Virus record (IMG/VR): IMGVR_UViG_2061766007_001878
Length of the DNA stretch: 64,000 bases
Source: an uncultured virus (IMG/VR IMGVR_UViG_2061766007_001878)
Taxonomy: Duplodnaviria; Heunggongvirae; Uroviricota; Caudoviricetes
Strand: one strand, 5' to 3'
Shown: piece by piece, positions 1 through 64,000 of the stretch
Layout: each line of letters starts with the position of its first letter
How positions within the stretch are numbered: position 1 is the stretch's first letter
Translations under genes and position numbers: made by a program
The notes under the pieces: generated by a model
Told to the model about the DNA's origin: nothing
The model's input: only the letters and a program-made list of their open reading frames with translations
Database searches by the model: none

Positions 1-53
1 GAGTCAGACGATGTTCAAATGCGTTCCTGTAAAGAATAAAAAGAAACGGTGAT

Positions 54-2260
54 ATGGAAGAAAACGAAGAGCAATTGAGCAATCTTGAACAACAGTGGAA
101 GGACTACTATCTTGAGTATGCTTCCTATGTTGTCAAGGACAGGGCAATCCCCGATGTGGACGATGGCATGAAGCCAGTCCAGCGTCGTATCATGCATTGC
201 ATGCACGAGGTGGACGACGGTCGGTTCAATAAGGTCGCTGGTGTGGTCGGCGACACGATGCACTATCATCCCCACGGCGATGCATCCATCGCTGGAGCGT
301 TGACCGTTCTCGCGAACAAAGGATACTTCATTGAACGTCAGGGCAATTTCGGGAACATTCTCACGGGCGACCCCGCTGCTGCGCCTCGTTACATTGAGTG
401 TCGTTTAACTCAGCTCGCCAAGGAGACGCTTTACAATGATGCGCTGACGGAATTCGTCGAGAGCTACGATGGTCGTAACAAGGAACCAGTCGTGTTGCCG
501 TGCAAAGTTCCCGCGTTGCTGATGATGGGGACTGAAGGCATCGCGGTCGGCATGACGACGCTTGTGTTCTCTCATAACTTCAACGAGCTTTTGGATGCTG
601 AAATCGCGATTCTCCAGAACAAGGCGTTCAAGCTGTATCCTGATTTTCAGCAAGGCGGTATTATGGATGTCAAGGATTATGCCGATGGAAACGGGACAAT
701 CAAGCTCAGGGCGAAGATAGAGCGTGACGGCGACCGAAAGGTGGTCATTAGGGAAATCCCTGCCTGTACGACAACGGAAGCTCTTATCGAATCCATTGAA
801 AAGGCATCGAAGAACGGGAAAATAAAAATCCAGTCCATCAGTGATTTTACCGCGCATGAAGCGAACATCGAAATCGTCCCGCAACGTGGCGTGAACCCAG
901 ACGACCTGATTCGCGAGCTTTATGCTTATACGGATTGTGAAATGTCGTCCAAAGGCACTCTTCGCGTCATTTGCGACGGTGTTCCTCGTGTCATGACGGT
1001 GAGTGATGTCCTCCGCAGGAACACAATGAAACTCGTGGAAATTACGAAGAAGGAACTTGAGCTTCAACTAGCCAAGCTCGAAGATGAATTCCACTACAAG
1101 TCATTGGTCAAGATTTTCATCGAAAACAAGGTCTATAAGGTATTAGAGACGTGCGAGAGCCAGCAGGAGATTTCCGACAAGGTGTTCGAAGGGTGCAACA
1201 AGTACCGCTCGTTGCTTCGTCGTGACATCGTGCGCTCCGATATCGACCGTCTTGTTCAGTTGCCAATCCGAAACATTTCCCACTTTGATTCACAAAAGAA
1301 CGAAGATGAGCTGGCGAAGATACTGAAGGACATAGACGATGTGAACGACAAGCTGAAGAACATCGTCGATGTCGTCATCGCCTACATCCGAAAGCTCAAG
1401 TCGAAATACGGGGACGAGCATAAGCGCAGGACGAAAATCGAAGCGTTCGAGTCTATTGACGTGAAGGAAATCGCCCGTCAGGATGTCAAGGTCTATTACG
1501 ACGCGGANNNNNNNNNNAAGGTGTTCGAAGGGTGCAATAAGTACCGCTCGTTGCTTCGTCGTGACATCGTGCGCTCCGACATCGACCGCCTTGTTCAATT
1601 GCCGATACGAAACATCTCCCATTTCGACTCGAAGAAGAACGAGGACGAGCTGGCGAAGATTCTNNNNNNNNNNNNNNNNNNNNNNNNNNNNNNNNNNNNN
1701 NNNNNNNNNNNNNNNNNNNNNNNNNCAAGCGCAGGACGAAGATAGAGGCGTTCGAGTCCATCGACGTGAAGGAAATCGCCCGTCAGGATGTCAAGGTCTA
1801 TTACGACGCGGAGCAGAAATTGCTTGGAACAGCCGTCAAGTCCGACAAGTTCGTGACCTGCACGGAATTCGACCGAATCGTGATTATCAAGCCAGACGGA
1901 ATCGCCCGTGTCGTGCCGTTGCCAGACAAGGATTACGTCGGCGACATCATGGGCTTCTACGTCGTCGGGAAGGACAGGTACCACTCGATGCTGTACGCCG
2001 ACAAGACGCGGACATTGTATGCCAAGGTGTTCACAATCGGTCAGTACACGATGAACAAGGATTATCGGATAATCCCAGAAGGGAATACGGTCGTGTATCT
2101 CAAGGACGGGGCAGGAGGGAAAGTCCATGTCTCCCTTGAAAAATCCTCAAGGAGGAAGACGACCGAGCTTGACGTGGACTTTTCGAACAAGTCGTTCATA
2201 CGGTCGAGGGAGTCGCGTGGAGTGAGGGTGTCAGCCTATCCATACGAGAGCATCTCATAA
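54..2260 (+). CDS. parC: Type IIA topoisomerase subunit A (ParC/GyrA family); one gene broken by N-gaps and an assembly duplication
   Basis: Motifs DRAIPDVDDGMKPVQRR, YHPHGDASI and the active-site AAAPRYIE. 1518-1810 largely repeats 1179-1507, so joining about 1507 to about 1811 links ORF 54..1745 to 1766..2260 (about 630 aa). Confidence 0.92.
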
Positions 2261-2276
2261 GTTTTCGCTTATAATG

Positions 2277-2318
2277 AGCCACACTGTTAGTATAATCTTT
2301 CAGTGTGGCTTAATTTTT
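2277..2318 (+). terminator. Hairpin with T-rich tail whose loop contains GTATAAT
   Basis: AGCCACACTG (2277-2286) pairs with CAGTGTGGCT (2301-2310), followed by TAATTTTT. Confidence 0.65.
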
Positions 2319-2362
2319 AAGTCCCGCTGTTCGTTATATGGGCAATTAAACAAAGGAAGACT

Positions 2363-3667
2363 ATGAAGAAAATCTACGTACTTGATACAAGCGTCGTTCT
2401 TCACAATTGGAATGTCCTCACGGAGGAGAGAACGATGGTCATGCCACAGCATGTCCTTGACGACATTGAAAAGTTCAAGGACGAGCCAGGCGACTTGGGA
2501 GACAATGCCAGAAACGCATCATGGTGGCTTTCGCAGAAATTGAATGAATGCGAAGGCACGGTCATTGGATTCGGGAATACTGAAATCATGCTTTGGGAAG
2601 ACAATGATGAGAAGACCCATGACCAAAAGGTGTTACGTGTGGCGCAGGATGTCCAGAAAGACCAGAAGTTCTTCAACGACGACATTGTGATTCTCACCAA
2701 ATCCGTGGCATTGAGGGCGAAGGCTAGGAACTTCCACATCAATGCCGAGGATTATGATGATGTCGGGCTGGTGAAGGAAATCGATGGATGGAAATATGAG
2801 GAAATAACTGCTGACGAGATGCAGACGATTCCGTTTGACAAGAAGATTCAATCTTTCCATCTTGACGGACGCGAAGGGCTTGCTTTGAACGAGTACATCC
2901 AGTGCACATGCCAAGGCGAGGTCTGCAATGGCATGATTTACCGTCACATGGGCAATGGTGATTTCGCCAAGGTCGATTTGAAGCCACACATGGCGTGCAT
3001 AGTTCCGAAGAATCCAGAGCAGATTATGCTGGCGGATGCTTTGATGAACGAAGACATTCCTTTGGTCACGGCGATTGGCGCAGCAGGCTCAGGAAAGACG
3101 CTCTTGGCTATCGCCTCGGCCATCCAGCAAGTGATGCTGAAGCCAAAGAGATACAACAAGGTGATTATCACACGTCCTATCATGCCGATTGGACGAGATA
3201 TTGGTTATCTTCCAGGCGATGTGAATGACAAGATGGCTGAGTGGATTCGTCCGTTCATGAACAATATCGAAGTCATCAAGAATGTGAACGAGAAGAAGGG
3301 AAGGACGAAATCTGCCGAGGAAAACATCGCTGTGTTTCTCGACCCGTCGAGTTGTGAGGAAATCGAAGTGCTTCCATTGACGTATATTCGTGGTTCGTCC
3401 ATCTCCAATACGTTTATCATCGTGGATGAGGCGCAGAATGCGACTCCGAGCGAAATGAAGACCATCATCACACGTGTCGGCGAGGGAAGTAAGCTCGTGT
3501 TGTTGGGTGACATCGACCAGATTGATAACCGCTACCTGTCCCGCGAGTGCAACGGTATCACGATGGCAATCAAGAAATTCTGGGGACATGACCTCTACAG
3601 CCATGTGACATTGAAGACGGTGGAAAGGAGCAAACTCGCTGAACTTGCGACGAAAGTCCTGTTCTGA
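2363..3667 (+). CDS. phoH: PIN-PhoH (PhoH2-type) protein
   Basis: N-terminal PIN motif VLDTSV; Walker A GAAGSGKT; IGYLPGD, YIRGSS, DEAQN and GDIDQID PhoH motifs; AAGGA RBS. Confidence 0.93.
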   Translation: MKKIYVLDTSVVLHNWNVLTEERTMVMPQHVLDDIEKFKDEPGDLGDNARNASWWLSQKLNECEGTVIGFGNTEIMLWEDNDEKTHDQKVLRVAQDVQKDQKFFNDDIVILTKSVALRAKARNFHINAEDYDDVGLVKEIDGWKYEEITADEMQTIPFDKKIQSFHLDGREGLALNEYIQCTCQGEVCNGMIYRHMGNGDFAKVDLKPHMACIVPKNPEQIMLADALMNEDIPLVTAIGAAGSGKTLLAIASAIQQVMLKPKRYNKVIITRPIMPIGRDIGYLPGDVNDKMAEWIRPFMNNIEVIKNVNEKKGRTKSAEENIAVFLDPSSCEEIEVLPLTYIRGSSISNTFIIVDEAQNATPSEMKTIITRVGEGSKLVLLGDIDQIDNRYLSRECNGITMAIKKFWGHDLYSHVTLKTVERSKLAELATKVLF

Positions 3668-3682
3668 TATTTGTGAATCATG

Positions 3683-3716
3683 CAAAAGCCACGAGTCAAT
3701 CAACTCGTGGCTTTTT
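3683..3716 (+). terminator. Intrinsic terminator after phoH
   Basis: AAAAGCCACGAGT-loop-ACTCGTGGCTTTT inverted repeat with T-tract. Confidence 0.85.
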
Positions 3717-3717
3717 C

Positions 3718-3736
3718 TTTATATCCATTGTATAAT
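3718..3736 (+). promoter_or_regulatory. Putative late promoter motif YTTAT-N7-GTATAAT
   Basis: TTTAT-ATCCATT-GTATAAT, 38 nt upstream of ORF 3774; one of nine similar copies. Confidence 0.6.
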
Positions 3737-3773
3737 TTATTAGATAATTGTTTTTTAAACATGGAAATGTGAA

Positions 3774-6700
3774 ATGAAAATAATACTTGCATACAATCCA
3801 TTTGGCGACATCAAGGCAAAGGCTTTGAACAGGTTCTTGAAAAGAAGCGATATTACTTCTACAAATATGGCGAGTCTCGCCAGTGGTACGAAGGATGAGA
3901 AGACCGCTTTTGAAAAAGCCACGAAGTTCTTCGAGAAGAACAATTTCCGTAGGCATTTCGAGGAGCTTGTACCAAATGATTGTCCGTTTGTCAAGTATGA
4001 TTTCATCTATTCTGGTGCATTGCTCGACCTTGCAAAAAATGACAATTCATTTGATGAATTTTTTGGAAACAGTTTTTCATTGGGAAAAGTGGATGAAAAC
4101 GGGAATTACTCCGATTTCAAAACTGATTGCAGGGCGACGCATCTGGCTGGTTGGCTGAATGACGCATTCGGTATTTTGAGGAAAAAGGCGTTTAGAAATG
4201 CCATAGACCGTGACGAGCAACTGAAGAAGGAGCTTAATGGTATTATTGAGAAATTCAAGAATGGTGCCATTGGGATAAGCAAGTTTTATGAAAATGTCAG
4301 CAAGATTGCCGACAAGATGGGGGATGCTGGGTCGTCCAAGGAATTGTCTGTGTCTGAGGCATGGGAAGAGCTGAGAAAGAATAAAGTAATGCATCGGGGA
4401 GAATATGATTGCTATTGTGTCAAGAGTTGGTATGTCTTGAATCCAGTTGCCAATTCAACATCTTGGTGTGTAGCGCACAATGGTAATTCTGGACGGAATT
4501 ACTTTGACGGGGAAAACGGATATATTTATCCGAATTATGACGAGGCAGGAAATCCGACCAAGTATATCAATGACAAGAAGAATGCATATTATATGATTTG
4601 CAAGGGTACAAAACCAGTTGCATTATTCAATGTTTCCGTCAGACAGAGAATGTATCAATTCAAAGGCGTGGATGATAATGCTTTTGTGTTTGACAGACCT
4701 TCTGCGAAGGATGTCATTGAAATTGGTGATGAACTGAGAAAAATGCTTGGCGTGGAAAATGTCTATGAAGACGATTTTACATATGCGTTTGAGAATTTCG
4801 ATGCAGAAACACCAGATGCTGTCATAGATATGAATTGGGAGGAAGTTGATACATGGAAGAACGATGATGAAGCTGTCGATTACTTTATCAAAGGACTTGA
4901 AAAGTTTAATGACAACATGATTGAAGTGCTTAGGCTTCATCCTTGGATTCTTGAAGACCAAAGAATACACAATGCTGTCAGTAAAATTAATTTCATTGAT
5001 AAAATTGATGATACTTATTTTTTAGGAAACATTGGCGGATATTTTATNNNNNNNNNNNNNNNNNNNNNNNNTTCTGTCATCTTATCGAATCGCGTTCATA
5101 TAATCAATATCAAGTGTTTGAATTGTTTAAAAATAGACCAGAGATTCTTGAATATCAAGATGTTAGAAAGGCTCTCATAAAGGGATTGGAACATTATAAG
5201 GAAAATTGGCATGTTTTGCTTGAAAAATGTCCGTTTGCTTTCAAGTACGATGACATAAGCAATGCATTTTACAACATGGATTTGCTCGGTCAGAATAATC
5301 TGGACAGTTTGTTTAAGAATGACATGCTTATGCAAAATCCTAAAACTCAGAAACTTATTGTTCATCTTTTGAAAAAGTTCCCTGACAGTTACAACTTCAA
5401 GGATGCTTTGACAAATCCAGCTCTTCAAGGAAATGAAGAAATCTTGTCGCAGATTAAAAACAATCTTGAAAAAGGAATGTGCATTGATATTGTGGAATCT
5501 GTCCCAGAGCTTCTTAATCACGAAGAAATCGTGACTGCCTTTGCCCATTGCATTGAACTGGCTTATTCTGAAGCATTTCATGCGATTGGAAATCATCCAG
5601 AAATAATTGATAACAAAGTCTTGCGCGATGCATTAAGCAAATGTATTAGAGAATATGGTTCTTTGAAACAAGGTCAGAGTATCAGAGTGCTTATTTTTTT
5701 ACGAAACAATAAAGACTTGATTAAATATAAAGAAATACATGATGCATTAGGTGATTGCATAAGACAAGGATATATGATTGACTTCATTGAATTCTATCCT
5801 GATTTCTTAAATGATAAAGAAATACATGACAAATTCGTGGACGAGGTGGACAAAGGACCCGCTCTTGATGTTGTTAAATGGAATCCTTCTTTGCTCAATG
5901 ACAAAGACATATGCTCCAAGATGACCAAGTGGGTGGCTTTTGGCTACGAACAATCTCTTCAAGCATTGTATGAAAATCCTTCCGTCATAGAAAGCGACGA
6001 CATGCATGAGGCAGTAATTGAAGGAATTAAAAAAGACGGAAACATGTGTGCCCTTATAACAAAGGTTCCGTCTCTTCTTGAAAACGAGGATGTGTATAAG
6101 CAATTTATTGAAACCATGCATTATGAAAGAAATCTGAATGTCATAAAGAAAAACATTTCTCTTCTTGAAAATACGGATATACGTAACAGATTTATTACAT
6201 TGCTTGAAAACACTATTCTTAAAACTGATTTTGAGCATACACCCAATATTGATAGAATATGGAAGATTGTTGAAGACAATCTGTTTTTGCTGAAATACAG
6301 TGGTGTAAAATTGATTTTTATTGATGGATTGAAAGAAAATGAAGACTGTGTATTTTCGATTCTTTACAAAAATACGTCTTTGCTCAATGACAGTTCTGTT
6401 ATGGATGCATTGATTGAACTGGCGCATCGTGGAGTGTTTGATAATCTGATGCGGTTGACGGATTTATTCAAAAATCAAACAGTAAGGAAGGAATTGATTA
6501 ATGAAATAAGAAGAGGAAGACATGCTCTGTCCATTAATCCTGATGCCATTAAAGATTATGATGATGTTGCAACGGCAATTGTCGAAGTTCAATTTGAGGA
6601 TAATCATAATTATTCTGTCGCATGCAATCCTACAAGTCTGAGTAACAAGACTATTCTGGATGGGTTTTTGAATTGCTTTGAAAAAGATACGAAGTCATGC

Positions 6701-7264
6701 ATGTCTTGGATAAAGAATCATATAGGATTGTTGGATAATCCAAAAATTCTTGACGCATTTTTAAAAGCAGACCAAAACAATGAAAGTGAAGATACGTTTT
6801 ATGAAGTATGTAATAAATCATCTAATATCAAGGTCATTGAAGCGTGTCTGGCATATGCTCTTAAACATTATGACAATGAATGGATGTCATGGGGCGTGCT
6901 GAAGAATTTCAATGAAAAGCTCGATGAAAAAGAGATGTATGAATTGTGCAAGAAAATTGCAAAACAAAGCTGGGATTGCACAGAGGAATTCTTTGCAAGA
7001 TTCCGAAAAATTGCCGATTCCACGGATTTCTGGGATTTTTTCATGACATTTGATTCAAATTCAATTTTCAAAATTTTACGAGAATACCATATGTATTTTC
7101 CGAATGATGTCTTGACAAAGCTATCCAAAATGGATGATGGGGATTTGAAATGGTTGGTAAATCGTATTTGGAAACAAAAACAAAATAAAAAGACGGCGAA
7201 GATTGCGAAGAAAATCATGCTCGCTGATGAGATTTCATGGAGAATCGCCGTTGATTTAACATGA
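3774..7264 (+). CDS. Large hypothetical protein with a WC-motif domain and helical repeats; probably one gene split at the 5048-5071 gap
   Basis: ORFs 3774..5180 and 5114..7264 both carry the same repeat (HPWILEDQRIH, RPEILEYQDVR, HPEIIDNKVLR, NPSLLNDKDIC); STSWCVAH motif; leader-like C-terminus KTAKIAKKIMLA. Confidence 0.6.
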
Positions 7265-7276
7265 AGATTGTTTTTA

Positions 7277-7296
7277 TTTATATTTTTTAGTATAAT
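7277..7296 (+). promoter_or_regulatory. Putative late promoter motif
   Basis: TTTAT-N8-GTATAAT upstream of ORF 7331. Confidence 0.55.
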
Positions 7297-7330
7297 AATT
7301 CGTTTTTAATCATATACAGGAGATTTGACA

Positions 7331-8134
7331 ATGAACAATAATATTAAAATCGCAAAGCAATTGATTGCCCTCGCCAAAGAACTTATCGCTGTTCCGACCG
7401 CTACGTTTAATGATTTTAATCAGTTTAACAATGATTACAAAAATACGCATGGCAAGAATGTTGACAGTTCGATTTGGGATTTGTTCGCGACACAAGCCCA
7501 AGTGGATGCATTCTTGAAGGCGAAGTCTCAGGCTCATCCAAATCTGTCTGAATTCATTGATAAGGGAACATTGGAGAAAATCCTGAAAAAGGGTTATTTC
7601 ACAATTTGTTCCGCTGGCATAAGCTCAGCCGAGTATTCCGCTCTTTTGAAGAAATATACAAATGATGACGGCGTGTTGGACGAACAGGGATTTGAAAAGG
7701 AGAAAAACAGTCTTGTCAAGTCAAGGCTTGATGAATTCTGCAAGTTCCTTGATTCGCTCGATGTCAAGTATTACGAAGTCCTTGGGCAGTTCTATGATGA
7801 GGGGTCGAAGACCGAGCTTGCGGAATTGAGCTATATCGTCGATTTGACTAACATCGGCGAGAACAGCGATGCCGAAGCCAAGCAGATTATGAAGAAGATT
7901 TCCAATTACTGCGGGAACAACATGAACCAGACTGCCGTTATTGAAGGAATCAAGGGATTGGGTGCATATGTGTTCTGCGGTGACAGAAGCCATCTTCCCA
8001 AACGTGGAGAAGGCGACATGGGATATGGTCGTTCGACAGTGAGACATGACCAGAGAAACAGAACGGACTGGTCTGATGACTATGGATTCGGAGACGAGCC
8101 TCCTGCCCAGCCGTCGAAAAAAGATTGGATTTGA
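7331..8134 (+). CDS. Leader-bearing protein; possible SAM-lyase/DUF3293-like fold
   Basis: AGGAG RBS; leader MNNNIKIAKQLIALAKELIA; spaced motifs FTICSA, VLGQF, ELSYIV and NQTAVI. CDS is solid; function is tentative. Confidence 0.5.
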   Translation: MNNNIKIAKQLIALAKELIAVPTATFNDFNQFNNDYKNTHGKNVDSSIWDLFATQAQVDAFLKAKSQAHPNLSEFIDKGTLEKILKKGYFTICSAGISSAEYSALLKKYTNDDGVLDEQGFEKEKNSLVKSRLDEFCKFLDSLDVKYYEVLGQFYDEGSKTELAELSYIVDLTNIGENSDAEAKQIMKKISNYCGNNMNQTAVIEGIKGLGAYVFCGDRSHLPKRGEGDMGYGRSTVRHDQRNRTDWSDDYGFGDEPPAQPSKKDWI

Positions 8135-8147
8135 TTTCAAATTCTAC

Positions 8148-8177
8148 TTGACAAAAAAGAAAAACGGTGCATATTAT
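8148..8177 (+). promoter_or_regulatory. Sigma70-like (early) promoter
   Basis: TTGACA at 8148 and a CATATTAT -10-like element at near-canonical spacing, upstream of ORF 8233. Confidence 0.7.
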
Positions 8178-8232
8178 ATGTAGGTCGATGAAAGTCTCAT
8201 CGATGAAACCGTTCAACAAAGGAGATTGACGT

Positions 8233-8487
8233 ATGGAAAAAGAAAAAGAAAAAATCTACGAAGCGGTGTTTGAAGCACTGGAAAAGAAGCGTGACATTGA
8301 AAAATGCCGAGGCTGTACTTTCTTCAAGGACGAGGGTGACGGAACATTCTTCTGCAAGAATGTCTCTCATTTCTTCGGAAAGCCTTGGTGCCGTGAGTGC
8401 AGGCATTCCTTGAAAGCCGAATGGTTTGAAAAGGCGACCATTGACTTGCAGTACAAAGAGCTTTGCCAGCAATACGAAAAGAAATAG
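8233..8487 (+). CDS. Small Cys-rich hypothetical protein
   Basis: AAGGAG RBS; CRGC...C...CREC. Confidence 0.75.
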   Translation: MEKEKEKIYEAVFEALEKKRDIEKCRGCTFFKDEGDGTFFCKNVSHFFGKPWCRECRHSLKAEWFEKATIDLQYKELCQQYEKK

Positions 8488-8512
8488 CTGATATTTAAAA
8501 AATCTGTTTTTC

Positions 8513-8551
8513 CTTATATCCGACAGTATAATATGTACTGTCGGATTTTTT
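8513..8551 (+). promoter_or_regulatory. Late-promoter motif overlapping a terminator hairpin
   Basis: CTTAT-N8-GTATAAT (8513-8532) overlapped by stem ATCCGACAGTA/TACTGTCGGAT plus T-tract. Confidence 0.65.
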
Positions 8552-8602
8552 GTATCTATGACATTTGAAAACAAATGTTTGAATTTTACAATGGAGAATA
8601 AC

Positions 8603-9079
8603 ATGAACAGGATTGACAGATTGAAATTCGCCGAAGAGCTTGCAAAGATAGCCGAGGAAATGATGGTCGCTGGTCGTCCTAGGATGACAAAGGATGAATT
8701 CGTCCAAAGGGCTATTGAAGTGCATGGAGAAGGCGCATACGATTATTCCAAGGTCGATATGGACAACAGGGATGACAAAGGGCGTGTGTATATTATTTGC
8801 AATAAATGCGGTCAGGGATTCTGGCAACGTCCAGATAAGCACCTTGACGGCAACGGTTGCATGAACTGCTATGTCGAGGAGACAAACGGAGCGGTTCCAG
8901 GTCAACCGCAGGAAGAGACGGTTCCTCCGACCGCGCAAGCTGTGCAACCTGCGAATCCAGCTCCAAAACCTGCTCCTCAGCCAGCACCGCAACCTGCACC
9001 TAAACCTGCTCCGCAGGCGGTTCCGAGTCCAGCACCGAAGCCTCCAGTAGCCAAGCCAGATGAAAGAAGACTGATATGA
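8603..9079 (+). CDS. Leader-bearing zinc-ribbon (DUF723-like) protein with a Pro-rich tail
   Basis: GGAG RBS; leader LKFAEELAKIAEEMMVA; HGEGAYDYSKV...IICNKCG.GFWQRP..HL.G.GC..C; PAPQ/PAPK repeats. Confidence 0.7.
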   Translation: MNRIDRLKFAEELAKIAEEMMVAGRPRMTKDEFVQRAIEVHGEGAYDYSKVDMDNRDDKGRVYIICNKCGQGFWQRPDKHLDGNGCMNCYVEETNGAVPGQPQEETVPPTAQAVQPANPAPKPAPQPAPQPAPKPAPQAVPSPAPKPPVAKPDERRLI

Positions 9080-9606
9080 TTGAGTACAGGCGACATCGGG
9101 GATATAATGTGGATTTCATGCTTGAATGCATTTTTGGAAAAAATGCCGACGAGTTGAAGCTCGCCTTTGCCGAAGACCCGAATACGAATCCGAGCCTTCT
9201 GTCGCTGATGTCGAATGACAGGAACCGTCATGTCAGGGAAATGGTCGCCTTCAATCCAAGCACTCCTTTGGATGTCCTCGACTCGCTTTCGATGGATGAA
9301 TGGGAAGTGGTGAGGCAGATGGTAGCCGAAAACAGAAACACGCCTGTTGTAATTCTTGAACGTTTGTCCGATGATTCCGAATGCTCCGTCAGGGAATCGG
9401 TCGCCATAAACCAGAACACTCCATCGCATGTGCTTGAAAAGCTCGCTGCTGACAGGTACACAATGGTGAAAATTTTCGTGGCGGACAATCCGAACACGTC
9501 GGACGAGGTGGTGAAGGCGATGACGAGAAGCAGTAATGAATACGTGAGAAGGAATGCGTGTACCAGATTGAGGGAAAGAGGAATAAAGTATGAGGAAGAT
9601 AAATAA
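9076..9606 (+). CDS. LRV/HEAT-like repeat protein
   Basis: About five 24-aa repeats of VRxxVAxNxNTPxxVLxxL. Confidence 0.8.
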   Translation: MIEYRRHRGYNVDFMLECIFGKNADELKLAFAEDPNTNPSLLSLMSNDRNRHVREMVAFNPSTPLDVLDSLSMDEWEVVRQMVAENRNTPVVILERLSDDSECSVRESVAINQNTPSHVLEKLAADRYTMVKIFVADNPNTSDEVVKAMTRSSNEYVRRNACTRLRERGIKYEEDK

Positions 9607-9895
9607 GCTGTCTGATGCGTTGAACGAGACGAAGGTTGAGTTTGTTAAACCACTGGGTACGATGCATGCTAAGAACATGGATATGCCCTGCTCGTTGTTG
9701 GAGAACTGCCTGACGGATGAGTTCATCATGTCACTCGAAATGGGCGATGATTGCATGATGGATGATTTCTACGAGGAGTTCGGCATGAAGAGCACATGGT
9801 TGAAAGACTTGAATGCGAAGAATCCTCGTGTGCAGAGCTGGCAGAAGTACAGAAACGGGTTGACGAAGAAAGATTTGAGCGGAATGATTGAATAG
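9590..9895 (+). CDS. Hypothetical protein
   Basis: GAGG RBS; overlaps the previous gene. Confidence 0.65.
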   Translation: MRKINKLSDALNETKVEFVKPLGTMHAKNMDMPCSLLENCLTDEFIMSLEMGDDCMMDDFYEEFGMKSTWLKDLNAKNPRVQSWQKYRNGLTKKDLSGMIE

Positions 9896-9904
9896 GATAT
9901 TGTC

Positions 9905-10438
9905 ATGGAAAAGAAAAACATCATTTTTGCAAAACGCCTTATCCATATGGCGCGAATGCTTCTTGCCGACAATGAGCATCATGGTCATTATTCCATTGAC
10001 AACGGTTCGGACAACAGTCTTGTCGTGTATTTCATTCTCGACGAGAATGCTGTTGAATCCAAGGCATTGGAGAATGCGAACGTCTGCCGTTATGAAATCA
10101 AGAAGAAATTGGAGAATCTCGATGGTTCGTTCGATGTGACCAGCATGGAGAACAATGACCACAAGAGCTTTTGTTTCAGCATTATCCCGAACGATGATGA
10201 AAAGAAAGCGTCTGTCTCTAATTCAAGGATGATGGTCGCCATAGGTGACGAGCCTGACGACGGAGGCGGTCTTGATTTAGGTGGTGGAGATGACAAGATG
10301 CCTGATTTGGGAGGCGGGGATGACAGCCCAGAAAAACCAGAAAAGTCAGAGCCTCCGAAGGACGATGAGACAACGAAGAAAATAAAGGAAATCGTGAAGG
10401 AAGTCTGCAAGAAGCATGGATGGGACGCGGAGTCTTGA
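9905..10438 (+). CDS. Leader-bearing hypothetical protein with a Gly/Asp low-complexity segment
   Basis: Leader MEKKNIIFAKRLIHMARMLLA; DLGGGDD occurs twice. Confidence 0.75.
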   Translation: MEKKNIIFAKRLIHMARMLLADNEHHGHYSIDNGSDNSLVVYFILDENAVESKALENANVCRYEIKKKLENLDGSFDVTSMENNDHKSFCFSIIPNDDEKKASVSNSRMMVAIGDEPDDGGGLDLGGGDDKMPDLGGGDDSPEKPEKSEPPKDDETTKKIKEIVKEVCKKHGWDAES

Positions 10439-10508
10439 TTAATGTTTTTATTTATATTTCACTGTAAAATAGAATAATGTTGAAAATAATTTTCTGGAGA
10501 ATAAAGAT

Positions 10509-11212
10509 ATGAAAAAAGTTGACATGGCGGTAAGAGTGGCGAAGACAGTCGCGATTATGGCNNNNNNNNNNNNNNNNNNNNTTTCATCGACGGGTTCACG
10601 GGCAAGTTGAAGAAGAAGGTGGACGAGTATCTCGCTGGCATCCATGCTGGCGATACGGTTGTCAACGGCGTGCGCGTCCCGTGCATATTCTTCCCTGAAA
10701 CCCACAAGGGCGAATACACCGAGGGAAAGTACGTCGGCAAGTTTGACATTGGTTACAGCAGTGCGTGCGAGGACGACGGCGTGCAGTTCTGCGTCAGCGT
10801 TTCCCTGTCCGCGTGCGAAGGCGAGACGTTCTCTGGTCTGATGGATGACAAGTCCTGCTATACCGTCCATATCAGGAGCTTTTCTGGTGAACGCGCCCTG
10901 CTGAAGCGCACATCCAATGCCGTCATGGTAACGAATATCGGTGAAAGCTCGGTCTTGTCCCTGCTTAATGGCGATGCCGTCATCGATGAATACGGAGTGG
11001 ATGCGATTGGTGAGGATGCCGACAAGCAGAAGGTCGCCAAGGAAAACCATGATTTCATCTTCGACGAGATGGAGAAGACCGCCGATGGCATTAGGAAGAA
11101 GATTTCCGCATGGCTCGACGAGAACAAGGTCATCAGCAAGCTCTGGTTTGATTTCGGCAACATGGTCAACAAGAACGAGAATGTGAAGAAGGGAATCGAA
11201 ATAGCGGAGTAA
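10509..11212 (+). CDS. Leader-bearing hypothetical protein spanning the 10562-10581 gap
   Basis: GGAG RBS and MKKVDMAVRVAKTVAIMA before the gap; ORF 10607..11212 after it; TTTAT-N8-GTAAAAT at 10451-10470. Confidence 0.65.
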
Positions 11213-11224
11213 AGGAGAACAGAT

Positions 11225-11914
11225 ATGAATAAGGAGAAAGTCGAGAAAATCGCGAAATTGCTGGTCGCTGCCCCCAAGCATCCTGATACCGATTGCGGTC
11301 AGGGAATCATCATGGCTGATGAAAACTTGAAGCTCGGAAATATGACGCACTACGGGACTTTTGTGACTGTCAGTGGTCCATATGCAAGCATGGTGAAAAT
11401 CAAGGATTTTCTGAAGGAAAAGAAATTCCAGTATATTCCGTACAAGAGAATCTGGGCGTGCTTCTGGAACCAGTGCAAATGGGATGAAATCGAATCTGGC
11501 ATCAAGAGCATCCTGAATGGAGATGGACAGCAGGGTGAATCCATGAATGATTCTGCTTCTGGTGATTTCAGTGACATCTGGTTGCTTGACGAAGGAGGAC
11601 CTGGTGTTCATTTTGTCAGAAACTGGAATACGTTTAACCAACCGATGTTCATTCCAGAACTGAAAAGTGAAATCGACAGCTTTAAGGCGAAATGCTGTGC
11701 TTTGCTGAATGTCATTGCAAAAGCACTTCCAGGAAGCGTTATCGGGCAACTCCTAGACCATTTTGCAAAAGACGACGCATATGAATGGGAATGGAATGAC
11801 AGATGGATTTACACGGTGACAATTCCAGCCAGTAAAGAGGAAAAGAAAGTCATTGCCGAGATTTGCAAGAAAAGCGGAGTAAAAGTTCCAGGTTTGAATC
11901 AATACGAGAAATAA
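11225..11914 (+). CDS. Leader-bearing hypothetical protein
   Basis: AAGGAG RBS; MNKEKVEKIAKLLVA. Confidence 0.8.
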   Translation: MNKEKVEKIAKLLVAAPKHPDTDCGQGIIMADENLKLGNMTHYGTFVTVSGPYASMVKIKDFLKEKKFQYIPYKRIWACFWNQCKWDEIESGIKSILNGDGQQGESMNDSASGDFSDIWLLDEGGPGVHFVRNWNTFNQPMFIPELKSEIDSFKAKCCALLNVIAKALPGSVIGQLLDHFAKDDAYEWEWNDRWIYTVTIPASKEEKKVIAEICKKSGVKVPGLNQYEK

Positions 11915-11944
11915 ATATTGCAAAGGAATTGATTCAGTTTCATT

Positions 11945-11978
11945 AAAGTCCAGAATATACTACAATTCTGGACTTTTT
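11945..11978 (+). terminator. Intrinsic terminator
   Basis: AAAGTCCAGAAT/ATTCTGGACTTT followed by Ts. Confidence 0.8.
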
Positions 11979-12039
11979 GTTTATATTCCCCCATTGTAGA
12001 ATAGAATGTCATTAAATTAATTCATATGGAGAATATATC

Positions 12040-13020
12040 ATGCATAAGCATAATCTTGATTTTCATGTCAGCGGGATACTGACCAATCCAGAAGAACAGT
12101 GGGACAGAATCAAACGGGCTTCTATGGGGAAGAACCGCGTCGCCTTCCGTAAAATCGACGTGGACTGGAAGAAGTACAACACGAAAGACTACCTTTTTAC
12201 TCATGATACCGCATGCTGTTCCGTCGAGACGGAGGAGAACGGCTACTGGATTACCCCGCCGTGCTGGGAGCTGGTCAACGCCAACGGCAACGCTTGGACA
12301 ACCCCAGTGCTTCTGGCATCGTTCAAGACGTTCATTGGCGGTGATAATTTTGAAGAGCATATTCNNNNNNNNNNGGCGGAGAAGTGCCGTCAGGTCGTCG
12401 ATGACATCTGCGCGAGGTACATGGAAGANNNNNNNNNNCTCGATGCCATCGCCCGTCCAGTCGTCCATCATTCGGAAAAGTACGGCGATGCCCACATTTA
12501 CGTCATCGATTGTCTGGTCGCGACAAATAGAAAGCATACGGCTTTGATTGAACGTATTGAATCTGGAAAGCTCAATACGTTGAGCATGGGTACCATTTGC
12601 AATTATACAACCTGCTCCATTTGTGGCAAGGTCATCGGCGACAACGACCGCAACTGCGAGCACCTCGACAATCATCTTGGTCAACTGGTCACATGTCAGG
12701 ACGGAAAAGAGCGAATCTGTGCAGAATTGTGTGGCGCGGTCGATGAAAACGGAAACTACATCGAAGGGTCGAACTCCTTCATAGAGCTATCGTGGGTAGG
12801 GCATCCTGCGTTTCAGGGAGCCGTAATTAACTCTTTTGTAGAAAATGAAGAAATAAAAACTGCAAGAGAAGAAGAAAAGGAAGAACTTGCTAAACTATTT
12901 GAAAGCAATCTTTTTGAAAGACTTAAAGTGGCTGATACAGATAGTAAAATTGCTTTGAAGATTACTAAGGAAATTGGAAAAGTAGAAAGAATTTCCAGTG
13001 ATATCATGAAAAAGATTTGA
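12040..13020 (+). CDS. Putative prohead (capsid maturation) protease, HK97/assemblin-like, with a Cys/His insertion
   Basis: NANGNAW, FEEH (candidate catalytic His), LSMG (candidate catalytic Ser), CSICG..CEH and FIELSWVGHPAFQGA (the ExSxVxxPA motif). 12375-12428 is a misplaced island. Confidence 0.75.
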   Translation: MHKHNLDFHVSGILTNPEEQWDRIKRASMGKNRVAFRKIDVDWKKYNTKDYLFTHDTACCSVETEENGYWITPPCWELVNANGNAWTTPVLLASFKTFIGGDNFEEHIXXXXAEKCRQVVDDICARYMEXXXXLDAIARPVVHHSEKYGDAHIYVIDCLVATNRKHTALIERIESGKLNTLSMGTICNYTTCSICGKVIGDNDRNCEHLDNHLGQLVTCQDGKERICAELCGAVDENGNYIEGSNSFIELSWVGHPAFQGAVINSFVENEEIKTAREEEKEELAKLFESNLFERLKVADTDSKIALKITKEIGKVERISSDIMKKI

Positions 13021-13078
13021 ATTTTCAAAAATTCAAACCATATTTTTTATTTAAAAAACAGCAAAAGGAGAAAATGAA

Positions 13079-13873
13079 ATGGATAAGAATGTGAAGATTG
13101 CAAAAGAATTGGTAAGATTGGCGAAGTTGCTGGTTGCTGAGCCTCGTGGTGATTACAAGAAACTCAGCAGACCACAGCAACACGAGAGGGAATTGGAGAA
13201 TGATGTTCAAATGGAAGATGCCTTTATCGCCAAGCTGGAAAGCGAATACAAGAGGGTGAAGAATCTTCTAAGCTCTAACGGCTTTTCGGAAGATGACGCC
13301 ACAGGTGATTTTAAATCAGATTTGGAAGAAGCCAAAAACGCCATTGAAAAGGGCGAACCTGTGAACGGCGAAGAAAAGAAGAATCTTGAATACGTTTTAA
13401 GGAATTTTGGCTTGATTGACGAAGCCAAGATGAAGACTTTTAAAGAAGCATTTGAACTTAAAAAGAAAGTCGATAAATTATATGAAGAGGGGAAGAAAGG
13501 TCATGAATCGTATTATGATGACTTTTTCAGTTTGTATGAAATGGATTCTTACCAAAATTATGAGTTTTCAATTTATTGCACCGACTGTGGATTAAAAGAG
13601 TTAAGGCGTTGTGAATATGAGCTTACCAATGCAATTAATCATTGGAAACAATGCCCGAATATCGCGAACTGGATTATCTCCATATACAACAGTGGCGAAG
13701 AGGGACGGAAAGACGCGATTAACGCTGGATTCCATCAGGAATGGCTTCAAGATTCGAAACTGAACTATCTGAAAGACCATGCGTATGAATTCAAGTACCG
13801 CCTTGGAAACATGGGCTATAAATACAACGAGAACTACACATACAGCACCGATTCGACGGAAAATCTTAAATAA
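13079..13873 (+). CDS. Leader-bearing hypothetical protein
   Basis: AAGGAG RBS; MDKNVKIAKELVRLAKLLVA. Confidence 0.8.
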   Translation: MDKNVKIAKELVRLAKLLVAEPRGDYKKLSRPQQHERELENDVQMEDAFIAKLESEYKRVKNLLSSNGFSEDDATGDFKSDLEEAKNAIEKGEPVNGEEKKNLEYVLRNFGLIDEAKMKTFKEAFELKKKVDKLYEEGKKGHESYYDDFFSLYEMDSYQNYEFSIYCTDCGLKELRRCEYELTNAINHWKQCPNIANWIISIYNSGEEGRKDAINAGFHQEWLQDSKLNYLKDHAYEFKYRLGNMGYKYNENYTYSTDSTENLK

Positions 13874-13895
13874 GCACTAGATAATATATTCAATT

Positions 13896-13933
13896 AAAAA
13901 AGGTACGCTTTGGTTTTACAGCGTGCCTTTTTT
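13896..13933 (+). terminator. Intrinsic terminator
   Basis: AAAAAAGGTACGCT/AGCGTGCCTTTTTT. Confidence 0.75.
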
Positions 13934-14089
13934 GTAATGAGTGTCATTCCTTTGTCGATGCGATGAAGCATGGGAATTTTGTTTATGAATTGAAAAATTC
14001 GTGAATGGTATAATAAAATGAGATGAAAGTCTGAAAAGTAGGAGTAACATGTACTATCTGTTTTTAAAAAAATAAAAGGAGGAAAGAAC

Positions 14090-14491
14090 ATGGATACGCC
14101 TATTATCGACAAGAACATGAAGGTTTGTCTCGGCAACTGCATCAGGGTGTCGAATGTCGAGAAGAAGAACAGGCTTGAGGCAAGCGTTTACGTCTGTATT
14201 CAGGTCGAAAGTGAGGATGGGAAGAGCGAGTACGCGATATTGCTGACACAGGGCGAGTATGATAAAATCATCAAAGCCGACACGTTTGACATGAAGAGCA
14301 TGGTGCCTGGCAGAATCTACGCGAAGTTCATTCTGTCCAAGAACTACTACACGGTCAGGCTGAAGGGCTACGACGGCGTGGAATTCGTCGGGCTGTTTGA
14401 AATCGGCGACTGGAGGAAGTATTACGAACGCGCCCTGAAGCATCCGAATTCCTGCACGAAGAAGAGCTTTCTGGCGGACATTCTGGACTGA
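14090..14491 (+). CDS. Hypothetical protein
   Basis: AAGGAGG RBS; TTGAAA...TATAAT-like promoter near 13990-14014. Confidence 0.8.
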   Translation: MDTPIIDKNMKVCLGNCIRVSNVEKKNRLEASVYVCIQVESEDGKSEYAILLTQGEYDKIIKADTFDMKSMVPGRIYAKFILSKNYYTVRLKGYDGVEFVGLFEIGDWRKYYERALKHPNSCTKKSFLADILD

Positions 14492-14554
14492 ATGTTTTTC
14501 AGAGATTGATTTGAATAGTTTGAAAAGGATTTGAATTTCTACAAGGAGTATGAC

Positions 14555-15496
14555 ATGAAGAGTATCATAGGGGTAGTCCGCGTGCCCGCAATCAAGATAT
14601 TGTGCGCCTCCTCCGAATGGAGGAAATTTTATTCGTATCCAGAGACGACGAAGAAGGACTGGGCTGGAATCACGGAATTGAGGGGTTCCACGCCCATCGG
14701 CGTGATTCGCAACAGTGGCACCGTGCGGATGTCGTTGCAGGACGAGATGGAATTCGGGGCGAAGGATTTGATTGTCCAGACGAGCCATTGCCTCAAGCTG
14801 GCGAGGAACCTGTCGTTCTACCAGTTCTTGTCCGACAAGGCGGTGGAGGAGGCTAGGGCTTATTCCAAATTCGGAATCAGGCATCTGGTGCTGGATTTCT
14901 CCGCCAGCGAGGATTACTATGATTTCAGCGAGCCTGTCGTCTACTGGCTCGCCCGTGCGCTCGCGGAGACGTTCAAGACCGCGTGCGGGAAGGATTTCAC
15001 CGTTGGAATCAAGATGACCAGTGGCATATGGGCTGTTGACCTTGCGTGTCGGTTCGGATACGATTTTGTCCTGACAGACGACTCGATGGGTCGTCTGAGG
15101 CTGACAGAGGAAAGGAACAGGCTCACTGACGGGACTGACAAGAAGAAACCGCGTGTGTACGAGAACGTGTACGTCTATGACATCAATGACAAATACAAGG
15201 ACATCGACGATTTCTGTCCAGAGGGGTGTTTGGTTCACGGGGACAACGAAGACGCATTGGATGCATTTGGCAAGAAGTTGTCCAGCATCGCGAAGATTGG
15301 TGCCCCGAAAGTTCCAGTCATCGGATTCTACATGGATGAAATCATGCGCGGTGAACAGCATTATGACATGACACACTGGGGAATCAGGGACTACATCATG
15401 ATTGACATGGAGGTGAGGGAAAATAATTACAAATGCAAATCCATAAATGAAAGGCAATTACAAAATATCACCGATATAATTTCAAAATTAAGATAA
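14555..15496 (+). CDS. Hypothetical protein, possibly an alpha/beta-barrel enzyme
   Basis: AAGGAG RBS before ATG 14555; alternating strand/helix pattern (GIRHLVLDF, GYDFVL). Fold is a guess. Confidence 0.65.
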   Translation: MKSIIGVVRVPAIKILCASSEWRKFYSYPETTKKDWAGITELRGSTPIGVIRNSGTVRMSLQDEMEFGAKDLIVQTSHCLKLARNLSFYQFLSDKAVEEARAYSKFGIRHLVLDFSASEDYYDFSEPVVYWLARALAETFKTACGKDFTVGIKMTSGIWAVDLACRFGYDFVLTDDSMGRLRLTEERNRLTDGTDKKKPRVYENVYVYDINDKYKDIDDFCPEGCLVHGDNEDALDAFGKKLSSIAKIGAPKVPVIGFYMDEIMRGEQHYDMTHWGIRDYIMIDMEVRENNYKCKSINERQLQNITDIISKLR

Positions 15497-15597
15497 AATT
15501 CGACTTGAAAAATTTGAAATGTGGTTCACATTATTACTGTCATCAAAGGAGCATGACCTCGAAAAAAAGCATATTTTAAAAAGTGAGGTTATGAAAA

Positions 15598-17040
15598 ATG
15601 CCAAGAAGAAAAAAGGAAAGCGAGGGGAAATCGACGGTTTTGAAAATCATGGATGAATTCGACTGGGGTCGGATTCTCTACAACGCATGCTACATCTTCA
15701 ACAAGGGCTTTGCCGAATACCTTGAAGATTATGCGAAAAGGTACGATGAAGGAGATGTCGTGGTGGACGACGCGGAAAAGGAGACCGAGAAGCTGATAAG
15801 CCAGCGGGATGGACTCATAGATGAACGTAAACGCCTCCATGACGAAGTGAGGAAGGCATCGACGGAGAAGACCAGCGCATTCAGGCAGTACGCCAAGGCG
15901 TTTCCAGTGGGCGAAGTGGTGGCTAACTGGCGCAAGGACATGCTGGCTGGCAGGAAGACAGGCGAGAACATCGACAAGTACCGCAAGCTCATCAGCAACA
16001 GGAGCGAACTGGAAAAGGTATTTCATGCCAGTGTCGAGAAGGAAAAGAGGACTTCGAGGGCGGAACGCAGATATATTGATTCGAACTTATTCGCCACGAG
16101 GACGCTCAACCAGAAGGTAAAAAACATCAGGAAAATGGTGGACAAGCACAGCATTCCGCTTGGTCACAGGATGTCGGACGAGATAAAGCCGTTGCAGGAG
16201 CTTATCCTGTCGGAAGGTCAGACGGAAAGGCTGATGGCGGTGTGCCTGAACATCCTCAATACGTATTCCGAGAAGGATTTCAGTTCCACGCTTGAAGTTT
16301 CCGAACGAGAGCGCGTGGTGGAAGGCATCTATTCGTTCTTCTCGAATTTCGAGCATAACTACGACTTTATTTCAGGGTGCTATGAAGTGGACGAGGAAAC
16401 GCATGAATTGAAGATGAAGCCACTTGATGTGCTTGAGAACAAGATTTACAATGGATACTATTTCACCATCCGTGGATATGTCCAACGCGCCTATGCCAGC
16501 GTCAGGTTCGAGCGGTACAATGTCGAAAGCACCGACATGAACTGGGAGCAGGATACGGACAACGGAAACCACGGAATCGACAGGAAGCTGTCCAGCGAGA
16601 CCGACGCGGAGCCAGCGGGTCTTCCTGTAAGCAAGGAGCCGATGCCGTTGGACGACGGGATGATGGACATCTGGACGGACTGCAACAAGTACCTGTGGGA
16701 CAATATCGAGGACATGTCGGACGAGATTACTGGCGAGCTGTCGAAGAAGTTCCCGCGCAACCCGTACTACAGCCTCGACAACATGCTGGACACGATGCCC
16801 GTGGTGATGTCGATGGTAATCGACAGCGTGAACGAGGAGCTGGTGGCTGGCAACGTCATCGGCAACAAGCTGAAGCACATCATACTGGATTCGATGGGCG
16901 GTGCCGAGACGAACGAGGAATGGAGGCAGAACGTCACCATCATCTCGAAAATCATGGCGAAGTACATCAGGAAGTTCTTCTCCGCCGAGAAGTGCCGTCA
17001 GGTCGTCGATGACATCTGCGCGAGGTACATGGAAGAATGA
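15598..17040 (+). CDS. Helical hypothetical protein, 480 aa
   Basis: Long ORF with GAGG RBS behind a TTGAAA...CATTAT promoter-like sequence (15505-15534). Confidence 0.8.
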   Translation: MPRRKKESEGKSTVLKIMDEFDWGRILYNACYIFNKGFAEYLEDYAKRYDEGDVVVDDAEKETEKLISQRDGLIDERKRLHDEVRKASTEKTSAFRQYAKAFPVGEVVANWRKDMLAGRKTGENIDKYRKLISNRSELEKVFHASVEKEKRTSRAERRYIDSNLFATRTLNQKVKNIRKMVDKHSIPLGHRMSDEIKPLQELILSEGQTERLMAVCLNILNTYSEKDFSSTLEVSERERVVEGIYSFFSNFEHNYDFISGCYEVDEETHELKMKPLDVLENKIYNGYYFTIRGYVQRAYASVRFERYNVESTDMNWEQDTDNGNHGIDRKLSSETDAEPAGLPVSKEPMPLDDGMMDIWTDCNKYLWDNIEDMSDEITGELSKKFPRNPYYSLDNMLDTMPVVMSMVIDSVNEELVAGNVIGNKLKHIILDSMGGAETNEEWRQNVTIISKIMAKYIRKFFSAEKCRQVVDDICARYMEE

Positions 17041-17324
17041 CGGAAGATGAAAAAGAACTGATTATGATGCTGAACGACGTGTACGAGAAGTACGTTTCCA
17101 TGTCTGAACAGCATTGCGACGACAGAAAGGAATTTGTGCAGGCGTTGCATGTCCTTCAGCATCTGGTCATGATACGGAGTGTGCGCAGGGGGAATCCAGA
17201 GATGTTCCCTCTGCATCTCAGCACGACGGCTCATATCGACAGTCTTGACGACATGAAGCCGATTGAGAATGCGATAATGAAGACACTGAACAATGCATTG
17301 AACAACAAAGGAGGTGAAAAATGA
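17037..17324 (+). CDS. Hypothetical protein
   Basis: ATGA overlap with the preceding gene. Confidence 0.7.
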   Translation: MTEDEKELIMMLNDVYEKYVSMSEQHCDDRKEFVQALHVLQHLVMIRSVRRGNPEMFPLHLSTTAHIDSLDDMKPIENAIMKTLNNALNNKGGEK

Positions 17325-17575
17325 ATCTGGGCAGTGCGGTAAGCGATTTATTTGGAAAAAGAGCGGAATTGGATGAACAGTCCATCCATGACAGGATTGT
17401 GGAGATTGAAAGCAGGGTGACGTGGATATCAAGCGAGTTGAACGACCCGCAGAACCAGTCGGTAAAGACATGCAGGTATTCGCAGGAGACACTTGAAACA
17501 CTGAGGGAGGAGAAGAACCTCCTTGAACTGATGGCGAACGTGCTGTATCGCCGTGGAAAGATAATAGAGAAGTAG
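17321..17575 (+). CDS. Small coiled-coil hypothetical protein
   Basis: AAGGAGGT RBS; ATGA overlap. Confidence 0.75.
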   Translation: MNLGSAVSDLFGKRAELDEQSIHDRIVEIESRVTWISSELNDPQNQSVKTCRYSQETLETLREEKNLLELMANVLYRRGKIIEK

Positions 17576-17581
17576 GATAAA

Positions 17582-18070
17582 ATGGAAAAAAAGATAATTG
17601 TACACAAAAGTCCTTCCGCCGACACACGTTCGGCTAACCATATTATAACGAAGGACGAGCTTGAGAAGTCAACCGCGATGCACATCAGCGATGTCGCCAA
17701 GGCGATGCGCTGGTTTGCCGAAAAGCTGGAAGAGGCTGGCGAGAACCACGACTGGACGAAGAACGAATATCTCGACGAATTCTACGAGCAGTTCCATCGC
17801 GAACAGGAGACTGGTCACGGGGACTGGGGCGAAAATCCAGACGGGTGGTACAGGAAGATTCATCTGGTCAAGGAACGCCACCACTTGTCGAACGGATGCC
17901 CAGAGGATGTCGATTTGTTTGACGTGCTTGAGCAGATTGCGGACGGGGTGATGGCTGGAATGGCTCGTTCTGGAAAATACAGGCAGGAGCCTATAAGCAA
18001 GGACATGCTTGAAAAGGCATATAGGAATACGGTCGCCAAACTGCTTGGCGTAATAGAATTGAAGGATTGA
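17582..18070 (+). CDS. HD-like (DUF5662-like) putative phosphohydrolase
   Basis: H...V, HDWTK, H..KERHH and EQIAD metal-ligand pattern. Confidence 0.7.
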   Translation: MEKKIIVHKSPSADTRSANHIITKDELEKSTAMHISDVAKAMRWFAEKLEEAGENHDWTKNEYLDEFYEQFHREQETGHGDWGENPDGWYRKIHLVKERHHLSNGCPEDVDLFDVLEQIADGVMAGMARSGKYRQEPISKDMLEKAYRNTVAKLLGVIELKD

Positions 18071-18078
18071 AAAGTACG

Positions 18079-18417
18079 ATGCTTTACCTGATTATCTGCG
18101 ACATCAATGAAATGCTGAACGACTACATTCCCTTGTACGATGAAGTCAAGGGGCTTTCCAAGGACATTAGGAATCCGATGAAGAACGTCTGGTTCGTCAA
18201 TACGGACAAGTGGAATGCCGAAGACATATACAAGAAGATTGACTTCCATATGTATTTTGGAGACCAGTGCCTTGTCATGGGTTTTGACGGAAATGAAGCC
18301 TGCGAATACGCTGGTGATGTGGACAATGATTTCCTGAAATGGTTCGCGCATGGCATCGGCATAAGCAACAATTGTCGGGTAAAGATTGAGAAAAGAGAGG
18401 AGGCGATGGTGAAATGA
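18079..18417 (+). CDS. Small ferredoxin-fold protein, Cas2/VapD-like pattern
   Basis: YLIICDI...Y..LY..VK.L...NVWFVNT...DQCLV pattern; no cas context. Confidence 0.5.
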   Translation: MLYLIICDINEMLNDYIPLYDEVKGLSKDIRNPMKNVWFVNTDKWNAEDIYKKIDFHMYFGDQCLVMGFDGNEACEYAGDVDNDFLKWFAHGIGISNNCRVKIEKREEAMVK

Positions 18418-18746
18418 TTCCTTTTGACGGAGAAGATTTGGATAAGATTGTCACCACGTCCCCGATTGTGGTGTTCTGGAAACTCGCTACCGACAACAAG
18501 CTGTATCAGCCGTGCCTTGACACGGAAATAGACAAGGCGGTGGATGATGTTGTGACGAAGGCGAACATGATGGAGATTCTCATCTCCTATGCTTTGCTGA
18601 GGCAGATTCTTGAGGACATATCTGGTCTTGACAAGGATTCCGATGAATATGACAGGCTCAGGGATGTCATCATTTTCTCGCTTGCGATGAAGCAGGTGCT
18701 TGAAAAGGCGATGGAGATAAAGCAGAAGGAAATCGAAAGCATGTGA
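18414..18746 (+). CDS. Hypothetical protein
   Basis: ATGA overlap; GGAGG upstream. Confidence 0.7.
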   Translation: MIPFDGEDLDKIVTTSPIVVFWKLATDNKLYQPCLDTEIDKAVDDVVTKANMMEILISYALLRQILEDISGLDKDSDEYDRLRDVIIFSLAMKQVLEKAMEIKQKEIESM

Positions 18747-18753
18747 TTTTCGC

Positions 18754-18772
18754 CTTATACTCCGAGTATAAT
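18754..18772 (+). promoter_or_regulatory. Putative late promoter motif
   Basis: CTTAT-ACTCCGA-GTATAAT. Confidence 0.65.
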
Positions 18773-18829
18773 AGAACAGTATGATTGTCCCTTGTCGGGA
18801 CGCATTTGACATATTCGGGGCATGGAAAG

Positions 18830-19453
18830 ATGATGAGCGAAGAGAAGATAGCCAAGATGGTCGCGAGAATCGCGGAGGACAATACAAAAGCCACACGGGA
18901 TAACGTAAGATACGAAAGGTGGTCGGGTGAAATCGACTATAATGGAACAAAAGGCGTGGTGAAGTGCGCCACGTTTGCGTTGCGTGATGGAAATGTCGAA
19001 TGGGAGGAAGGAACTTGGCTGTCTGGTACTTGGAATGGAGGCGTATGGAAGTCTGGAATCTGGGAGAATGGGACTTGGAACCGAGGTGTCTGGAAGTATG
19101 GCATCTGGAATGACGGCGAATGGCTGAAAGGCACTTGGGAGCTTGGAAGCTGGTATGATGGAACTTGGCATAACGGCATCTGGGAATATGGATTCTGGAA
19201 CGACGGAAAGTGGCTTTATGGCGAATGGAAGTCAGGGGCTTGGAACGGAGGAAGTTGGAAAGGCGGAATCCATCGCAAGGGCGAGTGGTATGGTGGAAGA
19301 TTCGACTGGGACAAGGACAAATCCAAAATATCCAGATGGGAGGATGGAATCTGGTTCGACGGCATTTGGAAGGATGGGGAATGGCTGAAAGGTCAGGATG
19401 AGGACAGGCGGAATCGCACGAATTCGCCGAACAATTGGGAAGAAGGCGAATGA
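18830..19453 (+). CDS. GxWxx pentapeptide (Trp-rich) repeat protein 1, leader-bearing
   Basis: More than 20 GxWxx units; N-terminal EEKIAKMVARIA; C-terminal SPNNW. Confidence 0.85.
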   Translation: MMSEEKIAKMVARIAEDNTKATRDNVRYERWSGEIDYNGTKGVVKCATFALRDGNVEWEEGTWLSGTWNGGVWKSGIWENGTWNRGVWKYGIWNDGEWLKGTWELGSWYDGTWHNGIWEYGFWNDGKWLYGEWKSGAWNGGSWKGGIHRKGEWYGGRFDWDKDKSKISRWEDGIWFDGIWKDGEWLKGQDEDRRNRTNSPNNWEEGE

Positions 19454-20463
19454 GGCTGAATATTGCATATGCCACGACTCACGGTTGGAACATAGGAGAC
19501 GATTTCATAAGAATTGGATGTGAACGTCTCCTTGAAACCATTTTCCCAAATCACAATCATATCATTTATGACAAATCCCCTTATGTCAGGGATATAAAGG
19601 GACTTGTTTATGAAAAATGCAATAATGAGTTCCACGGTAATTCTTTGCAGGTCTTGAAACATTCCAAGTTGAAAATCGACCTGATGGTGGTAGCTGGCAC
19701 TCCTGAAAATTCCAGTGACAGGATGCTGAAATTCTTTGAAGTGAATCAAAAAACGCCTGTTATTGCATTGGCTGTCGGAGAACCGTTGAATAAACCAAAG
19801 ACCAAGTTCATCCAATATTTCAAACGGTGCGGTCTTCTGACGGTTAGAAGCAAAGGCATTCTGGACAAATATATTGAAGTTTTTGGAGACAATGTACAAT
19901 ATTTGCCATGCACCAGCCTTTTTTGGACGGACAAAATGAAGCAAGTCGACGAAGTGAGAAAAGTCGCTCTTGGATGGAAATGCAAAGAAGGAGCTGGTCT
20001 TACTTATAATTCCATTCCTCAAAAGTATTATGACAAAATGATTTCCTTGTATGAACGGCTTGTTTCAGAAAATAAATCCATCGAATTTTTTATCGTATGC
20101 CATCATGTAGATGAATTGAAAGATGCAATGGAGCATTTTCCGAATCTGGATGTTCGCTATCATTATGATGAGCATAAATATGCTGACATATACTGGGATG
20201 CGGATTTTGTCATCACGCCGAAAGTGCATGGATGCGGGTGTTGTGCTAGCATGGGGATTGGAGGGGCGTTTCTTCCTACAGATTTCAGGTCTGACACAGT
20301 GGACGGATTTTTAAGTGTGATTTCATGGGACAAGGATGAAATATGCAGTGCGATGATGAAAGGGAATGAAATTTCCGAAAAGTTGAAGACGCACAAGGAA
20401 GAAAGTTTTTCAAAGTATGTCGAATTGCTTGAAAAATGGAAAAAGAAGATTGATTTTAATTGA
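19450..20463 (+). CDS. Polysaccharide pyruvyl transferase-like (GT-B) protein
   Basis: NIGDDFI at the N-terminus; TVR; YWDADFVITPKVHG (TxR/KxHG motif). Confidence 0.7.
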   Translation: MRLNIAYATTHGWNIGDDFIRIGCERLLETIFPNHNHIIYDKSPYVRDIKGLVYEKCNNEFHGNSLQVLKHSKLKIDLMVVAGTPENSSDRMLKFFEVNQKTPVIALAVGEPLNKPKTKFIQYFKRCGLLTVRSKGILDKYIEVFGDNVQYLPCTSLFWTDKMKQVDEVRKVALGWKCKEGAGLTYNSIPQKYYDKMISLYERLVSENKSIEFFIVCHHVDELKDAMEHFPNLDVRYHYDEHKYADIYWDADFVITPKVHGCGCCASMGIGGAFLPTDFRSDTVDGFLSVISWDKDEICSAMMKGNEISEKLKTHKEESFSKYVELLEKWKKKIDFN

Positions 20464-20606
20464 TTTTTATTAATGTACTTAACTTCAAGCCATTTCAGGA
20501 AAATTTCTTGGAATGGCTTTTTTGCTGTTGGTAACTTGAAATTTTCAAAACATGATATATATTAATAGCAATAGGATTTTTACAAACATACAACAAAGGA
20601 ATTGAC

Positions 20607-21470
20607 ATGGGCGACTGGAATGAAATTGATTTTGTGACACGGGTTCCTCTTATGGAAGGGGAGGAGGCTGTGGTACTGTGTGGGAAAGTTATCGAGCATG
20701 AGGCATGCGATATTCCCACTAATCCTCCAACGCATGTTGATGCGAGATTTCACAATTCCCTTACGAGCGGGGAGTGCGGGTTCTTTTGCCCAGACAAGCA
20801 AAAGGACTGCGTGAGGATATACTACGGGGAATACGATGGCTACGGACGACTCAAGGGCGTTGATATTGACTGGGACGACGATGATTGGGAACTTGCGTTC
20901 ATGAGGAAGGACACGCTTCTTTTCGCGCAGAAGGAATATGCGAAGGAGATGAAAAAGAAAGAGAACAGTTATGAGCGCGAATGCGCAAGGAAAGACATGG
21001 AGACTGGACTTGAACGCGCCAATAAGATAAGGGGCAACAATGCCGAGCTTGCGGGTATTTTCGAACGCAACGGTTGGGAGGCATGCATTTGGGCGAACAC
21101 GCAACGCGCCTACGATTTGTTCCCAGATGACAGCTATGACAAAATCATGCCGAAAATCACCGATATATATCTGTACGGGGAAATGTCGCCGATAAGATAT
21201 ATGGATGACTTCGAGGATAATGTGAAGAAGATTGGATTCTTTGTGGACAGGAATCCAGACCATGATGCATTCGAGCGGTATGCGAAAGACTGGAAGGAAG
21301 TCATCACGCCGTTGGTGTGGTTTCTAAGTCACAACTTCATTATTCCTTATAGAATAAAAGGAGCGCAGGCTTACAAATTCGACGTGCAGAAGCGGTTGAC
21401 GAGCTTTGCGAGGAAGGAATTCGGAATCGCTGAGGAAGCGGAGAAGGTTGCTTTCAAGAAAAACAGGTGA
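20607..21470 (+). CDS. Hypothetical protein, paralog of 21467..22270
   Basis: Shared DxxTRxPxxEGE, VRxYxGxYDxYG and FExYAxxW motifs; sigma70-like promoter near 20536-20566. Confidence 0.8.
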   Translation: MGDWNEIDFVTRVPLMEGEEAVVLCGKVIEHEACDIPTNPPTHVDARFHNSLTSGECGFFCPDKQKDCVRIYYGEYDGYGRLKGVDIDWDDDDWELAFMRKDTLLFAQKEYAKEMKKKENSYERECARKDMETGLERANKIRGNNAELAGIFERNGWEACIWANTQRAYDLFPDDSYDKIMPKITDIYLYGEMSPIRYMDDFEDNVKKIGFFVDRNPDHDAFERYAKDWKEVITPLVWFLSHNFIIPYRIKGAQAYKFDVQKRLTSFARKEFGIAEEAEKVAFKKNR

Positions 21471-22270
21471 TTGAAATGGGTGAATTCCAAATATACGATT
21501 GCATGACACGTCTTCCTATCTACGAAGGCGAAAAGGTGCTTGCCATTTATGCAAAATCGCCGAAGGTGAAAGAAGGATGGGCTTTCAACCCGCTGTTCGG
21601 TCGTTTTGAGCCACGTCCATACCACTGTGTTCGTTTCTATAAGGGTACATATGATAATTATGGAAGTTTAAAAGAATTCGACGACAGTACAAAGAACAAG
21701 ATATTGGACGACGGCGAAGTTGTTTTTATGCATGAAGACACGCTTGAATATGTGCAGAATGAGTCCAAGGAGCATCCTAATGTAATGCAACAATATTATA
21801 TTGAGGAGATGAATGAAGGCATCAATGAAGATAAACTTGAAGACCATTACGTTTTTTGGGATGAATTGAAAAGCGATTACAAGAAAATCATAAAGAAATA
21901 CGGGATTTATGCCTTTGACTGGGCGATTGGTCAATACGCCAGCGATGAAGCCGACATAAAAGACCAAAATATGTCGGACAATGCATTCATGGATTTCTTT
22001 AATGACTTTGAATCATCCATCAAGGAAGGAACGAGAAAAGAACCGATAAACATGAAAAGATTTGAGCAGTATGCAAGCGAATGGGGCAATTATGTCTATC
22101 CAATCATGCACTTCTGCATCAACAACCATATCATGCTTGATGCGGTGAATTCATTTGACGGTCATCAGATGAAGGGTAATTATGAAATCGACGCGAATCT
22201 TCGGTTTTCGGAATTCATGTTGAAACAGGCAAAGGAAATAAAAAAGAGGCATTGGAATCATGAGGAATGA
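21467..22270 (+). CDS. Hypothetical protein, paralog of 20607..21470
   Basis: Same shared motifs. Confidence 0.8.
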   Translation: MIEMGEFQIYDCMTRLPIYEGEKVLAIYAKSPKVKEGWAFNPLFGRFEPRPYHCVRFYKGTYDNYGSLKEFDDSTKNKILDDGEVVFMHEDTLEYVQNESKEHPNVMQQYYIEEMNEGINEDKLEDHYVFWDELKSDYKKIIKKYGIYAFDWAIGQYASDEADIKDQNMSDNAFMDFFNDFESSIKEGTRKEPINMKRFEQYASEWGNYVYPIMHFCINNHIMLDAVNSFDGHQMKGNYEIDANLRFSEFMLKQAKEIKKRHWNHEE

Positions 22271-22469
22271 AATTGTGGAATTCATCATTTTCATATACAT
22301 GTGCGGGATGACATGTTGGCTTGTGCATTTTTCGATGAAATGGTTGCAGGAGATGTCGAAGATGTGGATGAATATGTCTAATAAAGTGATTGACATCATT
22401 GCTTTTATTATTTTCATCCTGCTTTCGTTTGTTCCGATGGCATTGTATGTGTTCTGTGAAATGAAGTAA
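22260..22469 (+). CDS. Small protein with two predicted transmembrane segments
   Basis: Two hydrophobic stretches; operon position. Confidence 0.6.
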   Translation: MRNEIVEFIIFIYMCGMTCWLVHFSMKWLQEMSKMWMNMSNKVIDIIAFIIFILLSFVPMALYVFCEMK

Positions 22470-22485
22470 AAGGATGGTGATTTGA

Positions 22486-23127
22486 ATGTCAAAGTCATAT
22501 GAACAAGGGGAATTCGATTTTGTCCTCGATGATGAAGGGAAATTCATCCTATGGATAAAGAAAAAATACGAACGGTTCTCAACATATGGATGTACTCTCA
22601 GTGGAATGAGTGAGAAGATATTGCAACTTTACAGATACAATGAACTTTGTGATTTGCTTGACACGTTCGATTTTTTGAGAAAAAAGATATTGAAGGACAA
22701 TGTGCAATATTTGTCTTATAAGAAGGAGACTTGCAAATATCTTGGATTGAGTCTTGTGAAAAGCGGTTATGGTAGCGGATGCGTAGGCGTTGATTCCTTG
22801 GTTGATTGGTGTTATGGAAAATGGGAATACGCACGCGAGCAAGTCCCGTGGTTTGATGAGGAATTGCTAAGTTACACTGTGTCTATCGAGCATTGGACGG
22901 AAAATGAAATCAACAGAGCTTTTGACAAAGCCAGAAAAATACTTGAAAAAAGAAGACAAAAGAGATTGCAGGAAGTAAAGGATGCCTGTGATTTTGTCGA
23001 AGAAACATCTAAGGCATGGGGATATTCTTCATTTAAGAATCCTTTCAAAGTACAGGAAAAAGAAATCAAGCCACAAGAAAAGAATAAGTCTGGATTTTTT
23101 GAATTCCTGTCGAATCTATTTCGTTGA
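22486..23127 (+). CDS. Hypothetical protein
   Basis: 213-aa ORF followed by a terminator. Confidence 0.75.
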   Translation: MSKSYEQGEFDFVLDDEGKFILWIKKKYERFSTYGCTLSGMSEKILQLYRYNELCDLLDTFDFLRKKILKDNVQYLSYKKETCKYLGLSLVKSGYGSGCVGVDSLVDWCYGKWEYAREQVPWFDEELLSYTVSIEHWTENEINRAFDKARKILEKRRQKRLQEVKDACDFVEETSKAWGYSSFKNPFKVQEKEIKPQEKNKSGFFEFLSNLFR

Positions 23128-23148
23128 AATCATCCTTGTTTCATACAG

Positions 23149-23178
23149 AGCCAGTGGGCAATTGCCCACTGGCTTTTT
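23149..23178 (+). terminator. Intrinsic terminator
   Basis: Palindrome AGCCAGTGGGCAATTGCCCACTGGCT plus T-tract. Confidence 0.85.
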
Positions 23179-23201
23179 GTTTTGTAAAAGCTGACATTTT
23201 G

Positions 23202-23222
23202 CTTATATTCATGAGGTATAAT
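23202..23222 (+). promoter_or_regulatory. Putative late promoter motif
   Basis: CTTAT-N9-GTATAAT at the head of the 23253-27633 operon. Confidence 0.6.
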
Positions 23223-23252
23223 GTGTAAAATGTTTTTAACGGAGAATTCTCA

Positions 23253-24416
23253 ATGAACGATGATTTTACAAAGATAGCATCCAAGGTGTTTCTTGCGTTT
23301 ACATGCAGGAAGTACGTGATGGAAGATGGATTCGACTACGACGGAGCTGACAGAGGACTTGTGTTGTTCAACTACAACTACTATCCTATCATCTGGGCTT
23401 ATCCGAAGGAAGAACGTATCTATATCATCTTCACTTACAAGGCAGATGATGCCTTCAATGAATTTTTGTCTTTGAGACGTTCCAATTCTCCTCAACTAGG
23501 CGACATAGGCAAGGAGATAAAGGACTGGATGGACGAGCATCCACGCGGGGTGATTTGCAAGAATTTCAGAATCATGCTTTGGAATTCCATCCATAAGGAG
23601 AAAATGACCAAGTTCAAGAATGCGGATTTCCTTATCAGCACGCATACAACGTTGTCAGTCGAAGAAGCGCAGAAATTCTTCACGGAGAAATATGACATCA
23701 GCATGACGGATTTCTACAGGGCATTTGGTGGTGAAGTCTCCGAGGACAGGAAGTTTTCCTGCGAGGGTATGAATTTCGAGGTGAATGATTCGTCTTTAAC
23801 AAAAGAGACGGTTGAAGCCAAGATGCGTGAAGTCAAATCCAAGTTGCCTGACAGTCTTGCGAGCAAACTCATCTACGGGAAAGTCGAGTTGAAGAGTAAA
23901 TTCGCGGACAATGCCATTGCGGATTATCATGCAACGAATGATTTGATACGAATTGACGCGGGCGATGAATTTGTCAGTTCCATGATTCACGAACTTGGTC
24001 ACAGATGGCATTACAAGTTCTGCACAAGGTTGCAACAGAGGAAGATTGAGAAATTATACAAGTTGTGCAAGGACGATAAAAGCGATGCCATCGGCGAACT
24101 GGAATACGGGGATGTGGTGGAATTGTATGGAAAATATAAATATTGCATTGTTGATTCAAATGATTTCCACTATCGTTGCTATAGTATTGACGAGGAAAAT
24201 CCTCCGACAAGGACAATTCCAAAGAATTTTTTTCATACGAAGACTGTTACGTCCGTGAACGGAAAACCTGTTGACCATAAATATATGTTGCCTCGTCCGT
24301 ATGCAGGGAAGAACATACGTGAATTCGTGGCGGTATGCTTTGAGCATTTGTACTATGGAAAAAGCATAAGCAGTAAACTTGCTGAAGAAATGAAGGAGAT
24401 ATTTGAAAATGGATAA
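23253..24416 (+). CDS. Leader-bearing zincin-like metallopeptidase
   Basis: MIHELGHRWH (HExxH) and downstream YAGKNIREFVA (third-ligand Glu motif); N-terminal DFTKIASKVFLA. Confidence 0.65.
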   Translation: MNDDFTKIASKVFLAFTCRKYVMEDGFDYDGADRGLVLFNYNYYPIIWAYPKEERIYIIFTYKADDAFNEFLSLRRSNSPQLGDIGKEIKDWMDEHPRGVICKNFRIMLWNSIHKEKMTKFKNADFLISTHTTLSVEEAQKFFTEKYDISMTDFYRAFGGEVSEDRKFSCEGMNFEVNDSSLTKETVEAKMREVKSKLPDSLASKLIYGKVELKSKFADNAIADYHATNDLIRIDAGDEFVSSMIHELGHRWHYKFCTRLQQRKIEKLYKLCKDDKSDAIGELEYGDVVELYGKYKYCIVDSNDFHYRCYSIDEENPPTRTIPKNFFHTKTVTSVNGKPVDHKYMLPRPYAGKNIREFVAVCFEHLYYGKSISSKLAEEMKEIFENG

Positions 24417-25143
24417 AATCGAAAAAGTTGCGAAGAAGGTGATTGCCCTCGACCCAGAGCTTGAAGGGCATCACTACAATATGGACAGTGAAAATCCAGC
24501 GGTGTACGTCGGCACATATGGAAAGTACGCTGGTGGTTCCATCGACGGGATGTGGGTGGACTTGACTACATTTGACAGTTATGATGAATTCTATGAATGG
24601 TGCTCGAAGGTATTGCACAAGGATGAAGCTGAACCAGAACTGATGTTTCAGGACTATGAGAATTTCCCAGAAACGTATTACGGCGAATCTGGTCTGAAAC
24701 CAGAGCTTTGGGATTACATAAAAGCTCTTGACGAGTGTGACAAGGATGTAATAGATGCCATTCTCGACGAAGGTTATACGCTTGAAGACGCGAAGAATGC
24801 AATCGTTTATCCAGACTGCGATGACATGTCGGATGTCGCCTATGCGATGGTCGATGAATGCGGTGAGGATGCTTTTTCCAAAAACGCATGGGAGACGGCG
24901 TTTGACTATGAGAGATTCGGTCGTGAATACCAGTGGGATTTGGATGCGGACGACCGTGAGCAGTATGATGGAATGTCAGACCTTGAAGTTGGCGAGCAGG
25001 TTGTCGAGGAATTCGGCGGTCTTGAGGAACTAAGTGATGAGACAATCAAGGAATATGCCAATTTCAAGACTCTTGGCGACTGGCTTGAATCTGGTGGCGA
25101 ATGGGTCAAATACGATGGCGGTTATGCCGAGATTATACAATAG
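24409..25143 (+). CDS. ardA: ArdA antirestriction protein with an N-terminal leader
   Basis: PAVYVGTYGKYAGGSIDGMWVDL, EPELMFQDYENFP and FDYERFGRE; highly acidic; AAGGAG RBS; leader MDKIEKVAKKVIA. Confidence 0.9.
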   Translation: MDKIEKVAKKVIALDPELEGHHYNMDSENPAVYVGTYGKYAGGSIDGMWVDLTTFDSYDEFYEWCSKVLHKDEAEPELMFQDYENFPETYYGESGLKPELWDYIKALDECDKDVIDAILDEGYTLEDAKNAIVYPDCDDMSDVAYAMVDECGEDAFSKNAWETAFDYERFGREYQWDLDADDREQYDGMSDLEVGEQVVEEFGGLEELSDETIKEYANFKTLGDWLESGGEWVKYDGGYAEIIQ

Positions 25144-25153
25144 GGAATGACAT

Positions 25154-25441
25154 ATGAACAGCAGGATGCGAATCGCATTGGAACTTGTGAGGATTGCTGC
25201 CGACCTTTCCCCAGATGAAATGCTGGAGGAAATCGACGGCATGACAATTCCGCAGTTGATGAATACGATACGCAAGAATACAAGCAACTACCAGTCTTTG
25301 TCGCCGACATTGAAAATGGAGAAGTTCAAGAACAAAGTGGATTTGTCGAAACCAGTGAAACGAATGACCATCAAGGAGCTGTTCAGATTGTTGGCGAAGA
25401 TAGGAATCAAAACTGATGCTGAAGAAGCCGAGGAGCAATAA
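25154..25441 (+). CDS. Small leader-bearing protein
   Basis: MNSRMRIALELVRIAADL; internal repeat MTIPQL / MTIKEL. Confidence 0.75.
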   Translation: MNSRMRIALELVRIAADLSPDEMLEEIDGMTIPQLMNTIRKNTSNYQSLSPTLKMEKFKNKVDLSKPVKRMTIKELFRLLAKIGIKTDAEEAEEQ

Positions 25442-25442
25442 T

Positions 25443-26210
25443 ATGGACAAGATTGCAAGAATATCAATGAGAATCGCTGGATTTGAGCTGGATGGACGCT
25501 TGTTCACCCAGCGCACGGCGAGGAATGCTGCGGATTTTCTTTCGAAGACTCTTTCCAAGTACACGCATGATGTGTACAACAACGAGGACAAGAAATACAA
25601 GGAACTCTACAATGCGAAGAATGAATTGTTCCAGTATGGCATGAATCTCGAATCCAAGGAAGAACATACGGACGTGTCCGACAATGGCTCGTGGAAGGAC
25701 TTGTATCATTTCTCGTTCAGAAACTTTGAAGGAAAGGAATTCACGATATGCGTGGAATTCAATGTCATGCTGGCTGGTACGACGACCGACCATGAACTGA
25801 GCTATGATTTCACGGTTCAGGCTTGGGACGAAAACAAGGAGACGCAGTACGATGCTCCTGCAATCAATCATGAAATCGCGTCGATGTCACGACCAAAGGC
25901 GTGCAAGGCAATTCAGAGGATGGTTGACAAATACACGCATGACGTGTACGACAACAAGGATTATCGGTTTACTGTGTTGCAGAGGGCGCATCAAATCGTT
26001 GATTCCATAGGCATGGAAAGTCTTGATTGCGACAGGAAGGATTTTCGCAATGATTACGGAGATGTGACTGGATACACGGAGGTCGATACATACAGATATT
26101 TGGATGCCAATTTGAAGGAAGTAAAACTCAGTGTGCGATGGAGCGTATATTACGCTGGTTCAATCGGAGACATCAAGAACAGGTATGATTTCACGGTGGA
26201 TGTTTATTAA
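25443..26210 (+). CDS. Leader-bearing protein with a duplicated domain
   Basis: MDKIARISMRIA; KYTHDVY and YDFTV each occur twice. Confidence 0.8.
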   Translation: MDKIARISMRIAGFELDGRLFTQRTARNAADFLSKTLSKYTHDVYNNEDKKYKELYNAKNELFQYGMNLESKEEHTDVSDNGSWKDLYHFSFRNFEGKEFTICVEFNVMLAGTTTDHELSYDFTVQAWDENKETQYDAPAINHEIASMSRPKACKAIQRMVDKYTHDVYDNKDYRFTVLQRAHQIVDSIGMESLDCDRKDFRNDYGDVTGYTEVDTYRYLDANLKEVKLSVRWSVYYAGSIGDIKNRYDFTVDVY

Positions 26211-27118
26211 TGAACAGCTCAAGACACAAAATAGCAGAGGAATTGGTCAGGATTGCCAAGGAGCTTGTCGCATGGCGCGACAAATCCACACAGCCTGTGA
26301 GACGGGAGAAGTCACGTCTTGACAGACAGGTGGACGAAGGCATTGGCGAGTATTTTGACGACGGCGATGATGAAGAGCTTGACTTGTCCCAGTTCATGCG
26401 AATCAGGAATGTCTATGACGAGGACGAAGCCGAGACGATACAATATCAATATGAGCAGGCGATGAGCCGTGACCATGACTATCTGGGAAATGTCTATGGA
26501 TGGTCGCTCAATCCGACGACTCAGATAATCGAATCCGAAGACGGCGATTATGTGGTCGGGTTCAGATGCGGTAACGCATTCATCCTGAGCCATTTCGCCC
26601 CTAGGACTCTTTCCAGCGGGATGAGGTTTGTCTCCGCATTGGCGAATTGGGAGCAGAGTGTCATCGCAGCGGTGCTACCAAAGCAGGCTGGGATGCTTGA
26701 GCGTCTTGGTTTCAAGAATGTCGGGACGGTACCGCAGTGGTTCAACGGCGAAACGGTCATGAAGACTGTGATGGTCAACGGGGCGACGACGGAGGCGGTT
26801 CTCAATTATGTCCTTTCACAAGGGACTGGAAAATCCATCGTCGTGATATATCTCGGCACGCCAGAGATGTATTCGGCGGAGGAAATCGCCAATGAAATCA
26901 AGAATGACAGCAAGATGCAGGATGAATTCCTCAACTTCGTGCAGAACTACAAGGACTACCGTTCGTTTGTGCCGATGGTCAGGGTGTTGCATGTGTTGGA
27001 TTATTTGACTAAAACCATGAAGGGGACGGATTTTCTTAAAAATTGCGTCGATGCGATGGACAAGTTATTTTCATCGAATTTCCAATGGAAGAAATTCAAG
27101 AGCAGGCATTTGCTTTAA
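26210..27118 (+). CDS. Leader-bearing protein with a possible GNAT-like domain
   Basis: HKIAEELVRIAKELVA; AGMLERLGFKNVG resembles the C-terminal GNAT motif. Function is tentative. Confidence 0.55.
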   Translation: MNSSRHKIAEELVRIAKELVAWRDKSTQPVRREKSRLDRQVDEGIGEYFDDGDDEELDLSQFMRIRNVYDEDEAETIQYQYEQAMSRDHDYLGNVYGWSLNPTTQIIESEDGDYVVGFRCGNAFILSHFAPRTLSSGMRFVSALANWEQSVIAAVLPKQAGMLERLGFKNVGTVPQWFNGETVMKTVMVNGATTEAVLNYVLSQGTGKSIVVIYLGTPEMYSAEEIANEIKNDSKMQDEFLNFVQNYKDYRSFVPMVRVLHVLDYLTKTMKGTDFLKNCVDAMDKLFSSNFQWKKFKSRHLL

Positions 27119-27132
27119 AGGGAGGATGAGAC

Positions 27133-27633
27133 ATGCCAGATGAATTCAATGAAGAGTCAGGTCAGGCTTACTACGCGGGAAGCACGGAGGATGTCATACG
27201 TTTCTGCAAGGCATTGAATATTGACGAGGGCAGGTTGTCCGCCGTAAAGCCGATGAACATCGTCAGCTACATGAAAACCGCTGAAGACATTATCAACGGC
27301 ATGCTGGGCGAGAGCTACTTCCTGCCAATCAAGCCATACAATCAGGTTGATGTCAATGGAATACCTCATCTCGTATTTCCAGGGAGACTTCGCTATCTTG
27401 CACAGCAGATGACTGCGGGATTGCTGATGCTGACCGAATTCCAGCATCAGGAGCAGAACATGAACGAGGCTGGGGCTAAGCTGTTTGAAGAGGCGAAGAA
27501 GGAAGTGTATCAACTCACTTTATGGAATCACCGCATTCCAGGAGCGAGATGGCGGTCCAGAGAGAGTCACTTCATGCCTCCGAGGGTCGAGCCACCGCAT
27601 CCTCCAATCGAGCAGATTTGGAGCTTGAACTGA
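27133..27633 (+). CDS. Putative head-tail adaptor (Mu gp36/DUF1320-like)
   Basis: Y..S.EDV...AEDIINGMLGESYFLP...P..LR.....TAG pattern; GGAGG RBS. Confidence 0.55.
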   Translation: MPDEFNEESGQAYYAGSTEDVIRFCKALNIDEGRLSAVKPMNIVSYMKTAEDIINGMLGESYFLPIKPYNQVDVNGIPHLVFPGRLRYLAQQMTAGLLMLTEFQHQEQNMNEAGAKLFEEAKKEVYQLTLWNHRIPGARWRSRESHFMPPRVEPPHPPIEQIWSLN

Positions 27634-27653
27634 TGGTTCATGAATAAAATTGC

Positions 27654-27686
27654 AATGCCGAACAGGTAAAACTGTTCGGCATTTTT
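27654..27686 (+). terminator. Intrinsic terminator
   Basis: AATGCCGAACAG/CTGTTCGGCATT followed by Ts. Confidence 0.85.
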
Positions 27687-27694
27687 ATTTTTCG

Positions 27695-27713
27695 CTTATG
27701 TTATGCGTATAAT
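27695..27713 (+). promoter_or_regulatory. Putative late promoter motif
   Basis: CTTAT-GTTATGC-GTATAAT. Confidence 0.65.
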
Positions 27714-27747
27714 AAAATGCTTGTTTTATTGATTGTGAGAGAAAGAT

Positions 27748-28113
27748 ATGGAAAATGAAAGACTGACTAGAATTGCAAAGAGCATCGTCGGAAGAAGCCA
27801 AATGGTGAAGACATGTGTTGTCCACGACGAAGGGCTTTGCGATTTGCACATAGAGGAATCCGTGTTCGCTCAGGATGAATACACGTATCAGAATCTGATG
27901 GACGATATTGAAGGATTTTTGTATGATGTGGACAGGGAGCTTGGATATTTGACTGCGCTTGATAAGGAAGTGGTCACGTGTGACAAAAACAAAATACATG
28001 TCTGTACTGGAAGCGATGCAGACCTCATGTGTTTTTCGTATGATTGCTCTATCTATATGAGCGATGAAGGCATGGAAAGAATACGTAACAGCGAATGGAG
28101 AATCAAGGAGTAA
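27748..28113 (+). CDS. Leader-bearing hypothetical protein
   Basis: MENERLTRIAKSIVG. Confidence 0.75.
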   Translation: MENERLTRIAKSIVGRSQMVKTCVVHDEGLCDLHIEESVFAQDEYTYQNLMDDIEGFLYDVDRELGYLTALDKEVVTCDKNKIHVCTGSDADLMCFSYDCSIYMSDEGMERIRNSEWRIKE

Positions 28114-28119
28114 ATGAAA

Positions 28120-28461
28120 ATGGATAAAGAGAAAATTGAGAAAATCGCAAAGACATTGGTGGCTGACAATGGTCTTATTGGAGTTGTACAAGATGTCGGT
28201 TATCAGAAGGGGTATCTTCTGTATTGTGAACAGTATCTTGGAAAGTCCGAACAGGTTGACGGTATGGCTGTCGCCATTGAAGATGAATTCATCCAGAAAT
28301 ACAATGCGTATTCATTCCCAGAAGGGGCATTGTTCAAGTGCCTTGTGAAACAGAGAGGTGAAGTCAGCATTGGATTTGAATTCCAGGAAGTGACTTCTGA
28401 TGAAATTGACGCTCTTGTATTGAAACACCATATTACGCTCAGATGCGACGACAGACCATAA
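28120..28461 (+). CDS. Leader-bearing hypothetical protein
   Basis: AAGGAG RBS; MDKEKIEKIAKTLVA. Confidence 0.8.
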   Translation: MDKEKIEKIAKTLVADNGLIGVVQDVGYQKGYLLYCEQYLGKSEQVDGMAVAIEDEFIQKYNAYSFPEGALFKCLVKQRGEVSIGFEFQEVTSDEIDALVLKHHITLRCDDRP

Positions 28462-28487
28462 TCAAGCAAATAAAAGAGGAAAAAACA

Positions 28488-29183
28488 ATGTCGATTAACG
28501 CATGCATATATGATTCAGACCACATCCTTTCTGGATGCATCACGGATTCCGTCATCGAGCACTTCAAGATGGAATTCGAGGATTTGACGAAAAAGTATTT
28601 CGGAACTGCGCTCGACCCGTTGCTCGCCGTCATGGAGAAGGCGTTGATTAAGTCCGAGGATGGGACGACGGCTGACTTCCTGAATTGCCTGAAGCTCATC
28701 ACGAGGAAGTACGACTGCTATGCGCCAGCCGAATTCGTGCAGGAGGTAAGCCGTGCATATCATGCGCTTGTGACGTACTGTTGCTCGCAGGCGGTGTACG
28801 ACGAGGTGATGGACGCGACTCTCACGAAGTTCCGCGAGGCTGGTCTTGAATACATGAGTGGCAATTCCTACGGGAAGGAGCAGAACGACTGCATGTTCAA
28901 CTACAAGGGTATCCGAATTGCCGTCCGCATGCGCAACAGGCAGGATTTGTACCGTTTCTGGGAAAAGGATTCCGAAGTTGACAATTGCGCCACGGTTTAC
29001 ATCAAGGACAACGAATACGTCATTGCCGTGAACGGAGGCGTGACGGATTTGGCGAATGAGATTGTCGAATGCATCGACACGGAGACGGCACCAGTGGAAG
29101 AAGAAGTCGTCATTGAAAGTGATGAGGATGTCCTGAACGAAATCATCGCCGTGATTGGGCAGTTGCTGAACCTTGGGGAGTAA
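28488..29183 (+). CDS. Hypothetical protein
   Basis: GAGG RBS before ATG 28488. Confidence 0.75.
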   Translation: MSINACIYDSDHILSGCITDSVIEHFKMEFEDLTKKYFGTALDPLLAVMEKALIKSEDGTTADFLNCLKLITRKYDCYAPAEFVQEVSRAYHALVTYCCSQAVYDEVMDATLTKFREAGLEYMSGNSYGKEQNDCMFNYKGIRIAVRMRNRQDLYRFWEKDSEVDNCATVYIKDNEYVIAVNGGVTDLANEIVECIDTETAPVEEEVVIESDEDVLNEIIAVIGQLLNLGE

Positions 29184-29188
29184 GAGAC

Positions 29189-29584
29189 ATGGCTGACGGA
29201 AAACCAGAGACATTCATTTTGAAGGCACCGATTGACTACGTGCAACAACGTGGGAATTTCATTGAATTCCTCGTGTCCATCGGGAAGGACGGGGATACTG
29301 GAGCGGAAATCTACGACGGAATCATCGATTTCCTTTCCCAGCCAGCGGAAACGTACATGAAGTACGATGTCATCCATAGCAGGATAAAGGCGTTCAGGGA
29401 CAAGCTCGGATGGATGGTCAGGCTGTACGTCGAGGATGACGGGAACAACGCCCTGTTCCGCATACAGGCTGTGCATCAGGATTTCTGCCTCCTGTTCTAC
29501 ACGGAATTTAAGTCGATATACGGGGATGTCGAGAAGATGCGCCTTGCCAGCATAGCGAAGAAAATCGCAATGGATTGTAATTAA
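29189..29584 (+). CDS. Hypothetical protein with a C-terminal leader-like motif
   Basis: GGGGAG RBS; ends MRLASIAKKIAMDCN. Confidence 0.75.
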   Translation: MADGKPETFILKAPIDYVQQRGNFIEFLVSIGKDGDTGAEIYDGIIDFLSQPAETYMKYDVIHSRIKAFRDKLGWMVRLYVEDDGNNALFRIQAVHQDFCLLFYTEFKSIYGDVEKMRLASIAKKIAMDCN

Positions 29585-30153
29585 TGTACATATCGCCGAT
29601 AAACATCATCAAAGGGCTTCATCTGGTCATAGAAGCCAACAGGGAGCAGATAGACACGGTAATCAAGCATTACCGTTCCAGCGACACCCTGCATATCTAC
29701 GACGGGCTTAGAAAGACGTTGCCAGAGTCGGCGTATCCGTCATTGGAATTGGAGCCGTCGTCGGCGAGCGTCGAATGGACGCATACCTCTGCCCAGACTG
29801 GAGAATATCAGATAGAATGCTACCTGACGTTGAAGAACAGCAACGAGGAATACGCTGCGGAGTACGTCAGCGAAGTGACCAGAAGTATCTTGAAGATACT
29901 CAACTACCCAGACAACATGAGCTTCATCATTCCGAACGAATTCTACGAGTCCGACGACCCAGACAATCCAGACAAGTACCCGATTCACTTGCAGTTCGGA
30001 AATGTGTCGAGCGTCACGTACCGCAATACGATTGACGGGGCAATCACGGTGGCTATGTTCACATGGTCTGGTCGCGTGCTGGAATACTTCGATTACCAAG
30101 GAGATGGTCCTCATACGATTACGTGGAAGAAGGACAGGCTTATCAACGATTGA
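29584..30153 (+). CDS. Putative tail terminator/completion protein
   Basis: Size, the YPSLELEP beta-rich pattern and position upstream of a tail-tube-like gene. Confidence 0.5.
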   Translation: MYISPINIIKGLHLVIEANREQIDTVIKHYRSSDTLHIYDGLRKTLPESAYPSLELEPSSASVEWTHTSAQTGEYQIECYLTLKNSNEEYAAEYVSEVTRSILKILNYPDNMSFIIPNEFYESDDPDNPDKYPIHLQFGNVSSVTYRNTIDGAITVAMFTWSGRVLEYFDYQGDGPHTITWKKDRLIND

Positions 30154-30199
30154 TGTGTTTTTGTTTATATGGATTTCCTTATATAAAGGAGTTTTTCAA

Positions 30200-30400
30200 A
30201 TGGCTGTCAGAAGTGAACAATCACAATATCTCAAGTTCAGGAAATCGCTGGACAAGGCGTTGCGTGACAACGAAATGCTCAAGGTCGACTACAAGTACGA
30301 GCTTGGCAGGCAAGATGTCATGGATGATACAAGGCTGTTGCTGAACCATCTTGAAGAGATGAAGGATGCGCTGAAAAACATACGGGAGATGATGAGATGA
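30200..30400 (+). CDS. Small hypothetical protein
   Basis: AAGGAG RBS before ATG 30200. Confidence 0.7.
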   Translation: MAVRSEQSQYLKFRKSLDKALRDNEMLKVDYKYELGRQDVMDDTRLLLNHLEEMKDALKNIREMMR

Positions 30401-30612
30401 CACCAGGCGAAAAACAGTTCAGTTCGCTCAATCTCGACAAGAACCTGATGGAGCTTGTCAAGCTGGAATGCGCGTTGAAGAAACATTTTGTTTATATTGA
30501 CAATATAGACGAGTTGAAACACAAGGAAGCCGTCGTCAGGGAATTCGACAAAGCCATAGCGATTGTCAACAACCTGATGAACGGGGTCAAAAAATTAAGA
30601 AGTTCAATATAG
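30397..30612 (+). CDS. Small hypothetical protein
   Basis: ATGA overlap. Confidence 0.65.
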   Translation: MTPGEKQFSSLNLDKNLMELVKLECALKKHFVYIDNIDELKHKEAVVREFDKAIAIVNNLMNGVKKLRSSI

Positions 30613-30639
30613 AGCATGTAATAAGAGGAGAATAAAAGT

Positions 30640-31734
30640 ATGCCAGCAACAAAAATGACATTTTCACATGCCGTAGGATATCGCGGAAAATGCTCCATTA
30701 AACCTAATAAAATTAATGGTGCAACTAATTCAGATGATATCGTGATTCTTTGCACAGGAGGTAATATTAATCTTACACAGGAACCAATCATGTCTGGTGG
30801 TGTCTGGGGCGGTGGTTATGCGAATGCTACACCTATCGCGTATGCTTACAACTACCTTTCTTTGGAAGGTTCTGTTAGCTTCGAGTGGGTTACAAATGTA
30901 AAAACTTGGCTTGCTTTAAGAGGATTTGCATTTGAAGATAGAACGGAACAAACAAAAGTTACATTGCTTCCAGATGGTGTCAATGGTTTTTCAGGAAATG
31001 GATGGTGTTCAAGTATTTCTTTTGAAGCATCAGAAGGAGCTGCTCTGACTGGTAATATGAACTTCAAAGGAGACCCTGGTGATAAGGATGGAGGAGGTAT
31101 TAAGTCAAATAGTGATGTTGAAAATCTTGGACTTGGAGCTAATTCCCCTAAAATCAAATGGGGTACTGGTGGTTTTGGTGATGGACAAGTTGCACCATTT
31201 GCTGGTCCTACATTAATTCCTTATTGGAATACTAAAGTATCTACTGGACCTGCTGATAATCCTACTGATATTGATGATGTTATTAGTTGGTCTTGTAATT
31301 ATAGCTCAGACCTTCAGGTTTTAAAATGCTGTTCATTCCAAAAGCATTTGTATGATGACGAAAGTCCTATTAGTGGATGGGGAAGTCAAACATTTACTCC
31401 TATTAATGGCGACTATATTCTTTGCGGTGAAATGTCTGGTGATGGAAGTCTTACTGTTTTTGCATTGAGAGAATCTGGTGCGTGTAGTTTTGCTCCTGCT
31501 GGTTTCCATACAAAGAAAGAAAATCTTACATTTACTCTCGGCTTTGATTATACAGAGAAAACTTCTTATGAAACAGTTACTATTCCTTATGCATTAATTA
31601 ATAGTGCTTCAACATCTATGACAACAGGTGCATCATATGTTACATGTGATTATTCCTTTAATGCACTTGGTGATGGTAGTGGCCCAATTATGAAAATGAG
31701 TAATAGATTAACTCCTCCACCAGATAATCCTTAA
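30640..31734 (+). CDS. Putative major tail tube protein (paralog 1)
   Basis: Gly/Thr/Ser-rich beta-type sequence; GYRG, EGSVSFE and LIPYW shared with 36851 and 39545; T-ending codon bias; structural-gene context. Confidence 0.55.
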   Translation: MPATKMTFSHAVGYRGKCSIKPNKINGATNSDDIVILCTGGNINLTQEPIMSGGVWGGGYANATPIAYAYNYLSLEGSVSFEWVTNVKTWLALRGFAFEDRTEQTKVTLLPDGVNGFSGNGWCSSISFEASEGAALTGNMNFKGDPGDKDGGGIKSNSDVENLGLGANSPKIKWGTGGFGDGQVAPFAGPTLIPYWNTKVSTGPADNPTDIDDVISWSCNYSSDLQVLKCCSFQKHLYDDESPISGWGSQTFTPINGDYILCGEMSGDGSLTVFALRESGACSFAPAGFHTKKENLTFTLGFDYTEKTSYETVTIPYALINSASTSMTTGASYVTCDYSFNALGDGSGPIMKMSNRLTPPPDNP

Positions 31735-31739
31735 AAGTA

Positions 31740-31779
31740 TAACAAACAAACAACAACAAACAAACAAAAACAACAACAA
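31740..31779 (+). repeat. (A)nC low-complexity tract
   Basis: AACAAACAAACAACAACAAACAAACAAAAACAACAACAA directly after the stop of 30640..31734. Confidence 0.8.
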
Positions 31780-31849
31780 TATATATTCATACACCATTTT
31801 ATACACTATAGTTCTTTTTGAACTCAAAATCCAAAAAACTTTGCCGTTT

Positions 31850-31887
31850 TACCGACTTCATCAGCTTCATGGTGGAGTCGGTTTTTT
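31850..31887 (+). terminator. Intrinsic terminator between convergent blocks
   Basis: ACCGACTTCATCA/TGGTGGAGTCGGT plus T-tract; a second hairpin CCACATGGA/TCCATGTGG at about 31899-31921 could serve the minus strand. Confidence 0.75.
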
Positions 31888-31956
31888 ATAACAAAAAACC
31901 ACATGGAAAACATCCATGTGGCTGTATTTTTGTTAATCTTCTTTATTAAATCGAAT

Positions 31957-32421
31957 TCATGCCGTCTGCTTTTTATTCATGATGACTTCGACCGTGTAAT
32001 ATGTGTCGTCATCGTCGATGCATCCAAAACACGAATGAGTCCGCCCTTTGCCACGTTCAAGAACAAGCTCGTATTCCTTCTTGCCTTCTAGCATTGCGAA
32101 ATTGTCCTTGACCAATGGCAACAGTCTCTTGGTAGAGCATACATAGTTCCCTCCTCTGTCGTAATACTGGAACGCGCATTTGTCCTTCCCGCGTCTCTCC
32201 ACGTGTAGGTTTGTCCACTCGTACACGCAGTCCTCGACGAAGCAGGACAGGTCATAGTCCTTGTCCACCTTCTCGGTGAAGAAGAACGTCCTGATTGCGT
32301 CTATCTTCTTGTCGTACTTGGCTGTCTTTTCGCCTTCCGACAATGCCTGCATCTTGTCCTCGACGCATTCCCTGTATGTGTCGGACAGCTTCCAAAGTAA
32401 TGGTTCGAATTCGATTTGCAT
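31957..32421 (-). CDS. Hypothetical protein
   Basis: AAGGAG RBS on the minus strand. Confidence 0.75.
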   Translation of the reverse strand: MQIEFEPLLWKLSDTYRECVEDKMQALSEGEKTAKYDKKIDAIRTFFFTEKVDKDYDLSCFVEDCVYEWTNLHVERRGKDKCAFQYYDRGGNYVCSTKRLLPLVKDNFAMLEGKKEYELVLERGKGRTHSCFGCIDDDDTYYTVEVIMNKKQTA

Positions 32422-32430
32422 GATTGCTCC

Positions 32431-33765
32431 TTATGACAGTTTGCTGAAATCCCCTGAATAAATCGTCACGGATTCCTCGGCGCGGGTGATGGCGGTGTAA
32501 ATCCACCGTGACCTTTCCTCAGTGCTGAAGACCTTCATCTTGTCTTCCAAGATGACGGCTACATTCTTCCACGATGTGCCTTGCGCTGCATGGCAGGTGA
32601 TGGCATATCCCCAATCCAGATGGATTTGGTACGGATGGTCGATTTTGAATTTCTTGTATGCCTTCTTGTCAGTCCATTGTGGCTGGTTGCGTATCTTGTC
32701 AAGCTCTTCCTTCGGGAGATGCACCGAGGCTATAGCCCTTGTCGCATCATCCGTCTGCGCCATGATGAATGTATCGTTCTGCGCCAGTTCGTCGATGAAT
32801 TCCACATTCCACGCATATTTGTTCTGGCGGTAGTTTATCGGCTGGCTGACCAGATAGACAATCTGACCGTTGTACACGTTTTTAGCCCTGCAATTCACTT
32901 TTACAAGCATTTTGTCGCCGTCCTGTGGAATATCCCTCGGAAATCCTTTCTTTCGCCTGATGATGTCGTTTATCGCGTCTTTTGTGGCATTCGTCCATGT
33001 GATTACTTCGTCGAAGTTGGAGAGATTCTCTTCATCGAATGAGCGCGTATGTTTTGATGTGCCGAATACGCCGAGCGGAATGCTTTTCCCGTGGCGAGCC
33101 ATGTCCGCCAACTGGACAATCGGATTGTTTTCCTCCTGCCTGTGTATCTGCTCCAGCTTGAAATCAGGATGCTTCATGATGTTGAAGGTATCGTTGACAG
33201 GCGGTAGCTGGTAGTGGTCGCCGATGTAAATCGTCTTGAACGGCAATGATTCTATGAAATCGTACATTTCCTTGTTGACCATCGATGCCTCGTCCACGAT
33301 AAGCAACGTGATGCCGTGGAACATATACACGGTTTTCGGCGTATGAACCATCTTGAACCCGCCTGAAATCGGGTCGTTCTCGTATTTGGTATTGTAAAGG
33401 AACGAATGAAGCGTCATCGCCTCGGTAATCCCCTTTCGTTTCAGGTTCATAACCGCCTTCCCCGTGTATGCGCAGACGGCGACGTTGCCAAAACCAGTTT
33501 CAGGACTGTACATCCGACCGCATTCCCTGATGATATGCGGGATGATGGTCGTCTTGCCAGAGCCTGCCACGCCTCCAATTACCCTGTGGTTGTCATTGGT
33601 ATGCAGGACGAAGTTCTTTGCGAATTCGATAGCCTTCTCCTGGTCTTCCGACAAGTCTCTCACTCGTTCTTCTTGAGCTATCCCTTTGGCATATCCGACA
33701 TCTTTCGTAAAAATGTCGTCGTCATCGTCTTCAAATGGATTCATTATTGTATGTACTGTAAACAT
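32431..33765 (-). CDS. SF1B helicase, Dda/RecD-like
   Basis: GVAGSGKTT, CAYTGKA, TLHS, DEASMV, GDHYQLPPV, LEQIHRQ, YAITCHAAQG and YTAITRA. Confidence 0.93.
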   Translation of the reverse strand: MFTVHTIMNPFEDDDDDIFTKDVGYAKGIAQEERVRDLSEDQEKAIEFAKNFVLHTNDNHRVIGGVAGSGKTTIIPHIIRECGRMYSPETGFGNVAVCAYTGKAVMNLKRKGITEAMTLHSFLYNTKYENDPISGGFKMVHTPKTVYMFHGITLLIVDEASMVNKEMYDFIESLPFKTIYIGDHYQLPPVNDTFNIMKHPDFKLEQIHRQEENNPIVQLADMARHGKSIPLGVFGTSKHTRSFDEENLSNFDEVITWTNATKDAINDIIRRKKGFPRDIPQDGDKMLVKVNCRAKNVYNGQIVYLVSQPINYRQNKYAWNVEFIDELAQNDTFIMAQTDDATRAIASVHLPKEELDKIRNQPQWTDKKAYKKFKIDHPYQIHLDWGYAITCHAAQGTSWKNVAVILEDKMKVFSTEERSRWIYTAITRAEESVTIYSGDFSKLS

Positions 33766-33828
33766 GTTTTTTCCTTTTTTAATGGTTATCGTATATAATG
33801 CATTAATATGACGTTTATTTGTTAAATT

Positions 33829-34398
33829 TCAACATTCCTTATACCAGCAGTTCAGTATTCCGACAAATGAGCAAATGCGTTTTAAGATGCCAACTGCCTT
33901 GTCGTACTGTTCTGGCGTGGCACCAAGGATGTCAAAGAACTTTTCCTCTTCAGAACGGTTATTGCTGTTCCAAAAAATACCATGCGTTTTGATGTCAAGA
34001 TTGTCGAATGTATATTGCGTATTCATGTAACAACCTTGTATGCCACCGCATATTTGTTTCATTGCATCATGACCATGATTTCTCGCCATGCAAATTGCTC
34101 TTGTAATCATGGTCAGATTTTCCTTCACCCATTTTTTAGGATATATCGGCTTCATGACTTTGTTGATAAAGTCATGCTGTTCCCGTGTGCTTTCGATATT
34201 GCTGGTATAGATGCTGACTTCTTTCAATGAACATTTGTCCAAATCGAATCCAGCGTCCTGCAAGAGCATTTCAATCGTGACATCGTTTTTCTGCATATGC
34301 TGTTGCTTGAACGCAGATTGCTTTCTCATCATGTCCTTCCTGAAACTCATGATGAGGTTTTTCATTTTGAAATAAGGCTTCATTTTTCTTCCGTCCAA
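33829..34398 (-). CDS. Hypothetical protein (PKKWV family)
   Basis: Shares YPKKWV/FPKKWV with 34380..34931. Confidence 0.7.
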   Translation of the reverse strand: MDGRKMKPYFKMKNLIMSFRKDMMRKQSAFKQQHMQKNDVTIEMLLQDAGFDLDKCSLKEVSIYTSNIESTREQHDFINKVMKPIYPKKWVKENLTMITRAICMARNHGHDAMKQICGGIQGCYMNTQYTFDNLDIKTHGIFWNSNNRSEEEKFFDILGATPEQYDKAVGILKRICSFVGILNCWYKEC

Positions 34399-34931
34399 TT
34401 CATGAATTTACTGAAATCCCTCAGAAAAGTGCTCATGTTATGTATTTTTCTTGTTATTCTCCCCCATTCTGCCATTGTGACTCCTGTTTTTTTCTCGTAC
34501 TGTTCATCAAGCCATGCGGAGAATCCAATAGCATCAATCGTATCTTTGTTCTTTTCTTCTTCGGCTGAAACTTCAGTGCCGATTGTGTAGATGTCGTGGA
34601 TGATGCTTGAAACCAACGCATTCATCTTGTTATGCATTGGAACCACCCATTTCTTCGGGAACATCGTCTGGAATATGTCGTTTGTTATCATGGCGACTCC
34701 GTTGAGGTCGTCTTTCGCGAGATACATGCTTTCGCACCATTCTATTTCGGACGACAGTATTTCGTCGATATTGTCTAAATGCAATTTGCTTCCGATTTCC
34801 TCGAATACAATCACCGCCATCCCGTCTAGCTCATTCTCGTACTTTTCCGAAAGGGATTTCCATGTGTCACGGACATGTTGTTCGAATTCCGCAATCAGCT
34901 TTCTGCTTTCTTCCATGTCAGACGATACCAT
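34380..34931 (-). CDS. Hypothetical protein (PKKWV family)
   Basis: GGAG RBS before ATG 34931. Confidence 0.7.
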   Translation of the reverse strand: MVSSDMEESRKLIAEFEQHVRDTWKSLSEKYENELDGMAVIVFEEIGSKLHLDNIDEILSSEIEWCESMYLAKDDLNGVAMITNDIFQTMFPKKWVVPMHNKMNALVSSIIHDIYTIGTEVSAEEEKNKDTIDAIGFSAWLDEQYEKKTGVTMAEWGRITRKIHNMSTFLRDFSKFMNWTEEK

Positions 34932-35448
34932 TCTGCTCTCCTTTGCTCCAAGAAGACAACTTGTGCTCGCACTCCAATGGGCAGAATGTGGCTTCCTCCA
35001 ATGCATTCCCCTCTGAAAATCCAGCGTTTGAAGCTATCTGCCATGTTTCGTATTTTAATGTTAGATTCATCATGTTTTCATTTGTTATATTCATTGTCAT
35101 GTCTTCATTCGGAGATGGGCATTTATCTACCAAACATACTTCCAATTCATCATTCATATTGACAGTGACATTCTTTTCTTTAATGAATATGCCAAAACAC
35201 CAGCACGATGAAAACACATGCGTTTTTTTCATACACATCAAGACCGAACCAAGCAATTTGTCGTTCTTATGCTTATTGTCTTCTTTTGGAAGGGCGATGC
35301 TCACATTTTCAAGGCTGGTTTCCCATACATGATGCGCCCTTACAACGAAAGGGCAATTTTTATAAGGGCAGTTTTCCTTGCAGAGATTAACGTCTAGCAG
35401 ATGGCACTTGTCCATTACATAGTCTTTCACTCGGTCAAACGTGTCCAT
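34918..35448 (-). CDS. Cys-rich protein, CPxxxEH family
   Basis: CKENCPY...CPLECEHKL. Confidence 0.7.
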   Translation of the reverse strand: MDTFDRVKDYVMDKCHLLDVNLCKENCPYKNCPFVVRAHHVWETSLENVSIALPKEDNKHKNDKLLGSVLMCMKKTHVFSSCWCFGIFIKEKNVTVNMNDELEVCLVDKCPSPNEDMTMNITNENMMNLTLKYETWQIASNAGFSEGNALEEATFCPLECEHKLSSWSKGEQNGIV

Positions 35449-35818
35449 TGTCTTTCTTGTGGCAGAATCCATGTAGCTTATGCTCCATTTCAATCGGGCA
35501 GTCCTGCATCAGATACATGTTGTGTCTGCTCATGAATGCAGTTTCATGCCCGACGATATCCTCTTCTTTATAATGCTTTTTAGTATATCCCACTATGCAT
35601 CCCCATATGCATCCGTCAGTCCGTTCCTTGCCAAATACAACGTATGTCTTCAAGCCATAGGTCTTAGTCATGTCCATATTGTCCATATCGGACAGGCTCA
35701 CATGCCAAGGCAAATCCTTGTAAGGGCATATTGTCCTGCAAACTGACGGGGCGCACCGTGGCGGAATCCATTTTTCGTTGGCTTGGACTGCGGTTACAAA
35801 CACACGGTCTTTTTTCAT
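35435..35818 (-). CDS. Cys-rich protein, CPxxxEH family
   Basis: CRTICPY...CPIEMEHKL. Confidence 0.7.
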   Translation of the reverse strand: MKKDRVFVTAVQANEKWIPPRCAPSVCRTICPYKDLPWHVSLSDMDNMDMTKTYGLKTYVVFGKERTDGCIWGCIVGYTKKHYKEEDIVGHETAFMSRHNMYLMQDCPIEMEHKLHGFCHKKDNGHV

Positions 35819-36063
35819 TTCATCATCTTCCTTGCGTAGTATTTCAGGAGGAACCGTATGATTGGACGGTTCAGGACAGCCATCACCATGTCCGTGATTC
35901 GGTCGTTCGCGACACCCTTTGTGCAATGAGCCGTCTCTTTTAGTAGTTCATTGTACCATTCGTCGCCAAGCACCCCGCTGGCGACATTCGCGAATGCGTC
36001 AGCGTCGCTTAATTCAAACGAATTCGACGATGCGATGATTGTGTAAGTTGTTTTGTCTTCCAT
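35815..36063 (-). CDS. Small hypothetical protein
   Basis: Tightly packed in the minus-strand operon. Confidence 0.65.
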   Translation of the reverse strand: MEDKTTYTIIASSNSFELSDADAFANVASGVLGDEWYNELLKETAHCTKGVANDRITDMVMAVLNRPIIRFLLKYYARKMMK

Positions 36064-36064
36064 T

Positions 36065-36724
36065 TTATTTTCCTGTTTTAATTGTTTTGATTTTCGTCAG
36101 AATCGACGTATATGAGATTCTCTGGTCTCCGTCCCTTGTTGAAATTGTGAAATTTATCTGCATCGGATTTGCTTGCAACATCTCGCCGATGCCATCGGTC
36201 GATGCTGGATTGTCGTACATTGTCTGCATCCACTGAATCATCTTCAGCGCATAATTAGCCAGCAGTTCGCATTGTCCTTCTGTATCGTTTTCTGGAAATT
36301 CGATTTCCGTCAGATTTTTCATCGTCAGCTTCCTGCAATACTTGACACCATATTGATAGGACAAGGTATTGACGAAAACAATCATTTTCATCGCTTCGGA
36401 TTTCAGCCAATAAAATGGGACGATATCATTCCTGACATCGCTTTTCACGCAATTCATGTCATTGTCAATCTCGTGCTCTGATTTTCGGATGAATTCTCTG
36501 ACTGTAAGAAAAAGCGGAGGGTTATGGACAATTGGTATGCTCAGGAACTTTGAACGGTCGCACTGGGAGAACAGCTCGTTCGTATTTGCGTCGAATTCAG
36601 TGGCGATGACTGTCTTCTTGACATCATTATTCTTTTCGTACATGTCAAGCAACTTCTTCCACCGTTCCCTGATTGTCTCGGCGAATGTGTCGATGAGTGA
36701 TTCTATGTCTTCTCTTCCAAGCAT
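36065..36724 (-). CDS. Hypothetical protein
   Basis: 219-aa ORF; sigma70-like TTGAAA...TATATT on the minus strand near 36791-36764. Confidence 0.75.
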   Translation of the reverse strand: MLGREDIESLIDTFAETIRERWKKLLDMYEKNNDVKKTVIATEFDANTNELFSQCDRSKFLSIPIVHNPPLFLTVREFIRKSEHEIDNDMNCVKSDVRNDIVPFYWLKSEAMKMIVFVNTLSYQYGVKYCRKLTMKNLTEIEFPENDTEGQCELLANYALKMIQWMQTMYDNPASTDGIGEMLQANPMQINFTISTRDGDQRISYTSILTKIKTIKTGK

Positions 36725-36850
36725 TTGTTTTTCCAGTTGTCATGATAAATCCTATTTTCTATTAATATACATCATGGAAACGAAATTTCAAGTGGTAAAA
36801 GGTAAAATAATAATATTAGACTGCGTTTTTTAAACAGGAGGAAGACCGAG

Positions 36851-38029
36851 ATGCCAGTAGAAAGCATGAAATATCTGCTGATGGGATACAGCGGATATGC
36901 GCGGATAGACGGATTTGACACGCTGATGACCTCGTTTTCATTGCAGATGAGCGAGAATGTCATCCAGAGCGGAGGGGCAAGCAAGATTTTCAATGACGAG
37001 ATGTTCAACCGTTTCAAGCTGAATGCCGTGCGTGATTATCCAGGATATGATATATCTATCACATGTGATGTCACAAAGAATTTTTTGTTATATTTTCTTT
37101 CAAATCTTCAGACTGGGTTCCGCAGATTCATACAGGTCGAATTCTTCGATAATGCGTCTGGACTTTACTATCTTTTCGACAAATGCTGTCTTACGTCGAT
37201 TCAGTTGTCCGTGGACAACAATTCCGCCACAACCCTGTCGTTCGGGTTCGTCACATACAAGGACGAAATCGAGATAGAGGAAGGGGACGTTGATTATCAG
37301 GCGATTCGTCTTCCTGCTCCAGAACTGGTCGGGGATTCGCTGTTGCCATATTGGGCATGGGGTGTTGACTACACGGATTTTCTTAACAACAGTCCTTTTT
37401 CATTCAATATTTCATATACGCAGGCGGTCACTCCGAAATACGGTTGCTTCGGGGAGAAGTCCAGAAACGCCGTTTGTCCGAAGAAAATCATATTCGGGGT
37501 GCCAGAGGTAAAATATGAGCTGACATACATTCTTGATGGAACCATTACGACGCATGATTTCGAAATAGATTCCGACAAGATTGCACATCCCGATTTCGGA
37601 AAGACATTGGTGGTAAAATACCATCAGGAATTTCCTTCTCCTACAATGTCAGGAGGAGATGATGGAGGAGATGATGGAGATGATGAAACCAGTTTGAATT
37701 CTGCTGACAATGATGGAGATGATGGCGGAGATGGTGGAGATGATGGCGGAGATGGATTGAGTTCTGATTCCAGTGGAAGTGAAGGGACGGTTAGAGAACC
37801 AATTCATTTCAAATTGACTTTCTCCCATTGTTATCCAGACGAATATTCTCCTCAATACGCAAATGCTGGGGATGTGAACAGGATAAGCATTTCTGGCACG
37901 GTATATGGGGGGATTTCATTCGTGGAGGGATTGGAGGCGGATGAAATCGACGGAGTTGACGAAGGCGTTGACGATGGCAATGGAGACGACGGAGGAGATA
38001 ATGATGACGACGAACAGTACGCTTCATGA
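36851..38029 (+). CDS. Tail-tube-like/baseplate-proximal protein (paralog 2) with Gly/Asp-rich insertions
   Basis: MGYSG and LLPYW motifs; DDGGD repeats at about 37650-37760; acidic tail; AGGAGG RBS. Confidence 0.5.
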   Translation: MPVESMKYLLMGYSGYARIDGFDTLMTSFSLQMSENVIQSGGASKIFNDEMFNRFKLNAVRDYPGYDISITCDVTKNFLLYFLSNLQTGFRRFIQVEFFDNASGLYYLFDKCCLTSIQLSVDNNSATTLSFGFVTYKDEIEIEEGDVDYQAIRLPAPELVGDSLLPYWAWGVDYTDFLNNSPFSFNISYTQAVTPKYGCFGEKSRNAVCPKKIIFGVPEVKYELTYILDGTITTHDFEIDSDKIAHPDFGKTLVVKYHQEFPSPTMSGGDDGGDDGDDETSLNSADNDGDDGGDGGDDGGDGLSSDSSGSEGTVREPIHFKLTFSHCYPDEYSPQYANAGDVNRISISGTVYGGISFVEGLEADEIDGVDEGVDDGNGDDGGDNDDDEQYAS

Positions 38030-38070
38030 TAGGTTGGTATAATTGACAAGTAATATTAAAAGGTATTGAT

Positions 38071-38823
38071 ATGGCAAAAGCTAGAATGAATGAAAACGGG
38101 GAGCTTATCAATGTCGAGACTGGAAAGCCCATAGGAAGGCATTCTGGGCACACCACGACGATAAGTTCAACGGATGCCGAACATGTGTTCACTCTTGAGG
38201 ATTACGGCGTGCGCGAGCCAGAAATTCCAGACGAGGAATTCTTTGAAAGAAGGAAATCCAAAAAAAAGAAGGAAGAAGACGAGGATTTCTCCAATGCTGA
38301 AAACACTCCTATAAATGCATCCGACAATGTGGCGGTGAACCAGTCGGATGATTCTGCTCCGTTGCAACATTTCGACGTACAGCCGACTTCGTTCAAGAGC
38401 AAGTCCAAGTACGAGGTCACGGACAAGTCGTATTTCACGGTCAAGTTCGGGCTGTATGAAAAGGAGGAAGGGCATTTCATCCCGATAAAGGAGGAGGCTG
38501 TCGAGACCATGCCACAAGCCGAGATGCACTGGGTCAAATTCAGAATGTGGACATATTCCGAAGAACTTAAATGGAAGTCGGAGTGCCTTGAATACAACAA
38601 TGCCACGAAGTCCCAGTTCCTGAACATGGATAAGCTCAATGAACGCAAGTTGAAATATCTCATGAAGGACTGGTCGTTCGGGGAGTACGACGACAGGTTG
38701 AAGCTGTTGCATTGCGACGGGAGGCTGTCCGACGAGTCGTATTCTATGTTCATGGGGCTGTATCCGTCCATAGCCAGCACGATTGTGGATTTGATGAACT
38801 ATGTATTGGAGAGCAATCAATGA
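38071..38823 (+). CDS. Tail assembly chaperone-like protein 1
   Basis: LMKDWSF...LSDES motif shared with 40769; located between tube-like genes and the tape measure gene. Confidence 0.55.
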   Translation: MAKARMNENGELINVETGKPIGRHSGHTTTISSTDAEHVFTLEDYGVREPEIPDEEFFERRKSKKKKEEDEDFSNAENTPINASDNVAVNQSDDSAPLQHFDVQPTSFKSKSKYEVTDKSYFTVKFGLYEKEEGHFIPIKEEAVETMPQAEMHWVKFRMWTYSEELKWKSECLEYNNATKSQFLNMDKLNERKLKYLMKDWSFGEYDDRLKLLHCDGRLSDESYSMFMGLYPSIASTIVDLMNYVLESNQ

Positions 38824-39527
38824 GCGATGATTTCATGTGGATGCAATTCAACATAAAGGAGTTCAGAAATCGAGACACGGATAAGTATTCCGCATGGGTT
38901 TACATGGACGGTACGCTTCCGCAGGTCTATGAAGATGAACAGCCTAACACGGAGGAAGTGTGGATTAAGTTCTACAAGTTCAACCATTTCTACTGGTCTT
39001 TGCTTGAAAATGAATGTATAGACGAGACGAAGGGAGGTTCGTTCTACAATTACAACAAGCTGAAGCAGTTCATGCTTGAAAGGATGATATGCTCGACTAA
39101 TCTCGAAGACGTGCTGATTGAATATGGAAAGGATGGGAGGCTTACAAAAGAATCCTTTAACAGCGTCATGTCCATCCATCCGAGAATCCTCCGTGTCGTG
39201 ATGAACAAGGTCGATGTCCTTCCGAAGCCGATGGACAAGGACGAGGAACGCGAACTTGAAAAGCAGTGCTCCAAGCTGTTCGGAAGAGGCGAAGGCGTGA
39301 TTAACCCTCATCAGTATATCACGATGTACTGTAATCTTGTGGCATTCTGGGAGAAGTTCGGCATGAACTACTTTGACATCTTGAAGCTACCGCAGGACGT
39401 GTTTTCCGCGTTGAAGAAGGTCATGTCGCTTGAAAACACGAACAAGAGTGAGAGGATGGACGAGATAGCGAAGGAGTCTAAGGCTCAGTCGAAACCAGCC
39501 AAGAGGGGTCATTCGGTAAGTTTCTGA
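38820..39527 (+). CDS. Tail assembly chaperone-like protein 2
   Basis: ATGA overlap; WIKF..NKLK..LTKES..IHP parallels 38071; extra C-terminal FGMNYFDILKLP domain. Confidence 0.5.
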   Translation: MSDDFMWMQFNIKEFRNRDTDKYSAWVYMDGTLPQVYEDEQPNTEEVWIKFYKFNHFYWSLLENECIDETKGGSFYNYNKLKQFMLERMICSTNLEDVLIEYGKDGRLTKESFNSVMSIHPRILRVVMNKVDVLPKPMDKDEERELEKQCSKLFGRGEGVINPHQYITMYCNLVAFWEKFGMNYFDILKLPQDVFSALKKVMSLENTNKSERMDEIAKESKAQSKPAKRGHSVSF

Positions 39528-39544
39528 CAAGGAGTATGTGAACA

Positions 39545-40741
39545 ATGACAGAAGGCAACAATCAACAGACGGAACCAGTTACGCATCCGAATGAGGACGA
39601 CATCTTCATGGTCGGATACGGCGGGTGGGTGATGATTAAAAGACATGAAAGAGGCACTCCGTACAGGGACTTCGACCTTGATGACGGCGATGAAGACATG
39701 TTCATGCAATATGCCACGGAGGGAACCGTGTTGCAGGTGCTCAGCGCAAGTGTCACGAAGCAGACGAATCTCCCGACCGTCTCATCGTATTATCTTCCAT
39801 TTCATGATGGATACGGCAATACGGATGAAGAATTTTCGGAAGATATGCTGGATGGTTCGGAATTTCCAGATGACCCTTATGATTATGAAGACTATGATAG
39901 TTATGACGATGATACTATGGAAGAGTATGACAACGGGGCGAAGAGCCAGATTCGTCTTGGAAAGGGGACTTATACATTCAGCGGGGAGATAAGCTTTGAG
40001 CTTACTCTTGGTGCATTGAAGGAATTCTTTCACGACGATTTCTTCAAGAGGGACACGTTGTTCACGGTGTCGTTTTTCGACGGTCAGAACGTATGCCTCT
40101 TGGTGAACTGCGTCTGGTCTAACATCCAGATACAGTGTTCACCGAACAGTCTTGTGACCGTATCCATATCCTACCAGAGCAACAATGGATATGTCGATGA
40201 TTTGCAGATAATCAAGTACGAGATAGAAACAATGTCCTACAATGAACGCGACCTGCTTATCCCGTACTGGACTTGCGGGCATGACGGGTTTCAGGAATTC
40301 AGCATCTCGTTCGAGCGTCCAGTCACGCCAGTGTTTCTTAATGGTAGTCTGAATGTCGCCTCGTACATCAGACCTGGTTTGATAACCGTCAGTTTGAGTG
40401 CTACGACGATAGAATACTTCGAGTCGTGGGACGAGCGTCTTGACATCTGCCTTGGAAGCGACAACAACGTGGTGGTCGAAGAGGATGATGGCGGAGAAGG
40501 CGATGATGACGAAGATGGAGAAGGAGATGATGAAGAAGGAGAAGAAGAGGAATCAGCTCATCCTTCTGAATATGGGGTGACGTTCCTCAAATCCGTGCTT
40601 CAATCCTGCCAGTACAGCATGTCGTCCATGTCGGATACGGGTGCAAAGACTTATACGTGGAATTCGATTTCGACGGATGCGAGGCACCCTGTTTTCGAGA
40701 TATGGTATAATAATAAAAATTCGGAAGAGGATATTCCGTAG
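39545..40741 (+). CDS. Tail-tube-like protein (paralog 3) with acidic insertions
   Basis: VGYGG, FSGEISFE and LLIPYW motifs; D/E-rich loops; AAGGAG RBS. Confidence 0.5.
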   Translation: MTEGNNQQTEPVTHPNEDDIFMVGYGGWVMIKRHERGTPYRDFDLDDGDEDMFMQYATEGTVLQVLSASVTKQTNLPTVSSYYLPFHDGYGNTDEEFSEDMLDGSEFPDDPYDYEDYDSYDDDTMEEYDNGAKSQIRLGKGTYTFSGEISFELTLGALKEFFHDDFFKRDTLFTVSFFDGQNVCLLVNCVWSNIQIQCSPNSLVTVSISYQSNNGYVDDLQIIKYEIETMSYNERDLLIPYWTCGHDGFQEFSISFERPVTPVFLNGSLNVASYIRPGLITVSLSATTIEYFESWDERLDICLGSDNNVVVEEDDGGEGDDDEDGEGDDEEGEEEESAHPSEYGVTFLKSVLQSCQYSMSSMSDTGAKTYTWNSISTDARHPVFEIWYNNKNSEEDIP

Positions 40742-40768
40742 TTGAAAAAATAAAAAGGAGTATGAACG

Positions 40769-41329
40769 ATGAGTGAAGAAGTAAAAAAGGAAACTGAAGC
40801 GACTGTGAACCCAGAAACCAACGCCGTGCCAGCGGAGAAGCCAGCCGAAGCCCCGAAGGAGGAAAAGAAGAAGGCTGTCCCGCATATATTTTTCAAGAAG
40901 GATTCAAAGGTTGAGATTTCGGTTAATGGATACCATAACAACGAGACTGGCGAGCTGGCGTTCGCCGTTCCAGCGGACGATAAGGACACCAGCAACGATG
41001 ACACGTTCGGGGAATTGTTCACGAAGGTCAATTACAAGTTCTGGTTCAGCCGTTGCCCGTATGACAAGTACAACCGCTACCGCACGCGCTCGATGATTTA
41101 CAATTCCGAAGACCAGAACAACACCATCAACGAATTGCGTCTGCGTGAATTCTTCCTTGTGTTCCATCTGGTCGATTGGAACCTGACGGATGAGGACGGG
41201 AATAAAATCGAATTGAAATTCGACCCGAACAAGGCGTTGAGCGACGAATCGCTGAATCTGATTTACACGCTTCCGAACACGTTGCTGGACGTGGTACTCT
41301 CGACCTACGAGAAGAAGATGTCAGTATAA
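40769..41329 (+). CDS. Tail assembly chaperone-like protein 3
   Basis: LVDWNLTDEDGNKIEL...LSDES..LP, typical of tail chaperones. Confidence 0.6.
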   Translation: MSEEVKKETEATVNPETNAVPAEKPAEAPKEEKKKAVPHIFFKKDSKVEISVNGYHNNETGELAFAVPADDKDTSNDDTFGELFTKVNYKFWFSRCPYDKYNRYRTRSMIYNSEDQNNTINELRLREFFLVFHLVDWNLTDEDGNKIELKFDPNKALSDESLNLIYTLPNTLLDVVLSTYEKKMSV

Positions 41330-41467
41330 TAAATTCAGTTAGTAAATTTGAAGATTGAAGGAGTACGATTGCCATGCATGTGGTAGTTGTTCTCCTTTTG
41401 TTTTATAATGTATAATAATTTGAGTTTAATTTTGTTAAAATTGTTGTTATACAAGGAGTAAATTGAA

Positions 41468-41794
41468 ATGAATAAAAACATCAAAGTTGCAAAGAGTCTT
41501 ATCGCGTTGGCGAAGGAACTTGTTGGTTCATATGGGGATACTGCTTCTCACAAAGGGGAATACAAGAATTTTACAGGTACAGTCATTTGGAAGAACACGG
41601 CTGGTGATGTCAAGGATGCCACGTTTTATTTGAATAACGACGGAATTGTTTTTGTTGATGGAATATGGGAAGACGGGAATTTTGGCGGAAATCATTTTGA
41701 CCAATGGGAAAACGGAACGTGGAAAAAGGGTAAGTGGACAAGCGGGTACGACAAGGACGGAAAGCAACGCACCGACAGTCCAGACAAATGGTAG
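41468..41794 (+). CDS. GxWxx repeat protein 2, leader-bearing
   Basis: MNKNIKVAKSLIALAKELVG; short GxW array; ends SPDKW. Confidence 0.85.
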   Translation: MNKNIKVAKSLIALAKELVGSYGDTASHKGEYKNFTGTVIWKNTAGDVKDATFYLNNDGIVFVDGIWEDGNFGGNHFDQWENGTWKKGKWTSGYDKDGKQRTDSPDKW

Positions 41795-41842
41795 GAATTT
41801 GTGATTGGTTTGAAATTATAATATTTGCTTTGGAGTTTTTAT

Positions 41843-44800
41843 ATGCCACTAGATGTGCTTTCAAAGATACAGAGATTCGCCAAAGGCGGAGAAGTCCAGA
41901 ACATTTCCAACATGGTCAGCAACAACCCGTCGCTTGAACAGGCGTTCAACGGGATAGCGAATGCTGCGACCAATGGCGGTGCGAACATCAATTCGGAGTC
42001 CATCGCCAAAACTGAAAGTCTCATGAATGCATTGGTGAAAGCCACGAAGGATGCAGATTTGTCCATGCTTGGTCTTGGCAATTCCATCAAGGCAATCGAC
42101 TCTAAGCCGTTGGAGACAGCCGAAGCCACCGTCAGGCAGATTGCCGACAACGGGCGCAACATCAGCATCGGCATTTCCGTTGACAAAGCGCAGGCTTCCC
42201 TGAAAAGCCTTGCGGACAGGATTGAAAGAATTCGTTCAAGTGCGACTATCAGCGTCAGTCTTCCAACATCTCCGCAGAGACCAGTCCAGAAACCGCAGAA
42301 ATTCGCAACTGGCGGTCGTGTGACGTACCATAAGCAGAACACGGAGACAGCACAGACTGGAGGCATTTTCCGCCGTGGCTCATCAACTGGAGACAGGAAC
42401 ATGATTTTCGCCAACAAGGGCGAAGGTATCATCACGGAGAAAGCCATAAGACAGGGGGCTAAACAACGCGGGATGTCTCCTGAAATGTATATTCAGGCTT
42501 TGAACCATCCTTCCGTCAATCTTGGAAGAATCAAGAAGGGAAGGAGCTTCATGCTTGGTGGTACTGTTGGTCAAGAAATTGCAAATTTTTATGGGAGTAA
42601 AAGCTCAAATGCATATAAGTATATGCATGATATTGATTCCTCTCATTCTTCTGCTGCTGTTGATAAGAACGCAGCAAAAGCATTTATGCGTGCATTTGAT
42701 GAGTTATATGCAGAGGCGAACAAGATTGACAAAGGATATACTGGTTTACCAATTCCAGGAGGACCTGAAACACTAGCATTAGGAAGTGGAATACCTAGTT
42801 TTCCTTCTGCTCGTGTTAGTTCTTTGCGTCCTGATTCAACAAAATCAGAAATAGAACCAGTAACAAGAGATTTTGAAGCAATAAAAGAATTTATTAATCG
42901 TCATTCAAATCCAACTACATCTGTTGCAAGAAAAGTAATATCTCGAAGCACGCATAGGTTTCGTCCTAAAAATGTTCAAAAAGGCAATCTTACAGATAGT
43001 GTAACTTCTGATAGCGGTGATTTAATGGGTTCAATTTCAGCAGCAATGAAAAGTGCTGCTAAAGAGCAGGCAACTATTCAAGGAATGATTGCATTTGATA
43101 AAGGAAACGTACAACGGTCTGATACGACGGGTACAAAATCAAGTTCGCTTGATTATAATACATCTGCTGGAATAATGGATACATTTCATGGTAATATGAG
43201 AACAGCCAGTAGAAATGATAAATCTGCCAAGATTGCATTAAAGGCATTTGAGGAGCTTAAAAAAGAACATGCTACGGAATTGGCTGGCGTAAATTTGGAT
43301 GATTTTGCAGAATATGATTCTCAATTTATAAAGGAATTCAATGAAATTTTCAAAAAGTTGAATCAATTAGAAGAAGATGTATGGGACGCTAGAAAGAAAG
43401 AGCTTGAAGCTGAAATAAAAAACCTTTCCGCTGATAGGTCTAGTCTAATGATTAGCAACGCTTTTTCTGTTGATTCAACAGGAGAAATTATTGGCTATAA
43501 GAATAAACCTTTGGATTTGGGAATGGCTGGTGATAATAATAGTAAAAAAAATCAGCTATTATCTTCTACTATGGATTCCTTGATAGGGGAAACCAATGAT
43601 TCCATGAAAAGCTTGAAAGAAAAATTAATGAATCAGCTTGAAAGCATGAAAAATTCATCTGATTTTTCAATATTACAAGAAGTTTTTGAGACTCTTGGCA
43701 TTAATACTTTTGCAGATTTTCAATCTATGCTTGATAATGAAGAACAACTTGAAAAAGCTGTAAAAGTGTCTGAGAATCTTTCTCCAACTATGAAAAAGAT
43801 AATTGCACTTCAGGAAGGACGCGAAGAAGAGCAATTGAAAACAATAAAAGATGAGATGCAACATGCCATAGAGTACAATACTGCCGTAAACAAAGCATTC
43901 AGTGCATACCAGTCCATCGACATCGAAGATTCAATAAANNNNNNNNNNNNNNNNNNNNNNNNNNNNGTCAAGAACATCGCTGCTGGATTCGAGCAAGCCA
44001 GAGGTTCCGATACGTTGAACAAAGTTCTTCAGTCGCAATTGGAATCTCAGTTTACACCTGGTACGGATATGAAGACTCTCATGGAGAATCTTTCTCAAGG
44101 TCGTGACGCAAGTGGAGGAACTGCTAATTTTGCGCAGGACTTGAAGAAACTTGAAAAAATCATGAAAGCCCTGATACCAACGTCCGAATCTCTTGGAAAG
44201 GGCAATGATGAAATCTCAAAGAAATTCGACAATGAGGCTGAATCCGTCAAAAAAACTCTCAAGGAATTCCCGCTTCTGAACCAGATGACCGACAAGAACA
44301 TCGCCAAGACTGCACTGATGGTCGCTGGTATAAGCATGATGAGCAAGCAGTTGAAGCAGATGATGGACGGTATCGCGAGTTTTGCCACAGAGCAGGCTGA
44401 ATTGTCGAAGAGCCTTACGATGGTGTCCCAGTCGGCTTCCACATTTGCTAATTCGTCGGCTAATGTGGAGGCAATCGGAAGAAGCCTTAACATGACACGC
44501 AAACAGGCTGTCGAGCTTGGTGAGGCAATGAGGGAAGTTGCTTTGAAGGGAATCCACGGTCTTGACACGGTGACGACCGTGGCTGACAATTTGAAGAATG
44601 CCCTTGGCAAGGTGGATACCACGCTTTTGAAGGAAGCCGTGAACCTCATCAACGACCTCCCGAAGGAGCAGGTCGATGTCATGATACACGGGACGGGTTC
44701 GTTCGATGACAAAGCAAACCTCATCGCCAACCTGATGAACGACGGGAATCTTGAAAAAACCATCAACCTCATGATGAACGGCGCGTTCGGCGACATGGAG

Positions 44801-47800
44801 GGAAGTGTCCAGTTGGATGCAAAGGATAAGGCTGTTATCGAGGCTCAGGAGAAGGCGAACGAGCTTCTGGATGACATCAAGGCTGGTCTGTACGACATGA
44901 TTCCTAAGTCGATTGCATCGCAGGCTACTTATTACAGCAAGATGATTGGAAGTCTGACGAAGGGGTTGGCTTCGTTGCTCCAACTTTATATCATTAACAA
45001 GAATGTGGCGTTGATTGCTGGTAAGAAAGCTATTGGTGGTGTAAAGGATTTGTTCAGAAGAGCACCAGGAACATCATCTTCTTTAACGCATAGAGCAAAT
45101 GGAGGCATGGCTCTTGCTGGTAATGCTATAGGAGTTGGTCTTTTAGCAGAAGCAGTTACAATTGCCATTTCCAAAGGATTTGATTTATATGCTAAATCTA
45201 AGGCTAAAAAAGAACAAGGAGAATATAGACGAAATAAACAAGAAAATTTAACAAAATATGGAAATACTGTTGGATATGCTGGCACGTTTGAAAAAGCCAA
45301 AGGAGGTGCTGAATCTTGGGAGGCAGCATCTAAGGCGGCTTTTGCTTTTGGTACTGGTGTTGCGGCAGNNNNNNNNNNNNNNNNNNNNNNNNNNNNNNNN
45401 NNNNNNNNNNNNNNNNNNNNNNNNNNNNNNNNNNNNNNNNNNNNNNNNNNNNNNNNNNNNNTTGAAAGCAAACAATGCTTTTGTTGAAACAAAAAAAAGA
45501 GATGGTGGAATCTTTAATCCTGCAACATGGGATTGGGCTGGTGGAAGTGACCATAAAATCGTTAAAGGAAGAATGGCTGAACAACGCAGTGCCAATTATG
45601 CAAAGGTACTTGAACGGCTTGATAAAAATGCTGAAAAAAGAGGAAACAAGTCAAGCAAAGGTATGTTGAAAGAGCTTGTTGCGTTAAATAAGCACGTTAA
45701 AGCCATAGAAATGGCTTCAAAAGGCAAATTTACTGCGTTTGATGAAAATAGTCTGAAAGCCAGTATGTCATTGATGAAGCAATTTTCTACTGTTGGTGGA
45801 ACAAATGAACAATATCGAAACGTGAAGAATTCGGCTTTTGCTGAAAACAGGAGAGCATATGCCACTAGCATGAATATATTTAGCGATAGACGTTCAAGAA
45901 TTATGAACGATGATAGAATGGGTACAGAGGCTAAAGCCAATGCTTTGTATAAAGTCATAGAAGAAGAAACCAAGATGCATGAGAAATTCATCAGTAATCT
46001 TGATAATGTAATTAATACTCTTGGAAATGCACCTTCTATTATTGTGAATAATCTTAGACAGGAAATTCACAAGGCTTTTGCTGATTTCAATAATGCTGGT
46101 TTTGCTGGAAGTGATGCTTTGCAATTATATGAGGCAATGCAAGATGTTAATGGTTCTAGGGAAAATATGTCTAATCTTATGCAAGACCATCGAAGCAATC
46201 TTGAAAATATTACAAATACTATTAATACTGTTCAAGCATATCAGAAAAACAATGAGGCTGAGTTTGAAAGAATAAAACAAGAAACAGGTATAAGCGGTGA
46301 ACAAGAAGCTATATCAATTCGTGATGACGTGATGAGAAAAAATGCTGATGTGCTTGGAGACATGGTGGATTTGAAAGTGGATTTATCTTCAATTCAAGAC
46401 CTTGCTAATGAGATGTATAATGCCTCGGAGAATCAAAAAGGGCAATCAGAAGGCGATAAAAACGCTGCTGATAAAGCCAGAGCAAATGCGTCATTGCGTG
46501 TGGAACAATTAAGTCAATTGAAAAAATACGCTATTGATACAGGCAATGATGATATGAGGGAGGAAATTGATAAACTGATAAAAGGATGGGAGCAAATTTT
46601 AAATGATGAAACTTTAACCAATAAAGATGTTGTAAATATAGCTGCCCGTGACCACACCATTGCATCATACTTGCAAGATTTAATTAATCAAATGGAAGAA
46701 AGAAAAGGGCAGATGTCTGATGAAGACCAAAAGACAATGGCTGATGCTCAGAAGATAATCATGGCATCAAAAGCAATGTCTAGCGCAAATGATATGAAAG
46801 TTGCTTATGAAACAGCTCTTCATAAGGAAAACATGCGCTTTATTGAAGAAATGCAGAAACAGCTTAATAAAATTATTTCTTCAATGAAAAATGTTTTGGA
46901 AAGTTCTAGTGTTCAGCTTGCCAAAATTGTAAAAGACATTTTTGAAAAGTCACAGGAATTCAATGCGTTTGGAGGGGCAGATGCTGTTTTCAAAACAATG
47001 AATGCATCGCTTGATGAATTGGAAGCTACTGCAAAGGCTCTTAATAATGCAGAAGAGTTATTAAAAAATAATAATAACGGTGAAGATGTATTTTCAAAAG
47101 GTTTTGATGAATTGATTAAAAAACAGCAAGAAGCTATTGCTGAAGAAGAAAGACAATTATATGGAAATGAAACGGAAAAGAAGACTCTTGATGTTGCAAT
47201 AGACATATTGAAAGCCATAAAGAAGAAAAATATAGAAGAAGAAGCAAACAAAAAGAAAGAAGATATAGAAAATGAAGCGCGTGTCGATACAGTTACAGTT
47301 GAAGGAAACACAGGAACTGTTCTGCGGGATTTTACAAATACTACTTTATTTAATTCTGATGCTCAAAGATTAGGTTTTTCTAGTACAGAAGAAATGAATG
47401 GATTAAGCTCTGAAAAATTTGGGGAAAAAATACTTGACAAGGTAGAAGAGCATATTAAATCTGTAATGGAGGGACAAGATTTAAAATTATCTGACTATAA
47501 TGTTACTTCAAATGAACAGATAAAAAAAGCATTTGCAGAATCGCAAAAGAAAAATGTAAAACTTGATTACGATACATTTGTTAAACAATATGTTCTTAAA
47601 AAATTTAGTGAACAATTTGTCGGTACTATGAATAATAGTAATGCGACTAATGATGCTAAGTTAAGGAATATGAGTATAGAAGACCAAGTAAGTGATGTTA
47701 GTAAGACATTATATGGTGGTTTGAGTAAACGCAGAAAAATAAATGAAACTAAAGATAAACGTCTAGAAGAAGCAGAGAATGAAAGAAAGAAAAAAGAAGC

Positions 47801-50528
47801 CAATGTTGATGAAGAGGCAAAAAAGGAAGCCACTGAAAGAGAAAAAGCTTTAAAACAAAAACAAAATGACCTTGAAGCTTTTAAAGATGTTGGAAAAGCA
47901 ACACAAGTTTTAAAAGCACTTAGACGCAAGCAACTTGAGTCAGTTCATACTGGTGTTGGTCTTACAGATGAAGAAAAGAAACAAATGCAGGCATCAGAAG
48001 ATAAAATTCGCGATGTTCTTAAAAGCAATAATGTATCTGAGACCATGAAAAATGAAATCAGTTCAATGTTGGCTGAACAATCCGCCGAGAATCAAGCTGC
48101 CAAGGAATACTACGATAAGGAAGCCCAGTTCAAACAGCAGTTCATGACGGTATTCAACAACATTCCTAAGATGTTGGATGCGGTTATCATGACTGGTAGG
48201 AACATTGCCTTGACCGCCAAGCAAGGTGCGCTTGAATCGAAGCAGACGTATACCAATAAATACGGAAGCGTCGAGGAAGCCATCAACATGCGTGGCGATG
48301 TCATGAGCAACGCCGAGGAAGTGATGAAGAGCAAGATGGCTACCGTCAACAGCAGTGAGACCGTCAAGGCAGCGCAGGAGGCGAAGAAGCGTGCGATGGA
48401 GATTGCGCGTTCACGACAGGAAAGCGGTAACATGTCGGCAGAGCAGTTGAAGAACTTCGAGATAAGCCTCGACCAGCAGATTATCAAAGCCAAGTACGAT
48501 GCCGAGTTGAAGATAAAGGACGAGTACATCAACAGTATCCAAAAGGCGGTGCAGGTTTCTATTGATGCGATAAACCGCTACACTGAAGGATTGAGCATCC
48601 AGAAAGACTTGTTCGAGACCATCGGTGCCCCATTTGAATACATTTTGGATATTGAGCAGGAGATGGTCAGAAGCGCGAAGGCTGAAGCCGAGGTGCAGGA
48701 GGAATTGCTTGCTAAAATGGAAAAAAGTGGCACTACTGGTGCGGTTCTTGAAGAACAGAAGCTGAAGGTCATGAAGGCGAATGCTGCGGTGGTCAAGGCT
48801 ACGTTCGGAGCACAGCGTGATGCCCTTGACAAGTTGCTCGGAAAGATGATGGGCGGATTCGAGCAGATTGGTGGCATCTTTGGTCCCGACAGCGACTTTA
48901 TGAAGGCACGCAAGGCTGGTCAGGGGTTCACACAGCTTCCTTCTGGCATGATTTCCGCGTCTGGCGGTACGGTCACGGATTATGCGAACCGCGTTCAGGG
49001 GCTTGGACTGGCGGCGAAAATGGGTCGTGGGGACTCTGTGCTGACCAGAGGCATGCTTCCGAACGGTTTGGGTGGCATGTTTAATTCTGGCGGTGCTGGG
49101 ACAGGGGAAGCCAAGACCGAGGAACAGGCTTCAACAGAAGTCAAGACCGAGGAAGAGCAACTTGCTGTGGAAGAAGCTAAAAATGAAGGAACCACGGCTG
49201 AGGCGAAGGCTGATGAAAAGATTGCTCCTGCTGGAAAACCAGTTCCTTTTGGCGGAATGGGGATTGAGGATGCACTCAAGCAATCTCTTGAACAATCTGC
49301 ATTTGGAGTGGAACAGGAGAAGAAGGAGGAATCCACGACCGACAAGCTCCTTGCTTCGATTCTTGAAGATACGCACACCATCGTCAAGGGATTCGGTCTT
49401 GAAACCAAGAAGGAAGGCGGGGCGAAGGACGAAGTGAGCAGTGCCGTGCAGGAGACGACCGAGGCTCTTGCTGATGCAACGAAAGAAGCTGTCGTGGAGA
49501 CTACGGCTGGCACTTCTACGGAACCGCAGGCGAATATCCCAGCACAGGAGGAGACAGTCAAGACTCCTACTAAGGAGGATGAAGTCAAGGCTCTCCAACA
49601 GACTATTAATGACAATTACGGTATCGCAGAAAGGACTGGCGAGGCTGAGATGACTGAGGAACAGATTGCCAAGGTCGCCGAGGCGAAAGACCAGCTCGCT
49701 GGAAAGAAGATAGACGAGATGGTGGAAGCCAGTACGAAGAAGGAGCCTGCCACTGTCAAGGAGGAGATGGAGAAGACAAACGACATTCAATCCAAGATGC
49801 TTCAATACGTTCAGATGATTGCCTCGTATGTCTGTGGAGGGAAGATAGGCGAAACTACTGGCGAGCAGGCTACCGAGCAATCCGTGAAGGAGCAGGCGGT
49901 CGCTGCTGAAAAGCAGGCTGATGCGACGGAGCAACTGGTGCAACAGAGTGAAACGACCGTGAAGCAGAACGACGAGGCGTTGAAGCAGAACGAAGACATA
50001 AAAACGCAGAGTGAAAAGACCGCCGAACAGGGAGAAGCCACGGCGAAAGCCATATTAGATTCGTCGGACAGTTCCAATGTGAAGACTGAGCAGGCTACGG
50101 AAGCTGGAACACAGCAAGCCAACGCCGTCAATACTGGCGTTGCCCCTGCCCCCGCCACGGGCGTGGTGCCTGTCGCGACCGAGGTGGCTGGTGCCGAGAA
50201 GGAGCCTGATGCCGTGCACGAGGGCAACAAGGCGATGGAGCGTGCGGTATATGGACTCAGCGCACTTGAAGCCCAGACCAGAAATCAGGTGGCGAACGTG
50301 CAGGAGCCTATCTCCCCGTCCAAAAAGACCGAAGGCGGGGAAGGTCAGCCAGCGATGAAAGCCACGGTTGACGTGAACGTGAAGGTGGATGCTGGTAAGC
50401 TGACGGAATTCTTCTTGGCGCAGGCGAAGGCGATGATAAATCAGACAGTCGGCGAAGGCGTGCGTGATGAGCTGAAGAAACCGTCCAATGGCTTGAACAG
50501 ACCAAAGACTCATGGAGTGACCGCATAA
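41843..50528 (+). CDS. Tape measure protein (about 2,890 codons; frame change only across the 45369-45461 gap)
   Basis: GGAG RBS; very long helical Ala/Lys/Glu-rich ORFs on both sides of the gap; FAKGG/FATGG and GDRNMIFANKGEGII motifs; follows chaperone-like genes. Confidence 0.8.
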
Positions 50529-50847
50529 TTATATATAAGGTATAGGCGATTCTTCATGAAAATTTTTTATTTCCAAAGGAGCGGAATGAAAAAGAAAAAA
50601 TCATGTCATATTACAGGTGTTGATTGAAAAATGACTTTTGGAAAAGTCAAACAAAAAAGAAAAAATATTTCATCGAAAAAAGAAAATCGATGCCATATTA
50701 AAGTGTCAATCAAAAAGATTTTAATGCCACGCGCAAAAGGAAGGCGCACGGCAAAGAAATAAAAACCGAGCCGAAGACCTCATAAAGGAATGGGGTCGGG
50801 ATGATGCTCAAAGAAACAAAAACAAACAAAAGAAAGGAAAAAGAAAA

Positions 50848-51711
50848 ATGAGTGAAAATTCCCTCTCAAGACATGGTGCCGACGCACTGAAGAAATTCGA
50901 AACCACAAGCAACTCCTCAGAATTCACGAAGGATAACATTTGGTTCGACTGGGGCAACAAGGAAGAGCATGTCATCCGTATTGTTGGTGACTTCCGCATC
51001 TCCCGCTCCCACTGGATTGGCGAAAGCAAGTTCGGCAACGACGTGGCTCTGCTTAATTCAGAAGCCTTCAAAGGCGACAAGAAACTCCCGATGACCGTCG
51101 CCTGCGGTAACTGGGATGCAGAATCCGAAACAGAAGACCCTGACGGCAATGCCTGCCCTGTCTGCCGTCTTGGTAAGAATGCCGACTTGATGCTGAAAAA
51201 GTATGGCAAAGAACTGGTCGAGACTGAAAAAGAGAAATTCAAAGCCATCCGCAGAAAGTGCCAGGCTAAGAGCCAGTACCTCTTCAAAATCATCGACCGC
51301 GACAATCCTTACGTCGATGAGGAAAAGACCCGCAAGGGCTACAAGATTCTCCGTGCCCCTGAAAAGCTGTTGAAGGCTATTCTCGCCCTTTCCGACAGCA
51401 TGGAAGGCATCGCCATCACTTCGCCAGATGAAGGAATCGACATCAAAATCAAGAAGACCGTTTCCGACAAGACGAAGACCGACGTGACTTATAGCGCATT
51501 GGCTGTCATGGCTGGCGCGAAGGTCAAGCAGACTCCTTTGACAGATGAGGAAAAGGAATACCGCGACCTCGACTTGCTCAAGTTCGTCGGCAAGCCCGTT
51601 GACAAGGAGCGTTTCGAGGAAATGCTGTCGGACAAGAATTCCGTCCGCACGATTTATGAAAACGCCGACATTGACGCAGGCGATGACGAAGGCGGAAACG
51701 CCCCGTTCTAA
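50848..51711 (+). CDS. Single-stranded DNA-binding protein, T4 gp32-like
   Basis: VIRIV...HW...C...CPVC zinc-ligand pattern; G.DIKIKK; acidic tail ending APF; directly upstream of recA. Confidence 0.8.
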   Translation: MSENSLSRHGADALKKFETTSNSSEFTKDNIWFDWGNKEEHVIRIVGDFRISRSHWIGESKFGNDVALLNSEAFKGDKKLPMTVACGNWDAESETEDPDGNACPVCRLGKNADLMLKKYGKELVETEKEKFKAIRRKCQAKSQYLFKIIDRDNPYVDEEKTRKGYKILRAPEKLLKAILALSDSMEGIAITSPDEGIDIKIKKTVSDKTKTDVTYSALAVMAGAKVKQTPLTDEEKEYRDLDLLKFVGKPVDKERFEEMLSDKNSVRTIYENADIDAGDDEGGNAPF

Positions 51712-51809
51712 GTCTCCAAAGACATCAAGTTTGGCTGATGCAAGCCCATGTGAGGAACAATTCCAATCATGGGCTTTAATGGAAGAATTTTAAAAAGGAG
51801 ATTTGGAAT

Positions 51810-52520
51810 ATGGCGAAAAAATTAGATGAATTGCTGAAAGGCAAGAAGGCAAGTGCTCCTGTCAATGCGAAGATGGCGAAAATCGCCGAGGCGTGCGCAA
51901 TGCTTCAGAAGAAATTTGGTAAGGAAAGTGTCAATTTCCTTGGCAATAAGAAAGCGGAGCCATTGCCTCGTTTTTCAAGCGGTAGCATTGCGCTTGACAA
52001 GATTCTCGGCGGTGGCTATCCAGAAGGTCGTATGATTGAAATCTTTGGACCAGCCTCCTCTGGTAAGACGACTATCTGTTATCATGCTCTTGCATCCATT
52101 CAGAAGAAGTACCCTGACGACTGGTGCGGATTCGTGGATTCGGAGCAGTCTTTCGACCCGATTTATGCGGAATCCATCGGCGTGAACGTGGCTGAACTCG
52201 TCACGGCACAGCCTGACACTGGTACGGATGCCTTCGGCATGGTTCAGGGCATGATTGAGTCTGGAGCGAAGGCGATTGTCATCGATTCCGTTGCCGCCAT
52301 GATGCCAAAGGAAGAGGCAGAAGAGGAAGACTACGGGCATAATTCCATCGGTGCGCAAGCCCGAATGATGTCCAAAGGTCTTCGTAAGCTCACCGCAATC
52401 GCTGGTAAGCACAAATGCACCTTGATATTTACTAATCAAATTCGTAATAAGATAGGTGTTATGTACGGTTCGCCCGAATGTGTGACGCTTGATACGATGG
52501 TTGAAGTTGAATTTGAATAA
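51810..52520 (+). CDS. recA: RecA N-terminal part (223 aa) fused to a 13-aa N-intein
   Basis: SSGSIALD, GGGYPEGR, GPASSGKTT, IDSVAA, QARMMSKGLRKL and NQIRNKIGVMYGSPE, then CVTLDTMVEVEFE* (52479-52520). Confidence 0.95.
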   Translation: MAKKLDELLKGKKASAPVNAKMAKIAEACAMLQKKFGKESVNFLGNKKAEPLPRFSSGSIALDKILGGGYPEGRMIEIFGPASSGKTTICYHALASIQKKYPDDWCGFVDSEQSFDPIYAESIGVNVAELVTAQPDTGTDAFGMVQGMIESGAKAIVIDSVAAMMPKEEAEEEDYGHNSIGAQARMMSKGLRKLTAIAGKHKCTLIFTNQIRNKIGVMYGSPECVTLDTMVEVEFE

Positions 52521-52541
52521 AAGTTTAACTTTTTGCTTATA

Positions 52542-52577
52542 CTTCCAGTTATAGTATAAAATAACTATAACTGGAGG
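52542..52577 (+). promoter_or_regulatory. Hairpin sequestering the endonuclease RBS
   Basis: TCCAGTTATAGT (52544-52555) pairs perfectly with ACTATAACTGGA (52564-52575); RBS GGAGG at 52573-52577. Confidence 0.75.
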
Positions 52578-52584
52578 AATAGCA

Positions 52585-53937
52585 ATGATTTTTTACTTTT
52601 ATAAAATAACAAATCAAATCAACGGAAAGTATTACTTTGGTGTACATAGTACAAACAATATAAATGATGGCTACATGGGAAGTGGAGTCGCATTGAAACG
52701 AGCATATAAAAAGTATGGGATTGGAAATTTTATCAAGGAAATTTTGTATTATTTTGACAATGCAGAAGAAATGTATGCGTTTGAAGAACAATATGTGAAT
52801 GATGAACTTGTAAATGATTCTCAATGCTATAACATGGTAATTGGTGGTAGAAGTAAAAATACATCGATGCATTTGGGAAAATTGGCAAGTATTGCTTCTT
52901 CAAGAGAAGATGTAATTGCCAAAAGAAAAGAAAGCATTTATTTGTATTGGCATACAGGTGATGTAGAGGAGAAAAGGAGAAAGCAATCCGAAGGGAATAA
53001 ACGATATTGGACTACTGGTGATGTTGAAGCAAAAAAGCAACATCACTCAGAAGTTCAAAAAAGAAGTTATCAAGAACATCCTGAACGAAGAGAACGGATA
53101 CTTGCAAGATTAAAAGAAAGATATTCTGGTGAAGAAGGTGTGAAAACTCGTCGCAAGATAAGTGAATCACTTCGGAATAGTGAAGCTCATAAAGAAGCAA
53201 TAATAAAATTAAAGGAAACTGCAAAAAGAGGAAAAGAAACAGCGGAATTCATTGTTCATTGGAAATCATTGTATGACCAAGATTCAGAAGAAATCTGTGA
53301 ATTACTGAAACATTCCAATTTGCCAGAACGTTTTATTGTTGAAAAGCTTTATGGAAAGAAAGTTCATTTAGACCGATTGCTTTCTTATTATCATGATGTC
53401 GGATTGTTGCCAGATGCCATTGATTCTGAAATCAAAACAAGATTTTTGAGATTGGATGATACAAATGGAAAAGGTCATAAAGACGGTACAAGTTTGAAAA
53501 CTTTTTATACGAATGAATTGAAATACGATGTTTCTTTTTATTATGATGATTTTTTCAATCAATTTGAAATAATAAAGAAATTTATGCTTGATGATTCTAT
53601 ATCAGATAGTATGATTTTCAATAATGATGAGAACAGTAAACTCGTTCCAAATTTCAAACAAGTTGTTGAATATTTTCAGGATTTAGGAATTGTTTCCAAT
53701 GTGCATGTCATATTAATACGAACACCAAAGACGGTACAAGGCAAGCATTTTACAGTGCCTGCCAAAAAAACCAAGTTTGATATTGATTACAAAGGTGTAA
53801 ACAAAAAAATTCTAATTGACAAGGAGATGAATGAGTATGGAATTGATGACAATGGAAAAGCTTTTCGAAAAGGCAGGTTTGAACTGGAAATTAATGGAAC
53901 AAAACGTTCCATACGATGTCAGTGGCAAAAACATTAA
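52585..53937 (+). CDS. GIY-YIG homing endonuclease (Seg-like)
   Basis: YFYKITNQINGKYYFG, YMGSG, KKYG..NF.KEIL, conserved E and CYN; helical repeats YWxTGDVE; AT-rich relative to recA. Confidence 0.88.
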   Translation: MIFYFYKITNQINGKYYFGVHSTNNINDGYMGSGVALKRAYKKYGIGNFIKEILYYFDNAEEMYAFEEQYVNDELVNDSQCYNMVIGGRSKNTSMHLGKLASIASSREDVIAKRKESIYLYWHTGDVEEKRRKQSEGNKRYWTTGDVEAKKQHHSEVQKRSYQEHPERRERILARLKERYSGEEGVKTRRKISESLRNSEAHKEAIIKLKETAKRGKETAEFIVHWKSLYDQDSEEICELLKHSNLPERFIVEKLYGKKVHLDRLLSYYHDVGLLPDAIDSEIKTRFLRLDDTNGKGHKDGTSLKTFYTNELKYDVSFYYDDFFNQFEIIKKFMLDDSISDSMIFNNDENSKLVPNFKQVVEYFQDLGIVSNVHVILIRTPKTVQGKHFTVPAKKTKFDIDYKGVNKKILIDKEMNEYGIDDNGKAFRKGRFELEINGTKRSIRCQWQKH

Positions 53938-54760
53938 GATTAAAAGTTTCAATCATCAGACAAATCAGAATGAAATGAAACGAATTTTGAACCTTGTTTA
54001 TAAAGGTGATTATCCTATTTATAATCTTGTTGATAAACAGGGAGATATATTGCTGAAATGCTCTGGTGCTCATAGAATTTGGGATAATGCTACGGCACAA
54101 TATTATCATGTCCAAGATATTGAAGGCGGTACGGCTTTGACAAAGGCTGGTGAAAATGTTGAATTTTTTGTAAAACAAACAAAAGAAACTCATCCGATTG
54201 TCGATATGGAAGTGGAAGGAAACTCCAATTATTTTACAAACGGAATTCTTTCGCATAACACTACAACTGGTGGTAAGGCATTGGAATACTACGCTTCTGT
54301 CAGAATCCGCGTTTCCCAGTGCGGGAAGGTGGAAGACACGGTTGACGGCGAGAAGGTCATCACGGCTATTCAGACGCGCCTGACCACGAGCAAGAACAAG
54401 ACGTTTGCGCCGTTCAAGACTTGCGAAATCGTCATTCGCTTCGGTGAAGGCATCGACAACGACGCTGGCATCCTCGACCTCGCATTCCAATACGGAATCA
54501 TCACGAAGGGCGGTGGTGGCAACTACACCATCAACGGCGAGAAAATCAGAGGTCTTCCTGCATTGAAGGAATACCTTGAAAACAATCCAGAGCTGTACGA
54601 GGAAATCAAGCAGAAGACCCGTGACGCGATGGAGAACGACAAGAAGGAGAACGTCGTGACGGAAGAGGAGGCTATCGATGCCGACTCCATGACGGACGAC
54701 GAAATCGCCGAAGCTGCCGAGGCAAGCGACAACGACGATGCCGAGACTGGCGAAGTCTAA
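53831..54760 (+). CDS. recA: C-intein (143 aa) fused to the RecA C-terminal part (166 aa)
   Basis: AAGGAG RBS; block B CSGAHRIW; blocks F/G VDMEVEGNSNYFTNGILSHN ending at 54259; then TTTGGKALEYYASVR and KNKTFAPF. Confidence 0.95.
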   Translation: MSMELMTMEKLFEKAGLNWKLMEQNVPYDVSGKNIKIKSFNHQTNQNEMKRILNLVYKGDYPIYNLVDKQGDILLKCSGAHRIWDNATAQYYHVQDIEGGTALTKAGENVEFFVKQTKETHPIVDMEVEGNSNYFTNGILSHNTTTGGKALEYYASVRIRVSQCGKVEDTVDGEKVITAIQTRLTTSKNKTFAPFKTCEIVIRFGEGIDNDAGILDLAFQYGIITKGGGGNYTINGEKIRGLPALKEYLENNPELYEEIKQKTRDAMENDKKENVVTEEEAIDADSMTDDEIAEAAEASDNDDAETGEV

Positions 54761-54776
54761 TCCGAGTTGAAGGCAG

Positions 54777-54812
54777 AAAGGCAGGAGACCAGAGATGGAA
54801 TCCTGCCTTTTT
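54777..54812 (+). terminator. Intrinsic terminator after recA
   Basis: AAAGGCAGGA/TCCTGCCTTT followed by Ts. Confidence 0.7.
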
Positions 54813-54825
54813 CGTAGAAGGAGAA

Positions 54826-55209
54826 ATGATGTTTATGTTCGCAATACAGGAATTGATACGGACAAGAATATCCAGAATCGCCAATGAGATGAATCAGGAA
54901 TGGCTGAGAAGCAATGTGCGTGAATTGGATGATTCATTTCCGCAATTCGCAGTCATCTCTCTTGAAAAGAAGCATGAACTGGTTATAAAGCACAATGCCA
55001 TTGACATGGACGCAAAGACGTTTGGATATAATCCGCTCGCCCCAGAATGGTTTTTCGTGTTCCACATAATTGGCTCGAAACGCATTTTGAAGAGGAAATG
55101 GTCGAATCACATCATGGACGGAATAGAGTATTTCATGGCGAATCTTTCCCAGCGCGATTCGGAGACTTTGTGGCAATGGTATCTGGAGAATAACGGCGAT
55201 GGAAGATGA
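54826..55209 (+). CDS. Tandem paralog A1
   Basis: C-terminal WSNHIMDGIEY...ETLWQWY. Confidence 0.75.
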   Translation: MMFMFAIQELIRTRISRIANEMNQEWLRSNVRELDDSFPQFAVISLEKKHELVIKHNAIDMDAKTFGYNPLAPEWFFVFHIIGSKRILKRKWSNHIMDGIEYFMANLSQRDSETLWQWYLENNGDGR

Positions 55210-55498
55210 TTTCGAAGAAAAGCTGTTCAGTGATTTTTTCCGTGAGCATCTGCGTCATATAGCCCATATCGAGCTGACGGACGGGGTTCTGAGCATCATA
55301 AAGGATTTGAATGACGGGATGTACTTGTTTCTCTATAAGAAAAACAAATCTGAAACAATAGACGACATGTGGTACAACAATCTTTTTGAAGGCATAGACG
55401 ATTACGTGAATATGCTCGACGAAAAGGACGGCGAGCTAATATGGGAGTGGTATGGTTCTGGACAAGTGGAGGAAAATGATGAGCCTGTCGGAAAGTAA
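55199..55498 (+). CDS. Tandem paralog A2
   Basis: WYNNLFEGIDD...ELIWEWY. Confidence 0.75.
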   Translation: MEDDFEEKLFSDFFREHLRHIAHIELTDGVLSIIKDLNDGMYLFLYKKNKSETIDDMWYNNLFEGIDDYVNMLDEKDGELIWEWYGSGQVEENDEPVGK

Positions 55499-55868
55499 GA
55501 GGAATGAACTTATTGACAAGTTGGCGGACATGTTGAGGGATGACATCATCAAGGAACAGGACAGGTACTTTTCCGATGTGCTGGAAAAGAATTTCTTCGA
55601 GCGGGATTTGTTCTCCATCAAGCTGTCTAGGGAACGCACGCTGTATGTGAAGGTCATCGGCAATGGCGACAACGCGCATTATTCGTTCGACTTGTTCGGC
55701 GACAGGGACGGGTTCCCCATCATGGGCAAGTGGTTCAACGACCTGATGAGCGGAATCGAATACTGCATGAGCGAGCTGGAAGAGGACTGTGAGACCATCT
55801 GGAATGCGTTTCTGGAATATAATGAGAAACATGGAAGGAATCATGCTGACAGTGCCGATGACAATTGA
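55476..55868 (+). CDS. Tandem paralog A3
   Basis: WFNDLMSGIEY...ETIWNAF. Confidence 0.75.
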   Translation: MMSLSESKRNELIDKLADMLRDDIIKEQDRYFSDVLEKNFFERDLFSIKLSRERTLYVKVIGNGDNAHYSFDLFGDRDGFPIMGKWFNDLMSGIEYCMSELEEDCETIWNAFLEYNEKHGRNHADSADDN

Positions 55869-56172
55869 TGACTCCGACCTGCTGATGCTCAAGGTGGAGA
55901 TTGAATATGCGATGCGTGGAATGGAATTGGTTGAACGAAACATCTTTTCATTGTCCAGCAGGCGGTTCAAGGCGAAAATCGGCGTGGTGGACAATGCAGG
56001 CAAGTTCGTGGAGCATCCAGCATACCATTTTGTCTTTTCGGAGAAGAACGAAGAGACTGGTCGGTGGTTTGAAAGGCTCTTCGAGGGCGTGGAATGGATG
56101 ATGCAGAAGGTGGACGGTAGGAATTGCGACAAAATCTTTGAGTGGTATACAAACTATGACGGAAAACATTGA
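55843..56172 (+). CDS. Tandem paralog A4
   Basis: WFERLFEGVEW...DKIFEWY. Confidence 0.75.
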   Translation: MLTVPMTIDDSDLLMLKVEIEYAMRGMELVERNIFSLSSRRFKAKIGVVDNAGKFVEHPAYHFVFSEKNEETGRWFERLFEGVEWMMQKVDGRNCDKIFEWYTNYDGKH

Positions 56173-56989
56173 GAAAGATGAATTTCAGAAAAAGGCGTTT
56201 GAGTTGTGGATGGCGGTGACGATGTTCATATCGACGTACTCCAAGGAGAGCAACGGGATTGTCAGGAACGTCAGCGAGATGCTTCCGTATGCGTCGGATT
56301 TGCAGAATTTCTGGAGCGCGTACCAGAAGGCATCGTCCAACGACCTCATCCGCAAATTGCATACGAAGGTCAGGTCGAGGGTGAAGCTCATGAAGGACAA
56401 GCTTGACGAGTCCATCAGGCTTTGCGGCGACGACCAGAAGCTCCTTGACAAGTATTCCGAAAACCAAGGCTATATCGAACGCAAGCTGAACGAATTGCAC
56501 GACATGATTCCGAGGGAGCCACGCAGGGTGGCGGAGCCAGAGCAGATGACGCTTGACTTCGATGCCGTCCCGTCGTCGTCTTCGAGTGAGGAGTCGTCCA
56601 GCAGTGATGCAGACAACCTGACGGCGAAATCCGAGAAATTCCTGAAACGCCTGAACGAACTGCGGGTGTCGGTGAACGGATTTCTGTCGTCGTATGCCGA
56701 AGCAGACAAGACCAACAGTGTCGTGAGCTACATCGCCGACATGGACGAATCCATCAAAGTGCTGGACAACCTGTGGAGGCGGTATGTGAGGGAGCAGTGG
56801 AACGAGCCAGTGATTGACGAAATCAACGCCTCGATGAAACGGTGCATCGCGTCGCTGAAAAGCCAGTGCGAGATGTCGATGCTGGTGCGTGATTCAAACA
56901 AATGCCATGAACAGTATGCCCAGAACCACGATTACGTCGTGAAGAAGCTGGATGCGCTGGTAAGGGCGTTTCCAAATGGAACGCATTGA
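56156..56989 (+). CDS. Helical protein with two internal repeats joined by a Ser-rich linker
   Basis: YSENQGYIERKLNEL versus YAQNHDYVVKKLDAL; LQNFWSAY versus LDNLWRRY. Confidence 0.75.
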   Translation: MTENIEKDEFQKKAFELWMAVTMFISTYSKESNGIVRNVSEMLPYASDLQNFWSAYQKASSNDLIRKLHTKVRSRVKLMKDKLDESIRLCGDDQKLLDKYSENQGYIERKLNELHDMIPREPRRVAEPEQMTLDFDAVPSSSSSEESSSSDADNLTAKSEKFLKRLNELRVSVNGFLSSYAEADKTNSVVSYIADMDESIKVLDNLWRRYVREQWNEPVIDEINASMKRCIASLKSQCEMSMLVRDSNKCHEQYAQNHDYVVKKLDALVRAFPNGTH

Positions 56990-57887
56990 GATGGAACTTG
57001 ACAGGATTTTTCTTGAAGACGGAATCGAAGGCGTGAAGAATTTGCCGAATGAATCCGTCCATCTCATCGCGAGCGACATACCTTATGGCATTGGTGTGGA
57101 GGAATGGGACGTGTTGCATGACAATACGAATTCGGCGTACATGGGTTCCAGCCCCGCGCAGAAAAAGGCTGGCAAGGTATTCAGCAAACGTGGCAAGCCT
57201 TTGAACGGGTGGTCGGAAGCAGACAGGCAGATTCCGAGGCAATATTACGATTGGTGCATGAAGTGGTCTAATGGATGGCTGGACTGCCTTGTGCCAGGTG
57301 GCAATGTGTTCATATTCGCTGGACGCAGGCTCGCCCACCGTTGCGTTTCCGCGATGGAGGACGCGGGTTTCGTGTTCAAGGACATGCTGGCGTGGGACAA
57401 GACGACCGCGCCATATCGGGCGCAGAGAATCAGTATTGTCTATGACCGTAGGCATGACATTGAATCTTCGCAAAAGTGGGACGGTTGGCGAATCGGCAAT
57501 CTCCGTCCGTTGTTCGAGCCGATACTCTGGTTCATGAAGCCATACCGAATCGGAGGCACGATTGCCGACAACGTGCTTGAACACGGGGTGGGTGCATTCA
57601 ATGAATCTATCCTGTCGAAATACAGCCAGACTTCCGACAATATTTTCCATGTCAAGTCTGGTTCTGGCGACAATGGGCTTCATCCGACGCAGAAACCGCT
57701 TGACTTGATGAAATTGCTGATTGAATTGACGACGGTTGAAGGTCAAATTATCTTAGACCCGTTTGCTGGAAGCGGGACTACGCTTGTCGCTGCGAAGGAA
57801 CTTGGACGACATTACATCGGATTCGAGAATGACGAGCGGTATTTTTCAGTCGCCGATTCCCGTTTGAGTGAAATTAGATTGTTTTGA
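56976..57887 (+). CDS. Orphan beta-class amino-DNA methyltransferase, M.HindIII-like
   Basis: SDIPYG, HPTQKP and LDPFAGSGTT; RGKPLNGWSEAD and NLRPLFEPILWF match my recollection of M.HindIII. Confidence 0.9.
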   Translation: MERIEMELDRIFLEDGIEGVKNLPNESVHLIASDIPYGIGVEEWDVLHDNTNSAYMGSSPAQKKAGKVFSKRGKPLNGWSEADRQIPRQYYDWCMKWSNGWLDCLVPGGNVFIFAGRRLAHRCVSAMEDAGFVFKDMLAWDKTTAPYRAQRISIVYDRRHDIESSQKWDGWRIGNLRPLFEPILWFMKPYRIGGTIADNVLEHGVGAFNESILSKYSQTSDNIFHVKSGSGDNGLHPTQKPLDLMKLLIELTTVEGQIILDPFAGSGTTLVAAKELGRHYIGFENDERYFSVADSRLSEIRLF

Positions 57888-57933
57888 TTTTTATAGATAT
57901 AAGTAAATAACATATACAAGAAATCAATTTCTC

Positions 57934-57971
57934 TTTATGTCCGACGGTATAATAAGCTGTCGGATTTTTTT
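57934..57971 (+). promoter_or_regulatory. Late-promoter motif overlapping a terminator hairpin
   Basis: TTTAT-N8-GTATAAT (57934-57953) within TCCGACGG/CTGTCGGA plus T-tract; close copy of 8513-8551. Confidence 0.65.
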
Positions 57972-58005
57972 GTGTATTTAATCTAAAAACAAGGAGAAAT
58001 TGAAA

Positions 58006-58443
58006 ATGAACAAAAACGTGAAAATCGCGAAGGAATTGGTGAAATTGGCGAAAAGTTTGGTGGCTGATGATGTCCGTGTTGCTGACAAAATTGGAGAAGA
58101 ATATAAAGATTTTACTGGATGGATTAAATATAATGGTGAAAAAGTGTATGTATGTCGTGCTACATTTAAACTTGAATGGTATAAAGAATGGACACGTATA
58201 ATTTGGGAAGATGGTGAATGGTGTGATGGAGTTTGGTGTGATGGCATATGGAAAAATGGCACATGGGATGATGGAAGATGGATTGATGGCATATGGAAAA
58301 ATGGTACATGGAGAAATGGCACATGGGAAGACGGAACATGGGAAGACGGCATATGGCATAGTGGTACGTGGATAGGTGGAACCTGGAAACATGGTAAAAA
58401 TCAATATGGTGAAGAATATTCTAATTCTCCAAAAAATTGGTGA
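58006..58443 (+). CDS. GxWxx repeat protein 3, leader-bearing
   Basis: MNKNVKIAKELVKLAKSLVA; about 13 GxWxx units; ends SPKNW. Confidence 0.85.
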   Translation: MNKNVKIAKELVKLAKSLVADDVRVADKIGEEYKDFTGWIKYNGEKVYVCRATFKLEWYKEWTRIIWEDGEWCDGVWCDGIWKNGTWDDGRWIDGIWKNGTWRNGTWEDGTWEDGIWHSGTWIGGTWKHGKNQYGEEYSNSPKNW

Positions 58444-58480
58444 AAATCTAATATATACAATAAGATATTGAAAAACATAC

Positions 58481-58509
58481 AAAAGCCACGGTTTTCACCG
58501 TGGCTTTTG
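58481..58509. terminator. Bidirectional terminator
   Basis: AAAAGCCACGG-loop-CCGTGGCTTTT between convergent genes. Confidence 0.85.
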
Positions 58510-58521
58510 ATTTATATGGTC

Positions 58522-59199
58522 TTATTTGTCTATTATTTTCCATTTGTTAGGCGAAGCGTCCTTCGGATGCCATCCCTTCTTCTTGTCGTATCCGCCGTTC
58601 CACTGACCGCCGTTCCAAGTGCCTTCGTTCCACTGACCGCTGTTCCATACGACGTTGTTGAATTCGCCGTACCAGTTCAATCCGTCGTTCCAGATGCCGT
58701 TGTGCCAAGTCCCCTGCCAGAATGTCCCGTTGTCCCAGACCCCGTTCTGCCAGATGCCTTTCTCCCACCATCCGTTCAGGTGTATCCCGTTTTCCCATAC
58801 TCCGTTCTTCCATGTCCCGTCCTGCCAGACGGATGGGATTTTATCGTCAGCTTGTTTCCAGATGCCGTAATGCCATGTGCCGTACTTCCATGTACCGCTC
58901 ATCCACAGTCCGTTCTCCCATTCTCCGACCTGCCATTCTCCAGCTTTCCACAAGCCGTCCTTCCAAAGACCGTAAGCCCAGACTCCGTTTTCCCAAGTGC
59001 CGTCCCTCCAGACGATTCGACCGTTTTTCAGCTCGAATATCGCGTTCGTCACGATTCCCTTCGTGCCGTTGTAATCGATGGTTCCAGCCCATCCGTGGTC
59101 TTTCTTCCCGTATTTTCCGTCCTTGTTGGCGACTTCTCCAGCCAGAAGCATCTTAGCGGTCGCCAGCATTTCCTTCGCTATCCTGATGTTTTCGCTCAT
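58522..59199 (-). CDS. GxWxx repeat protein 4, leader-bearing
   Basis: MSENIRIAKEMLATAKMLLA; long GxWxx array; SPNKW near the end; GGAG RBS. Confidence 0.85.
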   Translation of the reverse strand: MSENIRIAKEMLATAKMLLAGEVANKDGKYGKKDHGWAGTIDYNGTKGIVTNAIFELKNGRIVWRDGTWENGVWAYGLWKDGLWKAGEWQVGEWENGLWMSGTWKYGTWHYGIWKQADDKIPSVWQDGTWKNGVWENGIHLNGWWEKGIWQNGVWDNGTFWQGTWHNGIWNDGLNWYGEFNNVVWNSGQWNEGTWNGGQWNGGYDKKKGWHPKDASPNKWKIIDK

Positions 59200-59237
59200 T
59201 GTTAATCTCCAATATAAAGGCAAGCTAATTCCTGCTT

Positions 59238-59256
59238 ATTATACGGAAGATATAAA
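59238..59256 (-). promoter_or_regulatory. Putative late promoter motif
   Basis: Minus strand TTTAT-ATCTTCC-GTATAAT, just downstream of the hairpin TCCGCATGTG/CACATGCGGA. Confidence 0.65.
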
Positions 59257-59309
59257 CAAAAAATCCGCATGTGATAAAACACATGCGGACTTCGGAGGAA
59301 CATCAGGTA

Positions 59310-59534
59310 TCAGTGCCGTTGATTCCACTGTCGTTCAAAGCGGATGTCGGCTATCTTCTTCATAAGCGCGTTCAAAGTAATCGTAATCGGTATGGCGATG
59401 AGAATGGAGCCAATCAGCAACGGAAGTGGTTGCATGATTACCACGGCGTAGATTACCAATGCGCTCCCGCCAATCATGCACAATGACAGCAGGATGAATT
59501 TCCAAAGCGGTATCGTGTATTTTTCGTCGCCCAT
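59310..59534 (-). CDS. Small two-transmembrane protein
   Basis: Two hydrophobic segments; AAGGTGGTG upstream. Confidence 0.65.
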   Translation of the reverse strand: MGDEKYTIPLWKFILLSLCMIGGSALVIYAVVIMQPLPLLIGSILIAIPITITLNALMKKIADIRFERQWNQRH

Positions 59535-59535
59535 T

Positions 59536-59940
59536 TCACCACCTTACCTGAATGATGTGACCTATTTTACCAGTGGTGTACATTTCGTACTCGCCTTCAA
59601 ACATGGAGCCACCGCACTCGAATTTCTGCGCGGAGTATCCGTTGTCATACAATATCTTTGCAAGACCGTTGATGATGGAGTCTGATACACGCTTGGTTGT
59701 CTGACGTTCAAACAGGCCTTTTTTCTGGCTTTCAATTCCTCCAACTAGGATTTCATTGCCTCCGACTGGGGAATAGATGAATGCTTCGACGAATTTCCGA
59801 CCTTTCTTCGATGCTTCGACAATCAAAGATTCGATTTTCGGGATGAGTTGCTCGACGGTCTTCTTGTCGTCGGCAAGACCGCCTTCAGTGATGATACGGG
59901 CTTCTTCTGCTTTAATCATGTCTTTGTTCTCCTTTGACAA
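59536..59940 (-). CDS. Hypothetical protein (start possibly ATG near 59920)
   Basis: ORF behind a TTGACT...TATATT promoter-like sequence at about 60009-59982 (minus strand). Confidence 0.7.
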   Translation of the reverse strand: MSKENKDMIKAEEARIITEGGLADDKKTVEQLIPKIESLIVEASKKGRKFVEAFIYSPVGGNEILVGGIESQKKGLFERQTTKRVSDSIINGLAKILYDNGYSAQKFECGGSMFEGEYEMYTTGKIGHIIQVRW

Positions 59941-60024
59941 TTGTTCAAAACTATGGACGATTTTCTTCCGTCTTGCCTTTTAATATACTACATATTTTGA
60001 AAAAGTCAAATGAAAGGCAATAAA

Positions 60025-60057
60025 AAAGCGTCCTGATTGATTTCAGGACGCTCTTTT
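60025..60057. terminator. Intrinsic terminator
   Basis: AGCGTCCTGA/TCAGGACGCT flanked by A- and T-tracts. Confidence 0.8.
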
Positions 60058-60076
60058 GATTTAATTCAATTCAGGA

Positions 60077-60913
60077 TTATTGCCAGTCAACACAACTTGG
60101 GCAGTCTATCAGCATTTCTTTGTAGTCGTTGAGCGGGTCGCGGAACGAGTACATCAGTTTCGTGATGACACCATTTTCAACCGTCACATACTTCACGCAG
60201 AGCAGGGATTTCTCTTCGCCTTTGGCTTTGTGCTGGATGAGCCTTGTCACAAAGTGTTCGAGCGTCGTCGTGTAGTATTCGCCCGTGTCTTCGAATTTGT
60301 TGGAGTATCCGTCGTAGGTCAACAGCTTCATGGCGATGGAGAGTTGGTACGCGAAGTCCTGATTGCCAGCGAGGTCTTCGTACTTGCAGTTGCCGTCGCA
60401 CTGGAACACGGCTTCCGCGCCTTCTTCCTTTTCCTTCTTCTCGATAAGCTCCTTCGCCTTGGCGACCGCCTTTTTGACGGCTTCGGCGATTTGCTCCATA
60501 GCGGACTTGGACTTTTCTTCGCTGATGAGCGGGGCGGTCGTCACGACATCCTTTTCTTTGGATTCGTAGTATTTGACCAAGGAATCATAGTATGCCTTGG
60601 CGACTTCTGGATTTTCCTTTGCGAATTCGACCGCATAGCCAGTGACTTGCGGTGGAAGGGAGTATTCGACACTGCGAATACCTTTGTAAGTGTTGCTGGA
60701 CGGGTCGTAGGTGAAGCCGTTGGTGGAGTCCAGTTCGGCTTTGAAATGAACGCCGTCCTTCGTCACGAACGTGCCGAAAAGACCTTCGCCGTAGGCGNNN
60801 NNNNNNNNNNNNNNNNNNNNNNNNNNNNNNNNNNNNNNNNNNNNNNNNNNNNNNNNNNNNNNNNGAACAAGAACGCTTACGATTGCCATTGCGATGATGA
60901 TTGTTTTCTTCAT
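60077..60913 (-). CDS. Secreted or lipoprotein-like protein with a signal peptide
   Basis: MKKTIIIAMAIVSVLV after an AAGGAG RBS; the possible lipobox falls in the N-gap; C-terminal CPSC. Confidence 0.7.
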   Translation of the reverse strand: MKKTIIIAMAIVSVLVXXXXXXXXXXXXXXXXXXXXXXXAYGEGLFGTFVTKDGVHFKAELDSTNGFTYDPSSNTYKGIRSVEYSLPPQVTGYAVEFAKENPEVAKAYYDSLVKYYESKEKDVVTTAPLISEEKSKSAMEQIAEAVKKAVAKAKELIEKKEKEEGAEAVFQCDGNCKYEDLAGNQDFAYQLSIAMKLLTYDGYSNKFEDTGEYYTTTLEHFVTRLIQHKAKGEEKSLLCVKYVTVENGVITKLMYSFRDPLNDYKEMLIDCPSCVDWQ

Positions 60914-61113
60914 TGTTGTTGTTCTCCTTTTGCTTTTTCGAGAATGAAATCGCATTCTACTTTTAATTGATTGCTTGCTTAAAAAATCATGTCTGTCATT
61001 ATTATACCATTTATAATTAAAAAATCTTCTTTTGATTTGCATTTTCTTAAAAATGGGGTATATTAATATGGTATCGTAGTTTCAAAGGCAAATCTTTACA
61101 AAGGAGAAAAAAG

Positions 61114-61462
61114 ATGAAGAACATGTTCGAATACCCTTGGATTATCGGAGACCCGTGGGGCGACGGTCATGGGAAGATTGACTTCCAGAACCTCATTATC
61201 ACGACTGAAATGGAGATGTGCGACTGCATCGACTATCTCAAGCACAAGTTCGAGAAAGACTGTGAAAGGCAGTTCGGTCTTCATGTGGACAAGTGGTTTG
61301 TCGATTATCAGGAAACCGCTTTCCCGAAGGAAGACTATGACAAGCTCGTGGAGATGAAGGTCATTGACGACACCGTGTATGACTGTGACGAGACGTTTGT
61401 CACGAGCGAAGCGTTCGCGGAGATATGGAGACGGCTCGTCCAGTTGACCAACCCCGCCATCA
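61114..61462 (+). CDS. Hypothetical protein, truncated by an N-gap
   Basis: AAGGAG RBS; GDPWGDGHG motif; sigma70-like promoter near 61037-61066. Confidence 0.7.
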
Positions 61463-61793
61463 NNNNNNNNNNNNNNNNNNNNNNNNNNNNNNNNNNNNNN
61501 NNNNNNNNNNNNNNNNNNNNNNNNNNNNNNNNNNNNNNNNNNNNNNNNNNNNNNNNNNNNNNNNNNNNNNNNNNNNNNNNNNNNNNNNNNNNNNNNNNNN
61601 NNNNNNNNNNNNNNNNNNNNNNNNNNNNNNNNNNNNNNNNNNNNNNNNNNNNNNNNNNNNNNNNNNNNNNNNNNNNNNNNNNNNNNNNNNNNNNNNNNNN
61701 NNNNNNNNNNNNNNNNNNNNNNNNNNNNNNNNNNNNNNNNNNNNNNNNNNNNNNNNNNNNNNNNNNNNNNNNNNNNNNNNNNNNNNNNNNNNN

Positions 61794-64000
61794 ATGGCGA
61801 CCGTGGTGGACTGGGAGTTCGGGGACTGCATCATAAAGGGCGGGTATTCCGACCGTTGCCCGTATCGGGTGGAGCACTGGATGAGCATGCTGTACAAGGG
61901 GGGCGGNNNNNNNNNNNNNNNNNNNNNNNNNNNNNNNNNNNNNNNNNNNNNNNNNNNNNNNNNNNNNNNNNNNNNNNNNNNNNNNNNNNNNNNNNNNNNN
62001 NNNNNNNNNNNNNNNNNNNTTGTTCCTTTGCTCGGCACTAAAAACATGCAATACATCATCACGAAGGAAGGCGACGAGTTCAAATGCGTGTACAGCAGGG
62101 GTTTGATTCCGCCTTTCGGGGGCAATTCNNNNNNNNNNNNNNNNNNNNNNNNNNNNNNNNNNNNNNNNNNNNNNNNNNNNNNNNNNNNNNNNNNNNNNNN
62201 NNNNNNNNNNNNNNNNNNNNNNNNCGTATGCAGGAATTGCAAATTCGACAAATGCCTGATGGTCATGTTCGACCATTTCAAGGATGACGGGAGCAAGCCA
62301 GCCGTCATCAACTCTTTGGACAATCCGTTTGTCAAGACGCACGGTTATGATGATGTGGCTGAAGTGTCCATGAAATTGAAGGACTTAACGGAGTACATCT
62401 TCGAGAAGGACGGGAGGGAATTCGTCTGCAAGTACCACAAGTCTCCGAATTTCACGTATGATGAATCCATGTATGAAATCTATCTGCCAGAAGGTGATGA
62501 GAACAAGAGCGCATGCCCCTACTATGCCGAGCATCTGCTGAGTTTTCTGAATAGGGGGGCGAAATGAACGAGGAAGTTTGTCGTAACTGCCATGTGCCGT
62601 TTTGCAAGATGCTCTTCGACCTTTACATCTGGTTTGACGAGTCTTCCGAAACGCTGGAAAACGGGGTGACAATACTTAAATGTACGAGGAGGAAGGAGAT
62701 AAGACATGTGCCTTTGATGATTTTCACCGACAGAAGGAAGTGGCTCCAGTTGCCGAAGAGATATTCATACTGCGCCCATACCATCATTCGGAAATCGAAT
62801 GACAAGCTGTTGTTCGAGAAGAATGCATGGGTTGGGGATGTGGACAATTCATCGCGTGAGTTGTGCAGGAGATTTGATTTCGGCAAGTACATGCTCGACA
62901 AGGAGAACGGGGTGAAGTGCCCTTGCTACGCGGAGCATCTGGTCTATGACTTGAACAAGGAGGGTGAAAATGAATCTTGATGTATGCAACAAATGCCATG
63001 TCCANNNNNNNNNNATGAGTTATGCAGGAGATTTGATTTCGGCAAGTACATGCTCGACAGCGAGAACGGAATGAAGTGCCCGTGCTACGCGGAGCATCTG
63101 GTTTACGATTTGAACAAAGGGGACGGAAATGAATCTTGAGGTTTGCAACAAATGTCATGTCCAGTTCTGCAAGATACTCTTTGATGTGCACGTTGATTTC
63201 GAGGAATACACGATTATGCAGGGCGGAGTCCCTGTGACACGTCAATATACAGTTGACAAGGAATGGAAGTTCATTCCTCTTAAAATCATAACGGACGAGA
63301 AGAAATGGAGTGTGTTCTGGTCAAATTGCGCCAAAGTCGTTTTCTCGAAGGACGGTAGTTCCCTTGTGTGCAGGAAGAACAAGTACGGGTACAGGCAGGT
63401 CACGACGAACGGCATCACCCGATTCGTCCCGAACGGGTTCGACTTTGCGGAGAGAAATATGACCGAAGAGAACAAGAATGAATGCCCTTACTACATGGAG
63501 CATAAGATGACGGAATGGAACAAGGAATAGAAAGGGATGTCGAGATATGCAAGAGGTGCGAGGAATTCATCATTTTCAAAGGGGAGCATGGAGTGGAATG
63601 CTCATGCAAGGTGGAAAATGCGGAGCGTGTCGCTTTCTGCCAATGTTATCTCTTTCAAGCCAAGTGGTTCAAGGTTCCGAAGTCATGCCCGTTCTATGTG
63701 GAGCATAAGATGAGCGTATGGAACAAGGAAAACGGGAAATGAGAATTTGCAAAGAGATATGCAAGGACTGCGACATGGAGTGCTGGTTCTTCATGAACGC
63801 TGACAATCGTGCGTTCTACCTGCTTTGCACGCAGAAGCCATTCCTTTCGAAGTGGCCTGCCTTCCTTGAGGACAGCTTTTACACATGCTTCCGAATTTCG
63901 ACGCACTACATCAGGCATATCGGAAAGGAGTACAGGACGAAAGACAGCGAACGGTACGGATACGGGCATGGCTTCACGAGAGACAAGCCTTGGCGGGACG
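61794..64000 (+). repeat. Tandem array of about seven Cys-rich paralogous genes (CxxC...CPxYxEH)
   Basis: Members: fragment 61794-61906, about 62225..62567, 62564..62980, 62970..63139 (gapped), 63129..63530, 63515..63742 and 63739..>64000. Confidence 0.8.

Follow-up and report, generated by a model that had tools for sequence, protein, structure and literature searches.

A short amphipathic helix at the ends of many unrelated proteins of a jumbo phage: a candidate head-targeting label

Tagged genes of the window

The window, the 64,000-nucleotide stretch of viral DNA analysed here, belongs to a jumbo phage. Relatives of this phage include contigs of 255 and 329 kb bearing terminal repeats, and the HK97-type capsid protein (P0193, 286 residues), whose family occurs in roughly 850 genomes, has a relative in Bacillus phage G. 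Comparison of the tail region of the window with GenBank phages gave no match, and neither did a search of IMG/VR with the window proteins 13079 and 39545 (genes and proteins are named here by their lower coordinate). The genes were called by a heuristic script, which resulted in 80 protein entries comprising 19,932 residues. The initial annotation proposed that about 17 of these proteins start with the same basic amphipathic peptide, hereafter called the tag. The tagged genes, and the genes encoding two other proteins located among them, are listed below.

7331..8134, + strand: tagged gene, long form (tag at 7331-7390, MNNNIKIAKQLIALAKELIA); 267 residues, body without a known family
8603..9079, + strand: tagged gene, long acidic form (tag at 8603-8671); body matches endonuclease/HNH-type PHROGs; ortholog in G002 tagged
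9118-9606: LRV/HEAT repeat protein inside the cluster of tagged genes
9905..10438, + strand: tagged gene, long form (tag at 9905-9967)
10509..11212, + strand: tagged gene with a masked run of 20 N (tag at 10509-10561); the body resumes in another frame at 10607-11212
11225..11914, + strand: tagged gene, short one-heptad form EKIAKLLVA, found by pattern and profile
12040..13020, + strand: untagged homolog of prohead (capsid maturation) proteases within the tagged cluster (phrog_18299, E 1.4e-8)
13079..13873, + strand: tagged gene, long form (tag at 13079-13138); orthologs P0040 and P0041 tagged
18830..19453, + strand: tagged gene, short form EKIAKMVARIA; Trp-repeat paralog; G002 ortholog 158386 tagged
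23253..24416, + strand: weakest candidate, TKIASKVFLA, without a pattern or profile match
24409..25143, + strand: ArdA anti-restriction protein by Pfam match, short tag EKVAKKVIA within the 31 residues ahead of the ArdA domain
25154..25441, + strand: tagged gene, long form (tag at 25154-25207); G002 ortholog 94178 tagged
25443..26210, + strand: weak short form DKIARISMRIA
26210..27118, + strand: tagged gene, long form (tag at 26210-26272)
27748..28113, + strand: tagged gene, short form TRIAKSIVG; G002 ortholog 95108 tagged
28120..28461, + strand: tagged gene, short form EKIAKTLVA, with a profile match
41468..41794, + strand: tagged gene, long form; short Trp-repeat paralog directly upstream of giant tail-module ORFs
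58006..58443, + strand: tagged gene, long form; Trp-repeat paralog
58522..59199, - strand: tagged gene, long form (tag at 59140-59199); Trp-repeat protein

The gene interrupted by the masked run has an ortholog in the related contig G002 (146552-147283), which is a single tagged ORF. The predicted structure of the protein encoded at 58522..59199 on the minus strand contains a helix at residues 2-19, which is followed by a beta-rich domain. A search of the PDB with the Trp-repeat model provided no match at E ≤ 0.001, and the best-ranked structures were beta-helix acyltransferases (E 0.13).

A conserved helix at protein ends

All 17 proposed starts are genuine ATG codons followed by the peptide, and most of them are preceded by a GGAG-type ribosome site. 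The leader was described by the one-heptad pattern [KR][IVLF]A[KRSEL]..[IVLMA] and a two-heptad pattern, both composed after the sequences had been seen, and at least one of them occurs within the first 15 residues of 16 of the 17 proteins. The sole protein outside both patterns is 23253, which together with 25443 is the weakest member of the set. The one-heptad pattern starts 19 times in the 1,200 N-terminal positions of the window (first 15 residues), in 15 proteins, and twice in the remaining 18,732 positions. The two-heptad pattern, which adds 9905, is present at ten N-termini and at no inner position. As an independent check, a profile built on the long forms was run on the six-frame translation, in which only these training sequences exceed 7 bits, and on 79 window proteins. 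The top four non-training matches among the proteins, with scores of 3.0-4.9 bits, are all N-terminal short forms (28120, 11225, 27748, and 18830), and no inner match reaches 2 bits.

The tag is an amphipathic helix one or two heptads long (KIAKELV-RLAKxLVA), in which alanines occupy fixed places of the heptad, and its two-heptad consensus is M-N-x-N-[IV]-K-I-A-K-E-L-V-R-[LI]-A-K-x-L-V-A. It has a hydrophobic moment of 0.36-0.64, a mean hydrophobicity of 0.05-0.32, and a charged residue every three to four positions. The uninterrupted hydrophobic core that is the criterion for a Sec-type signal peptide is absent from the tag, in agreement with the original proposal. Six of the eight long forms have a net charge of +2 or +3; that of 8603 is -2 and that of 26210 is 0. 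Terminal amphipathic helices target MinD and FtsA to the membrane, and the terminal position, hydrophobic moment, and prevailing positive charge of the tag would fit a similar role in bringing phage proteins to the cell membrane. Such a role is improbable, however, because acidic and neutral versions of the tag exist, the acidic form of 8603 is retained in its G002 ortholog, and the fixed small alanines and lack of aromatic residues are better suited to packing against protein than to insertion into lipid. Membrane targeting also has no obvious tie to ArdA or to the head-module genes described below.

Across eight leaders, identical residues are encoded by 235 pairs of codons, of which 136 (58%) differ in the synonymous codon. 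The tag is thus conserved as a peptide rather than as DNA and is under peptide-level selection. The bodies of the proteins, compared after removal of the first 24 residues, are alike only among the Trp-repeat paralogs 18830, 41468, 58006, and 58522, as had been noted initially, with the addition of one marginal pair (7331 and 26210, E 0.003); 13 window bodies are unrelated to each other. The similarity of the upstream regions of several tagged genes and the paralogy of four tagged proteins could be taken to mean that there is no functional peptide, and that the likeness reflects a DNA repeat (a promoter, ribosome, or recombination site), recent duplication, or chance. An origin linked to a DNA repeat or promoter was rejected on the basis of the synonymous codon differences. 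As judged from sequence, the probability of a non-functional likeness as a whole is negligible, given the extreme positional enrichment, the unrelated bodies in the window and in metagenomes, and the existence of C-terminal copies.

These C-terminal copies were found in the relatives of the phage, the jumbo-phage contigs G001, G002 (329 kb, 356 predicted proteins), and G003. All 24 six-frame profile matches in the three contigs are located at a protein end, 17 directly after the start codon and 7 directly before the stop codon. Scores above 5 bits occur at ten N-termini, four C-termini, and no internal position of the 356 G002 proteins. Since the tag is found at either end, it is not strictly the N-terminal leader of the initial annotation. 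Nine more distinct proteins from metagenome contigs, plus P0042, begin with the tag and have nothing else in common, and the proposed reading of the leader as a portable, modular tag on unrelated proteins is well supported. Three of the 15 metagenome pattern matches were discarded as chance occurrences, because they lie within long, unrelated ORFs. In IMG/VR, the exact pattern MNKN[VI]KIAK matches only G001, and a search with residues 1-40 of 13079 alone retrieved three proteins only. No profile matches were found in phage G, Tunturi_5, and the 485 kb uncultured phage LR745208, which have capsid proteins of the same family.

The C-terminal copies end variously in …ISGE, …KKASD, …MRRD, and …VGDGE. 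Known degrons occur at either protein end, and the tagged proteins are mainly small and without assigned function; both features would fit a degron or adaptor signal that is recognized by a protease, unfoldase, or chaperone and sets the lifetime or folding of its carrier. Nevertheless, the first three of these endings bear no likeness to known degron endings, and the position of C-terminally tagged genes in the head module would be left unexplained, which makes this role very improbable.

Cargo, gene neighbourhood, and promoters

In searches of Pfam, PHROGs, and NCBIfam, the only assignments obtained for the tagged proteins were ArdA, an endonuclease-like stretch, LRV/HEAT repeats, DUF2442, and a weak match to S-adenosylmethionine lyase in G002 143897 that is below the cutoff. 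A protein atlas look-up of 13079 provided nothing usable. The gene 24409-25143 encodes ArdA as judged from its match to Pfam PF07275 (residues 32-177, E 1.6e-22, 81.2 bits compared with a gathering cutoff of 27). The short form of the tag on ArdA is not conserved, because the G002 ortholog lacks a clear tag. The motif is absent from all window genes annotated for replication, recombination, methylase, or tail functions, as stated in the initial annotation for replication and tail genes; a weak tag candidate in G002 (235081) is located among replication genes.

Some of the LRV/HEAT repeat proteins are themselves tagged (G002 199808, L005, and P0042), and an 83-residue protein of G001 and G002 has the helix at both ends. 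The heptad periodicity of the tag and its fixed alanines are features commonly seen where helices pack against each other. Together with these features, the bridge-like protein and the presence of an LRV/HEAT protein in the window cluster could indicate that the tag is a docking or oligomerization handle for a hub other than the capsid. Tagged proteins would then pack, helix against helix, onto each other or onto an adaptor in the infected cell; one candidate adaptor is the group of HEAT/LRV repeat proteins whose genes lie among the tagged ones. This explanation is unlikely, although it deserves more weight than membrane targeting. It leaves unexplained the C-terminal copies on three genes between those for the portal and capsid proteins, and the tagged genes that flank the prohead protease gene in two genomes. 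Furthermore, co-assembly with a scaffold core would itself be equal to head targeting.

Three C-terminally tagged genes of G002 (31874-32092, directly after the portal gene, 35436-36329, and 36349-36663) are positioned between the portal gene (28449-31859) and that of the major head protein (39633 onward). A virion role of their products, which have no assigned function, is putative and derived from gene position alone. Most copies of the tag are located away from the portal-capsid interval. The N-terminally tagged gene 20868 of G002 is directly upstream of a terminase-like gene. G002 also encodes an acidic, scaffold-like protein of 225 residues (37430-38107).

Tagged genes are found on either side of the protease gene of the window (7331-11914 and 13079), and the tagged genes 143897, 144533, and 146552 of G002 adjoin its prohead protease gene, 147375. 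The protease 12040-13020 had no match in Pfam, PDB sequence, and PDB profile searches and was identified by PHROGs and fold comparison only. The model of a homolog with 43% identity is closest to T4 gp21 (5jbl_A), with a Z score of 9.3 and an rmsd of 2.7 over 128 residues; 5jbl_A is the best of 48,161 compared chains, and herpesvirus proteases are also close. The phage genome is therefore predicted, from the model of the homolog and the PHROGs match, to encode a gp21-type prohead protease. A histidine and a serine (H117 and S177 in P0050 numbering) are invariant across 20 homologs of the protease; the window protein contains two masked stretches.

The early-type promoter of G002, GTATAGTA with a TTGCAA -35 element, precedes 30 genes and none of the 15 tagged ones. 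Five of the 15 tagged genes are among the 36 genes behind the GTATAATA-type promoter. Giant virion-like ORFs, genes of the tail module, and two of the head module also have this promoter ahead of them, and the timing that we infer for its class in infection is putative. The sequence GTATAAT occurs at most 90 nucleotides upstream of 8 of the 17 tagged genes in the window.

Possible head targeting and its relation to known systems

The best reading of these sequence features is that the tag is a label loading proteins into the phage head, to which we give an even chance. Head targeting is indirectly supported by the C-terminal copies between the portal and capsid genes, the tagged genes flanking the protease, the absence of the early promoter, and the ArdA cargo. 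Docking onto part of the head is putative, as are packaging, ejection, and cleavage. The helix may be a portable docking peptide fused to the extreme end of many unrelated proteins. During prohead assembly it would pack against a partner in the head, which may be the scaffold core or else the capsid protein, at its inner face or N-arm. Proteins fused to the helix would be enclosed in the head and later exit with the DNA. The same docking site may be used by the C-terminally tagged proteins whose genes lie between those for the portal and the capsid protein. The tag may be trimmed by the gp21-like protease, whose gene is located within the tagged cluster.

A broader proposal, which we put forward tentatively at somewhat less than even probability, is that in a clade of jumbo phages related to phage G the two-heptad helix, at either end of a protein, is a general code that addresses proteins to the interior of the head. 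It would equip each phage with a changeable, pre-made arsenal of about 15 ejected host-takeover and anti-defence proteins, including ArdA. The code may have been borrowed from, or be common to, the head-assembly proteins of the phage itself. If this is true, any gene that gained about 17 codons could give rise to an ejected protein. A short tag recognizable in sequence would enable the ejected proteome of uncultured jumbo phages to be read from their genomes, single out possible anti-defence proteins in the pool of genes without assigned function, and provide a small handle with which foreign proteins could be loaded into large capsids.

Encapsulin cargo-loading peptides direct diverse cargo into an HK97-fold shell. 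They resemble the tag in being short, terminal, and attached to diverse proteins; however, to our knowledge they are unrelated to it in sequence, and the shell here is a DNA-packaging phage capsid and not a cellular nanocompartment. If correct, the head-interior address code would be the natural phage counterpart of encapsulin cargo loading. The anti-restriction proteins DarA, DarB, and Hdf of phage P1 are said to travel inside the head and to be delivered along with the DNA. The concept of anti-restriction proteins carried in the head, which we infer here, is shared with the P1 system, for whose Dar proteins we know of no common leader. The C-terminal domain of the P22 scaffold has reportedly been used to load foreign cargo. 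We know of detailed knowledge on how large phages choose proteins for enclosure and injection for T4 only.

A literature search for the motif found it not printed, and the topical matches were limited to T4, a giant-phage propeptide, and engineered P22 cases. According to PMC5694885, the T4 capsid targeting sequence is an N-terminal peptide of 10-20 residues, carried by the internal proteins IPI-III and Alt, which takes them to the core and is removed by gp21; the same text describes the targeting signals of other giant phages as long and ill-defined. PMC12373910 presents T4 Ip2 and Ip3 as injected anti-restriction proteins. As in T4, a short N-terminal peptide is common here to unrelated small proteins of one phage, the genome encodes a protease predicted to have the gp21 fold, and the tagged set includes an anti-restriction protein, ArdA. 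Unlike the T4 sequence, the tag is a well-conserved, recognizable two-heptad helix that also occurs at C-termini, is present on about 15 proteins per genome, lacks a Glu-type cleavage site after it, and is known from sequence alone.

As described in PMC5644958, the 80alpha scaffolding protein and SaPI1 CpmB have in common an amphipathic helix-and-hook at the C-terminus, which binds the HK97-fold capsid protein at its N-arm. The tag is likewise an amphipathic helix, at least about 11 residues long, that is located at protein termini and shared by different proteins, and C-terminal copies of it are encoded between portal and capsid genes. By contrast with the RIIK hook given there, none is present in the C-terminal copies with the four endings listed above. 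The tag copies are mainly N-terminal and occur on many non-scaffold proteins.

The position after the tag in the window is variable, being occupied by E, D, G, A, V, W, L, F, S, or R. Therefore, no Glu-type cleavage site, either of the T4 type (L/I-x-E) or of the phiKZ type, is conserved after the window tags inspected by eye. The C-terminal helices of the prohead protease were considered as further copies of the tag because of a loose likeness seen by eye and were rejected, since they have no score with the tag profile. The lack of a conserved Glu motif is compatible with cleavage at another kind of site.

Occurrence of the tag at protein starts in the window

The genes of the window were called with our own heuristic script, which yielded 80 protein entries. 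At each leader coordinate proposed in the initial annotation there is a start codon, and the peptide listed there follows. The leader, referred to here as the tag, has a long form of two heptads, K-I-A-K-E-L-V / R-L-A-K-x-L-V-A, and a short form of one. Among the first 15 residues of the proteins, a one-heptad pattern has 19 start positions, spread over 15 proteins; elsewhere, 18,732 positions contain two. The two-heptad pattern is found at 10 N-termini and at no inner position of the window proteins. When the long-form profile was run against 79 proteins, its best four non-training matches were each a short form at an N-terminus, and the six-frame translation of the window contains nothing further above 7 bits. 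The weakest members are 25443 and 23253, the latter fitting no formal pattern or profile. As had been claimed, similarity ends after the leader: upon removal of 24 residues only the four Trp-repeat paralogs and one marginal pair remain alike. Codons differ in 136 of 235 same-residue codon pairs from eight leaders, and, judging from the sequences, the tag is conserved as a peptide and not as a DNA element. Non-functional similarity was rejected as an explanation of the tag.

The proteins encoded at 5114–7264 and 29189–29584 have C-termini ending in the leader-like strings …KIAKKIMLADEISWRIAVDLT and …RLASIAKKIAMDCN, respectively. The former is one of the two inner matches of the one-heptad pattern and the latter was noted by eye only; neither C-terminus scores with the tag profile.

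Relatives, position of the tag and its cargo

The window, with 874 nt of its 64 kb masked as N, lacks the head module and encodes the following:
Topoisomerase II A subunit
PIN-PhoH protein
Dda-like helicase
gp32-like single-strand-binding protein
RecA/UvsX gene, 51810–54760, split by a GIY-YIG endonuclease gene
DNA methylase
Tail-tube-like protein
Two giant ORFs, 41825–50528
ArdA

No close relative was found among GenBank phages; homologs of a single tagged protein led to three related IMG/VR contigs:
G001, 255 kb, terminal repeats
G002, 329 kb, terminal repeats, CheckV 100%
G003, 43 kb fragment

The window is syntenic with G002 in blocks, at 93–112, 139–162, and 225–228 kb of the latter. Six-frame matches to profile A3, which represents the tag, number 10 in G001, 13 in G002, and 1 in G003. 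Upon inspection, 17 lie directly 3' of a start codon, seven directly before a stop codon, and none internally. With seven C-terminal copies, the tag is not strictly an N-terminal leader, and either end serves. Among the 356 proteins that we predicted for G002, matches above 5 bits are confined to protein ends (10 N-terminal, four C-terminal, none internal). A looser pattern is about sevenfold denser N-terminally (19 in 5,340 positions) than at inner positions (39 in 81,308). An 83-residue protein (G002 197256–197507, also in G001) carries the tag at both termini and could, from its sequence, be a bridge or adaptor. In homologs of the Trp-repeat proteins extra modules can follow the tag, and some fusions bury it, because the homologs P0001 and P0007 carry a second or sole copy internally, right before the Trp domain.

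The claimed portability of the tag is borne out in metagenomes, which were scanned with a degenerate DNA pattern for KIAKELVRxAK. Twelve of the 15 loci, representing nine distinct proteins, match 2–5 residues past an ATG with an upstream ribosome site, and these proteins resemble those of the window and G002 essentially over the tag alone, as does the further unrelated tagged protein P0042. The remaining three matches are internal to long unrelated ORFs. The exact string MNKN[VI]KIAK is rare, with one match in IMG/VR.

Family assignment is absent for most cargo. The ArdA domain is preceded by 31 residues holding a short tag; the G002 ArdA ortholog has no clear tag, and six other window/G002 ortholog pairs retain it. 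Other cargo includes one endonuclease-like protein, a protein with a weak S-AdoMet lyase match, LRV/HEAT repeat proteins, and Trp-repeat β-rich proteins. Repeat proteins of the LRV/HEAT kind often bind helices. Tagged examples are present in G001 and G002 and include P0042; an untagged one is encoded at 9118–9606 of the window, amid a cluster of tagged genes. The Trp-repeat proteins (58522–59199, minus strand; 58006–58443; 41468–41794; 18830–19453) have Trp at each fifth residue (GxWxx). A model of one shows the tag as a helix of low confidence (residues 2–19), set apart from and ahead of a confident β-rich, solenoid-like domain without a clear PDB match. In distant homologs other N-terminal domains replace the tag.

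Head genes and possible functions of the tag

The clade has a capsid protein of HK97 type with 286 residues, for which 858 relatives were found at E ≤ 1e-5; the contigs encoding them reach 656 kb in some cases. Named relatives are those of Tunturiibacter phage Tunturi_5 (52% identity) and Bacillus phage G (38%); the tag profile has no match in phage G, Tunturi_5, or LR745208. The head module of G002 contains:
23251–26382, terminase-like gene
28449–31859, portal, followed by several genes
From 39633 onward, major head protein, split by an insertion

Three of the four C-terminally tagged G002 proteins are encoded between the portal and capsid genes (31874–32092, 35436–36329, and 36349–36663); the fourth is the doubly tagged protein. 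An N-terminally tagged protein (20868) is encoded just upstream of the terminase-like gene. The matching C-terminal copies in G001 lie 3.5–8 kb from the capsid gene, on the same strand. The window protein 12040–13020 matches a head maturation protease PHROG (E 1.4e-8), and its gene is flanked by tagged genes, as in G002. When the model of a 43%-identical homolog (pLDDT 79) was compared with 48,161 chains, the closest was T4 gp21 (Z 9.3, rmsd 2.7 over 128 residues), followed by the proteases of VZV (Z 8.5) and HCMV (Z 6.6); Foldseek gave weak herpesvirus protease rows.

Of the readings considered, the one with most support, at about even odds, is a terminal docking helix, which would bind a head-assembly component, such that a passenger fused to it would become enclosed in the head. 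Such a helix would act like the T4 capsid targeting sequence (PMC5694885) and like a helix that occurs in both CpmB and the 80alpha scaffold and binds the capsid protein at its N-arm (PMC5644958). No Glu-type cleavage motif was found after the tag. Use of the tag by a non-capsid hub or in self-association is unlikely. Membrane binding is less probable still, being weakened by conserved acidic variants of the tag, and a role as a stability tag is very improbable.

Neither capsid targeting peptides nor shared scaffold helices are new. What appears to be undescribed is a conserved two-heptad tag that can be recognised in sequence and is placed at either end of unrelated proteins, about 15 of them per genome, in a jumbo clade related to phage G. 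The motif strings are absent from the searched literature, and only T4, giant-phage propeptide, and engineered P22 cases were found on the topic.

The acidic, scaffold-like 225-residue protein encoded upstream of the capsid gene (G002 37430–38107) opens with a stretch (KFASEDILAIEELAEQLA) that is acidic, amphipathic, and similar to the tag; it could pair with the basic tags. The major capsid gene is interrupted in both G002 (39633–41866; insert of about 1.4 kb with a 389-residue ORF) and G001 (L045; about 350 nt, without an ORF, intron-like); intact 286-residue versions are common (P0193). The G002 protease homolog (147375–149498) has 707 residues; about 400 of these form an insert, and the residues on its two sides are neighbours in the window protein. 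Matches to many protease homologs of 450–1500 residues are broken into 2–4 stretches, pointing to inteins or other insertions as a frequent feature.

Promoters and other observations

The early-type promoter of G002 (TTGCAA plus GTATAGTA) precedes 30 minus-strand genes located at 218–312 kb, mostly in a run of small genes at 293–312 kb; none is tagged. The GTATAATA-type promoter precedes 36 genes, among which are five tagged ones, two of the head module, several of the tail module, and giant ORFs of G002. We infer the timing of these promoter classes. In the window, GTATAAT is present within 90 nt upstream of eight of 17 tagged genes. Upstream of 8603 and 58006 it lies inside the loop of a GC-rich hairpin with a T run after it; therefore, promoter and terminator-like elements overlap there. 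At several other tagged genes, a promoter-like box is immediately preceded by a terminator-like hairpin, an arrangement that looks like that of stand-alone transcription units.

The RecA/UvsX-like gene of the window is in two pieces (51810–52520 and 53837–54760) separated by the homing endonuclease gene (52585–53937); its G002 counterpart is one gene, for a protein of 382 residues. The giant ORFs, of 1220 and 1750 residues, both match one 3046-residue G002 protein encoded downstream of a tail-tube-like gene, and they may be a single gene, because their junction contains a masked N run (45369–45461). Small Cys-rich paralogs, in at least six copies in the window (61881–63999; 34918–35701, minus strand; 8233–8487), end in a common CP[YF]Y.EH / CP.E.EHK motif.

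Follow-up and report, generated by a model that had tools for sequence, protein, structure and literature searches.

In textbooks, ArdA is the DNA mimic that conjugative elements express early. The locus described here raises the question of why a jumbo phage encodes an ArdA in the company of virion genes, behind a short peptide that also starts many unrelated proteins of the same phage, and where such an ArdA would act: in the cell, once expressed, or ahead of expression, as cargo of the virion. The window analysed is the whole 64-kb stretch (64,000 nucleotides) of an uncultured giant gut phage of the Caudoviricetes (IMG/VR record IMGVR_UViG_2061766007_001878), and its relevant features are collected in Table 1.

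Identity and fold of the ArdA protein

The sequence-only reading took the gene for ArdA, and profile and structure comparisons agree. The protein matches Pfam PF07275 (E 1.6e-22, 81.2 bits with a cut-off of 27) over residues 32-177, corresponding to profile positions 1-143 of 155, and PHROG 2059, 'anti-restriction protein' (1.5e-18). Tn916 Orf18 ArdA (PDB 2W82) is matched at 2.9e-9, with residues 30-174 aligned to its residues 4-147. In a Foldseek search with the AlphaFold model (pLDDT 90.1), the 2W82 chains A and B were the only matches at E<=0.001 (prob 1.00, TMt 0.63-0.69); the next match has an E of 0.59. The whole protein is strongly acidic (pI 4.05). ArdA is the single domain recognised in it, with no fusion to a second effector domain; some homologues are longer fusions (L001-L003, P0025). 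By alignment and predicted fold this is a true ArdA, and it looks like a functional DNA mimic able to inhibit type I restriction-modification enzymes.

The leader is modelled outside the ArdA fold, with a mean pLDDT of 51 for residues 1-10 and 76 for residues 11-20. The H-x-Y part of the linker precedes the core in other ArdA clades too. The C-terminal insertion of ~60 aa is common to the jumbo-phage ArdA clade, with both of the leader types described below, and is absent from P0016-18 and from classical ArdA. Relatives are few among cultured phage records, of which 2 of 50,697 match (29.9% identity). Searches with ArdA returned 6 loci from IMG/VR, none of them from the lineage of the window, and 26 loci from metagenomes, the best being a partial sequence at 56% identity.

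Table 1. Positions of the ArdA unit, its parts, and other leader genes and the prohead protease in the window
Feature	Position	Strand	Basis
267-aa double-leader protein	7331..8134	+	leader HMM
177-aa leader protein	9905..10438	+	both HMMs
229-aa short-leader protein (KIAKLLVA), outside HMM seeds	11225..11914	+	HMM, pattern
Prohead protease, herpesvirus-assemblin-like fold, behind GTAGAAT motif variant	12040..13020	+	phrog_18299 1.4e-8
264-aa double-leader protein directly 3' of protease; helical, charged, scaffold/core-protein position	13079..13873	+	both HMMs
Terminator-like hairpin ending the preceding unit	23147..23176	+	13-pair stem, then T run
Bipartite promoter motif of ArdA unit, CTTATAT-N7-GTATAAT	23202..23222	+	one of 11 window sites
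First gene of ArdA unit, 387 aa, HELGH (HExxH) motif, candidate zincin-like metallopeptidase	23253..24416	+	sequence
ArdA ORF, 244 aa	24409..25143	+	ATG at 24409, stop 25141-25143
ArdA residues 1-13, short-form leader MDKIEKVAKKVIA	24409..24447	+	sequence; modelled helix 2-14
ArdA residues 14-29, linker LDPELEGHHYNMDSEN	24448..24495	+	alignment
ArdA core, residues 30-177	24496..24939	+	Pfam PF07275, 2W82 alignment, fold match
ArdA C-terminal part and stop codon	24940..25143	+	~60-aa insertion, alignment
95-aa leader protein, neighbour of ArdA also in G002 (94154-94435)	25154..25441	+	HMM, synteny
255-aa protein, weak leader (MDKIARISMRIAG), internal duplication	25443..26210	+	leader HMM, sequence
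302-aa protein, double leader (HKIAEELVRIAKELVA)	26210..27118	+	34.5 bits; independent HMM 22.2 bits
Last gene of unit, 166 aa, probable Mu gp36-like head-tail connector, without leader, conserved in G002	27133..27633	+	
Terminator-like hairpin ending the ArdA unit	27654..27683	+	
Next promoter-motif copy	27695..27713	+	
121-aa short-leader protein (RIAKSIVG)	27748..28113	+	leader HMM, pattern; G002 orthologue at 95096
113-aa short-leader protein (KIAKTLVA)	28120..28461	+	HMMs, pattern
108-aa double-leader protein, W-rich repeats, in tail module	41468..41794	+	both HMMs
145-aa double-leader protein, W-rich repeats	58006..58443	+	both HMMs
224-aa double-leader protein, W-rich repeats, outside HMM seeds	58522..59199	-	10.4 bits; independent HMM 29.5 bits

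The ArdA unit and its promoter

ArdA is the second gene of a six-gene unit bounded by two terminator-like hairpins, and its proposed membership of a unit of leader-bearing genes behind a recurrent motif is borne out. An AGGAG lies 10 nt upstream of its ATG; strong Shine-Dalgarno sites point to a Firmicutes-like host. The start overlaps the stop of the preceding gene by 8 nt, and we therefore place the two in the same operon. The product of that preceding gene has no Pfam or PHROG match, and its atlas assignment (zincin-like metallopeptidase, 0.89) is a lead only. The 95-aa protein that follows ArdA scores 29.9 bits with the leader HMM and 12.1 bits with the independent HMM (both described below). 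A GNAT identity considered for the product of the gene at 26210 was unsupported and was dropped. Assignment of the last gene as a probable head-tail connector draws on its sequence features (atlas 0.96, 194 features shared with Phage_Mu_Gp36 clusters); the sole Pfam match, PF07030 at E 0.16, is below its cut-off.

The word GTATAAT occurs 21 times in the window (4.27 expected), a count reached by none of 100 shuffles. The bipartite motif precedes the genes at 7331, 8558, 12040 and 18785, the ArdA unit, the genes at 27748, 41468 and 58006, and the minus-strand gene at 58522-59199. The genes behind it include the one for the prohead protease, tail-module genes and giant genes that resemble virion genes, but no recognised replication gene. 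In G002, a related phage, the motif is directly upstream of ArdA (at 93349), and 35 intergenic GTA(T/G)AAT sites precede giant, tail-module and leader genes, with none of the 35 before a recognised replication gene. The sequence-only reading had called this motif late; the company it keeps, and the connector in the unit, favour that label indirectly. Counting against packaging, units with a promoter and terminator of their own could just as well be morons expressed early. In two bovine-gut metatranscriptome runs, short contigs of low depth cover parts of 13070-14479, 19081-20394 and 23246-26383, with ArdA covered at 24835-24985. Such coverage shows presence in an RNA library, not timing or strand, and the gaps in it carry no meaning.

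A leader shared by otherwise unrelated proteins

An amphipathic leader, (K/R)-I-A-(K/R)-x-L-V-A, opens about 13 ORFs of the window that are not otherwise related, and the first 13 residues of ArdA are a short form of it. The leader also starts ORFs in two related phages of 255-329 kb (G001 and G002), and none in an unrelated 363-kb phage (G003). An 8-residue pattern, [KR][IVL]A[KR]x[ILVM][IVL][AG], was composed after the ArdA sequence had been seen. Across the six frames of the window (86,196 residues) it has 10 matches, ArdA included, all within ~25 residues of the first Met of an ORF, and 0 matches in 363,647 residues of G003. The earlier claim that ArdA has its leader in common with other ORFs of the window is confirmed by this match and by the nearest homologues (P0001, P0011, P0018, P0021), which carry the canonical short form KIAK(K/R/S)(V/L/I)(I/V)A.

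A leader HMM made from 11 N-termini of the window gave 16 matches above 16 bits in the window and G002, all at the first Met of an ORF, along with 9 matches in G001 and 0 among 5,475 six-frame ORFs of G003. An independent HMM, built solely from seven double-repeat leaders of G002, detected nine other window ORFs at 10-45 bits and gave ArdA 1.0 bit, which is not significant. ArdA therefore has the weak, short variant of the leader, with a single repeat as in the genes at 28120, 11225 and 27748. Sites with the same residue differ in codon (5-8 identical codons among 12-17 identical residues), so selection acts on the peptide. Between the gene at 7331 and its syntenic counterpart in G002 (143897), residues 1-20 are 50% identical and the remainder is unrelated. 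Pfam and PHROG searches assigned no family to the leader proteins of the window, ArdA aside.

The prohead protease

Leader genes flank the protease gene at 12040 on both sides (7331, 9905 and 11225 before; 13079 after). In G002, helices resembling the leader are found at the C-termini of three genes immediately upstream of the capsid gene. Homologues of this protease are annotated as head maturation or prohead proteases. With a model of the G001 orthologue (pLDDT 79.9), the top 26 VIA matches are all herpesvirus proteases (Z 6.0-8.4, rmsd 2.4-3.5 Å, 90-129 residues), and the best Foldseek match has E 0.011 and prob 0.98. The Z scores are middling and the weight comes from the consistency of the family matched; on this modelled evidence we assign the protease an assemblin fold. 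The candidate catalytic residues H107, S167 and H193 do not vary among the 27 sequences compared, and their His-Ser-His order is that of assemblins. There is no S77 Pfam match for the window protease, PDB sequence searches with the protease and its profile returned chance zinc-finger matches only, and the neighbours of the Tunturi_5 protease have no similarity to the window genes at 13079 and 14531. The protease gene holds an N-flanked 54-bp insert.

Leaders of the window lineage end in L/I-V-A/G and have no conserved Glu cleavage motif. Herpesvirus proteases follow the cleavage rule V/L-x-A-S, cutting between Ala and Ser. Cleavage of the leaders after L-V-A is a guess by analogy, combining this rule with the predicted fold, and we know of no description of a herpesvirus-like Ala specificity for a phage prohead protease.

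A differently tagged ArdA in a T4-type jumbo phage

The G003 genome encodes an ArdA of the same subfamily, with the same ~60-aa insertion and a different leader, KLTYNDFKYMITESIKRILRE. An HMM of five other G003 leaders, all long-form, detects this ArdA at 17.1 bits (E 0.001 genome-wide) and has no match in the window, G001 or G002; an earlier type-2 HMM from eight mixed leaders did not detect it. The gene order is leader-390aa, leader-ArdA, 249aa, endonuclease, Peptidase_S77 (6.4e-27), endonuclease, leader-270aa, acidic 499aa and Gp23 capsid (5.5e-71). G003 leaders end in (L/I/V)-x-E, and are found also on an InPase (PF18823, 2.3e-48), which is a virion-type pyrophosphatase, and on a member of the S-AdoMet lyase family (3.8e-7, exceeding the cut-off). 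A type-1 leader protein of G002 has a sub-threshold S-AdoMet lyase match. The T4 late-promoter word TATAAATA gives no signal in G003 (51 and 49 occurrences, ~50 expected). Because the G003 ArdA bears a T4-type L-x-E leader beside an S77 protease and gp23, the packaging reading of ArdA is strengthened, and this parallel between sequences is its strongest support.

Predicted packaging of ArdA and alternative roles of the leader

A dozen unrelated proteins have the same address-like peptide as ArdA, so ArdA is probably loaded into the head and injected by the phage, a route resembling the one T4 uses for other anti-restriction proteins. We favour, with a probability of somewhat under 0.6, a jumbo-phage ArdA with a 13-residue capsid-targeting helix of the T4 CTS kind, which would be produced together with the virion genes, packaged in the head and ejected along with the DNA. 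The lineage would have added its own amphipathic address helix to ArdA. Through this helix, proteins with nothing else in common would dock onto the prohead core during its assembly, and the assemblin-like protease may clip the helix after the conserved L/I-V-A end. With ArdA ejected together with the DNA, the block on type I enzymes would precede all phage gene expression. Late timing, docking, cleavage, packaging and injection of ArdA are all steps that we infer.

A broader scheme is tentative, and we hold it at somewhat short of even odds. A plug-and-play cargo system may operate in two or more jumbo-phage lineages whose head-assembly systems are unrelated. In it, short lineage-specific address helices would load the capsid with proteins that counter restriction in different ways (ArdA, SAM lyase) and with other enzymes (InPase, a zincin-like peptidase) for co-injection. 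One ArdA subfamily would have swapped its address between lineages, and the address of the window lineage would mimic C-terminal helices of head-module proteins and be clipped after L-V-A by the assemblin-fold protease.

Foremost among the alternatives, and in our view unlikely, is that the leader serves as a localisation helix inside the cell, directing proteins to the membrane or DNA-entry site, to a compartment built by the phage or to the nucleoid, and that leader proteins including ArdA are unpackaged and act in the cell. The leader helix has a strongly amphipathic character, with a maximum hydrophobic moment of 0.56-0.87, and is mostly basic, its net charge reaching +4 over the first 20 residues; such a helix would fit binding to membranes or nucleic acids too. 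Leader genes are dispersed over the genome, some of them away from head modules (41468 belongs to the tail module, and 58006 and 58522-59199 lie close to a methyltransferase), and leader-like copies occur also at C-termini, as is typical of portable targeting helices. However, localisation does not account for the grouping of leader genes near the protease and capsid genes, nor for the T4-protease-type end of the G003 leader beside S77 and gp23, and the leader of ArdA itself has a net charge of -1 over its first 20 residues.

We place second, as likewise improbable, a leader that is a virion-assembly tag of the double-repeat proteins only, the ArdA motif being chance or a relic and ArdA a cytoplasmic protein in a late-looking unit. 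The 1.0-bit score of ArdA with the independent HMM would fit, and so would part of the distribution among its homologues. In the best 120 of these, the leader is present on ~14, a second leader type on ~13, a degenerate form on 8 and unrelated N-termini on ~85. The leader is lost in a sister clade (P0002-P0008, P0010, G002), where the ArdA N-terminus is degenerate (MNKETRIFVGAADGEL) and the place of the gene and its promoter are retained; the tag must therefore tolerate change or be dispensable. The worry that such an extension is common in non-phage ArdA applies in part, since N-terminal extensions of 20-60 residues are frequent among the best 120, but the leader sequence itself is confined to the ~14. 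Against chance or a relic, these ~14, among them forms with no more than 48-57% core identity (P0009, P0011, P0016-21), keep the canonical KIAKxΦVA start, the 8-residue pattern is found neither outside ORF starts in the window nor in the control phage, and the ArdA of G003 wears the tag of the other lineage, which is hard to square with accident.

Least probable is a regulatory N-terminus (degradation tag, chaperone handle or translation-initiation enhancer) tuning amount or lifetime and not location, for although the leader is tightly linked to one promoter class and sits at the extreme N-terminus with an M-(N/D)-K start, synonymous variation speaks against an RNA-level element, C-terminal copies exist, and the amphipathic heptad pattern and the protease-site ending in G003 suggest docking and cleavage.

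If ArdA is virion-delivered, as the packaging reading holds, phages met pre-expression type I restriction as T4 met type IV. With the leader as a simple sequence rule, the injected proteins of uncultured jumbo phages could be listed, and such a list would be rich in candidates for anti-defence functions. Because two lineages tag the same ArdA subfamily differently, the tags look modular and easy to transfer, and they could serve to load large capsids with foreign proteins.

Comparison with known systems

The T4 capsid-targeting sequence (CTS) is of the MKTYQEFIAE type, and the cleavage consensus of T4-family proteases is L/I-x-E. According to the available portions of the cited papers, T4 Ip1-3 are unrelated proteins that share only their leader (PMC12373910), a 10-20-residue N-terminal CTS that loads them, and Alt, into the prohead core; Ip1-3 are anti-restriction proteins injected with the DNA, and the cargo genes vary between related phages (PMC12373910, PMC3012670, PMC5694885). 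T4-family prohead proteases cut after Glu (PMC5694885, in the part available). These proteins replace P1 Dar, the precedent offered by the sequence-only reading, as the closest parallel. The window phage likewise has one short terminal peptide on otherwise unrelated proteins. Its leader, however, is a K-I-A-K-x-L-V-A heptad, single or double, unrelated in sequence to that of T4 and without the Glu cleavage motif; its protease is not Pfam S77, though assemblin-like in fold; the capsid protein of its lineage is small and HK97-type (phrog_2522); and its cargo ArdA targets type I enzymes, whereas the T4 Ips target the type IV enzyme GmrSD. As the L-x-E/S77 feature is absent from the window lineage and present in G003, the window system may work like that of T4 without being a homologous member.

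Classical ArdA is made early after DNA entry. The proteins of Tn916 (Orf18, 2W82) and ColIb-P9 have the same family, fold and strong acidity as the window protein. Classical forms begin 3-7 residues before the first strand (2W82, P0031, P0060), whereas the window protein adds 29 N-terminal residues, the C-terminal insertion and a virion-gene context.

Polyvalent proteins, as far as described in the accessible text, are predicted to be delivered with DNA and include ArdA, zincin-like metallopeptidase and InPase domains (Iyer et al., 2017; PMC5512222). The gene before ArdA in the window encodes an HExxH protein, and an InPase is among the tagged proteins of G003. The polyvalent domains are fused in a giant polypeptide, whereas here separate small proteins have a common address peptide.

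Incorporation of the P1 Dar proteins is ordered and protein-dependent, not via one shared short leader. DarA, DarB, Hdf and DdrA/B are carried in the head, injected and active against type I restriction, as the accessible passages of PMC5512222 have it (see also PMC9024508). They are unrelated to ArdA and protect DNA in cis, and Pfam and PHROG scans of the six proteins of the unit named no Dar family.

The jumbo phages phiKZ, 201phi2-1 and SPN3US pack dozens of ejection proteins processed by the prohead protease, as reported in the available part of PMC5694885. Their propeptides differ from the window leaders in being mostly long, with no single shared sequence, and are cut at (S/A/G)-x-E. ArdA and propeptides are unmentioned in the accessible portion of the Jug-phage paper (PMC12880540), and a literature search on ArdA in virions, capsids and jumbo phages, within the partial texts that it returned, gave no description of a leader-tagged or virion-borne ArdA. 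Taken against these systems, an ArdA with a phage leader would be a variation on the T4 capsid-targeting principle, and a new one.

Origin of the sequence

The 64-kb window (G+C 43.7%) carries phage genes recognised with PHROGs (59 ORFs), including topoisomerase II, PhoH, a Dda-like helicase, a split UvsX, DNA methyltransferases and a head maturation protease. No close cultured phage was found, and ArdA matches only 2 of 50,697 records, at 29.9% identity. Via the protease gene we reached two large related IMG/VR records, G001 (255 kb, 78% complete) and G002 (329 kb, with terminal repeats, complete). Thus, the window belongs to a jumbo phage that has not been cultured. Its strong AGGAG ribosome-binding sites suggest a Firmicutes-like host, and contigs from RNA libraries show relatives in material from the bovine gut. 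A gene for a 450-aa GIY-YIG-type homing endonuclease splits the UvsX-like recombinase in two (PHROGs 97 and 314).

ArdA and its operon

Three sequence tests identify the gene product as ArdA (Pfam PF07275, 1.6e-22; PHROG 2059, 1.5e-18; PDB 2W82, 2.9e-9, residues 30-174 aligning to 2W82 residues 4-147). In a model built from a 44-sequence alignment (pLDDT 90.1) the fold begins at residue 31, preceded by a separate helix of lower confidence at residues 2-14; Foldseek matches at E<=0.001 are to ArdA only. The protein (pI 4.05) differs from classical ArdA in having 29 additional N-terminal residues and a ~60-residue insertion in the C-terminal domain, the latter common to its jumbo-phage relatives. 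In other huge phages (contigs L001-L003 of 414-434 kb from IMG/VR; homologues P0025 and P0071) the ArdA domain makes up the C-terminal portion of larger proteins (358-781 aa), encoded beside anaerobic ribonucleotide reductase genes.

The ArdA unit comprises six genes between two hairpin terminators: an HExxH protein (zincin-like, as a lead only), ArdA, three further leader proteins and a 166-aa protein. The Atlas (0.96, 194 shared features) and a single, weak Pfam match both link the last to Mu gp36, which is a head-tail connector family.

Upstream lies CTTATAT-N7-GTATAAT, a bipartite motif with 11 occurrences in the window. The element, TTTT-(C/T)TTATAT-N5-7-GTA(T/G)AAT without a -35 box, is compact and promoter-like and may be read by a putative phage-encoded factor. 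In G002, GTATAATA is the 8-mer with the highest intergenic enrichment (21 of 33 occurrences intergenic). Downstream of the 35 intergenic GTA(T/G)AAT sites of G002 that are followed by a gene lie five giant ORFs, tail-module genes, ArdA, leader genes and some mobile-element genes; no recognised replication gene is among them. This distribution fits a virion-gene, putatively late, promoter class.

Coordinates of features in the window and in related and unrelated phage records
Feature	Record	Position	Remark
First gene of ArdA unit	window	23253-24416	
ArdA ORF	window	24409-25143	244 aa; start 10 nt downstream of AGGAG; overlaps stop of preceding gene
Last gene of ArdA unit	window	27133-27633	
Terminator hairpins	window	23147-23176; 27654-27683	enclose ArdA unit
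Bipartite motif	window	7277-7296; 23202-23222; 27695-27713; 8 more	precedes 7331, 8558, protease, 18785, ArdA unit, 27748, 41468, 58006, minus-strand 58522-59199, others
Bipartite motif	G002	93349 and others	
Protease gene	window	12040-13020	leader genes on both sides
N-flanked stretch	window	12365-12438	duplicates 16986-17037, 3' end of ORF 15598-17040
Split UvsX-like gene	window	51810-54760	
W-rich leader paralogues	window	18830-19453; 41468-41794; 58006-58443; 58522-59199 (minus)	
C-terminal leader-like helices	window	5114-7264; 29189-29584 (genes)	
C-terminal leader-like helices	G002	31802-32092; 35436-36329; 36334-36663 (genes)	
Type-1 leader protein	G002	143897-144517 (L018:10897-11514)	place equivalent to window 7331
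Divided major capsid gene	G002	39633-41866 (L013, L146)	
Second-leader locus L030	G003	253405-274160	

A leader shared by unrelated proteins

Eleven window ORFs begin M-(N/D)-K..(K/R)-I-A-(K/R)-x-L-V-x-(L/I)-A-K-x-L-V-A, or with a one-repeat version (together, the type-1 leader). An HMM seeded with these starts added two window ORFs (11225 and the minus-strand gene 58522-59199), nine sites in G001 and many G002 ORF starts, and had no match in the 5,475 six-frame ORFs of the unrelated 363-kb phage G003; in the window and G002, all 16 matches above 16 bits start at the ORF's first Met. The leader helix is strongly amphipathic. It might instead direct intracellular localisation, which we consider unlikely; leader genes flank the protease described below.

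A fully independent HMM from seven G002 leaders recovered nine window ORFs (10-45 bits) and gave ArdA only 1.0 bit, so its leader, KVAKKVIA, is a short form, also seen on 28120, 11225 and 27748. This tag is weak and has decayed in a sister clade. That ArdA bears the motif by chance or as a relic is a marginally poorer alternative than localisation. The short form nevertheless appears non-random, since the 8-residue pattern has 10 window matches, every one at an ORF start, and none in G003; ArdA's nearest homologues carry the canonical KIAKxΦVA. A regulatory tag is improbable. Leader residues agree while codons differ, so the conserved thing is the peptide.

At equivalent places, window 7331 and its G002 counterpart have the leader alone in common; the latter has a sub-threshold S-AdoMet lyase family match (E 4.5e-5, 23.8 bits, cut-off 28). 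Small W-rich leader proteins form a paralogous family with five-residue repeats (G-x-W-x-x), each terminating in S-P-x-x-W, and match no family. A few proteins have weaker leader copies at their extreme C-termini, including the products of the three genes directly upstream of the G002 capsid gene; these helices may be native partners or models of the N-terminal tag.

The sequence-only reading proposed a check that the extension is lineage-specific. Among the best 120 of 412 ArdA homologues, classed by eye and HMM, ~14 carry the window-type leader, ~13 a second type, 8 a degenerate leader (P0002-P0008, P0010; also G002's own ArdA) and ~85 N-termini of 4 to >100 residues that are unrelated. Having an extension is thus commonplace; the unusual feature is that its sequence also occurs on other proteins of the same phage.

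Protease and capsid genes

The protease gene matches PHROG 18299 and proteins with a head maturation or prohead protease annotation from Tunturiibacter phage Tunturi_5 (34.9% identity, 1e-28), Gordonia phage Pupper and Rhodococcus phage E3. The unmasked G001 orthologue, as modelled (pLDDT 79.9), aligns best with herpesvirus proteases, which fill the top 26 VIA rows (Z 6.0-8.4; best Foldseek row, E 0.011), and His107, Ser167 and His193 are invariant across 27 homologues. In the window the gene contains 54 bp between two runs of 10 N, where G001 has ordinary sequence; the stretch probably arose as an artefact of scaffolding or assembly. Protease homologues elsewhere contain inteins (Pfam PF05203, PF14890).

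A 389-aa HNH/homing-endonuclease ORF divides the G002 major capsid gene into 72-aa and 205-aa frames. The G001 gene is split likewise; the insert may represent an intron or some other insertion.

A second lineage

ArdA relatives P0022-P0036 start differently from the window protein. The T4-type phage G003 (33.5% G+C) encodes an ArdA 98% identical to P0027, and M-x-K-I-I-I-T-E-x-Q-(L/F) opens eight of its ORFs, all at residues 2-4. An HMM of five long-form leaders, ArdA excluded, finds additional ORF starts and G003 ArdA (17.1 bits; genome-wide E 0.001), and has no match in the window, G001 or G002. Across G003 this unrelated leader (M-x-K-I-I-I-T-E-x-Q-L..ES-x-K-K-x-L-K-E, ending L/I-x-E; more generally (L/I/V)-x-E) occurs on at least 13 ORFs, some copies being internal or C-terminal. 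Its bearers include ArdA, InPase (2.3e-48), an S-AdoMet lyase family protein (3.8e-7, over cut-off), a possible, sub-threshold glucosaminidase and several DUFs.

Genes around the G003 ArdA run leader-390aa, leader-ArdA, 249aa, endonuclease, Peptidase_S77 (6.4e-27), endonuclease, leader-270aa, acidic 499-aa protein and Gp23 capsid (5.5e-71), which is the layout of T4 prohead-core genes. One ArdA subfamily thus wears the local tag in two lineages whose proteases and capsid proteins differ. Iyer et al. propose that virions package such InPase domains and that the ArdA domains of polyvalent proteins accompany injected DNA (PMC5512222).

Interpretation and comparison with known systems

The best explanation is that the leader is a capsid-targeting signal of the T4 kind, which would direct ArdA to the capsid, to be injected as cargo. 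We give this a probability of roughly 0.58, because ArdA packaging, leader cleavage and late timing are all things we infer. Herpesvirus proteases cut between A and S in V/L-x-A-S; with the assemblin-like fold, this rule only suggests that the type-1 leader might be cut after L-V-A. Literature searches found no description of leader-tagged or virion-borne ArdA.

The precedent is T4 Ip1-3, described as non-homologous anti-restriction proteins whose sole common part is a packaging-directing leader (PMC12373910, PMC3012670). According to PMC5694885, T4 CTS peptides have 10-20 residues and the T4, phiKZ and SPN3US proteases cleave after Glu; the type-1 leader differs in having no Glu motif. The principle is T4's; new elements are the leader itself, the family of the protease, the use of ArdA as cargo and the swap of tags between lineages.
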